Shown here: piece by piece, positions 1-64,000 of the stretch | Position numbering within the stretch: the first letter of the stretch is position 1 | How the letters are laid out: each line of letters begins with the position of its first letter | NCBI GenBank assembly: GCA_964016885.1 | Contig: OZ024741.1 | Coordinates: forward strand, 296,856,001 to 296,920,000 | DNA: 64,000 nt | From: Eledone cirrhosa | Taxonomy: Eukaryota | Reading direction: 5' to 3' | Translations under genes and position numbers: made by a program | Notes under the pieces: model-generated | Told to the model about the DNA's origin: nothing | Databases searched by the model: none | What the model saw: only the letters and a program-made list of their open reading frames with translations

Positions 1-33
1 GCGAAGTGGATAAACATGAAGGAGAACTTATCT

Positions 34-66
<33 letters not shown>

Positions 67-575
67 AGCTAAGCGAGAGATAGAGGGGAAGAAAGAGGGG
101 GGGGAGATATTGTGGCTGACCGCAGCCCCCTCGTGGAGAAGCAAGGAGGGTGAAGGGGTGGATCGGATTTTTGACTTTCAAGTAGCATACTATATATATT
201 TAAAGTAATTTATAAGTAGAATGGGGAGGATTTTGTTTTTTTGTTTGAGAATACGATAGAATTAAGGAATTGGACGAAAACGATAGAATTAAGATAGAAG
301 GTTATGAATGTTTAACAAGCGATTTAACAAAAAGCAAAACTGCAAGATTTGTTCTGTTCAATACGACAAAAACACCGTATTTAAACCTTAAATAGATAAC
401 AAAAAAATACAGATTTCGGATTTTGCGAGATTGGATGTTTGTTTGGACTATGTACGGAATTGAGCGTGGAAATGGAGAGAAGTATTGTACTTTACGATTT
501 ACAGGAGTCCATCATAGAAATAATTGAAGCAGCGGTGGATTGGCGAAGTGGATAAACATGAAGGAGAACTTATCT

Positions 576-608
<33 letters not shown>

Positions 609-1118
609 AGCTAAGCGAGAGATAGAGGGGAAGAAAGAGGGGGGGGGAGATATTGTGGCTGACCGCAGCCCCCTCGTGGAGAAGCAAGGAGGGTGAAGGG
701 GTGGATCGGATTTTTGACTTTCAAGTAGCATACTATATATATTTAAAGTAATTTATAAGTAGAATGGGGAGGATTTTGTTTTTTTGTTTGAGAATACGAT
801 AGAATTAAGGAATTGGACGAAAACGATAGAATTAAGATAGAAGGTTATGAATGTTTAACAAGCGATTTAACAAAAAGCAAAACTGCAAGATTTGTTCTGT
901 TCAATACGACAAAAACACCGTATTTAAACCTTAAATAGATAACAAAAAAATACAGATTTCGGATTTTGCGAGATTGGATGTTTGTTTGGACTATGTACGG
1001 AATTGAGCGTGGAAATGGAGAGAAGTATTGTACTTTACGATTTACAGGAGTCCATCATAGAAATAATTGAAGCAGCGGTGGATTGGCGAAGTGGATAAAC
1101 ATGAAGGAGAACTTATCT

Positions 1119-1151
<33 letters not shown>

Positions 1152-1481
1152 AGCTAAGCGAGAGATAGAGGGGAAGAAAGAGGGGGGGGATATTGTGGCT
1201 GACCGCAGCCCCCTCGTGGAGAAGCAAGGAGGGTGAAGGGGTGGATCGGATTTTTGACTTTCAAGTAGCATACTATATATATTTAAAGTAATTTATAAGT
1301 AGAATGGGGAGGATTTTGTTTTTTTGTTTGAGAATACGATAGAATTAAGGAATTGGACGAAAACGATAGAATTAAGATAGAAGGTTATGAATGTTTAACA
1401 AGCGATTTAACAAAAAGCAAAACTGCAAGATTTGTTCTGTTCAATACGACAAAAACACCGTATTTAAACCTTAAATAGATA
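1..1481. repeat. Tandem repeat, ~542-543-bp unit, ~2.7 near-identical copies (continues off the left edge)
   Basis: gcgaagtggataaac starts at 1, 543 and 1086; units differ mainly in G-run length; array stops at ...ttaaatagata (~1481). Confidence 0.95.
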
Positions 1482-1781
1482 AATATTTATTAAAATAACA
1501 GATTAAAGTTTAAGCAAAGAATCGCTGCTTTCACCCTTAACGGGATCTTCTGAAACTAACAAAGTCAATCTGTAAACGCAGAAGTGAATATTTCAAAAAA
1601 TGTTGCGACCGGAGGAAGACAGGAAGACGATACTTTGGTTCGTGGAAACGTTCCCTGGCAAAGATCGGGAAAAAACGAATATAATACATCATTATTGCTC
1701 TACGGTTCTTATATATTAGATATATATTTATCCTTATCGAGCCCTCTTTGGATTTTAGTCTTCAAATTTATTATTATTACT
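1482..1781 (-). mobile_element. Rearranged fragment of a non-coding hammerhead-bearing (Penelope-type) repeat
   Basis: 1482-1690 matches 6763-6975; 1695-1781 is the reverse complement of 6680-6764; carries the CAGAAGA hammerhead-like motif at 1507-1557 (-). Confidence 0.6.
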
Positions 1782-1794
1782 ATATATATAAATA

Positions 1795-3598
1795 TAGAGG
1801 CCTGGAAATGTCATTATGAGAGACTGATGAATGTGGAGAACGAATGGGAGAGAGAGAAATTACCCTTAGTATATCCGACAGAGGGAGCAGCTATTGAGAT
1901 TGACGAATATAGGGTCCAAGAGGCGATTAGAGAAAGGAAAAATGGTAAGGCTGCTGGACCATCGGGAATAGTTGCTGAGATGCTGAAGGCATCATGGGAC
2001 ATAGGCAGTAAACTGGTTGCACGCATCATCAATCAGGCTATATATGGTGGTGTCATACCCAAAGACTGGTGCAGCAGTATTCTCATAAATTGCTACAAAG
2101 GTAAAGGGGATGCTCTGGAGAGGAGCAATTATAGGGGTATAAAACTGATAGATCAGGTTATGAAAGTGGCAGAAAGGATATTAGCACAACTAATTAGAGA
2201 AAGGGTCAAACTAGATGAGATGCAGTTTGGTTTTGTGCCTGGGAAGAGTACAACAGATGCCCTCTTCTTGGTGAGACAATTGCAAGAGAGGTTCTTAGAG
2301 AAAAATAAGCCACTATACTTAGCCTTTGTTGACCTAGAGAAGGCCTTTGATAGGGTCCCCCAATCTGTCATCTGGTGGTCCCTAAGGAAGCTAGGTGTTG
2401 AGGAATGGATTGTGAGGACAGTGCAAACTTTGTACAGAGGTACTCTCAGTAAAGTCAGGGTAGGAATGGAGTTTAGTGAGGAATTCCAGATACAAGTAGG
2501 AGTACATCAGGGTTCGGTCCTCAGCCCACTCTTGATTATTATAGTCCTCCAAGCCATAACAGAGGAGTTTAAGACTGGCTGTCCATGGGAACTTCACTAT
2601 GCTGACGATCTGGTTCTTATAGCAGAATCAGTAGAGGAGCTAGAGAATAAATTCTGGCTATGGAAACAGCAGTTGGAAGCAAGAGGACTGAGAGTGAACC
2701 TAGCTAAGACAAAAGTGTTGATGAGTAGAAAAGAGGACAAAACCTTGATTCCATTAGGGAAATGGCCATGTTCGATATGCAGAAAAGGAACTGGCATAAA
2801 TTCTATAAAATGCACACAATGCAGATCCTGGGTACACAAGAGATGTAGCGGGATAGCAGGAAAACTAACAGGTAGGGATAAATATGTATGCAGTAGATGT
2901 ACAGGGAAATTAGACAGTAGAAGTCGCATTGATAGACACATTTTTCAAATGCAGGAGGGCGCTATAGAAGTGGTGGATAGTTTCCGGTACCTAGGAGATC
3001 AGATTAGCATGGGAGGAGGGTGTTCCAAGGCCATAGTATCTAGAATAAGGATGGGTTGGAAGAAGTGTAGGGAGCTGCTTCCTCTGTTGACGAAGAAGGG
3101 TTTCTCCCTGCGTACGAAAGGCCAGTTGTATGATGCCTGTGTGAGGAGCGCGATGCTGCATGGTAGTGAGACATGGGCAGCAACTGCAGAGGATATGCGA
3201 CGGCTGGAGAGAAATGAGGCAAGCATGCTCCGTTGGATGTGCAGTGTAAATGTGCGTGAACGACCCAGCATAAATGTGTTGAGAGAGAAACTGTGTCTGA
3301 GAGGGATAGAATGTAGTGTACGGGAGAGGATACTGAGGTGGTATGGACATGTGATGTGCATGGAGGATGACCGATAGGTGAAGAAGTGCCAGGAAATGCC
3401 AGTTGAAGGAAGACATGGTAGAGGTAGACCACGAAAAACATGGGCAGAGATGGTGAGAACAGACCTCAGATCATTGAAGCTCACGGTGGAGATGACGAAG
3501 GACCGTGACGAGTGGAGAGATGCTGTGCTGAATAAGACCCGTCCCACCCTTGCAAGCAGGGAAAAGCGGACGTAAAATGATGATGATGATGATGATGA
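1795..3598 (+). mobile_element. RTE-clade LINE, family A, 5'-truncated (RT with PHD insert, one premature stop at 3375)
   Basis: KAAGPSGI, NYRGIKL, AFVDLEKAFDRV, GVHQGSVLSPLL, YADD, FRYLG, LHGSETW, RWYGHV, GRGRPRKTW; (GAT)n tail at 3578-3598; the first ~70 aa of ORF 1584 are read-in from unrelated DNA. Confidence 0.93.
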
Positions 3599-3614
3599 TA
3601 TATATATATATATA

Positions 3615-5755
3615 TGGAGAAAAAATTTACGAAATGGAAATGCGGGTATATAGAATTTATTAGGTAACAATTGTTTCTATAGTGTATGAGTTACCTATAC
3701 TTCGCTACTTGAATAATACACAAATATTATCAAAAACCGAAAGTACACTGTAAGCCAACACACCATGTCATCAGACCTTTGTATTAGAATGATATGAAAA
3801 TATTTTATACACTAGATAAAAGATAAAGAAGGAGGTAGGAAGAGAAGGGGAAGAGGGAAGTGAGTAAGGTGGAGGGAGTCTTAGGGTTTAAGACTGTCAG
3901 ACTAGTAGAGATTGTGAAGAGAGAATGTTTTGGCAGCAGTTAGCTTAATGAGGCGTGCTAAGGTTGGCTGGGAAGTAGATTCTTCTAGTGGTGTTGTTCG
4001 GACAAAATTTAGTTAGAGGGGTCAAAGTAGTACAGTGTCACAGACAAGTTATTAGGGCTATTATAGTAGCAGGTTATTTCTAAAGGGGTCCAGAAAAACA
4101 GTGTTTAGTACTATTATTATAGAAAGCGATATCTAGTGTATAAACATATAAGACAGAAATTTGCAAACGTTGGTGTAAAAAGGTAACATTATATGCATTT
4201 AAAAAAAGAAAAAGTCGTTTTCAAACGATGGTTACAATATAGAGAACGTTCAATTTTGCTGTTCAAAAGTTTGTTTACCGACGTTAAAATGCAGTATATC
4301 TCTAAATTGCATAACTTGCAGAATCGATGATTTTGCTGATATGCAGGCACAGCTGCAATAATTTGCCAATCAAGGGAGAACGCTTGATTGTTCCTCCGAA
4401 GCTGCCAGGCTTTATCGGCGAGGGTTGTTACGGAGCGCATTTTCTCGTGCCTGATCGAAGATCGATGTTGGTATAGGTGAGCCTTGAAAGAAGTTGCGGT
4501 ACATCCGACGTAATACCATTTGTTGGTCCCGGAATTTATTGTACACCGGTAGACAATATTGCGTGCTAGGCACTGGTTATTCAGTGGGCACGTACCTGGT
4601 TTGGTGCAGTTACAACTATCTTTATGTTTTGCAGTAGAATCCTGGATAGTTTGGTGGGGTTGTGGTTGCGTGTTAGTGCATTGTATGTTGCTATGCTGGT
4701 GCGCTGAGTCATTAGGGATGTACTTATTCAGTATTGCTGAGTTGAGTTTTCTAATTAGTTGTTCTATGTTAGGTGCAGTGGAGTATGAGAGTCTAATGGT
4801 GCGCGAGTTAAAGATTTTATAGTATTTATGTGAAGTTGTAAAGTGTTTATTGATTAGTGTATAGAATTGTGAGATAATCTTAGTGCTAATAGACGAATTG
4901 TACACGGGGTTATACCATATGTACTCTCTACGTCTGACTCTATTTGCTGGTTTGCACCTGTTAGTATGCCTATTGATGTGTGTGTGAGGTGCAATACTAG
5001 TTCGACTTAGATGTGTTTTATTCATAGTACTTATGTGGTTATCGTCTAGATATTCAATTTTCTCGCAGTAACCAGCTTTTCTAAGTGCGTCATTATAATA
5101 TTCAGCATGCTCGTTGGAGGTCTGCAAATTAGACGACAGTCGGGAGATCCTTATGGATATATTTTTAGGGATAGATTTAATAATGGAATGGGGATTGTTC
5201 GATTTTACATTAACGTACTTAAGATTTTCATTATGTTTGTGAAATGGCTCTATATTACCGTTATTAAGGTTGAAGGTGACATCCAAGAAGTTGACCACCT
5301 TAAGATTGTGTTCGAAGGTAATATTAAGCCCTAGTTCTAAGAAAAGTTTCCTAATGTTTTTACGTCGCCTTTCTAGGTTTTGTTTGTTCATATTCTTGAC
5401 TAATAGAAGTGTAACGTCGCGGTATATTCCGCCGTGGAGGTCCGTAAATTCGCTCTGGAGTCTATGGGCTATATAGATCCCAACCAAATCCGTGACCTCC
5501 GCCGAATCATTAGAACCCATCGTAATGTCGAATTCCGAGGGTCTATCCCTGCGGACCCAATAACTATTTTCAAAGTGCACTACTGTGCGTCTAGCTTCAA
5601 GTATAATATTAATTTCCTCGTTTGTGAGGTCCGAGTTAGTCTTAGCGAAAGAGAGGGCCTTATGCAGGGTTTCGGGTGAAATAGAGGAATAGTATTCATC
5701 TATATCGAATTGAATAAAAGAAGATTTGTTTTTGTCCCTAATGTTATTGAACCAT
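3615..5755 (-). mobile_element. Penelope-like element (RT + C-terminal GIY-YIG, Naiad-like motifs), 5'-truncated
   Basis: Frame extends upstream of 5580 to FIQFDIDEYYSSI; MGSNDSAEVTDLVG, IYRDV (YxDD with D>V), NFLDVTF, CNC..CPL...C, IVYRC..YYVGCT, CKLC; 3' UTR carries a hammerhead. Confidence 0.88.
3662..3778 (-). ncRNA. Type I hammerhead ribozyme with long stem II, in PLE 3' end
   Basis: Minus strand: aggt-CUGAUGA-(c atggtgtg...tacactat a)-GAAA-caattg-UU-acct, followed by aataaa; palindromic stem III. Confidence 0.65.
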
Positions 5756-5765
5756 CTATAAATAT

Positions 5766-5799
<34 letters not shown>

Positions 5800-5801
<2 letters not shown>

Positions 5802-6121
5802 CATTTCATTCATCATTTCATTTTACGTCCGCTTTTTCCCTGCTTGCAAGGGTGGGACGGGAATTGATTCTGGCTTGATTTCTACAGCTGGATGCCCTTC
5901 CTAACACCAACCTCATTTACAGTGAGTGCTGGGTGCTTTTTTGCCGTGGCACCTCCACGACCACTTTGCAGTGGAATGATAGGGACCCCAGTCCCTATCA
6001 TCTCATTTCTACAGCTGAGTAAACTGCAGCAATGTGAAATAAAGTGTCTTGCTCAAGGAAACAACACACTCACAACCTTTCGATTGCAAGGCCAATGCTC
6101 TAACCACTAAGCCATGTGCTT

Positions 6122-6125
<4 letters not shown>
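5800..6125 (-). mobile_element. tRNA-derived SINE (V/Meta-like core, RTE-A tail)
   Basis: Minus strand: tggcttagtggttagagc (A box), ccttgagcaagacacttta core, ends in cccgtcccacccttgcaagcaggg...ggacgtaaaatga like the RTE-A 3' end; B-box region deleted. Confidence 0.85.
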
Positions 6126-6168
<43 letters not shown>

Positions 6169-6190
6169 AATAAACAACATAAGGCAATTA

Positions 6191-6250
6191 TTCCATTTAC
6201 CAGTGGTTTCTTAAAAGCAAAAGATTTTGCTTTCAATCCTCAGAATGAAA
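6191..6250 (-). ncRNA. Type I hammerhead ribozyme, intact core, GUA site
   Basis: Minus strand: tttcatt-CUGAGGA-ttgaaagcaaaa tc ttttgcttttaa-GAAA-ccactgg-UA-aatggaa. Confidence 0.85.
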
Positions 6251-6408
6251 AAATCCTGGTCTGTTTATTGAATTTGGATTTAAAAAAACAAAAATGCATC
6301 TATATGAAAGTGAGGCTGGAGAAAGAAGGAGGAAAGGAAAAAAATAAAATAAAACCACACATGCAAACACGCACACAAACACGCACACACACACACAAAA
6401 GCATACAT

Positions 6409-6451
<43 letters not shown>

Positions 6452-6679
6452 CACTCATACATACACACACATATATACACACATATATGTGTATATAAAT
6501 ACACACATACACATACATATACACATACATACATACGCACATAAATATCAACACATCCATACATACACATACATATATACAACCACACACACATATATAC
6601 ACACATACATACATATAGAAACATAAATATATATATATATATATACATACATATATATACATATATATATATATATATA

Positions 6680-7328
6680 GTAATAATAATAAAATTGAAG
6701 ACTAAAATCCAAAGAGGGCTCGATAAGGAAAATATATATCAAATATATAAGAACCGTAGAGCAAATATTTATTAAAATAACAGATTAAAGTTTAAGCAAA
6801 GAATCGCTGCTTTCACCCTTAACGGGATCTTCTGAAACTAACAAAGTCAATCTGTAAACGCAGAACTGGATATTTCAAAAAACGTTGCAACCGGAGGAAG
6901 ACAGGAAGATGATACTTTGGTTCGTGGTAACGTTCGCTGGCAAAGAACGGGAAAAAACGAATAATACGTCATTAATAGGAGCGGTGAAAAACAATTACGC
7001 GCAAAGACAGAACCACATTTATGGTATAAAAGCGGTCGTAGACTAATTATCTCTTAGTTGGTGCATAGAGACGTTCTCTGGCAATGAACGAAAAAACGAA
7101 GATAATAAGTCAAATGTGGAGCGTGGAGAACAATAGCACGCAAAGACAAAACCACGTAAATGGTATAGCAGAAGTCGTAGACTAAAATTCTAACTAGGAG
7201 ACCAAATGAGTTTTTTGAAATATCCAGTTCTGCGTTTACAGATTGACTTTGTTAGTTTCAGAAGATCCCGTTAAGGGTGAAAGCAGCGATTCTTTGCTTA
7301 AACTTTAATCTGTTATTTTAATAAATAT
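6680..7328. mobile_element. Fold-back insert with ~120-bp inverted arms (6763-6882 / 7211-7328) and internal ~140-bp duplication
   Basis: Arms are near-perfect reverse complements; 6951-7045 resembles 7091-7185; each arm has a hammerhead-like motif. Confidence 0.8.
7254..7304 (+). ncRNA. Hammerhead-like motif with variant core CAGAAGA
   Basis: agttt-CAGAAGA-tccc gttaa gggt-GAAA-gca...tgc-UU-aaact; same motif at 6789-6839 (-) and 1507-1557 (-). Confidence 0.55.
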
Positions 7329-7687
7329 ATATATGTACATGCATACACATACACAAACATAGCCATACACAGATACATACATGCACACAATCATACATAT
7401 ATACACACGTACATACATACACACACTCTCACACATAAATATACATATACAAATACATAAACACATACATACACATACACAAATACATGCACAAACACGC
7501 ACGCACACACGTATACAATTATACACACACATATACACATACATATATACATATATATATATATAAATATAAAAATACACACACACACACATATTTATGT
7601 ATACATACACACACACATGCATACATAGCTATACAATTATACACATACAAATACGTACATATCATAAACACGCACAACCAAATACAA

Positions 7688-7764
<77 letters not shown>

Positions 7765-7962
7765 CATACACACATACATGTGTGTGTGTGTAAAACTCAG
7801 TCTTAGATAATTCATATGAACCTTACATATACAAATATATAGTAGTAAAGTAATAAGCAACATAAGGCAATTATTCCATTCACCAGTGGTTTCTGAGAAG
7901 CCAAAAAATTTTGCCTTCAATCCTCAGAATGAAAAAAACCTGGTCTATATACATATACATAG

Positions 7963-8041
<79 letters not shown>

Positions 8042-8635
8042 TACACATAAATATACATACACATACACATAGGTATGTGAAGGGCAAGGCAAAAAGAATA
8101 TATGGGGGGGGGGGGGAAGACATAGGAAAAGGTGAAATATAAGGGGAGATAAGGGAGGAAAAAATATATACAAGAGTACAGAACGTAGATTCAGCAAAAT
8201 AAAAAAAACTTCTGCTACGGTTTTTTTTATTTTGCTGAATCTACATTCTGTACTCTTGTATATATTTTTTTCTCACTTATCTCCCCTTATATTTCACCTT
8301 TTCCTATGTCTTCCCCCCCCCCCCATATATTCTTTTTGCCTTGCCCTTCACATACCTATGTGTATGTGTATGTATATTTATGTGTATATATGTATATATA
8401 TATATATATATAAATATATATGTGTGTCTATGTATATGTATATGTAGATAGACCAGGTTTTTTTCATTCTGAGGATTGAAGGCAAAATTTTTTTGCTTTT
8501 AAAAAACCACTGGTGAATGGAATAATTGCCTTATGTTGCTTATTACTTTATTACTTTACTACTATATATTTGTATATGTAAGGTTCATATGAATTATCTA
8601 AGACTGAGTTTTACACACACACACATGTATGTGTG

Positions 8636-8680
<45 letters not shown>

Positions 8681-8976
8681 TTGTATTTGGTTGTGCGTGT
8701 TTATGATATGTACGTATTTGTATGTGTATAATTGTATAGCTATGTATGCATGTGTGTGTGTATGTATACATATATATGTGTGTGTGTGTATTTTTATATT
8801 TATATATATATATGTATATATATATGTATGTGTATATGTGTGTGTATAATTGTATACGTGTGTGTGTGCGTGTTTGTGCATGTATTTGTGTATGTGTATG
8901 TATGTACGTGTGTATATATGTATGATTGTGTGCATGTATGTATGTGTGTATGGCTATGTTTGTGTATGTGTATGCA

Positions 8977-9033
<57 letters not shown>

Positions 9034-9426
9034 GTATATATATATGTATGTATATATATATATATTTATGTTTCTATATGTATGTATGTGTGTATATATG
9101 TGTGTGTGGTTGTATATATGTATGTGTATGTATGGATGTGTTGATATTTATGTGTGTATGTATGTATGTGTATATGTATGTGTATGTGTGTATTTATATA
9201 CACATATATGTGTGTATATATGTGTGTGTGTATGTATGAGTGTATGTATATATATATATATATATATATAGTGTGTGTGTGTATGTATGCTTTTGTGTGT
9301 GTGTGCATGTTTGCATGTGTGGTTTTATTTTATTTTTCCTTTCCTTCTTCTTTCTCCAGCCTCACTTTCATATAGATTGCATTTTTGTTTTTTAAAATCC
9401 ATATTCAATAAACAGACCATGATTTT

Positions 9427-9486
9427 TTTCATTCTGAGGATTGAAAGCAAAATCTTTTGCTTTTAAGAAACCACTGGTAAATGGAA
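9427..9486 (+). ncRNA. Type I hammerhead ribozyme, intact core, GUA site
   Basis: tttcatt-CUGAGGA-12-bp stem II-GAAA-ccactgg-UA-aatggaa; mutated sister copies at ~7874-7934 (-, GUG site) and ~8462-8522 (+, AAAA and GUG). Confidence 0.85.
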
Positions 9487-9714
9487 TAATTGCCTTATGT
9501 TGTTTATTACATAACTATTAAGCTCTGTTACCTACATAGAGCACTTCTTTTTCCTGGACTTTTCCGACGGAATTACTTCATTTATATATATATATATACA
9601 TATATATACATAAATATATATAAATATATATATATATTGCAAGCAATGAATCTTGACGTGAACATAACCCCAAAAACTCTTTCCGAGCAATGTAAGGAAC
9701 ACTTTTGGTTATTT

Positions 9715-9756
9715 GTGCCCTTGAGAAGCCCAACTGGGTGAAACATACGTAGGTGC
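9715..9756 (+). ncRNA. Hammerhead-like motif with U3-A8 core variant
   Basis: gtgccc-UUGAGAA-gccc aact gggt-GAAA-catacg-UA-ggtgc, followed by aataaacatgttttaat; stem I imperfect. Confidence 0.5.
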
Positions 9757-9846
9757 TGTTTTAAATAAACATGTTTTAATGGTTTATTCTCCGATTTCTT
9801 ACTTTTCCACGTATATATACATATATATATACATATATATACATAA

Positions 9847-9879
<33 letters not shown>

Positions 9880-9937
9880 CATATATATACATATACATAT
9901 ATTTACATAAATATAAATATATGTATATATATATATA

Positions 9938-10507
9938 TGTCACTGGACCGAGACCTTTGGCGGTACTCAGTAATAGAGAAGACCCGCCTTACCTAAATAC
10001 AAAGTAAAAACCTACTACAGTCAGTAGGCATCTCTATCAAAACACACCCCCGTCCCACCACCTCCACCCCACCCACACCGCCCCTTTCAATGTAAAGTTA
10101 TGTTGGTCCCACAACATCCAGGCCGAAACAAATGAGATCGTGTAGGTGTCACGACAAAAAACACACAGTCCACGCTGTAAATGTGGCCGTGTAGGCAACA
10201 CGGTAAAAACCTCCCAGCCCCACACTGTAAATGTGGTTGGTGTTAGGAAGGGCATCCAGCTGTAGAAAACCCGCCAGACAGTCCACGCTGTAATGTGGCC
10301 GTGTAGGCAACACGGTAAAAACCTCCCAGCCCCACACTGTAAATGTGGTTGGTGTTAGGAAGGGCATCCAACTGTAGAAAACCCGCCAGACAGTCCTATG
10401 CGAGCAAGACAACCACTCTTGCCTCAAGTGGGAAAACCCCCGTCCAAACCCATGCAAGCGTGGAACACGGACGCTAAACCTGATGATGATGATGATGATG
10501 ATGATAC
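9938..10507 (+). mobile_element. RTE family B 3' end with internal ~125-bp UTR duplication
   Basis: Matches the ORF end and UTR of 44780-45354; (GAT)n tail. Confidence 0.9.
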
Positions 10508-10513
10508 ATAAAT

Positions 10514-10576
<63 letters not shown>

Positions 10577-10601
10577 TATACATATACATATATATACATA
10601 A

Positions 10602-10676
<75 letters not shown>

Positions 10677-10683
10677 AATGTAT

Positions 10684-10718
<35 letters not shown>

Positions 10719-10794
10719 CATAAATATATATATATATAAATATATATATATATACATATATATACATAAATATATATATAAATATATATATACA

Positions 10795-13501
10795 TATTTC
10801 GTTTCTGAATTTGTTTAGCAAGATTCTTTATCTGAAATCGTGTGTTGAAACCGATATTGTTATACTTTGGGAGGGTCATGTTGCCAATAAGAAACACACG
10901 CACCAGTTGCTTTCACTTCAATTTATTATATATTTATAAATTTACAAATCTACAAACTTATAAATTTCTGGTTGGTTGGTTGGTTCCACAACCAGATAGT
11001 TGTTTATATATAGTCATAGTCCTTTCGTCACACACTCTGTGACCTCTTCAGTGACTGGGGATTCCTTTCTTTGTTTCTGTGCCTTTCCTTTCTTCTATCC
11101 TACGCCATTTTGTTTCTGTGTGTGTGTTGTGTGCTCAGTTTGCGCATGCGCCACATCCGGGTGTCTGTGTGTGTTTGTGTTCATTTATATATTTGTTTAT
11201 TTATTTATTTATTTATTGTTGGTTGGTTGTTTGTTCTATGTGTGTGTGTGTTTTCATTTTGTCCTGTGTGTGTTTTCATTTTGTCCTTAATTGTAAGTTG
11301 TTTGTTCTATGTGTGTGTGTGTTTTCATTTTGTCCTGTGTGTGTTTTCATTTTGTCCTTAATTGTAAGTTGTGATGTTGCTGTTCCACTCATATTTTCTA
11401 TTTAATTTTGGTTTTAATTCTTTTATGCTTACTGCCTCTGTAATTTGCCTAAACATTGCGTCTTTTCTGTGTGTGGATTCTATTTTTATTTCTATGCTCT
11501 CTAATCTACCCCTGTGTTCTATCTTAGCATGTTGGTAGAGCACAGATGATTCTTTATTATCTTGGAGGTCTCGCCAGTGTTCATTTATTCGTTCCCCTAT
11601 ACTACGAGCTGTCTCACCTATGTACACTATATTTTTGTTTCTACATTGTCCTTCAGTACATCTTATGCTATACACTACATTTCTAGTTTTACAGTTAATA
11701 TGGGGGCTTATTTTACAGGTTATACATTTCTTATCTATACATCAGGGTCTTTGGAACGGGTATGTCTTGCTAATAAGTGTTTTTACGGAGGTACCTGGTC
11801 TTTCTACTATCTTAATATTGAGATTATGTTTATTTAGGGCCCTTCTAAATTTGTAGGCTAGTTCGCCTCTAGGGGTTGTATTGATGAACATTACACTCTG
11901 GTATTTATTGCTATCATACCACGAGTTTATTCTATTGGCCTTGTTCCTAGTTCTTTCTATTCTATTCCAAAATTTGCTCCTATACAAGGGGCAGGTCCCA
12001 TTTATGTCATTATTTACCATTTTTTCCTATTTGGTTCTGGCTCCTCTATATACTCTGATTTTATCTCTCTGATTGTAACCAGAGAACTGCATACGGTGGA
12101 TGAAGTGTTGTATGTGTCTCTCTAGTTCTTCGGGGTTGCACATGCGGGACACATTTCTCATCACCCGTACCAAATCCGCAATCAGTATGTTGATTTTGGT
12201 ATGGTCCGAAATGGCCGAGTTTCGGTGGATCAGATGTTTGGAAGTCATGGGTTTGGCATAATGGGAATGGAGGATTTGTTTTTGGTTGTTAATGGTATCT
12301 AACCAGAGCTCTGTGTCTAGTACAGGTAATCGATGGTTGGGGTGTCTACTTGGGTAGTCTATAGTAACTCTAATGCTCTGGTGGATGGAGTTTGCTATTT
12401 GCTGGATGCTTTCCATTGTGTTTTTCTCTAGTTCCTGACTGTTCTTTAGTGGGGGTGTCTTAACTACGATGTTTATATCATCTACGTAGCGGGAGTACAT
12501 TATCAGGGTTAAGCTGTCTTCTAATAGTTCATTAAGTTTTTGTTTAAGTCTACTGTCCCACCATACCATGAATAAGTTAGCTATGTCGCCTGCAATGCTA
12601 ACACCAATGGCTGCTCCTTCCTCTTGGGCATATGTTTTACCATTAAATTTGAACATATGTTCCTTAAGGGTTAATTTTATGCTGGCCCCTACCGCATGTG
12701 CAATCATTTTCTTCAGTTCATCGTGGTTTTCGGGTGTCCGTATGGCTCTGGTCCACCCGTTCCATCTATCTGTGTGGGTTTTCTTGGCCATTGAGGTAAT
12801 GGTAGGTGGTCTGCCTCTTGCTGGTCTTGTAGGGCACAGGTTGCTAAGGTCATAAGTGTCTAGGTAACTATTACTATGGGTAAGCTTAAGTAGAAGTCCC
12901 AGCTCACTGGTATCAATCCCACGGAACTCAACTTTGCTCTCGCTGATCATTTCTACGCATTTCTCCACAGCAAAATCCACGTCAATAGATGGATACAGGG
13001 ACACAACATCCATACTGCCTATTATGCAGTTTGTTAGGTCCCCAGATCGGTTACCCGCGTCGATTCTGCTGAGGAGGTCCTCCGTGGTGTCACACACATC
13101 TGGGGACATCTCAATGATGGGGCGTATGATCAGGGAGAGGAAGTAGGACAGTATGTAGTTACTAGCAATGTTAGCCTCACAGACTGGCCGTGTTGGTGGT
13201 CCCGCGACAGGGTCCCAGCCCGTTTTATGGTCTTTTCGGAGCCCATACAACGCCGGCACGTCATTGTTCCAGGCCTGGAAGTTGTTGGCAGTCCTTTTGT
13301 TGGGCTGCATTATATTCGTCCACATCACCATATGGGCATTGAGGGCTTTTTCTCTATCCTCATGCTCCTGTGGTGTTACCTCTCTTGTGTTAGTGATGTG
13401 GGGTTGCATTGCCTGGATGTAGTTTGGCAGGCTGTCAACCGACATTCTGCCAGACTTGTCTGTTGGAAAACATGCATGTTTTCCAACAGACAAGTCTGGC
13501 A
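10795..13501 (-). mobile_element. Penelope-like element, second family (RT + GIY-YIG), two premature stops, 5' snap-back
   Basis: PTDKSG, SMDVVSLYPSI, EGAAIG, YSRYVDD, LPVLD, VVYSIRC..VYIGETARS; stops at 12027 and 11742 are W and S in the copy at 50932-52140. Confidence 0.92.
11012..11056 (-). ncRNA. Minimal type I hammerhead ribozyme in PLE 3' end
   Basis: Minus strand: agtca-CUGAAGA-g-gtcaca gagtg tgtgac-GAAA-ggac-UA-tgact. Confidence 0.8.
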
Positions 13502-13534
13502 TACATATATATATACATATATATATACATATAT

Positions 13535-14050
13535 ATAGCTTTCACCGTATTTTTGACTACAGGAATTTTAGCCTGATAATGGGGTTTAGAACCCTCAGAT
13601 AAATGGAAAAAGATGAGTAGTGACGTACATGGGACTCGAACCCACATCTTTGGTTATCGCGACCACTGTGCTACCATTACACCAACACATCACCCATCTC
13701 TTTCCATTCAAATTAGAAGCTACATTCTTAGCGAGTTTAAATGGCAAGTAAGTATGTTTTGAAACAGTGAGCGAGTTTGTTTCAAAACATACTTACTTGC
13801 CATTTAAACTCGCCAAGAATGTAGTTTCTAATTTGAATGGAAAGAGATGGGTGATGTGTTGGTGTAATGGTAGCACAGTGGTCGCGATAACCAAAGATGT
13901 GGGTTCAAGTCCCATGTATGTCAATACTCATCTTTTTCCATTTATCTGAGGGTTCTAAAGCCCATTATCAGGCTAAAATTCCTTTAGTCAAAAATACGGT
14001 GAAAGCTATTCTATTTTCAAACCTGCTCACTGTTTCAAAACATACTTACT
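13535..14050. repeat. Palindrome (~230-bp arms, 11-nt loop) carrying a tRNA-like cloverleaf in each arm
   Basis: 13535-13766 mirrors 13778-14009; A box tggtgtaatgg and B box ggttcragtcc at ~13853-13923; 14024-14050 repeats the unit start. Confidence 0.85.
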
Positions 14051-14055
14051 ATACA

Positions 14056-14105
<50 letters not shown>

Positions 14106-14132
14106 AATATATATCTATACATATATATATAC

Positions 14133-14212
<80 letters not shown>

Positions 14213-14214
<2 letters not shown>

Positions 14215-15155
14215 TTATCAGTGGTGGAGGGTGCTCTCAAAGTACAGTAGCTAGAGTCAGAACTGGATGGAAAAAGTTCAGAGAGCTTATACCACTATTA
14301 GCTGCTAAAGGGTTCTCTCTAAAAATGAAAGGCAGGCTGTATGATGCCTGCATACGAACAGGAATGTTACATGGCAGTGAGACCTGGGCATTGTGTGCAG
14401 AGGATATACGCAGACTGGAGAGGAACGAAGCTTGCATGCTCCGCTGGATGTGTAATAGTAATATACGTGAACGGCAAAGCATAAACGAACTAAGGGAAAA
14501 ATTAGAAATAAGAGGGATCAGATGTTGTTTACTCGAGAGAAGATTATGTTCGTATGGACACGTGATGCGCATGAAAGACGACAGTTGTATAAAAAAGTGT
14601 AGGGCAATAAAAATAGACGGTAGCCACGGAGTAGGCAGACCCAGAAAAAACTGGGACGACTTGATAAATTCCGACCTCACACACTTACACCTCTCCAAGA
14701 CAATGTCACTGGACTGAGATCTTTGGCGCTACACAGTAATACAGAAGACCCACCTTACCTAAGTACAAAGTGAAACCTACTACAGTCAGTAGGCACATCT
14801 AACAAAATACACCTCCATCCCACTACACCCACCCCATCCACACCACCCCTTTCAATGTAAAGTTATGTTGGTACCACAACATCCAGTCCGAAACAAATGA
14901 GGTCATGTAGGTGTCACGACAAAAAAACACACAGTCCACGCTGTAATGTGGCCGCATAGGTAACACGGTAAAAACCTCCCAGTCCACACTGTAAACGTGG
15001 TTGGTGTTAGGAAGGGCATCCAGCCGTAGAAAACCCGCCAGACAGTCCTATGCGAGCAAGACACCCACTCTTGCCTCAAGTGGGAAAACTCCCGTCCAAA
15101 CCCATGCAAGCGTGGAAGATGGACGTTAAACAATGATGATGATGATGATGATGAT
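14213..15155 (+). mobile_element. RTE family B 3' fragment
   Basis: [22 protein letters not shown]; 3' UTR; (GAT)n tail. Confidence 0.92.
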
Positions 15156-15220
<65 letters not shown>

Positions 15221-15249
15221 CATAAATATATATATATATATAAATATAC

Positions 15250-15309
<60 letters not shown>

Positions 15310-15320
15310 ATATATATATA

Positions 15321-15657
15321 TCATCATCATCATTTTATGTCCGCTTTTCCCTGCTTGCAAAGGTGGGACGGGAACTGATTCTGGCTTGATTTCTACAGCT
15401 GGATGCCCTTCCTAACACCAACCTCATTTACAGTGAGTGCTGGGTGCTTTTTTGCCGTGGCACCTCCACGACCACTTTGTAGTGGAATGATAGGGACCCC
15501 AGTCCCTATCATCTCATTTCTACAGCTGAGTAAACTGGAGCAATGTGAAATAAAGTGTCTTGCTCAAGGAAACAACACATCACCTGGTCTGAGAATTGAA
15601 CTCACAACCTTTCGATTGCAAGACCAATGCTCTAACCACTAAGCCATGTGCCTCCAT
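15321..15657 (-). mobile_element. tRNA-derived SINE with RTE-A tail, full length
   Basis: Reverse complement of 53633-53980. Confidence 0.88.
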
Positions 15658-15703
15658 ATATGTATATATATATACATATACATATATATATATATATATA
15701 TAT

Positions 15704-16010
15704 CATCATCTTCGTTTAACGTCCACTTTCCACCCTAGCATGGGTTAGACGGGAGTTGTCCCACTTGAGGCAAGGTTGGTCGGGTGACCGTGTCTCGCTC
15801 ATATAGGACTATCTGGCAGGTTTTCTACGGCTGGATGCCCTTCCTAACACCAACCACATTTACAGTGTGGAACTGGGAACTTTTTACCGTGTTACCTACC
15901 CGGCCACATTACAGCGTGGACTGTGTGTTTTTTTCTCGTGACACCTACACGATCTCGATCTCGATCTCATTTATCTCATTATTTGGACTGGATGTTGTGG
16001 TACCAACTTT
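15704..16010 (-). mobile_element. Diverged RTE-B-like 3' UTR
   Basis: Similar to 31154-31440; (CAT)n start. Confidence 0.75.
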
Positions 16011-16091
16011 ATAGAGAGAGGGTGGTGTTGGTGGGAGTGGGAGGAAAGGGTAGAGGAAATTGTAGTTTACTTGAAGCATTGCGTAATGAGG

Positions 16092-16507
16092 TATAAACGT
16101 TTGGAGTTAGAAGGCCAAAACAATGCAGGTATGGATATAGAATATAAATACAAATGCAAAAGATATTGCTGACAATTAGTCTTTTACCTTAAATTTATTT
16201 GAATATTCTTAATTTTCGAGATAATATCTCTTCTTCAGAGGGCAGTAAATGGGTTAATCCAGTGTTCTAATTAGCTTGCCAAGTCATGCTGACAGACTAT
16301 TTACTGTCAGCATGACTTGGCAAGCTAATTAGAATACTGGATTAACCCCTTTACTTCCCTCCAAAGAAGAGATATTATCTCGAAAATTAAGAATATTCAA
16401 ATAAATTTAAGGTAAAAGACTAATTGCCAGCAATATCTTTTGCATTTGTATTTATATTCTATATCCATACCTGCATTGTTTTGGCCTTATAACTCCAAAC
16501 GTTTATA
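16092..16507. repeat. Near-perfect palindrome (~204-bp arms, 8-nt loop) with hammerhead core
   Basis: Centre gctgacag-actattta-ctgtcagc; left arm read on minus gives CUGAAGA-a-gagata t tatctc-GAAA (16213-16238). Confidence 0.9.
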
Positions 16508-16521
16508 TATATATATATATA

Positions 16522-17061
16522 TCCTAATATAATAAAGGGATAAGTGCGGGATTGTGTCCTGAATATATTTTTTTATCCCGTTATTAATGAATGAATATTA
16601 CATAATTTATGTACTAAATTTCGTTGCTGTTGATTAAACATAAATATTCTCATATATAATGATTGTTTATTTTAAGATTCACTTCTTTTAAAATTTTCAA
16701 ATGTCAATACTTCCGGTTATGATATAACGGACACTATATTATATCGCTTATTTAAACATTCAAATATTTGCATCGTTATATCATAACATCTATATTTCTG
16801 TTGCTAATTTTCTCCTTTTCCGTTTTCATTACATTTCACCGTAATGCAGTTTATATATAATATCGTCTTTTTTAAAATGTTTCATGGATTACTTTACTGA
16901 TTACAGAAGAGAGTGTAACACAGTCTCTCTTCAATTTTTGTGCATATTGGCAATTATGATTTTATTTGATGTATCATATCTACATGCATATGTATTTGCG
17001 TATAATATATGCACACTACACATGCTAGCAGAAAACCACCCGAAGGGTGGTTTCCTGCTAG
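16522..17061 (+). mobile_element. Non-autonomous Helitron
   Basis: A|TCCTAATATAATAAAGGG start; 3' hairpin ctagcagaaaaccacc-cgaag-ggtggtttcctg ending CTAG|T; A-T insertion site with no TSD. Confidence 0.7.
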
Positions 17062-18003
17062 TATATACAATTCAAATTAAAAAATATATGTATATAGCCA
17101 TATATCATTAGAGAACACATAGTATTTTGTACATATATATATAAAGCATATAATATTTAGGAAACAGTATATACTTTAAGGTGGAAAAGTTATTATCTTC
17201 CTTATGGCTGCCATTTCATATTTCATAGAACCAGTGTGAAAATCGATCTAAGCAATCGATCATCGATTATCAACTATTGATTTTGGTATAGCTCCAGAAG
17301 ATGTGGAACTAATCATCAGAGGAAATTGTCTTATTATAAATTCTAATAAAGTACAAATTACCTTTATATCTGTCATGTTCCATGACACCTCGTGTTGTGA
17401 ATTAATTTTCAACAGTGACGTCTACTAGAAAGAGGTGCGATGTACACTCACAGCACAAGCAGTTTAATAATTAAGAATTTGGAACAGATGTATACTAATT
17501 TAAAGTATCATAACATATATAGAATGTATAATGAACAGGTTTCTCAGCAGAAAAGATCTATGTGTATATATACATATATACATACATATATAAAAATGAC
17601 TTCAATAAATTTACATTTTACCTTTATTTATTCAGTTTTCCATGCCTTCGTATTTGTTCAATCTTATTGCACTCTGAGTTCAAATTCTGCCATTATCAAT
17701 TTTGTTTTTCATCCTTTTAAGGTTAATGAATAAAATACCAGTTTAATACTGGACTGATTCTCTCTATCAGTTTCCCAAATTTCTCTCTCCCTCTCCTTAA
17801 TCTTTCCCTCTTTCTCTGTCTCTCCCCTCTCTGTCTCTCTCCCTCTTTGGAAGAAATCAGCTGTGTTTAAACCTGAAGAAAGATCAGCACCATCAGATTT
17901 AATCTGCTCAAGACATGCCATGTCATATATCAGGATAGTGCCCCTACAACTGCATCAAGTGTTAAGCACTCTTTACTAATTTACTACTTATTCATTTTTC
18001 CAG

Positions 18004-18114
18004 AAATTTCCACACGCAAGAAATGCCAGTTTGTAGATGATGACCATTGCACATTCCAGTATAAATATTGGTATGAAGGTACCGAGGTGTTCATTGAAGC
18101 GAAGGAGGAGAAAT
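18004..18114 (+). CDS. Integrin beta subunit exon (beta-tail domain: ISTRKKCQFVDDDHCTFQYKYWYEGTEVFIEAKEEK)
   Basis: tttttccag acceptor, gtaata donor; C-x-F-x-D-D-D-x-C-x-F-x-Y pattern; phase 1 joins the next exon in frame. Confidence 0.8.
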
Positions 18115-18589
18115 GTAATATAAATTTTTGATTTGTATTCATGTTATTTTTATTATTATTTTATTTACTTGTTAAAAAATATCTCCCATGCTGATAAGGC
18201 TGGAGTTTATCCCCATTTCTTTGGTGTTAGGTAACTGAAAGTACAAGAGTTCTCCTGGACATGACGCCTGTCCTTTGAAATGTAAACTCCCAGCTGAGTT
18301 GATTGGAGCAATGCAAAATGAAATGTTTTATTCAAGAACATAGATATAGATATCAAATACATAGATACAGATATCAAATAGTTAAAAGAGAAGCTAGATG
18401 ACAGGTTTACATAGTATGTTAAGATGTTGAAAACAAGAAGTTTGCCTATGTTATACAATGTGAGGACCAGTGGCATGGAATGATCTGCATAGCAAAGCTG
18501 AGTGCTTGTGTGGACCAGGATGTTGTTGGGGAAAAGCTTTTGGAATGACTCGTTTTTCTTAGCCTCACAAACGCTATAATAAGAAAGGA

Positions 18590-18800
18590 GGCCTGGAAGT
18601 GCTATTATGAGAAGCTAGTGAGTCTGGAGAATGTATGGAAGGGAGACTACTCCCAGTTGACTTCTCAGAGAAGTTAGTTACATGAGAAGTTGAGTTTGGA
18701 GAGCGAATGGAAGGGGGACTACTCCTGTTTGACTTAAGAGAGAGGTCGGTTACTGAAGTTGACAGTTAAAGTGTGAATGAAAAATGGAAAAGTTGGACTG
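18590..18800 (+). mobile_element. Old degenerate RTE fragment in intron
   Basis: aaggaggcctggaagtgctattatgagaagcta resembles 1797-1830 (EAWKCHYERL). Confidence 0.5.
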
Positions 18801-18812
18801 TCTATATATATA

Positions 18813-18907
18813 TATATTTGATATAGAAATGGCTTCTACAGGACTAGAACTATCTCCCGAATGAAACAGTTCTCGTCCTGTAGAAGCCATTTCTATATCA
18901 AATATTT
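18813..18907. repeat. Short fold-back (~40-bp arms)
   Basis: atatttgatatagaaatggcttctacaggac...gtcctgtagaagccatttctatatcaaatat. Confidence 0.85.
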
Positions 18908-19176
18908 ATACTCTGCTATGTATTGAGTACCGTACCCCTGATTGAACATGGGATAAAATTATATATATATATACACACATACATGTATATATATATATAC
19001 ACACAATGGGCTTCTGTAGTTTCTGTCTCCCAAATTTAATTCAGAAAGCATTGGTTAACTCTAGGCTATATAGTAGGACACACTTGCCAAAGGTAGCATG
19101 CAAGTGGGAGAAAACCATGCCTGTAACTATTATGCTTTTAGTTTTATTTTTATTTGTTAATTTCTTTCTTTGCCAG

Positions 19177-19337
19177 CCTGTCCCATTCCTGATTATGTTG
19201 TGCCAGTGGCTGTAGTAGGCGGAATAATTATCCTGGGTATCATTGCTATTTTGATCTACAAATGTGTTACAACAATCTATGACAGACGTGAATATGCAAA
19301 TTTTTTGCTATGTAATGAACATGCTAAGTGGAGCCCT
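19177..19337 (+). CDS. Integrin beta subunit exon (transmembrane helix + proximal cytoplasmic tail)
   Basis: CPIPDYVVPVAVVGGIIILGIIAILIYKCVTTIYDRREYANF..AKWSP; HDRRE-like motif; tttgccag acceptor, gtaagt donor. Confidence 0.92.
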
Positions 19338-19783
19338 GTAAGTTTAGATATTCGTTTTCTTTTGTATTTACAGTGATTTTATTTACTTGCTTTAGAAAAG
19401 CTGATTTTAAGAAGAATCGTATGTATTGTGCAAGAGAGATGATTGCATTGGTATAGACATATTAGTATAAAGAGCATGAGAATTGTATTTAAAAAGTGCC
19501 AAGAGTTATAAAGTGTTAGTGCTGGTGTCACAATATAATGCACCTAGTGCATTCTGCAATGTGCTACTGTTGGTACATGACAGAATGCAACGACTACTCT
19601 CTGAAATGTAGTTGGCATTAAAAAGACATCTAGCCACAGAAACCATGCCAAAAGTAGAGTAACATAGGTGTAAGCCAGTGCCTCCAAACCTGCTCATTTA
19701 CAACCCATCCAACCTTTGCCAACATGGATTTAAAATGATGGTGTTGAATGCTCTAAACCCTTGGATATTAATACCAAATTTGT

Positions 19784-19841
<58 letters not shown>

Positions 19842-20420
19842 ATGATGATGATGATGATGATATATCTACTGTTATTCTTTTACTTAGAAAACCCATCAGG
19901 CAGCATGATATATCATACACTAATTAGAATCTAGTCTCCTTCAACAGTACAAAGACAAAATCTCTACACATATCAAGAGAGTAATCTGGTACCTTATTTT
20001 CTCTAGCCGTGATTAACATGACATTGAAACCCTCAATATCACTACAAGAGCTAAGCTTCATAATCTCTAAGGATCGTCTTAATGTTCCTACATATATGTA
20101 TGAAAATTATTGACAAGTTCCCAAAACTTATTCGCTTAACAACTGCAGTGAGACTTGTTAAATCGGACCATGGAAACAATCTTTCTATTGCTGATACTAT
20201 CTACTGGTTGCAACATATATAACAGATAAACTGTGTCACAAAGACTCACTTTCCTTCTCAGAGATAGACAATATTTTAGAAAACTGAGGAGAAAAGGAAA
20301 ACTACAGAAATTGCAAAAAGGTCAGTCACACACATGAACACAGAGTATGTTAACTATATATGATGATGATGACGATGACGATGACGATGATGATTAAGGC
20401 AATATTTTTTTCTGTTACAG

Positions 20421-20501
20421 CGAGAAAATCCAATTTACAAAGTTCCAAAGTCAACATACATGAATCCATTATACGGAGGCAAAAAATGCAACACAGAATA
20501 G
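20421..20501 (+). CDS. Integrin beta subunit last coding exon (RENPIYKVPKSTYMNPLYGGKKCNTE*)
   Basis: ttttttctgttacag acceptor, phase 0; two NPxY motifs; TAG at 20499-20501; this frame is not in the ORF track. Confidence 0.92.
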   Translation, partial: RENPIYKVPKSTYMNPLYGGKKCNTE

Positions 20502-20755
20502 CCATTTCCTCTGCTGTTCTATGTGATGCTGCTTATTACTACTTCTCTTCAGCTTAACAAAAAAAAACAGGAATGAAACAAATAATTTTTTATGGAGAAA
20601 ACTTACTATATGTACTTCATGCTCATCCAGTCATCTGGATGTACCATAGTACCATTCTCATTTTCATTGCTTCCATTGATATGTATATACAAATATACAT
20701 ACATATATATAGATGTAAACAAAACTTCATCATTTTTTCTTCTTATATCTATCTA

Positions 20756-21764
20756 TCTATATACTACTAAAACTCTGATCTTGATTGTTTGCTTGCTTGC
20801 TTGCTTGCACACACTTTCTCTCTATATATATGTTCATATTTGTGTATATACAGGATGTCACCCCAAAAATGTATACCCACTTTGATTGCCTATACATGCA
20901 TTATTTGTTAGGATGGTGTATACAATTTTAGGGACCCCGGTATATATATATATGGTGTCCCCGAAAAATGTATACACACTTTGATTACCTGTACAGGCAA
21001 TATATATATTAGAATGGTGTATACATTTTTAGGGACCCTGGTATATATATATATATGGTGTACCCGAAAAATGTATACACACTTTGATTATCTGTACAGG
21101 CAATATATATATATTAGAATGGTGTATACATTTTTAGGGACCCCGGTATATATATATATATATGGTGTCCCCGAAAAATGTATACACACTTTGATTACCT
21201 GTACAGGCAATATATATATATTAGAATGGTGTATACATTTTTAGGGACCCCGGTATATATATATATATATATATGGTGTCCCCGAAAAATGTATACACAC
21301 TTTGATTACCTGTACAGGCAATATATATATTAGAATGGTGTTGGTGTATACATTTTTAGGGACACCGGTATATATATATATGGTGTCCCCGAAAAATGTA
21401 TACACACTTTGATTACCTGTACCGGCAGTATATATATTAGAATGGTGTATACATTTTTAGGGACACCGGTATATATATATGGTGTCCCGGAAAAATATAT
21501 ACACACTTTGATTACCTGTACAGGCAATATATATATTAGAATGATGTATACATTTTTAGAGACCCCGGTATATATATATGGTGTCCCCGAAAAATGTATA
21601 CACAGTTTGATTACATGTTCTGGCAATATATATATTAGAATGGTGTATATATTTTTAGGGACACCGGTATATATATGTATGGTGTCCCCGAAAAATGTAT
21701 ACACACTGATTACCTGTACAGGCAATATATATATTAGAATGATGTATACATTTTTAGGGACCCC

Positions 21765-21809
<45 letters not shown>

Positions 21810-22099
21810 TGTCCCCGAAAAATGTATACACAGTTTGATTACCTGTACAGGCAATATATATATTAGAATGGTGTATACATTTTTAGGGACACCGGTATAT
21901 ATATATATATGGTGTCCCGGAAAAATGTATACACACTTTGATTACCTGTACAGGCAATATATATATTAGAATGGTGTATACATTTTTAGGGACACCGGTA
22001 TATATATATATATCGTGTCCCGCAAAAATGTATACACACTTTGATTACCTGTACAGGCAATATATATATTAGAATGGTGTATACATTTTTAGGGACCCC

Positions 22100-22132
<33 letters not shown>

Positions 22133-22209
22133 TGTCCCCGAAAAATGTATACACACTTTGATTACCTGTACTAGACTACTCGTGACCCAACGGGTCACGA
22201 GTAGTCTTG
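20756..22209 (+). mobile_element. Helitron-like non-autonomous element containing a satellite array
   Basis: Starts TCTATATACTACTAAAA..(gctt)n; ends in a 16-bp hairpin agactactcgtgaccc-aac-gggtcacgagtagtct with CTTG (degenerate CTAG); same 5' leader at 25137. Confidence 0.55.
20849..22170. repeat. Satellite array 1: ~88-bp palindromic unit + variable (TA)n, ~13 copies
   Basis: ggtgtccccgaaaaatgtatacac...gtgtatacatttttagggacacc/ccc gg(ta)n. Confidence 0.95.
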
Positions 22210-22831
22210 TATAAAATAAAAGTTAAATAGTATACCCCACATATATAGATTTTTAATAGAAATTTTTAATTTTGACATAGATAGACTATTTTTATTTTTT
22301 TATTTTATTTTATTTAATAAAAATCTATTTTATACTTATTTTAATTTTATTTTATTTTATTTTATTTTACTAATACATTTTTACACTTCTTAATCGAATT
22401 TTTAGTATTTAAACCCAATATAAAATAATATACCCAGTTTCTATATTTTAGACCTCTAATATTTGAATACCATCTATAATTGTTTCTACGTTTTGGCACA
22501 AGGCCAGCAATTACACCAGTACATTACTGGTACTTTATTTTATCGCACATAGAACTCATCAATTTACTTTTTAACCGTTATTTACAGCTTGTTTCATTTT
22601 GACAGTGTTCCTGATCAAAAGTCTCTCTCTCTCTATCTACCTATCTATCTCTTTCTCTCTCTTCCTTCTTTCTTTTTTCCTTTTTTTTTCCTCTCTTCAC
22701 TTTCTTTTTCCTTTTTCTACTTCTTCTTTCCTTTTCTTCTATTTTCCTATCTTTTTCTTACTCTTATATTTCTGTCATATGTAGACTTTGCACTTTCCTG
22801 CTGACAAGTGCTTTTAGGCCTCATGTTACCT

Positions 22832-22901
22832 TATTTTATCTGATGAGAACACAATTTTTGTCCCAGGATGATGTTGTTTTCGAAATGTGCATAATAAAAT
22901 A
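22832..22901 (+). ncRNA. Type I hammerhead ribozyme, intact core, AUA site
   Basis: tattttat-CUGAUGA-gaacac...gttgttttc-GAAA-tgtgca-UA-ataaaata (8-bp stem I). Confidence 0.8.
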
Positions 22902-23960
22902 TATGGAACTTTTTTAACCATCTTTTAATTTCTTCTTCTTATATATATATATATATATGTGTGTGGTGTGTGTATAATTTCGAGCTTAATGAGTTTATGT
23001 CATTTGAAATGACAGAAAGTCATTAATATAATGGTACATCTTTTTCTTATTTCTAGGGTTGCTGAATCTAGAGCAATGTGATAATCATATATAGTGATAT
23101 CCAGAATTTGATAATATTTTGTTAACCTCTCTATCCCCCCTCCCTCCCCTTAAATTAGACATAACAGAGACGTTACCATATATACTCAAATATCAACTGA
23201 TCTAAATATAATCTAAACTCCTATTTTATGCCTGAGAAATGGGAAATATCGAAAACCCGTTTATAAGCTGAGGTAGCTAATCAACACATTATGTTTAGAT
23301 GGTGTGGTTTTGAAATACTCATGAGTATTAAATATATTTATGAAGTTTTAATATTTTGATGTTTAAAATGTTTTAATTGTCGTTTAAAATATATTTTTTG
23401 TTCACAACTCCATTATGTAATGCATTTTTACCATTTCATTCGTTTTATAGTTTCAACAAGTTTCTCAAACTTTTATTTACTTCTGGCCACTCACATACTG
23501 GGAGTAGTTGAAAGTAAACAATCGAATAAGAGAACCTTGTATAGGAATTCATTGAGTAGAAGTGGGAGAGAGAGACAGCAAGTAAGAGAGAGAGGAGAGA
23601 TAGAGCAAGAAAAAGAGAGGGAGAGAGAGCAATAAAATCAAATCAGATTTCTAACTTACGTTTTTAAGCATTATAGGGGTGCAGATGAAAACATGTTTAT
23701 TTTAGTAGACTTGCTATCAAAGAAAATTATTTTTTCGTAACAAAGCAATTTATTTGTCTCTATTTTCCTCTAATAATATATAACAGAGTTGCCAGTCCAC
23801 TCAAGGATGCCAGACAGTGTTGTTTCAAGATGTGTTAATCTTTCATCAGTGACACACATTCAATCTATACTGGCATGGAAATAGACTAAAGTCTATATAA
23901 AATGTTGCAGGTTGTTGTTTTAAATATCCACTTTCCCTGCTAGCAAGAGTTGGACGTATA

Positions 23961-25136
23961 TCTATATATATATAAAACAGAGGATGTATGTCTGTCTGTG
24001 TAAATCCCTAAAACTCGAGAAGTACGCAACTGACTTCTTTCAAACTTTACACATACGTTACTTATATTTCTTGAAGTGCAATGGGTTAAACAAATGTCAA
24101 CTTTTTCTGCCCTAGGGTCCGCATTAGGTGAAAAACCGCATTTTTTAGGCATTTTTAGTCTTTTTTGAGGCGTTACTTAAAGATAATCCAACAGATTTCC
24201 TCGAGATTTGCAGCACACATTAGTTAGTCCCCTCACATTGCTGTGGACAAAAAGATATCTGATTCCATTAATTGGTTCTAGGAAGTTTACGAATTAACAT
24301 TGGGCATTACATACCTTTATCATTTTCAATATAAACGCTACTTACACATCGTAAGTAACGTATAATATTTCGTTAAAAAATTTGGTTTATTTAACAGAGG
24401 ACACAACACTTACTTTTAAGCAGGACCATTTTCGTGGGGTTGAGGAAATGAGGAGGACCTTAAAATATTTGTTGGCACCCTGTTGACGCTTCGTACTTTC
24501 ATCACGCACAAATCCGGGCTCTGTGTACGTTGCCGTGTTATTGACACCGTAAAACTCACGTCTGTGCTACTTCTACTAAGACCCTTTTGTTGCACCTACA
24601 CTGCAGTATGAACGTCCTGCCCAAGTACGCTGAACATCGGTTGTGCTAATTCTGCAGTGACCCCTTTTGTCGTACCTTTGTTGCTGTGTAAATGCAGTGC
24701 AACCAGTGCTGCCTAGTGTTTGTGCTAATTGCACTATGACCCCCTTCTGCTGCAGCTGCGTTACCACGCTGATTTCGTCATCTCAATATCCTTACTTAAA
24801 CGTTCATCCCTACTTAGTTTTCACACAATTGACTACGTCACTCCTTCAGACTGACGCGTGTTCCCCATCTGTGACGTAATTCGTGAACAGACTTACAACA
24901 TACATGGCCCCACAACACGTACTTACTCCTTTCGCATACAGGATTTCCGCAATCAGCCCACTGACACCGCTACTACTGGATTCTGCCTGCTGGTGTTCTA
25001 CGTTTCCAGTAGATGAACAATCAATCCCTGAGAATAAGGGAATTCAAAAAGTACACAGCTACCTTCCTCAATCTTTGCATATGCGCGTTGCTATTTCATG
25101 TTTCCTACCCTGTGCAACGCCGGGTCCTGCTGCTAG
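23961..25136 (+). mobile_element. Non-autonomous Helitron
   Basis: A|TCTATATATATATAAAA..gtatgtctgtctgtg start; 3' accc-tgtgcaacgcc-gggt hairpin then CTAG|T; weak ~80-bp internal repeats at 24580-24760. Confidence 0.8.
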
Positions 25137-25217
25137 TATACTACTAAAACTCTGATCTTGATTGCGTGCTTGCTTGCACACACTTTCTCTATATATATAT
25201 GTTCATATTTGTGTATA

Positions 25218-25729
25218 TACAGGTTGTCCCCCCAAAAATGTATACCCACTTTGATTGCCTATACATGCATTATTTGTTAGGATGGTGTATACATTTTTAG
25301 GGACCCCGGTATATATATATATATGGTGTCCCCGAAAAAAGTATACACACTTTGATTACCTGTACAGGCAATATATATATTAGAATGGTGTATACATTTT
25401 TAGGGACCCCGGTATATATATATATATATATGGTGTCCCAGAAAAATGTATACACACTTAGATTACCTGTACAAGCAATATATATATTAGAATGGTGTAT
25501 ACATTTTTAGGGACCCCGGTATATCTGTATATGGTGTCCCCGAAAAATGTATACACACTTTGATTAACTGTACAGGCAATATATATATTAGATTGGTGTA
25601 TACATTTTTAGGGACCCCGGTATATATATATATATATATATGGTGTCCCCGAAAAATGTATACACACTTTGATTACCTGTACAGGCAATATATATATTAG
25701 AATGGTGTATACATTTTTAGGGACCCCGG

Positions 25730-25762
<33 letters not shown>

Positions 25763-27310
25763 GGGGTCCCCGAAAAATGTATACACGCTTTGATTACCTG
25801 TACAGGCAATATATATATTAGAATGGTGTATACATTTTTAGGGACCCCGGTATATATATATATATATGGTGTCCCCGAAAAATGTATACACACTTTGATT
25901 ACCTGTACAGTCAATATATATATTAGAATGGTGTATACATTTTTAGAGACACCGGTATATATATGGTGTCCCCGAAAAATGTATACACACTTAGATTACC
26001 TGTCCAAGCAATATATATATTAGAATGGTGTATACATTTTTAGGGACCCCGGTATATCTGTATATGGTGTCCCCGAAGAATGTATACACACTTTGATTAC
26101 TTGTACAGTCAATATATATATTAGAATGATGTATACATTTTTAGGGACCCTGTTATATATATATATATATATGGTGTCCCCGAAAAATGTATACACACTT
26201 TGATTACCTGTACAGGCAATATATATATTAGAATGGTGTATACATTTTTAGAGACACCGGTATATATATATATGGTGTCCCCGAAAAATGTATACACACT
26301 TTGATTACCTGTACCGGCAATATATATATTAGAATGGTGTATACATTTTTAGGGACCCCGGTATATATATGTGGTGTCCCCGGAAAATGTATACACACTT
26401 TCATTACCTGTACAGGCAATATATATATTAGAATGGTGTATACATTTTTAGGGACCCCGGTATATATATATATATATGGTGTCCCCGAAAAATGTATACA
26501 CACTTTGATTACCTGTACAGGCAATATATATATTAGAATGGTGTATACATTTTTAGGGACCCCGCTCTATATATATGGTGTCCCCGAAAAATGTATACAC
26601 ACTTTGATTACCTGTACAGGCAATATATATATTAGAATGGTGTATACATGTTTAGGGACTCCGGTATATATATATATATATATGGTGTCCCCGAAAAATG
26701 TATACACATTTTGATTACCTGTAGAGGCAATATATATATTAGAATGGTGTATACATTTTAGGGACACCGGTATATATATATATATGGTGTCCCAGAAAAA
26801 TGTATACACACTTTGATTACCTGTACAGGCAATATATATATTAGAATGATGTATACATTTTTACGAACCCCGTTATATATATATATATATATATATGGTA
26901 ACCCGAAAAATGTATACACACTTTGATTACCTGTACAGGCAATATATATATTAGAATGGTGTATACATTTTTAGGGACCCCGGTATATATATATATATAT
27001 ATATATATATGGTGTCCCAGAAAAATGTATACACACTTAGATTACCTGTACAAGCAATATATATATTAGAATGGTGTATACATTTTTAGGGACCCCGGTA
27101 TATCTGTATATGGTGTCCCCGAAAAATGTATACACACTTTGATTACCTGTACAGGCAATATATATATTAGATTGGTGTATACATTTTTAGGGACCCCGGT
27201 ATATATATATATATATATATATGGTGTCCCCGAAAAATGTATACACACTTTGATTACCTGTACAGGCAATATATATATTAGAATGGTGTATACATTTTTA
27301 GGGACCCCGG

Positions 27311-27341
<31 letters not shown>

Positions 27342-27813
27342 GTGGTCCCCGAAAAATGTATACACACTTTGATTACCTGTACAGGCAATATATATATTAG
27401 AATGGTGTATACATTTTTAGGGACCCCGGTATATATATATATATATGGTGTCCCCGAAAAATGTATACACACTTTGATTACCTGTACAGTCAATATATAT
27501 ATTAGAATGGTGTATACATTTTTAGAGACACCGGTATATATATATATGGTGTCCCCGAAAAATGTATACACACTTTGATTACCTGTACCGGCAATATATA
27601 TATTAGAATGGTGTATACATTTTTAGGGACCCCGGTATATATATGTGGTGTCCCCGGAAAATATATATATTAGATTGGTGTATACATTTTTAGGGACCCC
27701 GGTATATATATATATATATATATATGGTGTCCCCGAAAAATGTATACACACTTTGATTACCTGTACAGGCAATATATATATTAGAATGGTGTATACATTT
27801 TTAGGGACCCCGG

Positions 27814-27847
<34 letters not shown>

Positions 27848-28344
27848 TGGGGTCCCCGAAAAATGTATACACACTTTGATTACCTGTACAGGCAATATAT
27901 ATATTAGAATGGTGTATACATTTTTAGGGACCCCGGTATATCTGTATATGGTGTCCCCGAAGAATGTATACACACTTTGATTACCTGTACAGTCAATATA
28001 TATATTAGAATGATGTATACATTTTTAGGGACCCTGTTATATATATATATATATATGGTGTCCCCGAAAAATGTATACACACTTTGATTACCTGTACAGG
28101 CAATATATATATTAGAATGGTGTATACATTTTTAGAGACACCGGTATATATATATATATGGTGTCCCCGAAAAATGTATACACACTTTGATTACCTGTAC
28201 CGGCAATATATATATTAGAATGGTGTATACATTTTTAGGGACCCCGGTATATATATGTGGTGTCCCCGGAAAATGTATACACACTTTCATTACCTGTACA
28301 GGCAATATATATATTAGAATGGTGTATACATTTTTAGGGACCCC

Positions 28345-28381
<37 letters not shown>

Positions 28382-30010
28382 TGTCCCCGAAAAATGTATA
28401 CACACTTTGATTACCTGTACAGGCAATATATATATTAGAATGGTGTATACATTTTTAGGGACCCCGCTCTATATATATGGTGTCCCCGAAAAATGTATAC
28501 ACTCTTTGATTACCTGTACAGGCAATATATATATTAGAATGGTGTATACATGTTTAGGGACTCCGGTATATATATATATATATATGGTGTCCCCGAAAAA
28601 TGTATACACATTTTGATTACCTGTAGAGGCAATATATATATTAGAATGGTGTATACATTTTAGGGACACCGGTATATATATATATATGGTGTCCCAGAAA
28701 AATGTATACACACTTTGATTACCTGTACAGGCAATATATATATTAGAATGCTGTATACATTTTACGAACCCCGTTATATATATATATATATATATGGTAA
28801 CCCGAAAAATGTATACACACTTTGATTACCTGTACAGGCAATATATATATTAGAATGGTGTATACATTTTTAGGGACACCGGTATATATATATATATATA
28901 TATGGTCTCCCGCTAAAATGTATACACACTTTGATTACCTGTAGAGGCAATATATATATTAGAATGGTGTATACATTTTTACGGACAGCGGTATATATAT
29001 ATATATATGTGGTGTCGCCGAAAAATGTATACACACTTAGATTACCTGTACAGGCAATATATATATTAGAATGGTGTATACATTTTTAGGGACCCCGGTA
29101 TATATATATATATCTGGTGTCCCCGAAAAATGTATACACATTTTGATTACCTGTACAGGCAATATATATATTAGAATGGTGTATACATTTTTAGGGACAC
29201 CGGTATATATATATATGGTGTACCCGAAAAATATATACACACTTTGATTACCTGTACAGGCAATATATATATTAGAATGGTGTATACATTTTTAGGGACA
29301 CCGGTATATATATATATATGGTGTCCCGCAAAAATGTATACACACTTTGATTACCTGTACAGGCAATATATATATTAGAATGGTGTATACATTTTTAGGG
29401 ACACCGGTATATATATATATGGTGTCCCGCAAAAATGTATACACACTTTGATTACCTGTACAGGCAATATATATATTAGAATGGTGTATACATTTTTAGG
29501 GACACCGGTATATATATATATATGGTGTCCCGCAAAAATGTATACACACTTTGATTACCTGTACAGGCAATATATATATTAGAATGGTGTATACATTTTT
29601 AGGGACACCGGTATATATATATATGGTGTCCCGCAAAAATGTATACACACTTTGATTACCTGTACAGGCAATATATATATTAGAATGGTCTATACATTTT
29701 TAGGGACACCGGTATATATATATATGGTGTCCCGCAAAAATGTATACACACTTTGATTACCTGTACCGGCTCTATATATGGTGTATGCATTTTTACGGAC
29801 CCCGTTATATATATATATATATATATATATATGGTGTCCCCGAAAAATGTATACACACTTTGATTACCTGTACAGGCAATATATATCTTAGAATGGTGTA
29901 TACATTTTTAGGGATTCCGGTATATATATATATGGTGTCCCCGAAAAATGTATACACACTTTGATTACCTGTACAGGTAATATATATATTAGAATGGTGT
30001 ATACATTTTT
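25218..30010. repeat. Satellite array 2: same unit, roughly 45 copies, with higher-order duplication
   Basis: Preceded by the same leader (25137-25217) and same divergent first monomer as array 1. Confidence 0.95.
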
Positions 30011-30782
30011 ATAAAGTAAATTTACTTTATTCTTAACTCTTTTTTAATTCCTAATCTAGCATTTTCCATTTTTCATTTTTCCTCATATTATTGGCCATTG
30101 AAACTATATATTTTTTAATATTTTGTTAACATATATACTTTTTGACGTTAGATATTTTTTCTTCCTTAAATTCTATTTTTCTTCTCTCCTTCCGTGCTTG
30201 TTTTAAACCTATTATTTACTTATACATATTACAATACATAAAAACAAACTTAAACCCTAAATAATTCCTCTAAGTTCATAACTCATTTATTCTTCTCCTT
30301 CTTTCACATTATATCCTTAATATCATTAATATTTTAATTTTAATAATACATATTAATAAATTCTCTTTTTTTCGCACATATTATTAAACCCTTCAATACA
30401 TAAACCTAAATTAATACTATTCCTAATTCCTTTTTCTTCAATCATAAACATCAACATCCATAAACCTCATTAACTCTTAATTTCAAAATCTTTTAAATTA
30501 TCTATTATCTTCCAACGGTTTTTTTAATTTCTCTCTGTAAAGCCTATTGTAAAGCCTATTTCTCTCTCTCTATCACTCATTTCTCCTCCTCTCTCATCCT
30601 TCCTTCTTATACTCCTCCCCCACCATCCTTTATTTTCTTTCTTCCTCTTCCTTACCTTTTCCTACCCCCCCCCCCCCTCATTTTTTTCCTAATCTCATAT
30701 ATCCATCTTACTTTATTTTTTCATATGTTGATTTAAAAATTCACTGCTCACAAGTGTTTTTAAGCTTCATATCATGTCTCCC

Positions 30783-30854
30783 TATTTTATCTGATGAGAA
30801 CGCAGATATCATCCCATGATGATATTTGTTTTTGAAATGCGCAAAATATAAATA
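30783..30854 (+). ncRNA. Degenerate hammerhead (cleavage-site U lost)
   Basis: tattttat-CUGAUGA-gaacgcagatatcat..tgatatttgttttt-GAAA-tgcgca-AA; homologous to 22832. Confidence 0.6.
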
Positions 30855-30951
30855 CTTGCAACTCTTTTAACCATCTTTTGATCTTATATTATTTATACTC
30901 CAGTCCTATAAACTGTAGAGTGCAACCTATGTATATATATATATGTATATG

Positions 30952-31000
<49 letters not shown>

Positions 31001-31113
31001 GTATATATATATATATATGTATATATATGTATATATATATATGTATATATATGTATATATATATGTATATATATATATGTATATATATATATATGTATAT
31101 ATATATGTATATA

Positions 31114-31153
<40 letters not shown>

Positions 31154-31156
<3 letters not shown>

Positions 31157-31640
31157 TCATCATCATCATCAACGTTTAACGTCCGTGTTCCACGCTTGCA
31201 TGGGTTTGGACGGGGGTAGTCCCACTTGAGGCAAGAGTGATTGTCTTGCTCGCATAGGACTGTCTGGCAGGTTTTCTACAGTTGGATGCCCTTCCTAACA
31301 CCAACCACATTTACAGTGTGGGTCTGGGAGGTTTTTACCGTGTTGCCTACACGGCCACATTACAGCGTGGACTGTGTGTTTTTTTGTCGTGACACCTACA
31401 CGATCTCATTTGTTTCGGCCCGGATGGCGCGGCACCAACATAACTTTACATAGGACGGGGTGGTGTGGATGGGGTGGGGGTGGTGGTGGTGGGACGGGGT
31501 GTATTTTGTTAGAGATGCCTACTGGCAAGGCGGGTCTTCTCTGTTACTGAGTACCGCCAAAGGTCTCGGTCCAGTGACATTGTCTTGGAGAGGTGTAAGT
31601 GTGTGAGGTCGGAGTTTATCAGCTCGTCCCAGGTTTTTCT
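31154..31640 (-). mobile_element. RTE family B 3' end
   Basis: RKTWDELINSD..EKTRL + UTR + (CAT)n. Confidence 0.9.
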
Positions 31641-31715
31641 ATATATGTATATATATATATATGTATATATATAACGAAGGAAATGTGGTAAGGAACCAGA
31701 TGGACCATAACGCAC

Positions 31716-33935
31716 CTTTTTTCCAAATTGGATTAGTTCAAATTTATCCTCATTCAACAGCATATTATTCATCCCTGCCCATTGGATAACAGCCAGTATG
31801 TCTGACTGCAGGCAAGTCCGGTCACCTACCTCATTGATGACCCTTTGGAGCTTGGAATCATCTGCGAAGATTCTGATGTTACTGTGTTTGATGATGTCAG
31901 TAATGTCATTAATGTAGATGATGAAAAGAAGTGGGCCCAACACAGTGCCTTGTGGGACGCCACTGCTGACTTTGGCAGGGCTTGATTTTACTCCTTCGAC
32001 TACAACATGCTGGGTTCTGCTTGTCGGAAAACATTTGATCCACTGTAGTAACCTTCCAGAGACACCAACATTGGATAGTTTTTTCAGTAGAATCTTATGA
32101 TCAACCCTGTTGAAGGCCTTGCTGAAATCAAGGTAGATGACATCAGTGTTGGAGCCCTCTCCCAAGGCTCTCAAAACATCGTCAAAGTGATGCAGGAGCT
32201 GTGTTAGGCAGTCCCTTCCATTATGGAACCCATGTTGGTTGGAGTTCAGCAGGCCGTTGCTTTCAAGAAAGTGGGTTATTCGTGATTTCACCACCCTCTC
32301 AAATACCTTGAGAATATGAGAGGTGAGTGAGATCGGACAGTAGTTCACTGCAAGGGATTTATTTCCCTTTTTGAAGACTGGGACAGAAAGTTTTCAGGAA
32401 TATAGCCAATGTCCAGTGAGTTCCTCCACAGATTAGCAAGAGGAGTTGCAAGTTGGTGTCGACACACCTTCAGGACACAAGCAGGAAACCTGTCGGGGCC
32501 TACTGCTGATTTGTGTTTAATTTCATTTATTGCTGCTAAGATATCAGGGGCGCCAAACGTTATGTCTGATATATTGTGTTGGGAGTTAATATCACTGATA
32601 CGGCCCAGATCGGCCATATCAGGGTTGCTGAAAACAGTAGTATTGTTTCTGCAGTATCTCGCCCATGGTTTTGGCATTGTCCTGGAGTGTGCCATTTTCA
32701 TCAACTAGGGGGCCAACAGTGGAGACGGTGACCTTGTGTTTTTAGCGAATGAGAAGAACACTTTGGGGTTGAGTTTTATTTTCTCAATGGCCCACCTCTC
32801 TTCAGCTATTCTCTGGTTATTGATAATGGTCATCATGCATTGCTGGAGGTTATATTTTTTTGACTCAAGCAGGGTGATAGTCATCAAATGTGTCTGTTGC
32901 TGTTGGCAGTATTTTAGTGTGTTAATTTTTTTGTTTGTTGTTTTTATTTTTCTGATAATTGTTTTTCTGTTTTGGAGGATACTGTTTTTTTCACAGGTTT
33001 TGGTGGGGTGTGTTTTGTACATATATTTGTGACTGTCTACTAAGATCTGCCAAGATGTTTTGATGTTGGTGTAAGTGTGTGCGTGTGTAAAAGACCAGTC
33101 GACATGTGATAGTTCATTCATAATTGCATCCCAGTTGGCATTGTAGAGATCCATGTTATCAAATGGGTGGGCTGGAGAGAGGACCCTGGGATTAGCTTTC
33201 GGCTGGTGGAATCTCAGGTTACAAAGAACCATGTCATGGTCTGAGAGAAGGGTTTTTTCCACTGTAATATTATGTATAGTGTTAGTGTGGTTACTAAACA
33301 CTAGATCCAGAATGTTCTTCTGATGCCTCGTTGGTGCAAGGACAAGTTGGGACAAGAAAAACTCATTCATGAAGTCAAGAAGTGACTCGACAGCCTCTTT
33401 GTCAGTGGTTGAGGCTGTGGAGCCTGGTTTCAAACTACATGTAGACCAATCGACACAGGGTAGATTAAAGTCTCCCATCAAAAGTATGTTGCTAGAATGG
33501 CACTGTTTAATAAAGCATTTAATACTTATGAGGCATTCTTTGAAACAGATTATGGGTGTTTGTGGCGGCCTATAGAGCCCAACTAATGTCAGGTCATTGG
33601 CTTTATTGTGCACAGTGACTGATTCACAGTAACCATTAGAGAATGTTGTGTTGCCATCTGCCGTAAAGGAATCATGCAGGAAAATGGCAGTTCCACCCTT
33701 CCTTCTGCCAAAACGATCCGCACGGATGGTTGTGAAATTTCTCACTCTTATTTCGGCCTCCAAGTGGGAGTTGTCACGGTGGGTCTCGGTAAGAATGAAG
33801 AAGGGGTTGTGAAATGGATGGTTACCAACCCAATCCTCAATTAATTGGATCTTCCATTTCTGTGCATTGATGGATGGGCTGATACCTTGTGTATTGAGTA
33901 AGAATGTTGAGGCTAGTGTGGTGGCTGGTTTTGAC
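31716..33935 (-). mobile_element. CR1/Jockey-group LINE ORF2 remnant (APE + RT), frameshifted, 3'-truncated
   Basis: RADR..GG, GLYRPP, MGDFNLP, LDLVF, SDH; GPD; NYCPISLTS, YLDFSKAF, SGVPQGTVLGPLLF, FADDSKL. Confidence 0.88.
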
Positions 33936-33946
33936 TGATGTATATA

Positions 33947-36900
33947 TCATCATCATCATCATCATCATCGTTTAACATCCATCTTCCACGCTAGCATGAG
34001 TTTGGACGGGAATTTTGAGGCAAGATTGGTTGTCTCGCTCATATAGGACTGTCTGGCGGGTTTTCTACGGCTGGATGCCCTTCCTAACACCAACCACGTT
34101 TACAGTGTGGACTGGGAGGTTTTTACCGTGTTACCTACACGGCCACATTACAGCGTGGAGTGTGTTTTTTTGTCGTGACACCTACACGACCTCATTTGTT
34201 TCAGACTGGATGTTGTGGTACCAACATAACTTCACGTTTAAGGGGGTGGTGTGGATGGGGTGGGGGTAGTGGGATGGGGTGTATTTTGTTAGAGGTGCCT
34301 ACTGACTGTAGGTTTCGCTTTGTACTTAGGCAAGGCGGGTCTTCTGTATTACTGTGTAACGCCAAAGATCTCGGTCCAGTGACATTGTCTTGGAGAGGTG
34401 TAAGTGTGTGAGGTCGGAATTTATCAAGTCGTCCCAGGTTTTTCTGGGTCTGCCTACTCCGTGGCTACCGTCTATTTTTATCGCCCTGCACTTTTTTATA
34501 CAGCTGTCGTCTTTCATGCGCATCACATGACCGTAGCAATGTAGTTTTCTCTCGAGTAAACAACATCTGATCCCTCTTATTCCTAATTTCTCCCTTAGTT
34601 CGTTTATGCTTTGCTGTTCACGTATATTACTATTACACATCCAGCGGAGCATGCAAGCTTCGTTTCTCTCCAGTCTGCATATATCCTCTGCACACAATGC
34701 CCATGTCTCACTGCCATGTAACATTGCTGTTCGTATGCAGGCCTCATATAGCCTGCCTTTCATTTTTAGAGAGAACCCTTTAGTGGTATAAGCTCTCTGA
34801 ACTTTTTCCATCCCGTTCGGACTCTAGCTACTGTACTTTCAGAGCACCCTCCCCCACTGCTGATTTTGTCACCCAGGAAGCTGTCCACTATTTCTATAGA
34901 ACCATCTGTGCAATGGAATGAGCTAGTATTCTGTGGGCACTTGATGCTACTTATTGCACCAGAGCACCGGCCACATATAAAATCTATATTCTTAGTTAGC
35001 TTACCTGTGATCCCACTACATCTTTTATGCACCCATACTTTGCATTTGGGACATAAAATGGAGTTTCTGCCTACTCCTTTCCTACACACTGAGCATGGCC
35101 ATTTCCCAGATGGGACCGGTGCCCTATTTTCCTTCCTACAAACTAGAACTTTAGTCTTAGACAAGTTAACTTTAAGGCCTTTTGATTCTAGGCCATGCTT
35201 CCATGTTTGGAATTTCTTCTCTAGTTCAGCCATTGATTCAGCTATGAACGTTAGATCATCTGCATATAGGAGTTCCCATGGGCAGCCGGTCTTGAACTCC
35301 TCTGTTATAGCCTGAAGCGCAATAATAAATAGTAGTGGGCTAAGGACGGAGCCCTGATGAACACCAACTTTTACGCTAAACTCTTCACTATATTCGTTGT
35401 TAATTCTAACCTTGCTGGCTGTTTCTTTATACATGGCATGTATAGCTCTCACCAGCCATTCATCAACACCTAGTTTTCTAAGGGCCCACCAGATAATCGA
35501 GCGGGGTACTCTGTCAAAGGCTTTCTCCAAGTCAACAAAAGCTAAGTATAGGGGTTTACTTTTAGCTAGGTACTTCTCCTGTAGTTGTCATACAATGAAA
35601 AGCCCGTCTGTTGTACTTTTACCTGACACAAACCCAAACTGCATTTCATCTAGATCAATTCGCTCTGTGATTAGTTGCGCTATTACTTTTTCTGTAACCT
35701 TCATGACCTGGTCAATTAATTTAATGCCTCTATAGTTTCTCCTATCTAGGGCATCACCTTTACCCTTGTAGCAGTTTATGATGATGCGGCTGCGCCAGTC
35801 CTTCGGAATGATCCCATTCTGTATGACTTGGTTTACTATCCGGGTGACCATAGTGTGTCCCACCGTTCCAGATGCTTTCAGCATTTCAGCAACTATTTCC
35901 GAAGGCCCGGCCGCCTTGCTCGTCTTCATGTCTTTGATCGCCTTACTTATTATACTACCTTCAACTTGCACTGCTGGTCCCTCTATTGGGTCGATGTAGG
36001 GGAGACTGTCTTTCTCCCAATTATTCTCCTCATTTAGTAGCCTTTCGTAGTAACACTTCCAAGCTACCTTCTTATCAGTGTCAGTGATGGCAAGTACACC
36101 ATCATCATTAAGGACACACTTCTCCCCGACAATATCACTGTTTTCCTTGACACATTGCCTAGCAATCCTGAACACCTCACGCTTTTGGTCCTCGCGTTGT
36201 AGAACATGCTTGAACTTTCTTTCCTCTGCTTCCCTTCTTGCGAAGTACACTTGTCTCCTAGCTTCCCTCCTGGCCACTTGATAGTCTTCTCTACTTCCCC
36301 CATCCCGCCATGCTTTCCAAGCCTGCTTTTTGGCCTTGATTGACCCCTCCACCTTACTGTTCCACCACCATGTTACTCTCCTCCTACCTATAGGTCTGCT
36401 CCAGCCACAGGTTTCATCTGTCGCCTTCAGCAGGTTAGCTTTCAGGAATTCCCACTGTTCCTCTATATTGTACGACTCTAATTGCTCTTCCTTACTATCA
36501 AAAGCATCAAGTAATATGCTTTGAAATTTATTACTGGCTGTGGGGAGTCTTTTAACTTCCATATTTTTCTCCTGAGGATAGTCCTCTTCTGTTGTCTAGT
36601 ACGTCTCGTCCTGACTATGAGGTCGCTAATTATGAGTCTTATGTTGAGAGGTACATTCTTCATGGGGGAGGATTTAGTGTTTACAACAGACACTCTGTCA
36701 CATCTCCTGGTAAGGATATAATCTACCTGGCTTGTGTGTTCCCCCGATCTATAGGTGATCAAGTGATTGTCTCGTTTTTTGAAGTTAGTGTTACAGATAG
36801 TTAGGTTATTTGCGTCACAGAATTCCAGGATTCTGGAGCCTTCCTCATTTCTAGTACCAAACCCATAGCCTCCATAGATTCCGTCATAGCCGTCACAATG

Positions 36901-37600
36901 TTGTCCAACGTGACCATTTAGGTCGCCAGCGATAACTATGTAGTCACTGTCGGTTATTTGGGAGGTAGCGAGCATCAGTGTCTCATAGAATCTGTCTTTT
37001 ATAACGCCAGGCAGTCCGGATTGTGGTTCATATGCAGATATTATTGTCTCAGTAGTTCTATTGAGGACAAGTCTTATTTCAATTATTCTGTCGTTCACTC
37101 TATTTATGTCTATTATCTTATCTGCCCACTTTTCTGCTACCATGATTCCTACTCCACCCAGCCCATTGTCATTTCCCACCCAGAAAAGCTTATAGCATCG
37201 TTCTTTACCCACAATGAATCTAGCAGACCCTTTCCTCCACCTGGTCTCTTGAATACAACAAACATCGACCTCCTTATGTTCAAGCATTTCTACAACCTCG
37301 CTAGAGCGACCCTTTAAGGTGCCTACATTCATGGTACCAACTCTGAAGTTTTGGATTGCGTTTGGAGGGTGGGAGCGGTGTGGCGCAGAGGGGGGGGGGC
37401 ATGTTAGCCATCCGCGGCCGAAACAAAGAGGAGGAGTCCTTGCATTCTCGTCCGGCAGCATGAGGTGAATTTGTCTTTATCTTTGGCATTGTCACTGAGT
37501 GTCCAGATTTTTTCTTTTCAAACTCTCCAGAATTCCGTAGTCCATCCATCATATTGAAAGGCAACCAGGTAAGTGATAGCATAGGCCGCTGACTTATGAT
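33947..37600 (-). mobile_element. Near full-length RTE family B element (APE + RT + PHD), frameshifted
   Basis: ORFs 36478-37461 (GTMNV, CIQETRW, GDLNGHVG, QVDYIL), 35588-36562, 34766-35530, 34326-34811; UTR and (GAT)n tail. Confidence 0.93.
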
Positions 37601-37655
37601 TGGCCCACGTAATAATGGTGGTGCGTGGGGGCGGGTGGGAGGGATATTGGGTAGT

Positions 37656-38051
37656 TAGCGAGAAGGTTAAGGTTTAAATAAGATAACCGTATTTGGGGCA
37701 TAATTTAACAAGCATAAAAAATACAAGATTTGTTTTGAAAAATACGCTAGAATTATCGAATAGAAAAGCAAAGATTGGATTCTGGGAGAAATGTTACAGA
37801 TTGATGAATGGACTAGGGAATTAAAATGGTGAGAAGAGTGAAAAAATATTTGTAGCGAGAAGGTTAAGGTTTAAATAAGATAACCGTATTTGGGGCATAA
37901 TTTAACAAGCATAAAAAATACAAGATTTGTTTTGAAAAATACGCTAGAATTATCGAATAGAAAAGCAAAGATTGGATTCTGGGAGAAATGTTACAGATTG
38001 ATGAATGGACTAGGGAATTAAAATGGTGAGAAGAGTGAAAAAATATTTGTG
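37656..38051. repeat. Tandem duplication, ~197-bp unit x2
   Basis: tagcgagaaggttaagg...aaaatatttgt at ~37656 and ~37853. Confidence 0.9.
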
Positions 38052-38270
38052 CGTTACATTACACCGTGTTAGCAGCCTAGCCTGAATAGGGTTGGCGATT
38101 TCTGAGGTTTCGTACTTGCAAAGGATTTATTTTATGTTTGGAAAGAGAGGAAGGGATTGAATTATTTTCCCACATCTTACGTTAACTATTTTTCCATTTT
38201 GACGCTATAGTCACTTATATATTATGGAATACTGTTGGCTTCTTGCTACAATAATCTCTATCTTTTCATT

Positions 38271-38313
<43 letters not shown>

Positions 38314-38316
<3 letters not shown>

Positions 38317-38927
38317 AAAACAAATAACGAAACGAAATTAAATTTTGTTTCGTTTGTAACTCACTTTTGTATGACTGACGCTTAAACAATTAAGTTCAAA
38401 ATGTACATCCACATATGTATACTGAAATACTAGTATGCATATGAATACACACACGTGTACATATGTAGATGTACCGAGTTTTTCACTGGAGTGAGTTACA
38501 AACGAAACAAAATTTAATTTCGTTTCGTTATTTGTTTTTATCGTCTCCGCTGAACCGGTACGTACTCACGCTCTATGCAAATTAGTCTGCCCACTACTAA
38601 TTTTCATAGAAAAAGCATATAACGATATGTGCTTTTACGATTCTCTAGAAAGGCCGGAAGATAGGTGAATATTGCTGATGAGATGTAACAACATCTAAAC
38701 TAGTCCAATATTCCTTGTCTGGCTTTCTGGAGAATAGAGGAAAGGTGTTTCCTCGAAAACCAGTATGACTCTAAAAACCGGTTTGTCTGTGTGTTTACAT
38801 ACAGAATAGCTGGACACTCACAGTAAAGTGTCCAGTGAAAAACTCGGTACATCTACATATGTACACGTGTGTGTATTCATATGCATACTAGTATTTCAGT
38901 ATACATATGTGGATGTACATTTTGAAC

Positions 38928-38933
<6 letters not shown>
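38314..38933. repeat. Doubly inverted element with central hammerhead
   Basis: 38314-38365 mirrors 38490-38541; 38388-38490 mirrors 38831-38933. Confidence 0.85.
38667..38713 (+). ncRNA. Minimal type I hammerhead with G12>U mutation, GUC site
   Basis: gaatattg-CUGAUGA-gatgt aaca acatc-UAAA-ctag-UC-caatattc. Confidence 0.75.
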
Positions 38934-39000
<67 letters not shown>

Positions 39001-39009
<9 letters not shown>

Positions 39010-39308
39010 TAAAACATGTCTATAGAATCACAAGATAAAATATATACTATTTCCTCTCCCAATTAGCATAATTAACTATATAAAAAATTGAATAGACCAA
39101 GCTATAAGAATGAGGCTTCTATGAAGAAATCTCCGACAAATAACCGAAACTAGCGCTTCGCGTCGGCCGTAGCGGAATATTTATCGAATATTTCGACAGC
39201 GTAATCGCCCAGAGATAGTCAACTAAACAGAATTAGGTGTAAAATAAACTAGGAGAAAATAGAATATATTTTATCTTGTGATTCTATAGACATGTTTTAT
39301 GATATATA
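39001..39308. repeat. Element with ~45-bp inverted ends
   Basis: tatcataaaacatgtctatagaatcacaagataaaatatata mirrors 39265-39308. Confidence 0.8.
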
Positions 39309-39505
39309 GCTCTGATTGTTTAATTTATTAATTTTTCATTGAGCCACAAAGTGACCAGTTGCAAAACACGTATATGTATATGTATGTATATATATATATG
39401 TAAACTTTTATATATATATATATGTATATATATATATACATATATATATACATATATATATACATATATATATATACATATATATATATATACATATATA
39501 TATAC

Positions 39506-39659
<154 letters not shown>

Positions 39660-39744
39660 AAAGTTATATTTAAAATTGTTGGGTTACAACTAGTAAATAT
39701 TTATAACTGATATAAAAGCACTCGACAAATATTTGGAGTATATT

Positions 39745-40119
39745 TACAATATTAAGTAAATGGAAACTATATTTATAAAACCATATTTATTTCATTATAT
39801 ATATTTCGGGGATATCATATTAACAATATGCTATGCCCTCCTCAGACAAAATACAATATAAACAGTTTTATAGATAAATAGATTCGACATACCGTTATAA
39901 CACCGACTTCCATTTGAAGAGGTTTAAGCTGGCAGCTTAAACCTCTTCAAATGGAAGTCGGTGTTATAACGGTATGTCGAATCTATTTATCTATAAAACT
40001 GTTTATATTGTATTTTGTCTGAGGAGGGCATAGCATATTGTTAATATGATATCCCCGAAATATATATAATGAAATAAATATGGTTTTATAAATATAGTTT
40101 CCATTTACTTAATATTGTA
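39745..40119. repeat. Perfect palindrome (186-bp arms, 3-nt loop) with a hammerhead in each arm
   Basis: Centre ttaagct-ggc-agcttaa. Confidence 0.95.
40011..40076 (+). ncRNA. Type I hammerhead ribozyme, intact core, AUA site (mirror copy 39788-39853 -)
   Basis: tattttgt-CUGAGGA-ggg..catatt gtt aatatg..cccc-GAAA-tatata-UA-atgaaata. Confidence 0.8.
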
Positions 40120-40393
40120 TATATATATATATATATATGAATTTAATAATAATAATATGGATTTAAATAAATATGATATTTATTTTAAAACTTTTCTTTA
40201 ACAACCTATAAAGAAACATTATCATATGTACAGCTTATGCACTTCTATGGACAATTTATCATTTTACCAACAAGTCAATCATGTAAGCCACGCCCCTGAT
40301 GAGATGGCCAATTCACTGCAAGTAGTTTTCTCAACAGTCTGGAATTAGCTGTCAGTGTGTGTATGTATGTATACACACACATATATATATATA

Positions 40394-40755
40394 TCATCAT
40401 CATCATTATCATTTCATTTTACGTCCGCTATTTCCCTGCTTGCAAGGGTGGGTCGGGAACTGATTCTGGCTTGATTTCTACAGCTGGATGCCCTTCCTAA
40501 CACCAACCTCATTTACAGTGAGTGCTGGGTGCTTTTTTTCCGTGGCGCCTACACGTCCACTTTACAGTGTGGACTGGGTGCTTTTTTGCCATGGCACCTC
40601 CACGACCACTTTGCAGTGGAATGATATGGACCCCATTCCCTATCACCTCATTTCTACAGCTGAGTAAACTGGAGCAATGTGAAATAAAGTGTCTTGCTCA
40701 AGGAAACAACACATCACCCAGTCTGAGAATTGAACTCAAAACCACTAAGCCATAT
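40394..40755 (-). mobile_element. tRNA-derived SINE with RTE-A tail (internal duplication, head deletion)
   Basis: Homologous to 53633-53980. Confidence 0.85.
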
Positions 40756-40781
40756 TATATATATTATATATATATATATTA

Positions 40782-40969
<188 letters not shown>

Positions 40970-41002
40970 CTGTATGTATATCTATATGTATGTGTGTTTG
41001 TG

Positions 41003-41033
<31 letters not shown>

Positions 41034-41062
41034 AGTATATATATATATATCTGTATCTATAG

Positions 41063-41099
<37 letters not shown>

Positions 41100-41193
41100 A
41101 TCTATATGTTTGTGTATATATATATATATATATGTATGTATAGTATAAATATATATGTATGAATATATATATATGTATATGTATGAATATATG

Positions 41194-42258
41194 TTACATG
41201 TGGCCGGTGCTCTGGTGCAATAAGTAGCAGCAAGTGCCCACAAAATACTAGCTCTTTCAATTGCGCAGAGGGTTCTATAGAAATAGTGGACAGCTTCCGT
41301 TACCTGGGTGACAAAATCAGCAGTGGGGGAGGGTGCTCGGAAAGTACAGTAGCTAGAGTCAGAACTGGATGGAAAAGGTTCAGAGAGCTTATACCACTAT
41401 TAGCCGCTAAAGGGTTCTCCCTAAAAATGAAAGGCAGGCTGTATGATGCCTGCATACGAACAGCAATGTTGCATGGCAGTGAGACCTGGGCATTGTGTGC
41501 AGAGGATATACGCAGACTAGAGAGGAACGAAGCTTGCATGCTCCGCTGGATGTGTAATAGTAATATACGTGAACGGCAAAGCATAAACGAACTAAGGGAA
41601 AAATTAGAAATAAGAGGGATCAGATGTTGTTTACTCGAGAGAAGGCTACGTTGGTATGGTCACGTGATGCGCATGAAAGACGACAGCTGTATAAAAAAGT
41701 GCAGGGCAATAAAGATAGACGGTAGCCACGGAGTAGGCAGACCCAGAAAAACCTGGGACGACCTGATAAATTCCGACCTCACACACTTACACCTCACCAA
41801 GACAATGTCACTGGACCGAGACCTTTGGCGGTACTCAGTAATAGAGAAGACCCGCCTTACCTAAATACAAAGTAAAACCTACTACAGTCAGTAGGCATCT
41901 CTAACAAAATACACCACCGTCCCACCACCCCCACCCCATCCACGCCGCCCCTTTCAATGTAAAGTTATGTTGGTGCCACAACATCCAGGCCGAATCAAAT
42001 GAGATCGTGTAGGTGTCACGACAAAAAAACACACAGTCCACGCTGTAATGTGGCCGTGTAGGCAACACGGTAAAAACCTCCCAGTCCCACACTGTAAATG
42101 TGGTTGGTGTTAGGAAGGGCATCCAACTGTAGAAAACCCGCCAGACAGTCCTATGCGAGCAAGACAACCACTCTTGCCTCAAGTGGGAAAACTCCTGTCC
42201 AAACCCATGCAAGCGTGGAACATGGACGTTAAACGATGATGATGATGATGATGATGAT
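41194..42258 (+). mobile_element. RTE family B 3' fragment
   Basis: ORF 41286-41864, UTR, (GAT)n. Confidence 0.92.
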
Positions 42259-42506
42259 ATATATATACATATATATAAGCATGTATATGTATATATACAT
42301 ATATATAAGCATGTATATATATATATATATGTGTGTATGTATATATATGCATGTATGTATGTATATATACATATATATATATATGTAGGTATATATATAT
42401 ATGCGTATGAATAAATATATATATATATATATATATAAGCATGTATATATATATGTGTGTATGTATATATATGCATGTATGTGTGTATATATACATATGT
42501 GTAGGT

Positions 42507-42838
42507 ATCATCATCATCATCATCATCATTTCATTTTACGTCCACTTTTCCGTGCTTGCAAGGGTGGGACGGGAACTGATTCTGGCTTGGTTTCTACACC
42601 AACCTCATTTACAGTGAGTGCTGGGTGCTTTTTTGCCGTGGCACCTCCACGACCACTTTGCAGTGGAATGATATAGACCCCCAGCCCCTATCATCTCATT
42701 TCTACAGCTGAGTAAACTGGAACAATGAGAAATAAAGTGTCTTGCTCAAGGAAACAACACATCACCTGGTCTGAGATTTGAACTCACAACCTTTCGATTG
42801 CAAGGCCAATGCTCTAACCACTAAGCCATGTGCCTCCA
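42507..42838 (-). mobile_element. tRNA-derived SINE with RTE-A tail
   Basis: Homologous to 53633-53980. Confidence 0.85.
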
Positions 42839-42859
42839 TTAGCCATGTGCCTCCATTAT

Positions 42860-43042
42860 ATGATTGGCAGTATCAGTAGAGGGTCGGACGCCATGCTTTC
42901 CAGCATAGTTACGTCCCTTTACGATCTGAGTTCAAATCCCGCCGAGGTTGACTTTGCCTTTCATCCTTACGGGGTCGATAAAATAAAGTACCAGTAATGC
43001 ACTGGGTAATTGCTGGCCTTGTGCCTAAAGTAGAAACAATTA
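42860..43042 (+). mobile_element. CORE-domain SINE
   Basis: gagttcaaatccc B box; gcctttcatccttacggggtcgataaaataaagtaccag CORE-like segment. Confidence 0.8.
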
Positions 43043-43059
43043 TATATATATGCGTATGA

Positions 43060-43135
<76 letters not shown>

Positions 43136-43312
43136 ATGTATATATATATATGTATATCTATATATATATGTATATGTATATATATATATGTGTGTATAAG
43201 TATATATATATATGTATAAGTATATATATATATAAGTATGTATAAGTATATATATATATATATATGTATAAGTATATATATATAAGTATATATAAGTATA
43301 TATATATATATA

Positions 43313-45354
43313 AGTTAACCAAGTCGTACAGAATGGGGTTGTTCCGAAGGACTGGCATAGCAGCATCATCGTTAACTGTTATAAGGGTAAAGGAGACGCC
43401 CTAGATAGGAGTAACTATAGAGGCATTAAATTAATCGACCAGGTCATGATGGTCACGGAAAAAGTAATAGCGCAACTAATCAGAGAGAGAATTGACCTAG
43501 ATGAAATGCAGTTCGGGTTTGTGTCAGGCAAAAGTACCACAGACGCTCTTTTCATAGTACGACAACTACAGGAGAAGTACCTAGCTAAAGGTAAACCCCT
43601 CTACTTAGCTTTTGTCGACTTGGAGAAAGCCTTCGACAGAGTCCCCCGCTCCATTATCTGGTGGGCTCTTAGAAAACTAGGCGTTGACGAATGGCTTGTG
43701 AGGGCTATACAAGCCATGTATAAAGAAACAGTCAGCAAGGTTAGAATTAACAACGAATATAGTGAAGAGTTTAGCGTAAAAGTTGGCGTCCATCAGGGCT
43801 CTGTTCTCAGTCCACTACTATTTATTATTGCCCTTCAGGCTATAACAGAGGAGTTCAAGACAGGCTGCCCATGGGAACTCCTATACGCAGACGACCTGAC
43901 ACTCATAGCGGAATCAATGGCCGAGCTAGAGAAGAAATTCCAAACATGGAAGCACGGCCTAGAGTCAAAAGGACTTAAAATTAACCTGGCTAAGACCAAA
44001 GTACTAGTTTGTAGGAAAGAAAACAAGGCGGCGGTCCCTTCTGGGAAATGGTCGTGCTCGGTGTGTAGGAAAGGCGTAGGTAGAAACTCCATTTTATGTC
44101 CTAAATGCAAAGTATGGGTGCATAAAAGATGTAGGGGGATCACAGGTAAGCTAACTAAGAACATAGATTTTACATGTGGCCGGTGCTCTGGTGCAATAAG
44201 TAGCAGCAAGTGCCCACAAAATACTAGCTCTTTCAATTGCGCAGAGGGTTCTATAGAAATAGTGGACAGCTTCCGTTACCTGGGCGATAAAATCAGCAAT
44301 GGGGGAGGGTTCTCTGAAAGTACTGTAGCTAGAGTCAGAACTGGTTGGAAAAAGTTCAGAGAGCTTATACCACTATTAGCTGCTAAAGGGTTCTCACTAA
44401 AAATGAAAGGCAGGTTGTACGATGCCTGCATACGAACAGCAATGCTGCATGGCAGTGAGACCTGGGCATTGTGTGCAGAGGATATACGCAGACTAGAGAG
44501 GAACGAAGCTTGCATGCTCCGCTGGATGTGTAACAGTAATATACGTGAACGGCAAAGCATAAACGAACTAAGGAAAAAATTAGAGATAAGAGGGATCAGA
44601 TGTTGTTTACTCGAGAGAAGGCTACGTTGGTATGGACACTTGATGCGCATGAAAGTCGATAGCTGTATAACAAAGTGCAGGGCAATAAAGATAGACGGTA
44701 GTCACGGAATAGGCAGACCTAGAAAAACCTGGGACGAGCTGATAAACTCCGACATCACACACTTACACCTCTCCAAGACAATGTCACTGGACCGAGACCT
44801 TTGGCGGTACTCAGTAACAGAGAAGACCCGCCTTACCTAAATATATAGTAAAACCTACTCCAGCCAGTAGGCATCTCTAACAAAATACACCCCGTCCCAC
44901 CACCACCACCCCCACCCCATCCACACCACCCCGTTCTATGTAAAGTTATGTTGGTGCCGCGCCATCGAGGCCGAAACAAATGAGATCGTGTAGGTGTCAC
45001 GACAAAAAAACACACAGTCCACGCTGTAATGTGGCCGTGTAGGCAACACGGTAAAAACCTCCCAGACCCACACTGTAAATGTGGTTGGTGTTAGGAAGGG
45101 CATCCAGCTGTAGAAAACCCGCCAGACAGTCCACGCTGTAATGTGGCCGTGTAGGCAACACGGTAAAAACCTCCCAGACCCACACTGTAAATGTGGTTGG
45201 TGTTAGGAAGGGCATCCAACTGTAGAAAACCTGCCAGACAGTCCTATGCGAGCAAGACAATCACTCTTGCCTCAAGTGGGACTACCCCCGTCCAAACCCA
45301 TGCAAGCGTGGAACACGGACGTTAAACGTTGATGATGATGATGATGATGATGAT
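43313..45354 (+). mobile_element. RTE family B, young 5'-truncated copy (intact RT + PHD frame)
   Basis: ORF 43446-44840 almost identical to 62585-63979; duplicated UTR segment; (GAT)n. Confidence 0.95.
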
Positions 45355-45467
45355 ATGTATAAGTATATATATATATATAAGTATGTATAAGTATATATAT
45401 ATATATGTATATAAGTATGTATATGTATATAAGTATGTATATGTATATATATATATATATATATATT

Positions 45468-47530
45468 ATCATCATCATCATCATCATCATCATCATTTTA
45501 TGTCCGCTTTTCCCTGCTTGCAAGGGTGGGACATGTCCTATGCAGGACAGCATCTCTCCATTTGTCACAGTCCTTCGTCATCTCCTCCGTGAGCATCAAC
45601 GATCGAGGTCTGCTCTCACCAACTCCGCCCATGTTTTTTTGTGGTCTTCTTCTACTGTGTCTTCCTTCTACTGGCATTTCTTGGCACTTCTTTATCCAGC
45701 TGTCATCCTCCAGGTGCATCACATGTCCATACCATCTCAGTCTTCTCTCCCGCACTTGGTTGTTCTTGCCCATTGGCATTGCACATCCAATGCAGCATGC
45801 TTGCTTCATTTCTCTCCAGCCGTCGCATATCCTCTGTAGTTGCTGCCCATGTCTCACTACCATGCAACATCGTGCATCTCACACAGGTATCATATAACTG
45901 GCCTTTCGTACGCAAGGAGAAACCCTTCTTTGTCAGCAGAGGAAGCAGCTCCCTAAACTTCTTCCAACCCGTCCTTATTCTAGATTCTATGGCCTCAGAA
46001 CACCCCCTTCCCATGCTAATCTGATCGCCTAGGTACCGGAAGCTATCAACCACTTCTATAGAACCCACCTGCATTTGAAAAATGTGTCTATCACTGCTAC
46101 TTCTACTGTCAAATTTCCCTGTACATCTACTGCATACATATTTCTCCCTACCTGTTAGTTTGCCTGCTATCCCATTACATCTCTTGTGTACCCAAGATCT
46201 GCATTATGTACATTATATAGAATTTATGCCAGTTCCTTTTCTACATATCGAACATGGCCATTTCCCTAATGGAATCAGTGTGTTGTCCTCTTTTCTACTT
46301 ATCAACACGTTTGTCTTAGCTATGTTCACTCTCAGTCCTCTTGATTCTCACTGCTGTTTCCATAGCCAGAATTTATTCTCTAGCTCCTCTACTGATTCTG
46401 CTATAAGAACCAGATCGTCAGCATAGAGAAGTTCCCATGGGCAACCAGTCTTAAACTCCTCTGTTATGGCTTGGAGGACTATAATGAACAAGAGCGGGCT
46501 GAGGACCGAAACCTGATGAACTACTTGTATCTGGAATTCCTCACTAAACTCCATTCCTACCCTCACTTTACTGACAACAGCTCTGTACATAGCTTGCACT
46601 GTCCTCACAAACCATTCCTCTATACCTAATTTCCTTAGGGACCACCAGATGACAGATCGGGGTACCCTATCAAAGGCCTCCTCTGGGTCAACAAAAGCTA
46701 AGTATAGTGGCTTATTCTTCTCTAAGAACCTCTCTTGTAGTTGTCTCAGTAAGAACACGGCATCTGTTGTACTTTTCCCAGGCACAAAACCAAACCGCAT
46801 ATCATCTTATTTGGCCCTTTCTCTAATTAGTTGCGCTAATATTCTCTCTGCCACTTTCATAACCTGATCCATCAGTTTTATGCCCCTTTAATTGCTCCAC
46901 TCCAGAGCATCCTCTTTACCTTTATAGCAATTTATGAGAATACTGCTGCACCAGTCTTTGGGTATGACACCGCCATATATAGCTTGTTTGATGATGCGTG
47001 CATCCAGTTTAGTGCCTACTTCTGATGCCTTCAGCATCTCAGCAACTATCTCCGGCGGTCCATTTTTCATTTCCTTAATTGCCTCTTGGACCCTATATTT
47101 TTCAATCTCAATAGCTTGTCCCTCTGTCGGGTCTTCTGGGGGAAATTTCTCTCTCTCCCATTCGTTCTCCACATTCATCAGTCTCTCGTAATGACATTTC
47201 CAGGCCTCCTTTTTCTGATCATTCGTGACACTAAGTACACCGGCATCATTCCGGACACACTCATCTCCAACAACATCCTGATTTACACTGACGCACTGCT
47301 TCGCTATGCGGAACAACGCACGTCTCTGATCTTCCCATCGCAGAACATTAGCAAACATCCTACTATCAGCCTCCCTGCGTGCTAAGTACACCTGACGTCC
47401 AGCTTCTCTCTTAGCGGCTGTGTATCTGTCTCTACTCCCACCATTTTTCCAAGCGTTCCATGCTAGCCTTTAGTCTCTAATGGCCCTAAATTTATATTTC
47501 AGTGAAAGGTCTTTTAGCTTCCAGACCTTT
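45468..47530 (-). mobile_element. RTE family A, decayed copy
   Basis: Fragmented ORFs homologous to 1795-3575, tail-to-tail with the family B copy. Confidence 0.9.
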
Positions 47531-47582
47531 CTTTTCCACACCTTCCTGTATATATATATATGTGTATATAGCAGGGACACTG

Positions 47583-47819
47583 TGTTGTATGAATATAACA
47601 GGACACTCGGTTGTATGTACAATGTTTATTTAACAAGGTTGAGTTGTGTAGAGCAGAATAGTTGACATGCCAAGAGAGATGAAAGGATGAATTAAAGTTA
47701 GTTGTATTACCGTTTTGAAGTCAGCTCGCATTAGACCAAGAGGCCTTTACATTACCATATTCAGGTTGCCAGAGAGTAGAGCCTCGGCGAACGCGCCTGG
47801 CCGAAGGGCCAGGCAGGTT

Positions 47820-47857
<38 letters not shown>

Positions 47858-48480
47858 CTTTCAGCTATCTCCTTTATAGGGTCCCTGGACGGAAGTGACA
47901 AAGAAGGTTCTGCCACCTCAACGGGAAGTAACTCCAGCTACTTCCTGTCTAGAGAGCGCTACTGGTGATAAGGGAGGCAACTCTTGCTACATTATCCCCT
48001 GCCAGATTTTTAAAACATAAAAATCGAATCAACCACGTATGAAGTAAGATGGCGAGCATGTAACACCAAAGTACAGGCATGAAAATTACAAAAAAAATAA
48101 TGTTTGCGATAAAAGCAAAACAGCAAAATATAAGCATGCAAAAATCAATGATAGATATCAAGGTAGCCAACCGCTCTTCGCCAGAGAACGACTGGACATC
48201 TATCTATCCATCACACAAAGATACAATGTAATCAAAAGAAGAGGTCAAAGGAGCAAAGAAACGTGCTCGAACATAACCATAAACAAAGTTCAAATGTTCA
48301 AAATACAGTTCACAGGTGACAGCAGGAAAGAAAGTGTGTCCTCAAGAGAATATATGAAGGTGGTTTCTGGACTGTGGTACAACATGAAATTCCCAACCTC
48401 CGAAGGGATTTTCTCACAGGAAGAGTGCTGCAAAAATAAATTCTCTGTGTTTTGGTTGTTGATAAAGCAAAGATGAAGCT
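47583..48480 (-). mobile_element. Possible LTR-retrotransposon 3' remnant (LTR ~47583-47991 plus upstream internal piece)
   Basis: Minus strand: purine tract aggggataa then TGTAGC...CAACA, with cctataaa and aataaa inside; no TSD seen. Confidence 0.35.
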
Positions 48481-48869
48481 GGGTTGTTGTTGTCTCGCGG
48501 AGTGAGCCTATTCGGTGTTGTTTCCGTTCACAGTAAAAAGTTTCCCAGAAAAAATGAGTTATTGTTGTCTCGCGGAGTGAGATAACTCTTTCAAAGTTGT
48601 TTCGATTCACAGTAAAAAGTTTCACACTTAGGGTTTTCTCTCTTTCTCTTTCTTTTCTTTTGTTTTTCTTTCGTTCTTTCTTTTTCCTTTTCTTTTTTCC
48701 CTATTCCAACGGCTTAATTTAAATGTATGGGAGTTAAACCTTTCCGACACTAATTTGCATAATAAACCAATAATAGAATTAGTAACCTCACTATCCGGAA
48801 GCTTCCAACCGACATGGTCGCATTCTTTAAGGGTATATCAATATTTGTTTAGAAAACTGATCTATATTA

Positions 48870-48934
48870 TATTTTATCTGATGAAAGCGCACCATAATTT
48901 GCTTTGGTGTCCTTGAAATATGTATAATGAAATA
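48870..48934 (+). ncRNA. Type I hammerhead ribozyme, intact core, AUA site
   Basis: tattttat-CUGAUGA-aagcgcacca..tggtgtcctt-GAAA-tatgta-UA-atgaaata; downstream 40 nt shared with 40069-40119. Confidence 0.8.
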
Positions 48935-49328
48935 AATATGGTTTTATAAATATAGTTTCCATTTGTTAATATATTGTATATATATATGTATTAAAAGGTA
49001 AACAGAAATAACAACGCAATCGATACAGTATATGGAAGGTATATATTAGGTTAACGCTTGAAATAGCAGGAAGAGAGTCTTAACATTTCGTACGCAAGTC
49101 CTTCATCGGAAAAAAGAATGAGAAATTAGAAAGATTGAAGGGATGGGTGGGGTGGAATTGGAAATATACATACATATATATGTATAGGTATATATATATA
49201 TATATGCATACATATATATGTATATATAGGTGTATATATATATATATGCATACATATATATGTATATGTGTATATATATACATATATTTATATGTATATG
49301 TGTATATATATATACATATATATATATA

Positions 49329-49370
<42 letters not shown>

Positions 49371-49542
49371 CATATATATATATGTATATGTGTATATATA
49401 TATACATACATAGATATATATATGTATATGTGTATATATATATATATATATACATACATATAAATATGTACATGTGTATATATATATATATATATACATA
49501 CATATATATATATATATGTATATGTGTATATATATATATATA

Positions 49543-50284
49543 TATGAAAAAGTGAGTCCTCATCAGTGACCCTCCAACCGTCCTCGGCATTTCATCGCTT
49601 TAAGGGCCATATGCCTCAGGTTGGTGCGAACAACGGCTAAAAAAAGTCGTTGGGACACGTAAATAAAGGGGGACATTAGAGTAACAACAAAAGGGTTATA
49701 GCAACGGAAAGTGAGTAGAAATAGACAAGTCCCAGATCTCTATGAATATAAACTCTGTGAAATCGTGAACAAGAGACGAAAGACCATCGAACCTGGTAGA
49801 AATGTGAGCAAGGAAAGAATTTCGCCCAAGTTCGACAGGGGGGAAAAAGGAGAGAGAGAGAGAGAACGAAAACTGGTCTACGAATTCGGTAAACGCAAGT
49901 TTTGTGAAGTCGCAGACGAAAGAGAGAGAGAAAAAAAATTATTACCAGCTCGGTCAAGACTGCGCGAGAAAAGAATTACACACAGGTCAAACTTGAAGGA
50001 GGAGGAGGAAAGAGGAGGAGGAGAGGTAGTGACAGAGAATGAGTGAGTGAAAGTTGAGGAGAGGGTAACAGAGAGAGAGAGACTGCTAAAAGTGGTAGAG
50101 ATACAAGGAACGAAACAGACAGGCAGCATGGAAAGTATATGTGTAAATATGGTGATAATGGAGCTGTGGCGTTGCAAATGGGATACATATGAAAAAGTGA
50201 GTCCACATCAGTGACCCTCCAACCGTCCTCGGCATTTCATCGCTTTAAGGGCCATATGCCTCAGGTTGGTGCGAACAACGGCTA
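49543..50284. mobile_element. Non-coding element bounded by ~95-bp direct repeats
   Basis: 49543-49639 ~ 50188-50284; purine-rich interior; embedded in (TA)n. Confidence 0.7.
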
Positions 50285-50335
50285 TATACATATATATATA
50301 TGTATATGTGTATATATATATATATACATACATAT

Positions 50336-50389
<54 letters not shown>

Positions 50390-50420
50390 GTGTATATATA
50401 TATATATATGTGTGTGTGTG

Positions 50421-50492
<72 letters not shown>

Positions 50493-50497
50493 TGTGT

Positions 50498-50542
<45 letters not shown>

Positions 50543-50549
<7 letters not shown>

Positions 50550-52140
50550 ATACTTTGGGAGGGTCATGTTGCCAATAAGAAACACACGGACCAGTTGCTT
50601 TCACTTCAATTTATTATAATAAATTTATAAATTTATAAATTTCTGGTTGGTTGGTTGGTTCCACAACCAGATAGTTGTTTATATATTGTCATAGTTCTTT
50701 CGTCACACACTCTGTGACCTCTTCAGTGACTGGGGATTCCTTTCTTTGTTTTTGTGTCTCTCCTTTGTTCTGTCCTACGCCATTTTGTTTCTGTGTGTGT
50801 GTTGTGTGCTCAGTCTGCGCATGCGCCACATCCGGGTGTCTGTGTGTGTTTATGTTCATTTATTTATTTGTTTATTTACATGTTACTGGTTGGTTGTTTG
50901 TTCTATGTGTGTGTGTGTTTTCATTTTGTCCTTAATTGTAAGTTGTGATGTTGCTGTTCCACTCATATTTTCTATTTAATTTTGGTTGTAATTCTTTTAT
51001 GTTTATTGCCTCTGTGATTTGTCTAAACATTGCGTCTTTTCTGTGTGTAGATTCTATTTTTATTTCTATGTTCTCTAATTTACCCTTGTGTTCTATTTTA
51101 GCATGTTGGTAGAGTACAGATGATTCTTTACTATCTTGAAGGTCTCGCCAGTGTTCACTTATCCGTTCCCCTACACTACGAGCTGTCTCACCTATGTACA
51201 CTATATTTTTGTCTCTACATTGTCCTTCAGTACATCTTATGCTATACACTACATTTCTAGTTTTATAGTTAATATGGGGGCTTATTTTACAGGTTATACA
51301 TTTCTTATCTATACATGAGGGTCTTTGAAAAAGGTATGTCTTGCTAATAAGTGTTTTTACGGAGGTACCTGGTCTTTCTACTATCTTAATATTGAGTTTA
51401 TGTTTATCTAGGGCCCTTCTAAATTTGTAAGCTAATTCACCTCTAGGGGTTGTATCGATGAACATTACACTCTGGTATTTATTGCTATCATACCATGAGT
51501 TTATTCTATTAGCCTTGTTCCTAGTTCTTTCTATTCTATTCCAAAATTTGCTCCTATACAAGGGGCAGGTCCCATTTATGTCATTATTTACCATTTTTTC
51601 CCATTTGGTTCTGGCTCCTCTATACACTCTGATTTTATCTCTCTGATTGTAGCCAGAGAACTGCATACGGTGGATGAAGTGTTGTATGTGTCTCTCTAGT
51701 TCTTCGGGGTTGCACATGCAGGACACGTTTCTCATCACCCGTACCAAATCCGCAATCAGTATGTTGATTTTGGTATGGTCCGAAACGACCGAGTTTCGGT
51801 GGATCAGATGTTTGGAAGTCATGGGTTTGGCATAATGGGAATGGAGGATTTGTTTTTTGTTATTAATGGTATCTAACCAGAGCTCTGTGTCTAGAACAGG
51901 TAATCTATGGTTGGGGTGTTTACTTGGGTAGTCTATAGTAACTCTAATGCTCTGGTGGATGGAGTTAGCTATTTGCTGGATGCTTTCCATTGAGTTTTTC
52001 TCTAGTTCCTGACTGTTCTCTAGTGGGGGTGTCTTAACTACGATGTTTATATCATCAACGTAGCGGGAGTACATTATCAGGGTTAAGGGGTCTTCTAATT
52101 GTTCTTTAAGTTTAAGTTTAAGTCTACTGTCCCACCAGAG
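50543..52140 (-). mobile_element. Penelope-like element, second family, 5'-truncated, open RT C-terminus + GIY-YIG
   Basis: ORF 50932-52140 (YSRYVDD, VVYSIRC, YIGETARS); UTR homologous to 10855-11357. Confidence 0.92.
50688..50730 (-). ncRNA. Minimal type I hammerhead in PLE 3' end
   Basis: Minus strand: gtca-CUGAAGA-g-gtcaca gagtg tgtgac-GAAA-gaac-UA-tgac. Confidence 0.8.
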
Positions 52141-52150
52141 TAGGATGATG

Positions 52151-52198
<48 letters not shown>

Positions 52199-52631
52199 GG
52201 GAGTAAGAGGAGTAGGAAAGGAGAGAATAAAGTATGTAAAGAGGGTGGCAATGAGAATGATGTGAAGGATGCAGAGAAAGAAGGAGTTAGGAGGGAAGAG
52301 ATAGCCGGCAAGCATAATGGGAGGTGTGTCTATGAGGGTGGGTGTGGTTGTGGGAGTAACAGTGTGGTGGAGATAAGGAAGGTATACATTGTGGTGTTTG
52401 AAGATGGGGACAGGGAAAATTTAGTAAGAGTGACTAGATGGGCGATAGAAAAAATACCAAGGGTTCAGTGAAAAATAGAAATTTGAAGTGTAACAGTTGA
52501 ATAGAAAAAAATAAAAGATAAAAAAGATTAAAAAAATAATCAGTTAAAAACAAAATACAAAACGTTAGTTGTAATGATGAACATGATATAAATATAAATA
52601 AATACATACATATATATACACACACACACAC

Positions 52632-52662
<31 letters not shown>

Positions 52663-52932
52663 ATTGGTATTCACCTATCTAAGATTATATATCAATTATG
52701 TACGACCTGTTATACACGTTTCGCAGAGGTTCAGCTATAGGTCCCCCATAGAAGTTATGGACCCGACTCCATTATCAATCTGCTCTTCAGACTGATGATT
52801 TACCAAAAGATGCAGTGTTTGTGGAATCACCATATATATATATTTATGTGTGTATGTATATATAATGTGCAATAATCATATACTCATATAAGGGTTTACA
52901 AAGCATTTAATTGAACTCACACACACAAACAC

Positions 52933-52998
<66 letters not shown>

Positions 52999-53008
52999 TA
53001 TATATATA

Positions 53009-53513
53009 TCATCATCATCATCATCATCATCAACGTTTAACGTCCGTGTTCCACGCTTGCATGGGTTTGGACGGGGGTAGTCCCACTTGAGGCAAGAGTG
53101 ATTGTCTTGCTCGCATAGGACTGTCTGGCAGGTTTTCTACAGTTGGATGCCCTTCCTAACACCAACCACATTTACAGTGTGGGTCTGGGAGGTTTTTACC
53201 GTGTTGCCTACACGGCCACATTACAGCGTGGACTGTGTGTTTTTTTGTCGTGACACCGACACGATCTCATTTGTTTCGGCCTGGATGGCGCGGCACCAAC
53301 ATAACTTTACATAGAATGGGGTGGTGTGGATGGGGTGGGGGTGGTGGGACGGGGTGTATTTTGTTAGAGATGCCTACTGGCTGGAGTAGGTTTTACTATA
53401 TATTTAGGTAAGGCGGGTCTTCTCTGTTACTGAGTACCGCCAAAGGTCTCGGTCCAGTGACATTGTCTTGGAGAGGTGTAAGTGTGTGATGTCGGAGTTT
53501 ATCAGCTCGTCCC
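53009..53513 (-). mobile_element. RTE family B 3' end
   Basis: Reverse complement of the 44730-45354 type. Confidence 0.9.
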
Positions 53514-53632
53514 ATATGTATATGTATATATATGTATACGTATATATATGTGTGTATATATGTGTATGTATATGTTTAGGTGTATGTATCTATATATAAA
53601 TACAATGTATTGGTGTGTGTATGTATACACAT

Positions 53633-53980
53633 GGAGGCACATGGCTTAGTGGTTAGAGCATTGGCCTTGCAATCGAAAGGTTGTGAGTTCAATTCTCAGA
53701 CCGGGTGATGTGTTGTTTCCTTGAGCAAGACACTTTATTTCACATTGCTCCAGTTTACTCAGCTTTAGAAATGAGATGATAGGGACTGGGGTCCCTATCA
53801 TTCCACTGCAAAGTGGTCGTGGAGGTGCCACGGCAAAAAAGCACCCAGCACTCACTGTAAATGAGGTTGGTGTTAGGAAGGGCATCCAGCTGTAGAAATC
53901 AAGCCAGAATCAGTTCCCGTCCCACCCTTGCAAGCAGGGAAAAGTGGACGTAAAATGATGATGATGATGATGATGATGAT
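53633..53980 (+). mobile_element. Full-length tRNA-derived SINE (tRNA head + V/Meta-like core + RTE-A tail)
   Basis: tggcttagtggttagagc A box, gagttcaattct B box, ccttgagcaagacacttta, tail almost identical to 3538-3598. Confidence 0.9.
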
Positions 53981-54154
53981 ATATATATATATAGCAAAGG
54001 TAAAAATATATATATAAAACTAAAATGTATGTAGAGAATAATATATGATAGTTTATATATTATTGGTCTGAAGAAAAAGGCAGACTTTTAAGGAGAAAAA
54101 GTTGTATAGACAGACTTAAACACAGAGCAAATATAATCAAATATATAGTTGGTA

Positions 54155-54428
54155 AAATTAGTACTTGATTATTTTTTTTTATTTTTAATTTCTTAAGCAT
54201 GTTTCAAGAGCATTAATAGTATCAGTAATGCTCTGGGTAATTGCTGGCCTTGTGCCAAACGTAGAAACAATTAATAGTATCAGCTTTATAAATTGAATTA
54301 CTGAAAGGGTGATTATATGAATTACACTTAACATCCTTCCAGTAATTCGATTTTGATGTATAATACTGATATTATTAACAGTCTTGAAACATGTGTAAGG
54401 AATTTAAAATGATTTAAAAACTAATTCT
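54155..54428. repeat. Decayed palindrome with SINE-tail insertion (13-bp TSD)
   Basis: ttaatagtatcag at 54213 and 54271 flanks a CORE-SINE tail; arms converge at ~54310-54330. Confidence 0.65.
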
Positions 54429-54589
54429 TCTATCGATATATTTGATGATATAAATATATATGTATGTATGAATATATATAAATATATATGTATGTAGGAA
54501 TATATATATAAATATATATATGTATGTAGGAATATATATATAAATATATATGTTTATAGTAATATATATATATATATCTATATATATAT

Positions 54590-55006
54590 ATGAATGTACA
54601 TATTGTATATTCAATAATATGCTATATGTTTATTTAAAAACATTTTGAAGGCCTTCACTAAGAATTTTAAGGTAGTGTCTAACGTCACATACCTAGTCTT
54701 GGCAAAAGAAAACAGTCTAGGTATGTGACGTTAGTCACTACCTTAAAATCCATAGCGAATGGGTTTCAAAATATTTTTAAATAAACATAGGGCGGTGGAT
54801 TGGCAGTATCGGTAGAGGATCGGACGCCATGCTTTCCAGCATAGTTACGTCCCTTTACGATCTCAGTTCAAATCCCGCCGAGGTTGACTTTGCCTTTCAT
54901 CCTTACGGGGTCGATAAAATAAAGTACCAGTAATGCAATGGGTAATTGCTGGCCTTGTGCCTAAAGTAGAAACAATTATTATAAAATATACAATACGTAC
55001 ATTCAT
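54590..55006. repeat. Decayed palindrome interrupted by a CORE SINE
   Basis: 54625-54696 mirrors 54717-54789; 54590-54618 mirrors 54976-55006. Confidence 0.75.
54791..54980 (+). mobile_element. CORE-domain SINE, full length
   Basis: Nearly identical to 42860-43042; further decayed copies at ~17670-17750, 22483-22545 (-), 59870-60045. Confidence 0.82.
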
Positions 55007-55035
55007 GTATATATCGCTATTTCAGAACACCAATA

Positions 55036-55071
<36 letters not shown>

Positions 55072-55150
55072 GAAAATTTGGACGGGAACAAAAACAGAGA
55101 GGCAGACAAATAAAGGTTTATTAGGTTCACGCTCTCTCTCTATATATATA

Positions 55151-55782
55151 TAAGAGGGATCAGATGCTGTTTACTCGAGAGAAGACTACGTTGGTATGGT
55201 CAAGTGATGCGCATGAAAGACAACAGCTGTATAAAAAAGTGCAGGGCGATCAAAATAGACGGTAGTCACGGAGTAGGCAGACCCAGAAAAACCTGGGACG
55301 ACTTGATAAATTCCGACCTCACACACTTACACCTCTCCAAGACAATGTCACTGGACCGAGATCTTTGGCGGTACTCAGTAATACAGAAAACCCGCCTTGC
55401 CTAAGTGCAAAGCGAAACCTACAGTCAGGAGGACCTCTTACCAAAATACACCCCCATCTCACTACGCCCACCCCATCCACACCACCCCCTTTCGATGTAA
55501 AGTTATGTTCGTACCACAATATCCAGTCCTAAATAAATGAGGTCGTGTAGGTGTCACGACAAAATAACACACAGTCCACACTGTAATGTGGCCGTGTAGG
55601 TAACACGGTAAAAACCTCCCAGTCCACACTGTAAACGAGGTTGGTGTTAGGAAGGGCATCCAGCCGTAGAAAACCCGCCAGATAGTCCTATACGAGCAAG
55701 ACAGCCAATCTTGCCTCAAGTGGGAAAATTCCCATCCAAACCCATGCTAGCGTGGAAGATGGACGTTAAACGATGATGATGA
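55151..55782 (+). mobile_element. RTE family B 3' fragment
   Basis: RWYGQVMRMK..GRPRKTW, UTR, (GAT)n. Confidence 0.9.
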
Positions 55783-56109
55783 TATATATATATACCATGT
55801 ACATATAATCATCATAATTGTTTATGTATAAGTAATAAATTTAAATACATCTATGTATACATGAATGCCCTTATATTTTTATATGTATATCTAAATATTA
55901 AACAACTCTTAAATAATAATAATGTACTTGTTTTCTTCTCTCTTTTTTTCATCAGATTTTATATTTAAAACAAAAAACAAAAGATATACCAACTCAACAG
56001 ATATCTGTAATAAATATGTAACAGACTTTTTTTGCTTTGTTTTATGTTCTTATTCAAAAACATGAGATTGTTTAATTTAACTTTGTTGGAAATTGTTTGT
56101 AGAAACATT

Positions 56110-56460
56110 ATCATCACCATTTAAAGTCCATTTTCATTGTTAACATGGGTTAGACAAGCTGTCCTGTTGTGAGATAAGCCATGTCAGATGACCGGGTCTT
56201 GCTCATACAGAACTGATTTTGGCTTGGTTTCTACAGCTGGATGCCCTTCCTAACGCCAACAACATGTACAGCGAGTATTAGGTGCCTTTTGTCGTGACAC
56301 CTACATGACCACTTTACAGTGTGGACTGGGCGCTTTTTGGCATGACATCTACATGAACACTTTGCAGTGTAGACTGGGCACTTTTTGCCATGACAACTAC
56401 ATGACCACTTTACAGTGTAGACTGGGCACTTTTTGCCATGACAACTACATGACCAACACA
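56110..56460 (-). mobile_element. Old RTE-tail/SINE relative with ~50-bp x3 minisatellite
   Basis: ctacagctggatgcccttcctaac; ctacatgaccactttacagtgt repeats at 56301-56455; similar remnant at 57310-57530. Confidence 0.6.
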
Positions 56461-59400
56461 AGAGCTAGAATGACGGGGTCATCCTACTGACATGGCATAA
56501 AAATGAGGCTTGTTTGCATAATTGCAAACAAATCAAATGTTATTATTAATATTCGAAATATATATATATATATTAATATATAACTCTACAAAGTAAACTG
56601 TCTCTAATTCAGTTTATCTCAAATACATAGATACATACAGACTGCTACACATATACACATAAATACACATACACACACACATATATATATATACTTAATT
56701 TACAACCTTCTAAAGTAATTGTCTCTAATATGTAGACATCCCAATGAAAGGCTAAGATATATCAATAAATTGACAAACCAATAATCCACTCAGAGAAGTA
56801 TAAAAAATATCAAATTTAATTCTAACTTGCATTTTGGGGTGGAATACAAGTCAAATTGGCTAAACGAAGCCAATTCTAACCTATATAATCTCCCAACCAT
56901 GGTTTCAAAAACTCAAAGAATCAGCATCTAGAGTTTCAAGACATTAGAATAACTAATGCTGAGAGAACTGAATATATATATATATCCGCCACTGGATAGA
57001 ACTGGTCATTTTGTATTGTTAACCATGATGTAATATTAGGAAAAGCACTCAACATTATGCAACTCATCCATCTTTGATATTGAATTTTGTTGATGGTGCG
57101 AGTCAAAACATTTTTTTTCTCTGCTTTCTCTCCTTATAGCCTCTTGGATTGTGTTTACTGTTATTCCTTTATTATATAACTATTATGTAATATACACTTG
57201 ATGATGTCACCAGGATCTTACGTAACCTGGCCACTGAAATGTACATTTGCTGAAATAAATCTTTGAAGGAATTTCACCAGTCTGGCCTCCTGTCATTTTA
57301 CTCAATATATCATCATCATCACTGTTTTATGTCCATTCTTCCATGCTAGCATGGGTTAGACGGGTTGTCCTGTTGTGGGCAATGCAAGTCAAGTGACCAT
57401 GTTTTGCTCATACAGAACTGATTTTGGCTTGATTTCTACAGCTGGATGCCCTTCCTAACATCAACCTCATTTACAGTGAGTACTGGGTGATTTTTTACCA
57501 TGGCGCCTACACAACCACTTTACAGTGGAACGTGGGTAGGGGCATACTGTCTATATGCTTCAGCTTCGGCTTGTACCCGTGGGAAGTCGAGTCTTTGGGC
57601 AAGGTCAGTTTATATATATATATATAGTATCAGCAGAGGTGTAATTGGACATGGTCAGCTTTTATATAGTATCAGCAGAAAATGCTCTGTTACATCAGTT
57701 GAACAGAGAGCTGCAAATTTACATACATCTCGTATATAATATATAGTATAGCTAGTATCATCATCATCCTCATCATCATTTAACGTCTACTTTCCCTGCT
57801 AGTAAGTCAGAACGGTAGACAAAGGTCTAGGAGGGCAGTTATTTCTAAATAAAATATAACAGTACAGGGCAGATATGGGCTCCATGTTCTCCCAGACAGG
57901 TTGAGGAGTTTGCATCCTGCTTACATACTGCCATACATTCTAAAAAGTGTAGAGGAGAAGTTATGTCTTTTGACACAAACTAAAAAGTCCTCCCACCCCC
58001 CTGTTTGGCAAGCTTTCTATGGCTGAATGACCTTCCTAACACCAACAACATTACAGTATGTACTGAGTGGTTTTATTGTGTAGATCACCAGCACAGTATG
58101 TATTTATATATATCTATATCTATATCTATCTATGCATATATGTTTATGTGTGTGTGTATAGATATATGAAATAAAATATAGGTATCTGCTTTTTGTAGGC
58201 AACTCCAGGCTTTGATTCAGAGTGACTGCTCACCTAGTCAGGTTGTCTTCAGTACAGCTTATATAGCCCATGTCTGCCTTGTACAGTTTTATTTTATTTA
58301 CCCTCCTAGACTCACATCTTCACTAGGGAGTCATTAGCTGCCACTAATGCATCTTAAGGTTCCCTCATTGGCTCTTCTCAGCATAGCTACAGCCCACACA
58401 GTGCTGAATTGACATTTGTCATATTAAGGAGTTACATAGGAAAACTGTCATACCGGAATGTTGTGATGATGGACCAGAAGATGGTGGTAAGGGGGAGGGA
58501 GGGTTTTATGTGATGTCTCTCAGGCAGGTCACCAAGACAAGAAAAAAAAATAAAGAAAATTGTTTAAAATATTACTTATGGGCAATAACAATAAAAACTG
58601 ACTGAGAAAATAAGACACTAAGAAGAAATAATGCTTAGCTTGAGATTTGTTTCATGAGCATTTTATTGTGACTTACATACAAAACAGCCTGATTAAATTT
58701 AAGAAATGGGATAGAATTTGTTTGGAAGATGAAGTGTATGTTGATAGAGGGAATGAGGGAAAGATAGTGATTCTGAGAGAGAGAGAGAGAGACAGAGAGA
58801 CAGAGAGAGAGAGAGAGTGTGTGTGGGGGAGCCATGCAAAAGCTGACTGAGAAAATAAAATGAGATGGTGTAGGAGAGACACAAAATAACAACAAAAGTA
58901 GTCACTGAGGTCACAGAATGTGTGCCAAAAAGTTTTGACAATCAACAATTAAACAACCATCCAGTTATTAAACTAACTGATTGGGAGTTTATAATAAATT
59001 GAAGTGAAATCTAATGGTGAGTGTGTTTTTTATTGGCAGCATGACCCCACCCAAAGTATAACATGCTACCATGGAAAATGGACGTTAAATGATGATGATG
59101 ATGATATATATTATACATATATCTTCTGCTTCTTCTTCACCAAGTTATTTCTGAGAGGGTCATTGAGGCAGTCTTCAGACATACCTTCCAATGGATCCTA
59201 GCAGAAGCAACCATCTCCAAATGATCCAGATGGACCTCCAAGTAGATCCACACATGCACACATAAGTATATTTATATATTTATGCTATCATTTCATCTTG
59301 GTTGTCTTTATACATATTCTAGTGTCTGTAAGTTTCCTAAGCTGAAGGCAGTGTTGATACTGAGAGACAGTAGGATTTAAAAAAACAACAAAGCCAAAAT

Positions 59401-61250
59401 GACTAGCTCTGACTAAATGCATAATTAAATTGAAAATATGCAAAGGCAAGCTTTACCATGACTTGTCGAAATAGAGAAGTTTGAATATTCATGCACAGAA
59501 CTCTGAAATATATATGATGGTGGTGGTGGTGGTGGTAGTAGTAGTAGTAGCAGTAGTAGCAATGGTGGTACTGATAGTGGTGGTAATAGTAGTAGTAGAA
59601 GACACCTGCTAAACCTGTGAACAGAACAAAACAAAATGATGCATGAAAAGGTTTTGTACAAATTTTCCCATGGCCATCTTCAAATCTTCACAAACACTTT
59701 ATCTTATCTTATCTTAAGACTTTGTGTAGGCATATATAGAGGTGTTTATGTAGGTGTATATGTATGTCAAGGCAATGACTCCTTGAAATTTGGACAAATA
59801 AACTATTTTGTTATCAAACTACTTCCGATTCTACAATACAGAGCTGTTTTTTTATGTTTTATTAAAGCTTGGGTGGATTGGCAGTATTGGTGGAGCATCA
59901 GACACCATGCTTAGCAGCATAGAGTTATGGCTCTTTATGTTTAGAGTTCAAATCCCGCTGAGGTTAGCTTTGCCTTTTGTCCTTACGGGATCAATACAAT
60001 AAAGCACCAGTAATGCACTGGGGTAATTGCTAGTCTAGAAATAATTATTAAAGCTTGAGTGATTTGAAACTTGAAAACATGGGAATCCTAACCACAGAAA
60101 ATAACTGTAGCAAGTCATGTTTAGCCATAACACCTTCAACTTGTAGGTCATGTCATGAGGGGCAATGAACCTGCTACAAAACTTTTGCTATGGAAGCCCA
60201 CTAATGTGAAGTACAACTGCAGAATACCTCTCAAAACATTAAAGAGAGTTGAGGAAGATAGAGAAGTATCTGGTGAAGAACTGAGACAGTTAATGTCGGG
60301 GCCTGATTTAGACCTTGGGGGCCGGGACATTTCAGGTTTGTGGAGACCCACAGGTTTGTGTGGACACAAAATATTATAATACACACCAAACCACCAATTT
60401 TACATATCAAAGTCAGCTGGCGCAAGTAATTGGAATTGAAAAGTTATACATACAGGTATTAAATTAAAAAAATCTAACCATCCTCATTTTACATCCACTT
60501 TCCACAATATGTGTTGGATGTGTTGTTACTGTCTGAGACCAGATATATTGGAGTGACCTCCTCATGCCTATACATTACATATTTGGCATGGTTTCTATGG
60601 TTGGATAACCCTCCTAAAATAACTACTTTAGAGTGTTTACTGGGTGCATTGTTTTTGCGATACCAGCACAACTACTTTACACAGTTGACTAGGTATATTC
60701 TATCAAGGCACCAACACTAGCAATTCACAGGATGTACTGAGTGTATTTTATCATGGCACTTATAGTAAAGAGGTTGTCACATGCTCGACCAGGCTAAAGC
60801 ATTCCCTTATACACTATATTGACTCCATTCAATTGCTTCTGATCTCTCACCACACTAACTTTTATTATCTTACTGCTTGTAATGGTGGGCATGTCTTTTG
60901 AATTATGTCATATCAATCAGCTCTGTCCTGGTCATCTCCTTTGTCAGGTTCAGTTCTTTACAACTTCGTCCCATGTTTTCTTTGATCTTCCACTTCAAGC
61001 ATTTGGCACTTTTTTTATACAAATCTTGCTTTCCTTTTGTATCACATGTCCCTATCAGCGCAATCATCACTTTTGTACAGTATAGTCAACTAAAATTTTC
61101 TCTCAGCTCTCTTGTTCCCTGTCATTCACATACACTAATATTACACATCCAGCAAAGCCACTGCAAATATTCTGACCAATTATACATAAATCTAACATGG
61201 AAATATACATAATTGTAAAAATAGAGGCTTATATAGAAGCATATACAGTA

Positions 61251-64000
61251 TATCTGCGTACGCACCCCAATCCGGACTGCCCGGCACTATAAAAGACAGA
61301 TTCTATGAGACACTGATGCTAACTACCTCCCAAATATCCGACAGTGACTATATAATTATCGCAGGCGACCTAAATGGTCACGTTGGACAACATTGTGACG
61401 GCTACGACGAAATCCATGGAGGCTATGGGTTTGGTACTAGAAATGAGGAAGGCTCCAGAATCCTGGAATTCTGTGATGCAAATAACCTAACTATCTGTAA
61501 CACTAACTTCAAAAAACGTGACAATCACCTGATCACCTATAGATCCGGGGAACACACAAGCCAGGTAGATTATATCCTTACCAGAAGACGTGACAGAGTG
61601 TCTGTTGTTAACACTAAATCCCTCCCCCATGAAGAATGCACCTCCCAACATAGACTGATAATTAGCGACCTCATAGTCAGGACGAGACGTACTCGACAAC
61701 AGAAGAGGACTATCCTCAGGAGGAAAATATGGAAGCTAAAGGACCCCACAGCCAGGAATAAATTTCAAAGCATATTACTTGATGCTTTCGACAGTAAGGA
61801 AGAACATTTAGAGTCGGACAATATAGAGGGAGAGTGGGAATTTCTGAAAGCAAACCTGCTGTTGGCGACAGACGAAGTCTGTGGCTGGAGCAGGCCTGTA
61901 GGCAGGAGGAGAGTAACATGGTGGTGGAACAGTAAGGTGGAGGGGTCAATTAAGGCCAAAAAGCAGGCTTGGAAAGTATGGCGGGATGGGGGAAGTAGAG
62001 AGGACTATCAAGTGGCCAGGAGGGAAGCTAGGAGACAAGTGTACTTAGCAAGAAGGGAAGCTGAGGAAAGAAAGTTCAAGCATGTTCTACAACGCGATGA
62101 CCAAAAACGTGAGGTGTTCAGGATTGCTAGGCAATGCGTCAAGGAAAACCGTGATATTGTCGGGGAGAAGTGTGTACTAAACGACGATGGCACACTTGCC
62201 ATCACCGACGCTGATGAGAAGGTAGCTTGGAAGTGTCACTATGAAAGGCTTCTAAATGAGGAGAATAATTGGGAGAAAGGCAGTCTCCCCCATATCGACC
62301 CAATAGAGGGACCAGCAGTGTTAGTCGAGGGGAGTATAATAAGTAAGGCAATCAAGGATATGAAGACTGGTAAGGCGGCTGGGCCTTCGGAAATAGTTGC
62401 TGAGATGCTGAAGGCATCTGGCACGGTGGGACACACCATGGTCACCCGCATAGTTAACCAAGTCGTACAGAATGGGGTTGTTCCGAAGGACTGGCATAGC
62501 AGCATCATCGTTAACTGTTATAAGGGTAAAGGAGACGCCCTAGATAGGAGTAACTATAGAGACATTAAATTAATCGACCAGGTCATGAAGGTCACGGAAA
62601 GAGTAATAGCGCAACTAATCAGAGAGAGAATTGACCTAGATGAAATGCAGTTCGGGTTTGTGTCAGGCAAAAGTACCACAGACGCTCTTTTCATAGTACG
62701 ACAACTACAGGAGAAGTACCTAGCTAAAGGTAAACCCCTCTACTTAGCTTTTGTCGACTTGGAGAAAGCCTTCGACAGAGTCCCCCGCTCCATTATCTGG
62801 TGGGCTCTTAGAAAACTAGGCGTTGACGAATGGCTTGTGAGGGCTATACAAGCCATGTATAAAGAAACAGTCAGCAAGGTTAGAATTAACAACGAATATA
62901 GTGAAGAGTTTAGCGTAAAAGTTGGCGTCCATCAGGGCTCTGTTCTCAGTCCACTACTATTTATTATTGCCCTTCAGGCTATAACAGAGGAGTTCAAGAC
63001 AGGCTGCCCATGGGAACTCCTATACGCAGACGACCTGACACTCATAGCGGAATCAATGGCCGAGCTAGAGAAGAAATTCCAAACATGGAAGCACGGCCTA
63101 GAGTCAAAAGGACTTAAAATTAACCTGGCTAAGACCAAAGTGCTAGTTTGTAGGAAAGAAAACAAGGCGGCGGTCCCTTCTGGGAAATGGTCGTGCTCGG
63201 TGTGTAGGAAAGGCGTAGGTAGAAACTCCATTTTATGTCCTAAATGCAAAGTATGGGTGCATAAAAGATGTAGTGGGATCACAGGTAAGCTAACTAAGAA
63301 CATAGATTTTACATGTGGCCGGTGCTCTGGTGCAATAAGTAGCAGCAAGTGCCCACAAACTACTAGCTCTTTCAATTGCGCAGAGGGTTCTATAGAAATA
63401 GTGGACAGCTTCCGTTACCTGGGCGATAAAATCAGCAGTGGGGGAGGGTGCTCTGAAAGTACTGTAGCTAGAGTCAGAACTGGTTGGAAAAAGTTCAGAG
63501 AGCTTATACCACTATTAGCTGCTAAAGGGTTCTCACTAAAAATGAAAGGCAGGTTGTACGATGCCTGCATACGAACAGCAATGCTGCATGGCAGTGAGAC
63601 CTGGGCATTGTGTGCAGAGGATATACGCAGACTAGAGAGGAACGAAGCTTGCATGCTCCGCTGGATGTGTAACAGTAATATACGTGAACGGCAAAGCATA
63701 AACGAACTAAGGAAAAAATTAGAGATAAGAGGGATCAGATGTTGTTTACTCGAGAGAAGGCTACGTTGGTATGGACACGTGATGCGCATGAAAGTCGATA
63801 GCTGTATAACAAAGTGCAGGGCAATAAAGATAGACGGTAGTCACGGAATAGGCAGACCTAGAAAAACCTGGGACGAGCTGATAAACTCCGACATCACACA
63901 CTTACACCTCTCCAAGACAATGTCACTGGACCGAGACCTTTGGCGGTACTCAGTAACAGAGAAGACCCGCCTTACCTAAATATATAGTAAAACCTACTCC
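61251..64000 (+). mobile_element. RTE family B, young copy with uninterrupted 887-aa ORF (partial APE + RT + PHD), 5'-truncated inside APE
   Basis: Starts at ISAYAPQ; GDLNGHVG, QVDYIL, SQHRL; full RT motifs; stop at 63979; UTR runs off the window. Confidence 0.96.

Follow-up and report, generated by a model that had tools for sequence, protein, structure and literature searches.

The window analysed here, a 64,000-nt stretch of the Eledone cirrhosa genome (assembly GCA_964016885.1, contig OZ024741.1, positions 296,856,001 to 296,920,000), contains three open reading frames (ORFs) of Penelope-like elements (PLEs), all on the minus strand, and motifs shaped like the type I hammerhead ribozyme. 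The first ORF (4189..5757), truncated at its 5' end, encodes a reverse transcriptase (RT) with a CxCX5C linker and CxxC and CxH motifs, and begins at a (TA)n tract. It had no Pfam match, and these motifs together with the (TA)n target suggest a Hydra-type element. The RWK and DKT motifs are present in the consensus of its relatives, the window copy being without the 5' part. The second ORF (11358..13500), broken into two frames, encodes an RT and a CX4CxxC linker (CIDKKCITC, of the form CX2-5CxxC) preceding a GIY-YIG domain (E 4e-5). Its closest proteins, 73-78% identical, are from Octopus vulgaris, and it appears Neptune-like, although Nematis has the same linker type. A 5'-truncated second copy of the Neptune-like ORF lies at 50932..52140.

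Hammerhead motifs in the window

Among the 43 CTGANGA heptamers of the window, a strict descriptor for type I hammerheads (perfect CUGANGA, GAAA and UH in type I order, at least four of five pairs in stem I and in stem II, an optional bulge after A9, and a stem II length up to 95 nt) accepted ten motifs, with C3 at 3774(-), 6243(-), 9434(+), 11051(-), 22840(+), 23849(-), 39845(-), 40019(+), 48878(+) and 50726(-). The descriptor was widened once the sequence was known; an earlier, plainer version had given seven motifs. The ten are not independent because they represent only five families, A to E, and those at 39845 and 40019 belong to one palindrome. All nine intact-core motifs of the earlier note are among them, and the motif at 23849 is an addition to that list.

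Two intact family A motifs mirror each other at 6191..6250 (-; 11-bp stem II, helix III CCACTGG) and 9427..9486 (+). Between them, two further copies mirror each other about a palindrome centre near 8215: 7874..7934 (-), with G17 and a truncation point about 20 nt 5' of the core, and 8462..8522 (+), with G17 and G12A. Family B comprises intact motifs at 22832..22901 (+; helix III TGTGCA) and 48870..48934 (+), the left and right arms of the palindrome 39739-40125 (39788..39853, -, and 40011..40076, +), and a copy with U16.1A at 30783..30853 (+). The minimal family C motif at 11012..11056 (-) has a bulged G after A9, a G10.1-C11.1 pair and a 4-nt helix III; a second one at 50688..50730 (-) adjoins the second Neptune-like ORF, and a decayed copy at 58872..58942 (+) has lost most of its core. 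The family D motif (3662..3778, -; helix III CAATTG, predicted cut after 3666) has an intact core and a 90-nt hairpin as stem II, with a C.A mismatch at its base. Motif E (23807..23855, -) is a single copy with an intact core and a GUC cleavage triplet. A further motif at 38667..38713 (+; C3 at 38675) carries G12U, an 8-bp stem I and helix III CTAG.

The observation that stem sequences differ while pairing is kept holds in family B, in which the base of stem II reads GAA/TTC, GGG/CCC or AAG/CTT with an unchanged core. The (near-)palindromic stem III that had been described as usual is evident in families A, B and D and at 38675, where helix III can pair with itself in antiparallel at all but at most one position, and is weaker in C and E, where self-pairing is partial. 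Such self-complementarity is compatible with putative cleavage as dimers. The G10.1-C11.1 pair and the bulge after A9 occur together in family C; the pair occurs without the bulge at 22840 and 39845/40019, and both are absent from families A, D, E and F (the last described below) and from 48878. At 10.1/11.1, family A has U-A. For the intact motifs, the hammerhead fold lay 0.2-4 kcal/mol above the most stable structure.

Chance controls and covariance-model scans

Could AT-rich, hairpin-rich DNA yield such motifs by chance? The descriptor was adjusted to this sequence, more permissive tiers yield three to four matches in shuffled sequence, and Rfam finds no match. However, the dinucleotide shuffles that the earlier note had asked for gave means of 0.03, 0.08 and 0.12 strict motifs (global, 1-kb-block and 200-nt-block; n=120 each), with a maximum of two, against ten in the real window. 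The reversed window gave none and 60 decoy cores on the real window a mean of 0.05, though both controls keep all hairpins and repeats, and related ORFs of other organisms are followed by the same motif. Together with the stem II swaps of family B, the reversed window and decoy cores show three helices around the core beyond chance. Intact hammerhead-shaped motifs are thus about 100 times commoner in the window than expected, and the window is probably a hotspot for them. Chance is refuted for the ten strict motifs, and as a general account it is exceedingly improbable.

The chance account applies only to four weak candidates. The earlier note had listed eleven variant or damaged motifs, seven of which (1507, 6789, 7254, 7874, 8462, 30783 and 38667) are borne out by intact homologues or by a single core change with good stems, and the other four cannot be separated from chance. 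The candidate at 9715..9756 (+) has two core changes, and shuffles yield 3.4 matches in the same tier. That at 16213 is without stem I; it lies in a head-to-head palindrome (16111..16507), an ambiguous remnant in which a CTGAAGA core together with stem II can be recognised at 16238(-). Those at 52713 (52705..52796, -; perfect core, long stem II insert) and 57198 (57190..57255, +; C3U, poor stems, read by eye) were recovered by no scan.

No hammerhead of Rfam (Hammerhead_1, clan CL00010) reached the gathering threshold in the whole window, and none was found at E<=10 in 22760-23950. In 20 related PLE loci, 26 of 26 sense-strand motifs likewise escaped the Rfam models, and the null result for the window is therefore uninformative. 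Among the matches listed for the whole window, (TA)n matches to miRNA models dominate. A scan of the window for a U3-A8 core gave no match, and the sole match of a type II/III scan lay inside a LINE ORF and was rejected. We also discarded core-like matches at 2524(-) and 46499(+), coding by-products antisense to the RT motif GSVLSP, and a half core at 49566(-) that is ended by (TA)n without a GAAA partner.

Association with Penelope-like elements

Three of the ten strict motifs lie on the sense strand just 3' of the PLE ORFs, at distances of 415 nt (family D, Hydra-type ORF), 307 nt (family C, 11012..11056) and 206 nt (family C, 50688..50730). Relatives of the Hydra-type ORF agree. We tallied 77 related loci, 58 of which had at least 150 nt of 3' flank, and 24 of these 58 carry a strict sense-strand motif 99-525 nt downstream, compared with 0.7 motifs over both strands in shuffles. 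Six loci have a motif at both ends, in the manner of a pseudo-LTR. In a tally admitting at most one mismatch, the core was exact in 41 of 43 motifs, and 20 of the 43 have U.U at 10.1/11.1. The stem II region in the sense-strand 3' motifs of these loci is at most 29 nt, in contrast to the 90 nt of family D. These positions uphold the proposal that minimal type I hammerheads mark PLE termini.

Families A, B, E and F have no adjoining PLE ORF within the window; (TA)n tails and inverted pairs are present. A (TA)4+ tract follows within 130 nt of the predicted cut site in 13 of 18 motifs, versus about 30% of random positions, the copies not being independent of each other. The claim that much of the unannotated DNA derives from PLE termini was overstated: with hand-set bounds, hammerhead-bearing elements make up about 16.7% of the window if the bodies of the three ORFs are counted and about 6.6% if they are not, in comparison with 24% for LINE coding sequence, 18% for simple repeats and 9.5% for MITE-like arrays.

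Family F has an altered core

Three copies of another family, F, share the core CAGAAGA (U4A) and a longer helix III. At 1498..1573 (-; C3 1552, predicted cut after 1512), stem II consists of U.U and three C-G pairs, and helix III of 4 bp with a 7-nt loop; this copy is an inverted 5' piece of the element, the 100-nt tail of which lies at 1695-1796 (+). The main copy in the insertion 6680-7330 is at 6780..6855 (-; C3 6834), with the 100-nt tail and then (TA)n behind it, and a short inverted copy occupies the opposite end (7238..7313, +; C3 7259). Position 4 is A, rather than the U4 of type I, in all three.

Family F had been taken as damaged, but the altered core is fixed across the whole family. 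In four public runs, no variant at position 4, or anywhere across the core or helices, was found among those listed, and the motif is identical under two other species labels. The copy number is very high (18,873 contigs in run X1; 15,637 of 12.5 million reads in run X22), and some 30 nt past the predicted cut site the reads terminate in (TA)n. Variable sites number 0 of 67 in the motif versus 38 of 241 in the rest of the stretch, a significant difference (p 8e-5), but the comparison with its own 3' tail, at 5 of 94, falls short of significance (p 0.08). The invariant block offers no covariation signal, and its folding stability is not unusual (z -0.95). Among the loci related to the Hydra-type ORF, none has a hammerhead with a CAGANGA core or resembles the F motif at the DNA level.

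A 2017 RNA Biology paper, reportedly on small PLE hammerhead variants, could already show U4A. By title and abstract, our literature search found no description of U4A or of a CAGANGA, CAGAUGA or CAGAAGA core, and the figures of Perreault et al. 2011 or published supplements could show U4A. Should it still cut, family F would add a new variant to the natural hammerheads.

Discussion

Our preferred reading, to which we give a probability of roughly 85%, is that the motifs represent genuine type I hammerhead folds from several families, three located directly 3' of PLE ORFs and the others likely left by further PLE families whose 3' ends entered (TA)n in truncated or inverted form. The phenomenon as a whole is that of the known PLE hammerheads, extended to an octopod. 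The parts of Cervera and de la Pena 2014 (PMC4209133) available to us likewise describe a type I topology with a tiny or palindromic helix III and a long helix II, many families per genome in mostly solitary copies, opposite-strand pairs 100-700 bp apart, and the bulge after A9 seen here in family C; they contain no octopod example, and the poor in vitro cleavage that they report for PLE minimal hammerheads, dimers included, speaks against our reading. In contrast to these minimal hammerheads, the "highly conserved" G10.1-C11.1 pair is absent in A, D and F and variable in B, the bulge is mostly absent, family D has the 90-nt stem II, and F combines U4A with a helix III region of 15 nt. As far as the sections of Craig et al. 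2021 (PMC8557442) at hand go, PLE traits include (TA)n as the target, 5'-truncated copies in inverted orientation and a tail of 30-40 bp; the window elements share the inverted truncated copies and the tail, and the ORF at 4189-5757 shares with Hydra-clade PLEs the CxCX5C linker, CxxC/CxH, (TA)n and a 3' hammerhead. Our literature search on hammerheads in octopuses or other cephalopods listed only Craig 2021 and a squid genome paper.

The motifs, their placement relative to the ORFs, the inverted pairs and the invariance of F are observed, and the PLE origin of the families without an ORF and all cleavage steps are what we infer. In the likely mechanism, the hammerhead of a master element lies within the pseudo-LTR, so that a tandem or read-through transcript would contain it twice. 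The two copies would pair through their self-complementary helix III and trim the RNA to unit length, after which it might circularise. At (TA)n, the nick would come from the GIY-YIG endonuclease, and reverse transcription would begin within the short tail that follows the ribozyme, often stopping early or folding back. Such events could leave solitary 3' ends and head-to-head pairs, mostly probably inert relics. The inserts retain 25-150 nt past the predicted cut site, and therefore the copied template has to span the site intact, either uncut or circular, which would favour slow or conditional cleavage. In family F, slow cleavage would likely come from the weakened core (U4A), not from the need for a partner. 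We regard it as possible but rather unlikely that family F is an active natural U4A hammerhead, fixed in an octopod Penelope-type element that numbers roughly ten thousand copies and is common to related species, working as a monomer with a proper helix III, in which the weakened core rather than dimer dependence might be the brake that spares RNA for reverse transcription.

The motifs might instead descend from PLE hammerheads and now serve as sequence or structure signals for the RT or endonuclease, F being a catalytically dead relic that spreads regardless, which we likewise regard as possible but rather unlikely. A core base has changed in F and yet its copy number is very high, its tail also varies little, and, according to the available parts of PMC8557442, Naiad PLEs multiply although they have no canonical hammerheads, and its authors raise the thought that hammerheads may be mere parasites of PLEs. 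However, F retains all other core bases and all helices, as well as the unpaired U at 1.7 and the A closing loop II that are described as the minimal tertiary contact (PMC11875169), and the exact core in 41 of 43 motifs of the Hydra-type relatives, in the tally admitting at most one mismatch, also argues against a mere signal. Perreault et al. 2011 (PMC3088659), in the text at hand, report a functional U4C viroid variant in vivo and U10.1.U11.1 as the best-tolerated mismatch, both resembling F; U4A is not named there, and in contrast to F, where the change is fixed at very high copy, each known variant is a rare, single case.

It is improbable that the families without an ORF represent non-LTR retrozymes, in which tandem units give rise to small circular RNAs. 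Such retrozymes also combine type I hammerheads in animal repeats with a link to PLEs; in the parts of the sources available, they occur in molluscs (mussel, about 5,000 copies; PMC7229834), and according to a preprint they stem from PLE pseudo-LTRs (10.64898/2026.07.22.740005). Motif E is canonical in appearance. Unlike them, the window contains no head-to-tail hammerhead units: paired copies are inverted, none of the TRF tandem repeats carries a strict motif, and the repeated block 1-1480 has no strict match. The same-strand A copies at 8469 and 9434, 965 nt apart, are different, separately truncated variants and not a tandem unit.

Returning to PLE-derived hammerheads, Rfam misses motifs of this kind, and family F provides a clean test of whether PLE hammerheads need to cut. 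If F does not cleave, a very successful PLE family retains the fold without catalysis, which would indicate a role in recognition. If F cleaves, the hammerhead consensus would be broader at a position regarded as fixed, and descriptor-based counts would be too low. An active U4A family would place octopod genomes among those with the largest hammerhead loads known, much of it unseen by standard descriptors.

Results

Ten motifs in the window, drawn from 43 CTGANGA heptamers, pass a strict type I hammerhead descriptor. The initial version of this descriptor returned 7 and was broadened after inspection, allowing for a bulge, a single mismatched stem position, and a stem II as long as 95 nt. With the widened descriptor used in all controls, 360 shuffled sequences gave a mean of 0.03–0.12 matches (maximum 2), 60 decoy cores scanned against the unaltered window averaged 0.05, and the reversed window gave no strict match. 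All nine motifs called intact in the earlier note are among the ten, the additional one being 23849(-) (single positions denote core C3). Seven of its eleven variant or damaged motifs are also supported, whereas those at 9715, 16213, 52713, and 57198 do not rise above chance because looser tiers yield 3.4–3.9 matches in shuffles. The 17 credible motifs in 64 kb agree with the proposed density of one per 3–4 kb and, by our reading, derive from about a dozen insertions.

Comparison of flanks defined family A (6243 and 9434, with G17 copies at 7927 and 8469), family C (11051 and 50726, with a decayed copy at 58872), and family F (1552, 6834, and 7259). Family B unites two subgroups joined by alignment only (22840 and 30791; 39845, 40019, and 48878), and in this family the basal part of stem II changes with pairing retained; D (3774), E (23849), and 38675 are singletons. 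Stem II of D (3662–3778(-)) is a near-continuous hairpin of 90 nt (z -2.4). Paired copies face each other head to head from opposite strands, which precludes a dimer within one transcript. Family A copies belong to a large palindrome with its centre near 8215, where tandem units were ruled out, same-strand neighbours being separately truncated variants.

This animal DNA (36.7% G+C by base counts over the whole window) contains dense (TA)n, RTE-like LINEs, and other repeats. LINE coding sequence occupies 24.1%, simple repeats 17.9%, MITE-like arrays 9.5%, and other repeats 15.1%, and 16.7% falls outside any assigned class. With bounds set by hand, hammerhead-bearing elements account for 16.7% with three ORF bodies and 4,233 nt (6.6%) without them; the proposal that much of the DNA derives from termini of Penelope-like elements (PLEs) was too strong.

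Motif D lies 415 nt downstream of an ORF (4189–5757(-)) bearing CxCX5C, CxxC, and CxH, which define Hydra clade PLEs (PMC8557442). This ORF has no Pfam match, and 123 relatives were found. Family C motifs lie 307 and 206 nt downstream of two copies (11358–13500(-) and 50932–52140(-)) of an RT and GIY-YIG ORF with a CX4CxxC linker. The nearest named relatives of one PLE ORF are Octopus vulgaris proteins (73% identity, 99% query coverage; next-ranked ~53%), making an octopod the likely host. Alignment of the D ORF with 29 of its top relatives led to 77 metagenome loci, the best 77 of 389 confirmed stretches. A strict sense-strand hammerhead was found 99–525 nt downstream in 24 of the 58 loci whose 3' flank reaches 150 nt or more (0.7 matches in shuffles), and six loci carry one at both ends; the other 34 gave no strict match, with near misses in a few. 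Helix III regions in these loci span at most 8 nt and are about 90% self-complementary; the 43 distinct motifs include 20 with U.U at 10.1/11.1, and position 4 is never A. Behind one Hydra-type PLE (L025), two canonical hammerheads (2636–2682 and 2917–2963(-)) stand antisense and head to tail, 281 nt apart; this pair, likely a retrozyme dimer, gave the only Rfam matches among 20 related loci. For families A, B, E, and F, (TA)n tails together with inverted copies, both described PLE traits (PMC8557442), lead us to infer a PLE origin.

The family F core, CAGAAGA (U4A), is identical in all three window copies. In its predicted fold, a 5-bp stem I is followed by an internal loop that leads into a distal stem of 7 bp, stem II consists of U.U and three C-G pairs, and helix III (4 bp, closed by a loop of 7 nt) exceeds the length of any in related loci. 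The U at 1.7 is unpaired and loop II is closed by A, a contact reported to stabilise active hammerheads (PMC11875169).

The F stretch 1470–1790 was compared with four public DNA data sets, matching 18,873 contigs in X1 and 15,637 of 12.5 million reads in X22. At a depth of about 7,660 across 1,839 million letters, even sampling would imply about 4 copies per Mb, although RAD data are not evenly sampled; for a genome of a few Gb, we estimate copies on the order of ten thousand. The window, with three copies in 64 kb, is therefore likely a hotspot. Among the variant rows listed from the four data sets (40 of 64), which reach down to about 10% share, none falls in 1488–1559 or 1565–1573, two lie in the internal loop, and 29 variable positions lie in 1574–1694. 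Any form with U4 would thus have a share below about 10%, since the listed variants extend that far without one. Contigs from two other species labels are identical across 1504–1555 and 1483–1559. In X6, one low-depth contig with a loose end beyond 1783 fuses a family A-like hammerhead, cut short at stem I, to the F tail. This junction suggests that F tails serve as insertion sites for A fragments, a pattern also seen near 6250–6680 in the window.

Discussion

The hammerhead motifs are real and mostly of a known kind, with one variant, family F, that merits assay. Earlier reports already describe PLE hammerheads, the occurrence of many families in one genome, and pairs on opposite strands (PMC4209133, PMC8557442, PMC7229834), and U10.1.U11.1 and U4C are known natural variants (PMC3088659). 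We found no description of a U4A core in the running text of the open-access papers searched.

The invariance of family F is significant when set against the remainder of the stretch (p 8e-5); when only the 3' tail serves as the reference, significance is lost (p 0.08), and subfamilies pooled at the terminus can dilute variants. The invariance therefore suggests constraint without proving catalysis.

The best reading is the published PLE model, in which a putative hammerhead in the pseudo-LTR would process tandem transcripts, in most families via helix III dimers. Low in vitro activity is reported for PLE hammerheads (PMC4209133). Elements that insert at (TA)n and are truncated early or fold back would leave their 3' ends scattered. 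Every insert retains sequence beyond the predicted cut site, which argues that the template would be uncut or circular there and suggests that slow cleavage is selected for; U4A may give family F such slow cleavage. Alternatively, F might be a dead relic retained for recognition.

Neighbouring features include a head-to-head, 97% perfect palindrome of a tRNA-like element (13535–14009; Rfam tRNA at 13621–13691 and 13853–13923), flanked by (TA)n tracts and abutting a truncated PLE 5' end; because its layout resembles that of hammerhead palindromes, it was possibly mobilised likewise. Two tandem arrays (20845–22150 and 25214–30011), whose unit of roughly 101 bp carries terminal inverted repeats and is set off by (TA)n, resemble a Tc1/mariner-type MITE; a perfect hairpin beside CTAG (22151–22205), which interrupts the array, resembles a minus-strand Helitron 3' end. 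Neither a repeated block of roughly 540 bp by eye (1–1480) nor a 197-bp tandem duplication of similar AT-rich wording (37656–38050) contains a strict hammerhead. Of two copies of a 100-nt element (49543–49640 and 50190–50290), one, read on the minus strand, ends in a hammerhead half core and the start of stem II, truncated there by (TA)n.

The three final exons of an integrin beta gene (18006–18115, 19177–19337, and 20421–20501, plus strand; Pfam Integrin_b_cyt) encode the tail, transmembrane, and cytoplasmic parts with NPIY and NPLY. Should the upstream exons lie beyond the left edge of the window, hammerheads within 1–18 kb would be intronic, and those on the plus strand would be present in the pre-mRNA.

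What the first reader, a model, noticed from the sequence alone, without database searches (positions are those of the whole stretch)
6169..9508. 3.3-kb palindromic, retrozyme-like element: tandem hammerhead repeats enclosing a microsatellite body
Seen: each arm holds two ~95-nt repeats with a type I hammerhead (CUGAGGA, 12-bp stem II, GAAA, ccactgg stem III). On the right arm the cores are 965 nt apart (8469, 9434) and enclose a non-coding CA/TA-rich body whose irregular pattern is mirrored in the left arm. The outer ribozymes are intact (GUA); the inner ones carry GUG. Known: Penelope-like elements carry hammerheads in their pseudo-LTRs and often insert with inverted copies; retrozymes are non-autonomous hammerhead repeats that yield circular RNAs. 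Inference: a non-autonomous cephalopod retrozyme family that looks like simple repeat, mobilised by PLE RT.
Basis: partly seen in the sequence, partly recalled or inferred. Interest (0 to 1): 0.85.

Follow-up and report, generated by a model that had tools for sequence, protein, structure and literature searches.

The report
Inverted end-pair of Penelope-like retrotransposon
The palindrome is two back-to-back, truncated copies of the non-coding end of a protein-coding Penelope-like retrotransposon that has thousands of copies in this genome, not a stand-alone ribozyme element; its ends likely record how these elements copy themselves into both DNA strands at once.

Summary
The palindrome and its four hammerhead repeats are real. 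The retrozyme reading fails. In other genomic copies the same sequence runs upstream into a 710-aa ORF whose model best matches telomerase RT and which carries the Hydra-clade Penelope-like (PLE) motifs. The window holds two 5'-truncated copies of this element's 3' UTR, joined head-to-head in a (TA)n target; a third PLE family sits in the left arm. The finding stops short: the right arm has a ~68-nt tail reaching 9586.

Family results: at least 3,960 exact terminal-hammerhead matches. Copies end at two fixed sites, +39 or +101 to +109 past the ribozyme cut site. Inverted pairs carry one of each (26/27 and 22/22). The inner hammerhead has an uncleavable-type GUG (99/100) and was gained once (40/40 copies form one clade). 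Older lineages and a sister family have one hammerhead. It is likely a dead self-insertion, so no ~1-kb circle is expected.

Verdict: new family of a known clade. The pair rule is a testable clue to PLE two-strand priming. No RNA or cleavage evidence was obtained.

The parts
6124..6165 (.). (TA)n target, left flank
   Evidence: family ends abut (TA)n
6168..8209 (-). Left arm: 5'-truncated 3' UTR copy with the short-type end (stops ~30 nt past the cut site, ~9 nt short of the usual +39)
6191..6250 (-). Terminal type I hammerhead, left arm, intact core, GUA; predicted cut after 6198
6680..7328 (.). Nested insertion in a TA run: inverted end-pair (tailed arm 7209->6680, short arm 7210-7328) of a third Hydra-like PLE family
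   Evidence: ORF 34-44% identical to the 710-aa protein lies upstream in 4 of 9 other copies
7874..7934 (-). Inner hammerhead relic, left arm (GUG; stem II with 3 mismatches)
8208..8219 (.). Palindrome axis: the two 5' truncation points, ~11 nt apart, 2-nt overlap, ~20 nt downstream of where the ORF stop lies in full copies
8208..9586 (+). Right arm: 5'-truncated 3' UTR copy with the tailed end
8462..8522 (+). Inner hammerhead relic, right arm (GUG, and AAAA for GAAA)
8546..9410 (+). Microsatellite-rich UTR body, inherited with the family; landmarks older than the inner hammerhead
9427..9486 (+). Terminal type I hammerhead: stem I 7 bp, stem II 11 bp, quasi-palindromic 3-bp stem III, GUA; predicted cut after 9479
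9519..9586 (+). Tail between the two family end sites, with a hairpin (9522-9542) shared with the sister family; in tandems it leads into the next ORF's 5' UTR
9583..9637 (.). (TA)n target, right flank

Best explanation
The palindrome is a head-to-head pair of 5'-truncated copies of the 3' UTR of an autonomous Hydra-clade Penelope-like retrotransposon, sitting in a (TA)n run and likely made in one event by reverse transcription primed from both cut target strands. SHOWN: unit anatomy (tail - 5' UTR - 710-aa ORF - 1.5-2 kb microsatellite UTR - hammerhead; tandem period 4.1-4.7 kb), TA target, two fixed 3' ends, one short plus one tailed end per pair, and a single late gain of a GUG inner hammerhead. 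INFERRED: the GIY-YIG domain nicks both strands of (TA)n. Each 3'-OH primes RT on a transcript not cut at its terminal hammerhead, one at the +39 site and one at the +101-109 site, either side of the tail hairpin. Both cDNAs stopped ~20 nt short of the ORF and were joined by microhomology. The inner hammerhead likely arose when a short-ended fragment inserted into a TA run of the element's own UTR and survived in the master lineage as an inactive relic. The terminal hammerhead likely needs a dimer or protein help and would trim tandem transcripts rather than make ~1-kb circles.
For: ORF upstream of the window's axis sequence in other copies. Intact 710-aa ORF. AF2 model from a 75-sequence alignment has pLDDT 92, and its top nine Foldseek hits are telomerase RTs (best E 4.8e-9). 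Motifs RWK37, DKT114, YRDDG346, CxCX5C555, CxxC658, CxH689 are conserved in the alignment and match Craig 2021's Hydra definition. Ends: 45 at +38-47, 32 at +101-113 (old and young numbering), 11 read on into the next ORF, of 88. The same two ends, followed by TA, appear in short-read contigs of 4 runs from one study. Pairs: 26 of 27 and 22 of 22 on C1 up to 128.8 Mb (one pair shared) are short+tail, p about 2e-7 each against 50%. Some tailed arms are tail only (L079, L102), which copying the partner arm cannot give. Inner gain: 40 of 40 inner-positive ORFs form one clade (100/100) nested in 8 single-hammerhead copies, with the sister family as outgroup. Terminal hammerhead core is kept across families with changed stems. 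Frangieh 2024 shows both-strand extension, two internal start sites and uncleaved RNA as template for another PLE.
Against: No Pfam or PDB sequence hit supports RT or GIY-YIG directly; the endonuclease call rests on motifs, and no GIY-YIG structure was among the listed fold hits. Clade membership rests on motifs, not on a tree with curated Hydra families. One tail+tail pair was seen (L107, a nested locus). Genome-wide, short ends outnumber tail read-throughs 3,160 to 1,692; very short tailed arms may explain this, but it was not counted. In this window the two truncation points are only ~11 nt apart, which also fits fold-back. Frangieh 2024 saw no strand difference in start sites in vitro. Cleavage and transcription are untested.
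Confidence: 0.85

Rival explanations
1. Same PLE, but the palindrome forms by self-priming or fold-back of one cDNA (or of an antisense template), as proposed for rotifer Penelope elements, not by two primings.
For: Near-symmetric junction with a 10-nt loop here. Many short pairs have both arms truncated within ~20 nt of each other near a self-complementary T/A run (junctions approximate). Arkhipova 2013 proposes self-priming (passages).
Against: Arm lengths are often very unequal: short-ended arm longer in 18, tailed arm longer in 7, equal in 3, of 28 (the window's own row is inflated by its insert). Tail-only arms share no sequence with their partner.
Confidence: 0.2
2. The inner GUG hammerhead is a kept, uncleavable partner that pairs through the palindromic stem III with the terminal one and lets it cleave within a single transcript.
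For: Stem III is far more stable as a two-strand duplex (-8.2 or -7.0 kcal/mol) than as a hairpin (+0.4). 27 of 30 unbiased inner copies keep each core half. G17 is fixed across subfamilies.
Against: A6>U in the inner core is shared by 4 loci of the older group and, separately, by 3 young loci with open frames of 677-714 codons; that A6 is needed is recalled. The inner copy diverges like the flanking UTR (84-85% vs 88%) while the terminal one keeps 95%. Older lineages and the sister family spread without it.
Confidence: 0.08
3. One reading: a non-autonomous retrozyme whose two hammerheads release a ~1-kb monomer that circularises and is copied by a PLE RT.
For: The window copy has no ORF. Two hammerheads flank a conserved body in many loci. 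One ORF-less same-strand GUA pair 877 nt apart exists (L074). Animal retrozymes are reported to derive from PLE pLTRs.
Against: Inner site is GUG in 99 of 100. Spacing is not fixed. 9 of 12 same-strand GUA pairs have an ORF start between them, and 2 of the other 3 are 3.9 and 6.9 kb apart. Ends do not coincide with cut sites. No head-to-tail multimer was seen in the loci held; this was not a genome-wide census.
Confidence: 0.04
4. Assembly artefact or a DNA foldback transposon with long terminal inverted repeats.
For: Long palindrome in low-complexity sequence.
Against: The arms differ, inner boundaries vary between loci, the ends are asymmetric, and an RT ORF lies upstream in full copies.
Confidence: 0.02

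Closest known systems
Hydra clade of C-terminal EN+ Penelope-like elements (Craig et al. 2021, PMC8557442), including Hydra-1_Obim
   Same: Single ORF with RWK, DKT, CxCX5C, CxxC and CxH motifs; hammerhead near the 3' end with a similar palindromic stem III; (TA)n target; tandem and inverted insertions.
   Different: Unit is about 3.7-4.7 kb against 'generally <3 kb' (Hydra-1_Obim 2,507 bp). It has a 1.5-2 kb microsatellite UTR, a second dead hammerhead, and a 62-70-nt tail against the 30-40 bp given for PLEs. By eye the protein differs clearly from Hydra-1_Obim, so it is a separate family; identity was not computed.
Poseidon element PAc of Anolis (Frangieh et al. 2024, PMC11167929)
   Same: Two internal RT start sites bounding the tail; AT-rich target; template not cut at the hammerhead.
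   Different: In PAc the sites and hammerhead overlap the ORF start; here they lie about 120-230 nt upstream of it. A one-short-one-tail count per insertion was not in the two of four parts read.
Adineta vaga Penelope families (Arkhipova et al. 2013, PMC3846280)
   Same: Head-to-head inverted pLTRs with palindromic junctions; tail on one inverted pLTR; Pen1 has a 0.9-1.5 kb spacer before the 3' pLTR.
   Different: Low copy number; spacers unique per copy rather than inherited; explained there by self-priming.
Animal non-LTR retrozymes (Cervera and de la Pena 2020, PMC7229834; bioRxiv 10.64898/2026.07.22.740005)
   Same: Type I hammerhead with short stem III; low GC; PLE connection.
   Different: Those are ORF-less tandem repeats of ~150-450 bp with a complete hammerhead in each unit, expressed as circles. 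Here there is one cleavable hammerhead per ORF-bearing unit.

Membership tests
EN+ Penelope-like element | Single ORF with telomerase-like RT | tested here: met
   710-aa ORF; YRDD motif; top fold hits are TERTs. Met by the family; the window copy lacks the ORF.
EN+ Penelope-like element | GIY-YIG endonuclease domain | tested here: inconclusive
   VYEA...YVG, E664 and N680 conserved in 75 homologs; homolog P0003 scores Pfam GIY-YIG; no direct Pfam hit for this ORF.
EN+ Penelope-like element | Partial tandems forming pLTRs, inverted 5'-truncated copy, one-sided tail | tested here: met
EN+ Penelope-like element | Hammerhead in the pLTR | tested here: met
   Core and three stems; stems change while the core is kept in the sister family. 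Activity not tested.
Hydra clade | RWK, DKT, CxCX5C linker, CxxC and CxH around E and N, C-terminal EN | tested here: met
Hydra clade | Insertion into (TA)n | tested here: met
Hydra clade | Groups with curated Hydra families in an RT tree | not tested
   Curated sequences were seen only in a paper supplement and compared by eye.
Hydra clade | Generally shorter than 3 kb (descriptive, not strict) | tested here: not met
   Tandem period 4.1-4.7 kb
Non-LTR retrozyme | No protein-coding capacity in the family unit | tested here: not met
Non-LTR retrozyme | At least two consecutive units each with a complete hammerhead | tested here: not met
   Inner copy GUG in 99 of 100; the right inner copy also lacks G12
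Non-LTR retrozyme | Short tandem monomer of about 150-450 bp | tested here: not met
   Spacing 569-2,398 nt, median 1,445
Non-LTR retrozyme | Expressed as linear and circular monomer RNA | not testable with these tools
   No RNA run was listed

The most novel reading that the evidence does not exclude
PLE inverted insertions are made by obligate asymmetric twin priming: one RT-endonuclease dimer holds the tail hairpin and starts one cDNA on each side of it, one per target strand, so every insertion gets exactly one short and one tailed end. This young family, with near-identical open-frame copies, would make that directly testable. Its self-inserting, microsatellite-laden UTR would also be an unrecognised source of this genome's simple repeats.
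Probability: 0.45. Interest if true: 0.6.

Novelty: new member of a known kind. Interest (0 to 1): 0.35.

Why it matters
Craig 2021 names the formation of tandem/inverted structures and microsatellite bias as unresolved features of PLE transposition. A near-strict short+tail rule and tail-only arms favour two primings over the published self-priming idea, and they give a sharp in vitro prediction. The family also shows how a two-hammerhead, retrozyme-looking unit can arise by self-insertion without being a retrozyme, which matters for motif-based retrozyme surveys. It shows too that some apparent simple repeat is inherited transposon UTR. The locus itself is an ordinary dead insertion.

Tried and rejected
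Rfam scan at E<=1: only sub-threshold miRNA-like hairpin hits, no hammerhead. Pfam and PDB sequence searches of the ORF: nothing significant. Single-sequence AF2 model: pLDDT 35, discarded. Sequencing-run search: no RNA holder listed, which is no evidence on expression; the four contig runs laid come from one study, are of unknown kind and showed no strand-switch joint over the stretch laid. First tree mislabelled two inner-positive copies through a strict motif match and rejected monophyly; relabelling by alignment gave one clade (9 copies with unseen UTR and 12 of 15 sister copies left out; bootstrap not fully settled). I first read the 650-bp insert as a MITE; rejected once a one-sided tail and an upstream ORF were found. 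Core counts were conditioned on the motif and were replaced. The earlier-findings index returned nothing. Paper searches found no description of this family, of a PLE self-inserted dead hammerhead, or of a per-insertion end count. Repbase, Dfam, subscription papers and bioRxiv supplements were not visible, and the repeat library of PMC13282606 was not examined; any of these may hold the family.

Full report
OBSERVATION. The region reads as described. Self-alignment gives inverted arms 6168-6679/9015-9509 and 7321-8209/8208-8995, with the axis at 8208-8219 and a 650-bp insert (6680-7328) in the left arm only. Non-microsatellite blocks of the two arms differ at 2.2-2.5%. Four hammerhead cores lie at 6243(-), 7927(-), 8469(+) and 9434(+), all reading outward from the axis. 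The outer ones have stem I 7 bp, stem II 11 bp, a 3-bp stem III and GUA. The inner ones have GUG; the right inner also has AAAA for GAAA and the left inner a damaged stem II. Rfam has no hit for them and free folding does not return the whole fold. The constrained fold lies within 0.6 kcal/mol of the MFE.

WHAT IT BELONGS TO. The window lies in a 3.0-Gb genome. The repeat has many near-identical copies, often as divergent pairs; a 26-mer from it matches exactly 3,960 times, the control 0 times. Copies found with the sequence next to the axis run upstream into coding sequence. Longer stretches give the unit: hammerhead - tail - 5' UTR - ORF - UTR with inner hammerhead and microsatellite body - terminal hammerhead. 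Same-strand tandems have a period of 4.1-4.7 kb. A protein search scored 99 candidates and many have open frames of 713-715 codons, some with identical scores; L087 encodes 710 aa. Pfam and PDB sequence searches are blank. A model built from 75 aligned sequences (pLDDT 92) matches telomerase RTs best. The motifs RWK, DKT, YRDDG, CxCX5C, CxxC and CxH are those given for the Hydra clade (Craig 2021, section 11 read whole). That paper's supplement lists Hydra-1_Obim, 2,507 bp, (TA)n target, one hammerhead with a similar stem III (passages); by eye it is a different family. The host is likely a cephalopod, but this was not tested. Both window arms begin about 20 nt after the position of the stop codon, so this copy is UTR only.

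ENDS. Of 88 terminal hammerheads with enough downstream sequence, 45 end at +38 to +47 past the cut site, 32 at +101 to +113 and 11 read on into the next ORF; the true ends abut TA-rich repeat. Short-read contigs of four runs from one study show loose ends with TA at the same two places. Divergent pairs carry one short and one tailed end in 26 of 27 loci held, window included, and in 22 of 22 pairs drawn from two exact-pattern lists on C1 up to 128.8 Mb (one pair is common to both sets). Genome-wide the exact patterns give 3,160 short ends and 1,692 tail read-throughs. The sister family (72% ORF identity) and the family nested in the left arm also show a short and a tailed end, and the tail hairpin is shared with the sister family. 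Because inserted copies extend past the cut site, the template was not cleaved there, or was religated (inference). Frangieh 2024 (parts 1-2 of 4 read) found for an Anolis PLE a predicted dimer, extension of both strands, two internal start sites bounding the tail, and no need for hammerhead cleavage, but no strand difference in start sites. Arkhipova 2013 (passages) describes the one-sided tail and proposes self-priming. Tail-only arms (L079, L102) and very unequal arms favour two primings; the near-symmetric junction in this window alone does not decide.

INNER HAMMERHEAD. It is GUG in 99 of 100 listed matches (1 GUC, 0 GUA; 120 in all); that GUG is not cleaved is recalled knowledge. Copies with ORFs 85-92% identical to the young group share the body landmarks but lack it, as does the sister family, whose single hammerhead keeps the core with different, still paired stems. 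In an ORF tree rooted by the sister family, 40 of 40 inner-positive copies form one clade (100/100) inside 8 inner-negative ones (the mislabelled first run, rejected this). The inner copy starts after a TA run and stops at the short-end position, like solo fragments elsewhere (L160), so self-insertion into the element's own UTR is the likely origin. A helper role through a stem III dimer is energetically possible, and PLE hammerheads are thought to act as dimers (Cervera 2014, passages). But A6>U is shared within two spreading sublineages and the inner copy diverges like neutral UTR.

RETROZYME TEST. Animal retrozymes are ORF-less ~150-450-bp tandems with a complete hammerhead per unit, expressed as circles (Cervera 2020, passages; bioRxiv 10.64898/2026.07.22.740005, part 1 of 5 and passages). 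Here the family codes, the inner site is uncleavable-type, spacing is 569-2,398 nt, and 9 of 12 same-strand GUA pairs enclose an ORF start. One ORF-less 877-nt pair (L074) is a partial tandem. Expression could not be examined.

NOVELTY. Every structural class seen is known for PLEs. A recent octopus repeat annotation counts 31 recently active Penelope-like families without mentioning Hydra or hammerheads in its main text (passages). New here, as far as searches reach: this family, its long inherited microsatellite UTR, the 62-70-nt tail, the dated gain of a dead second hammerhead, and the counted pair rule. Verdict: real, explained, a new member of a known clade; interest 0.35.

Noticed in passing
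window 4228-5754 (-): 5'-truncated ORF of another Hydra-like PLE family (35% identity to the 710-aa protein), starting at the (TA)n at 5757. By eye a hammerhead with a ~90-nt stem II region and a palindromic stem III lies near 3660-3780 (-).
   Followed up: partly
window 6680-7328; second copy near 1520-1790: Third PLE family (1,957 candidates) with an 82-85-nt tail and two 139-bp repeats. Its hammerhead-like motif is non-canonical (CAGAAGA core, no clear UH site), yet copies are 98% alike.
   Followed up: partly
L133-L161 (for example L148): Sister Hydra family with open 719-codon frames, one hammerhead, a long stem II, and its own microsatellite-rich UTR and short/tail ends.
   Followed up: partly
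window 9538-9545; L095 ~5325; L133 upstream of the ORF: A GAGCAC motif occurs both in the tail hairpin and ~40 nt before the ORF start in two families; a candidate protein-binding signal.
   Followed up: no
window ~9385-9395 equivalent (L002, L003, L009, L015, L023, L028): Many short pairs truncate both arms about 20-30 nt upstream of the hammerhead repeat, at a self-complementary T/A run; a junction hotspot.
   Followed up: partly
window 20845-22116 and 25214-30011: Long arrays of a ~100-bp, internally palindromic unit separated by TA runs.
   Followed up: no
window 5800-6120: SINE-like repeat with a weak tRNA match between two TA runs, next to the left arm; similar sequence sits inside PLE UTRs in L115 and L118.
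   Followed up: no
window 1-1500: About three tandem copies of a ~480-bp unit, seen by eye.
   Followed up: no
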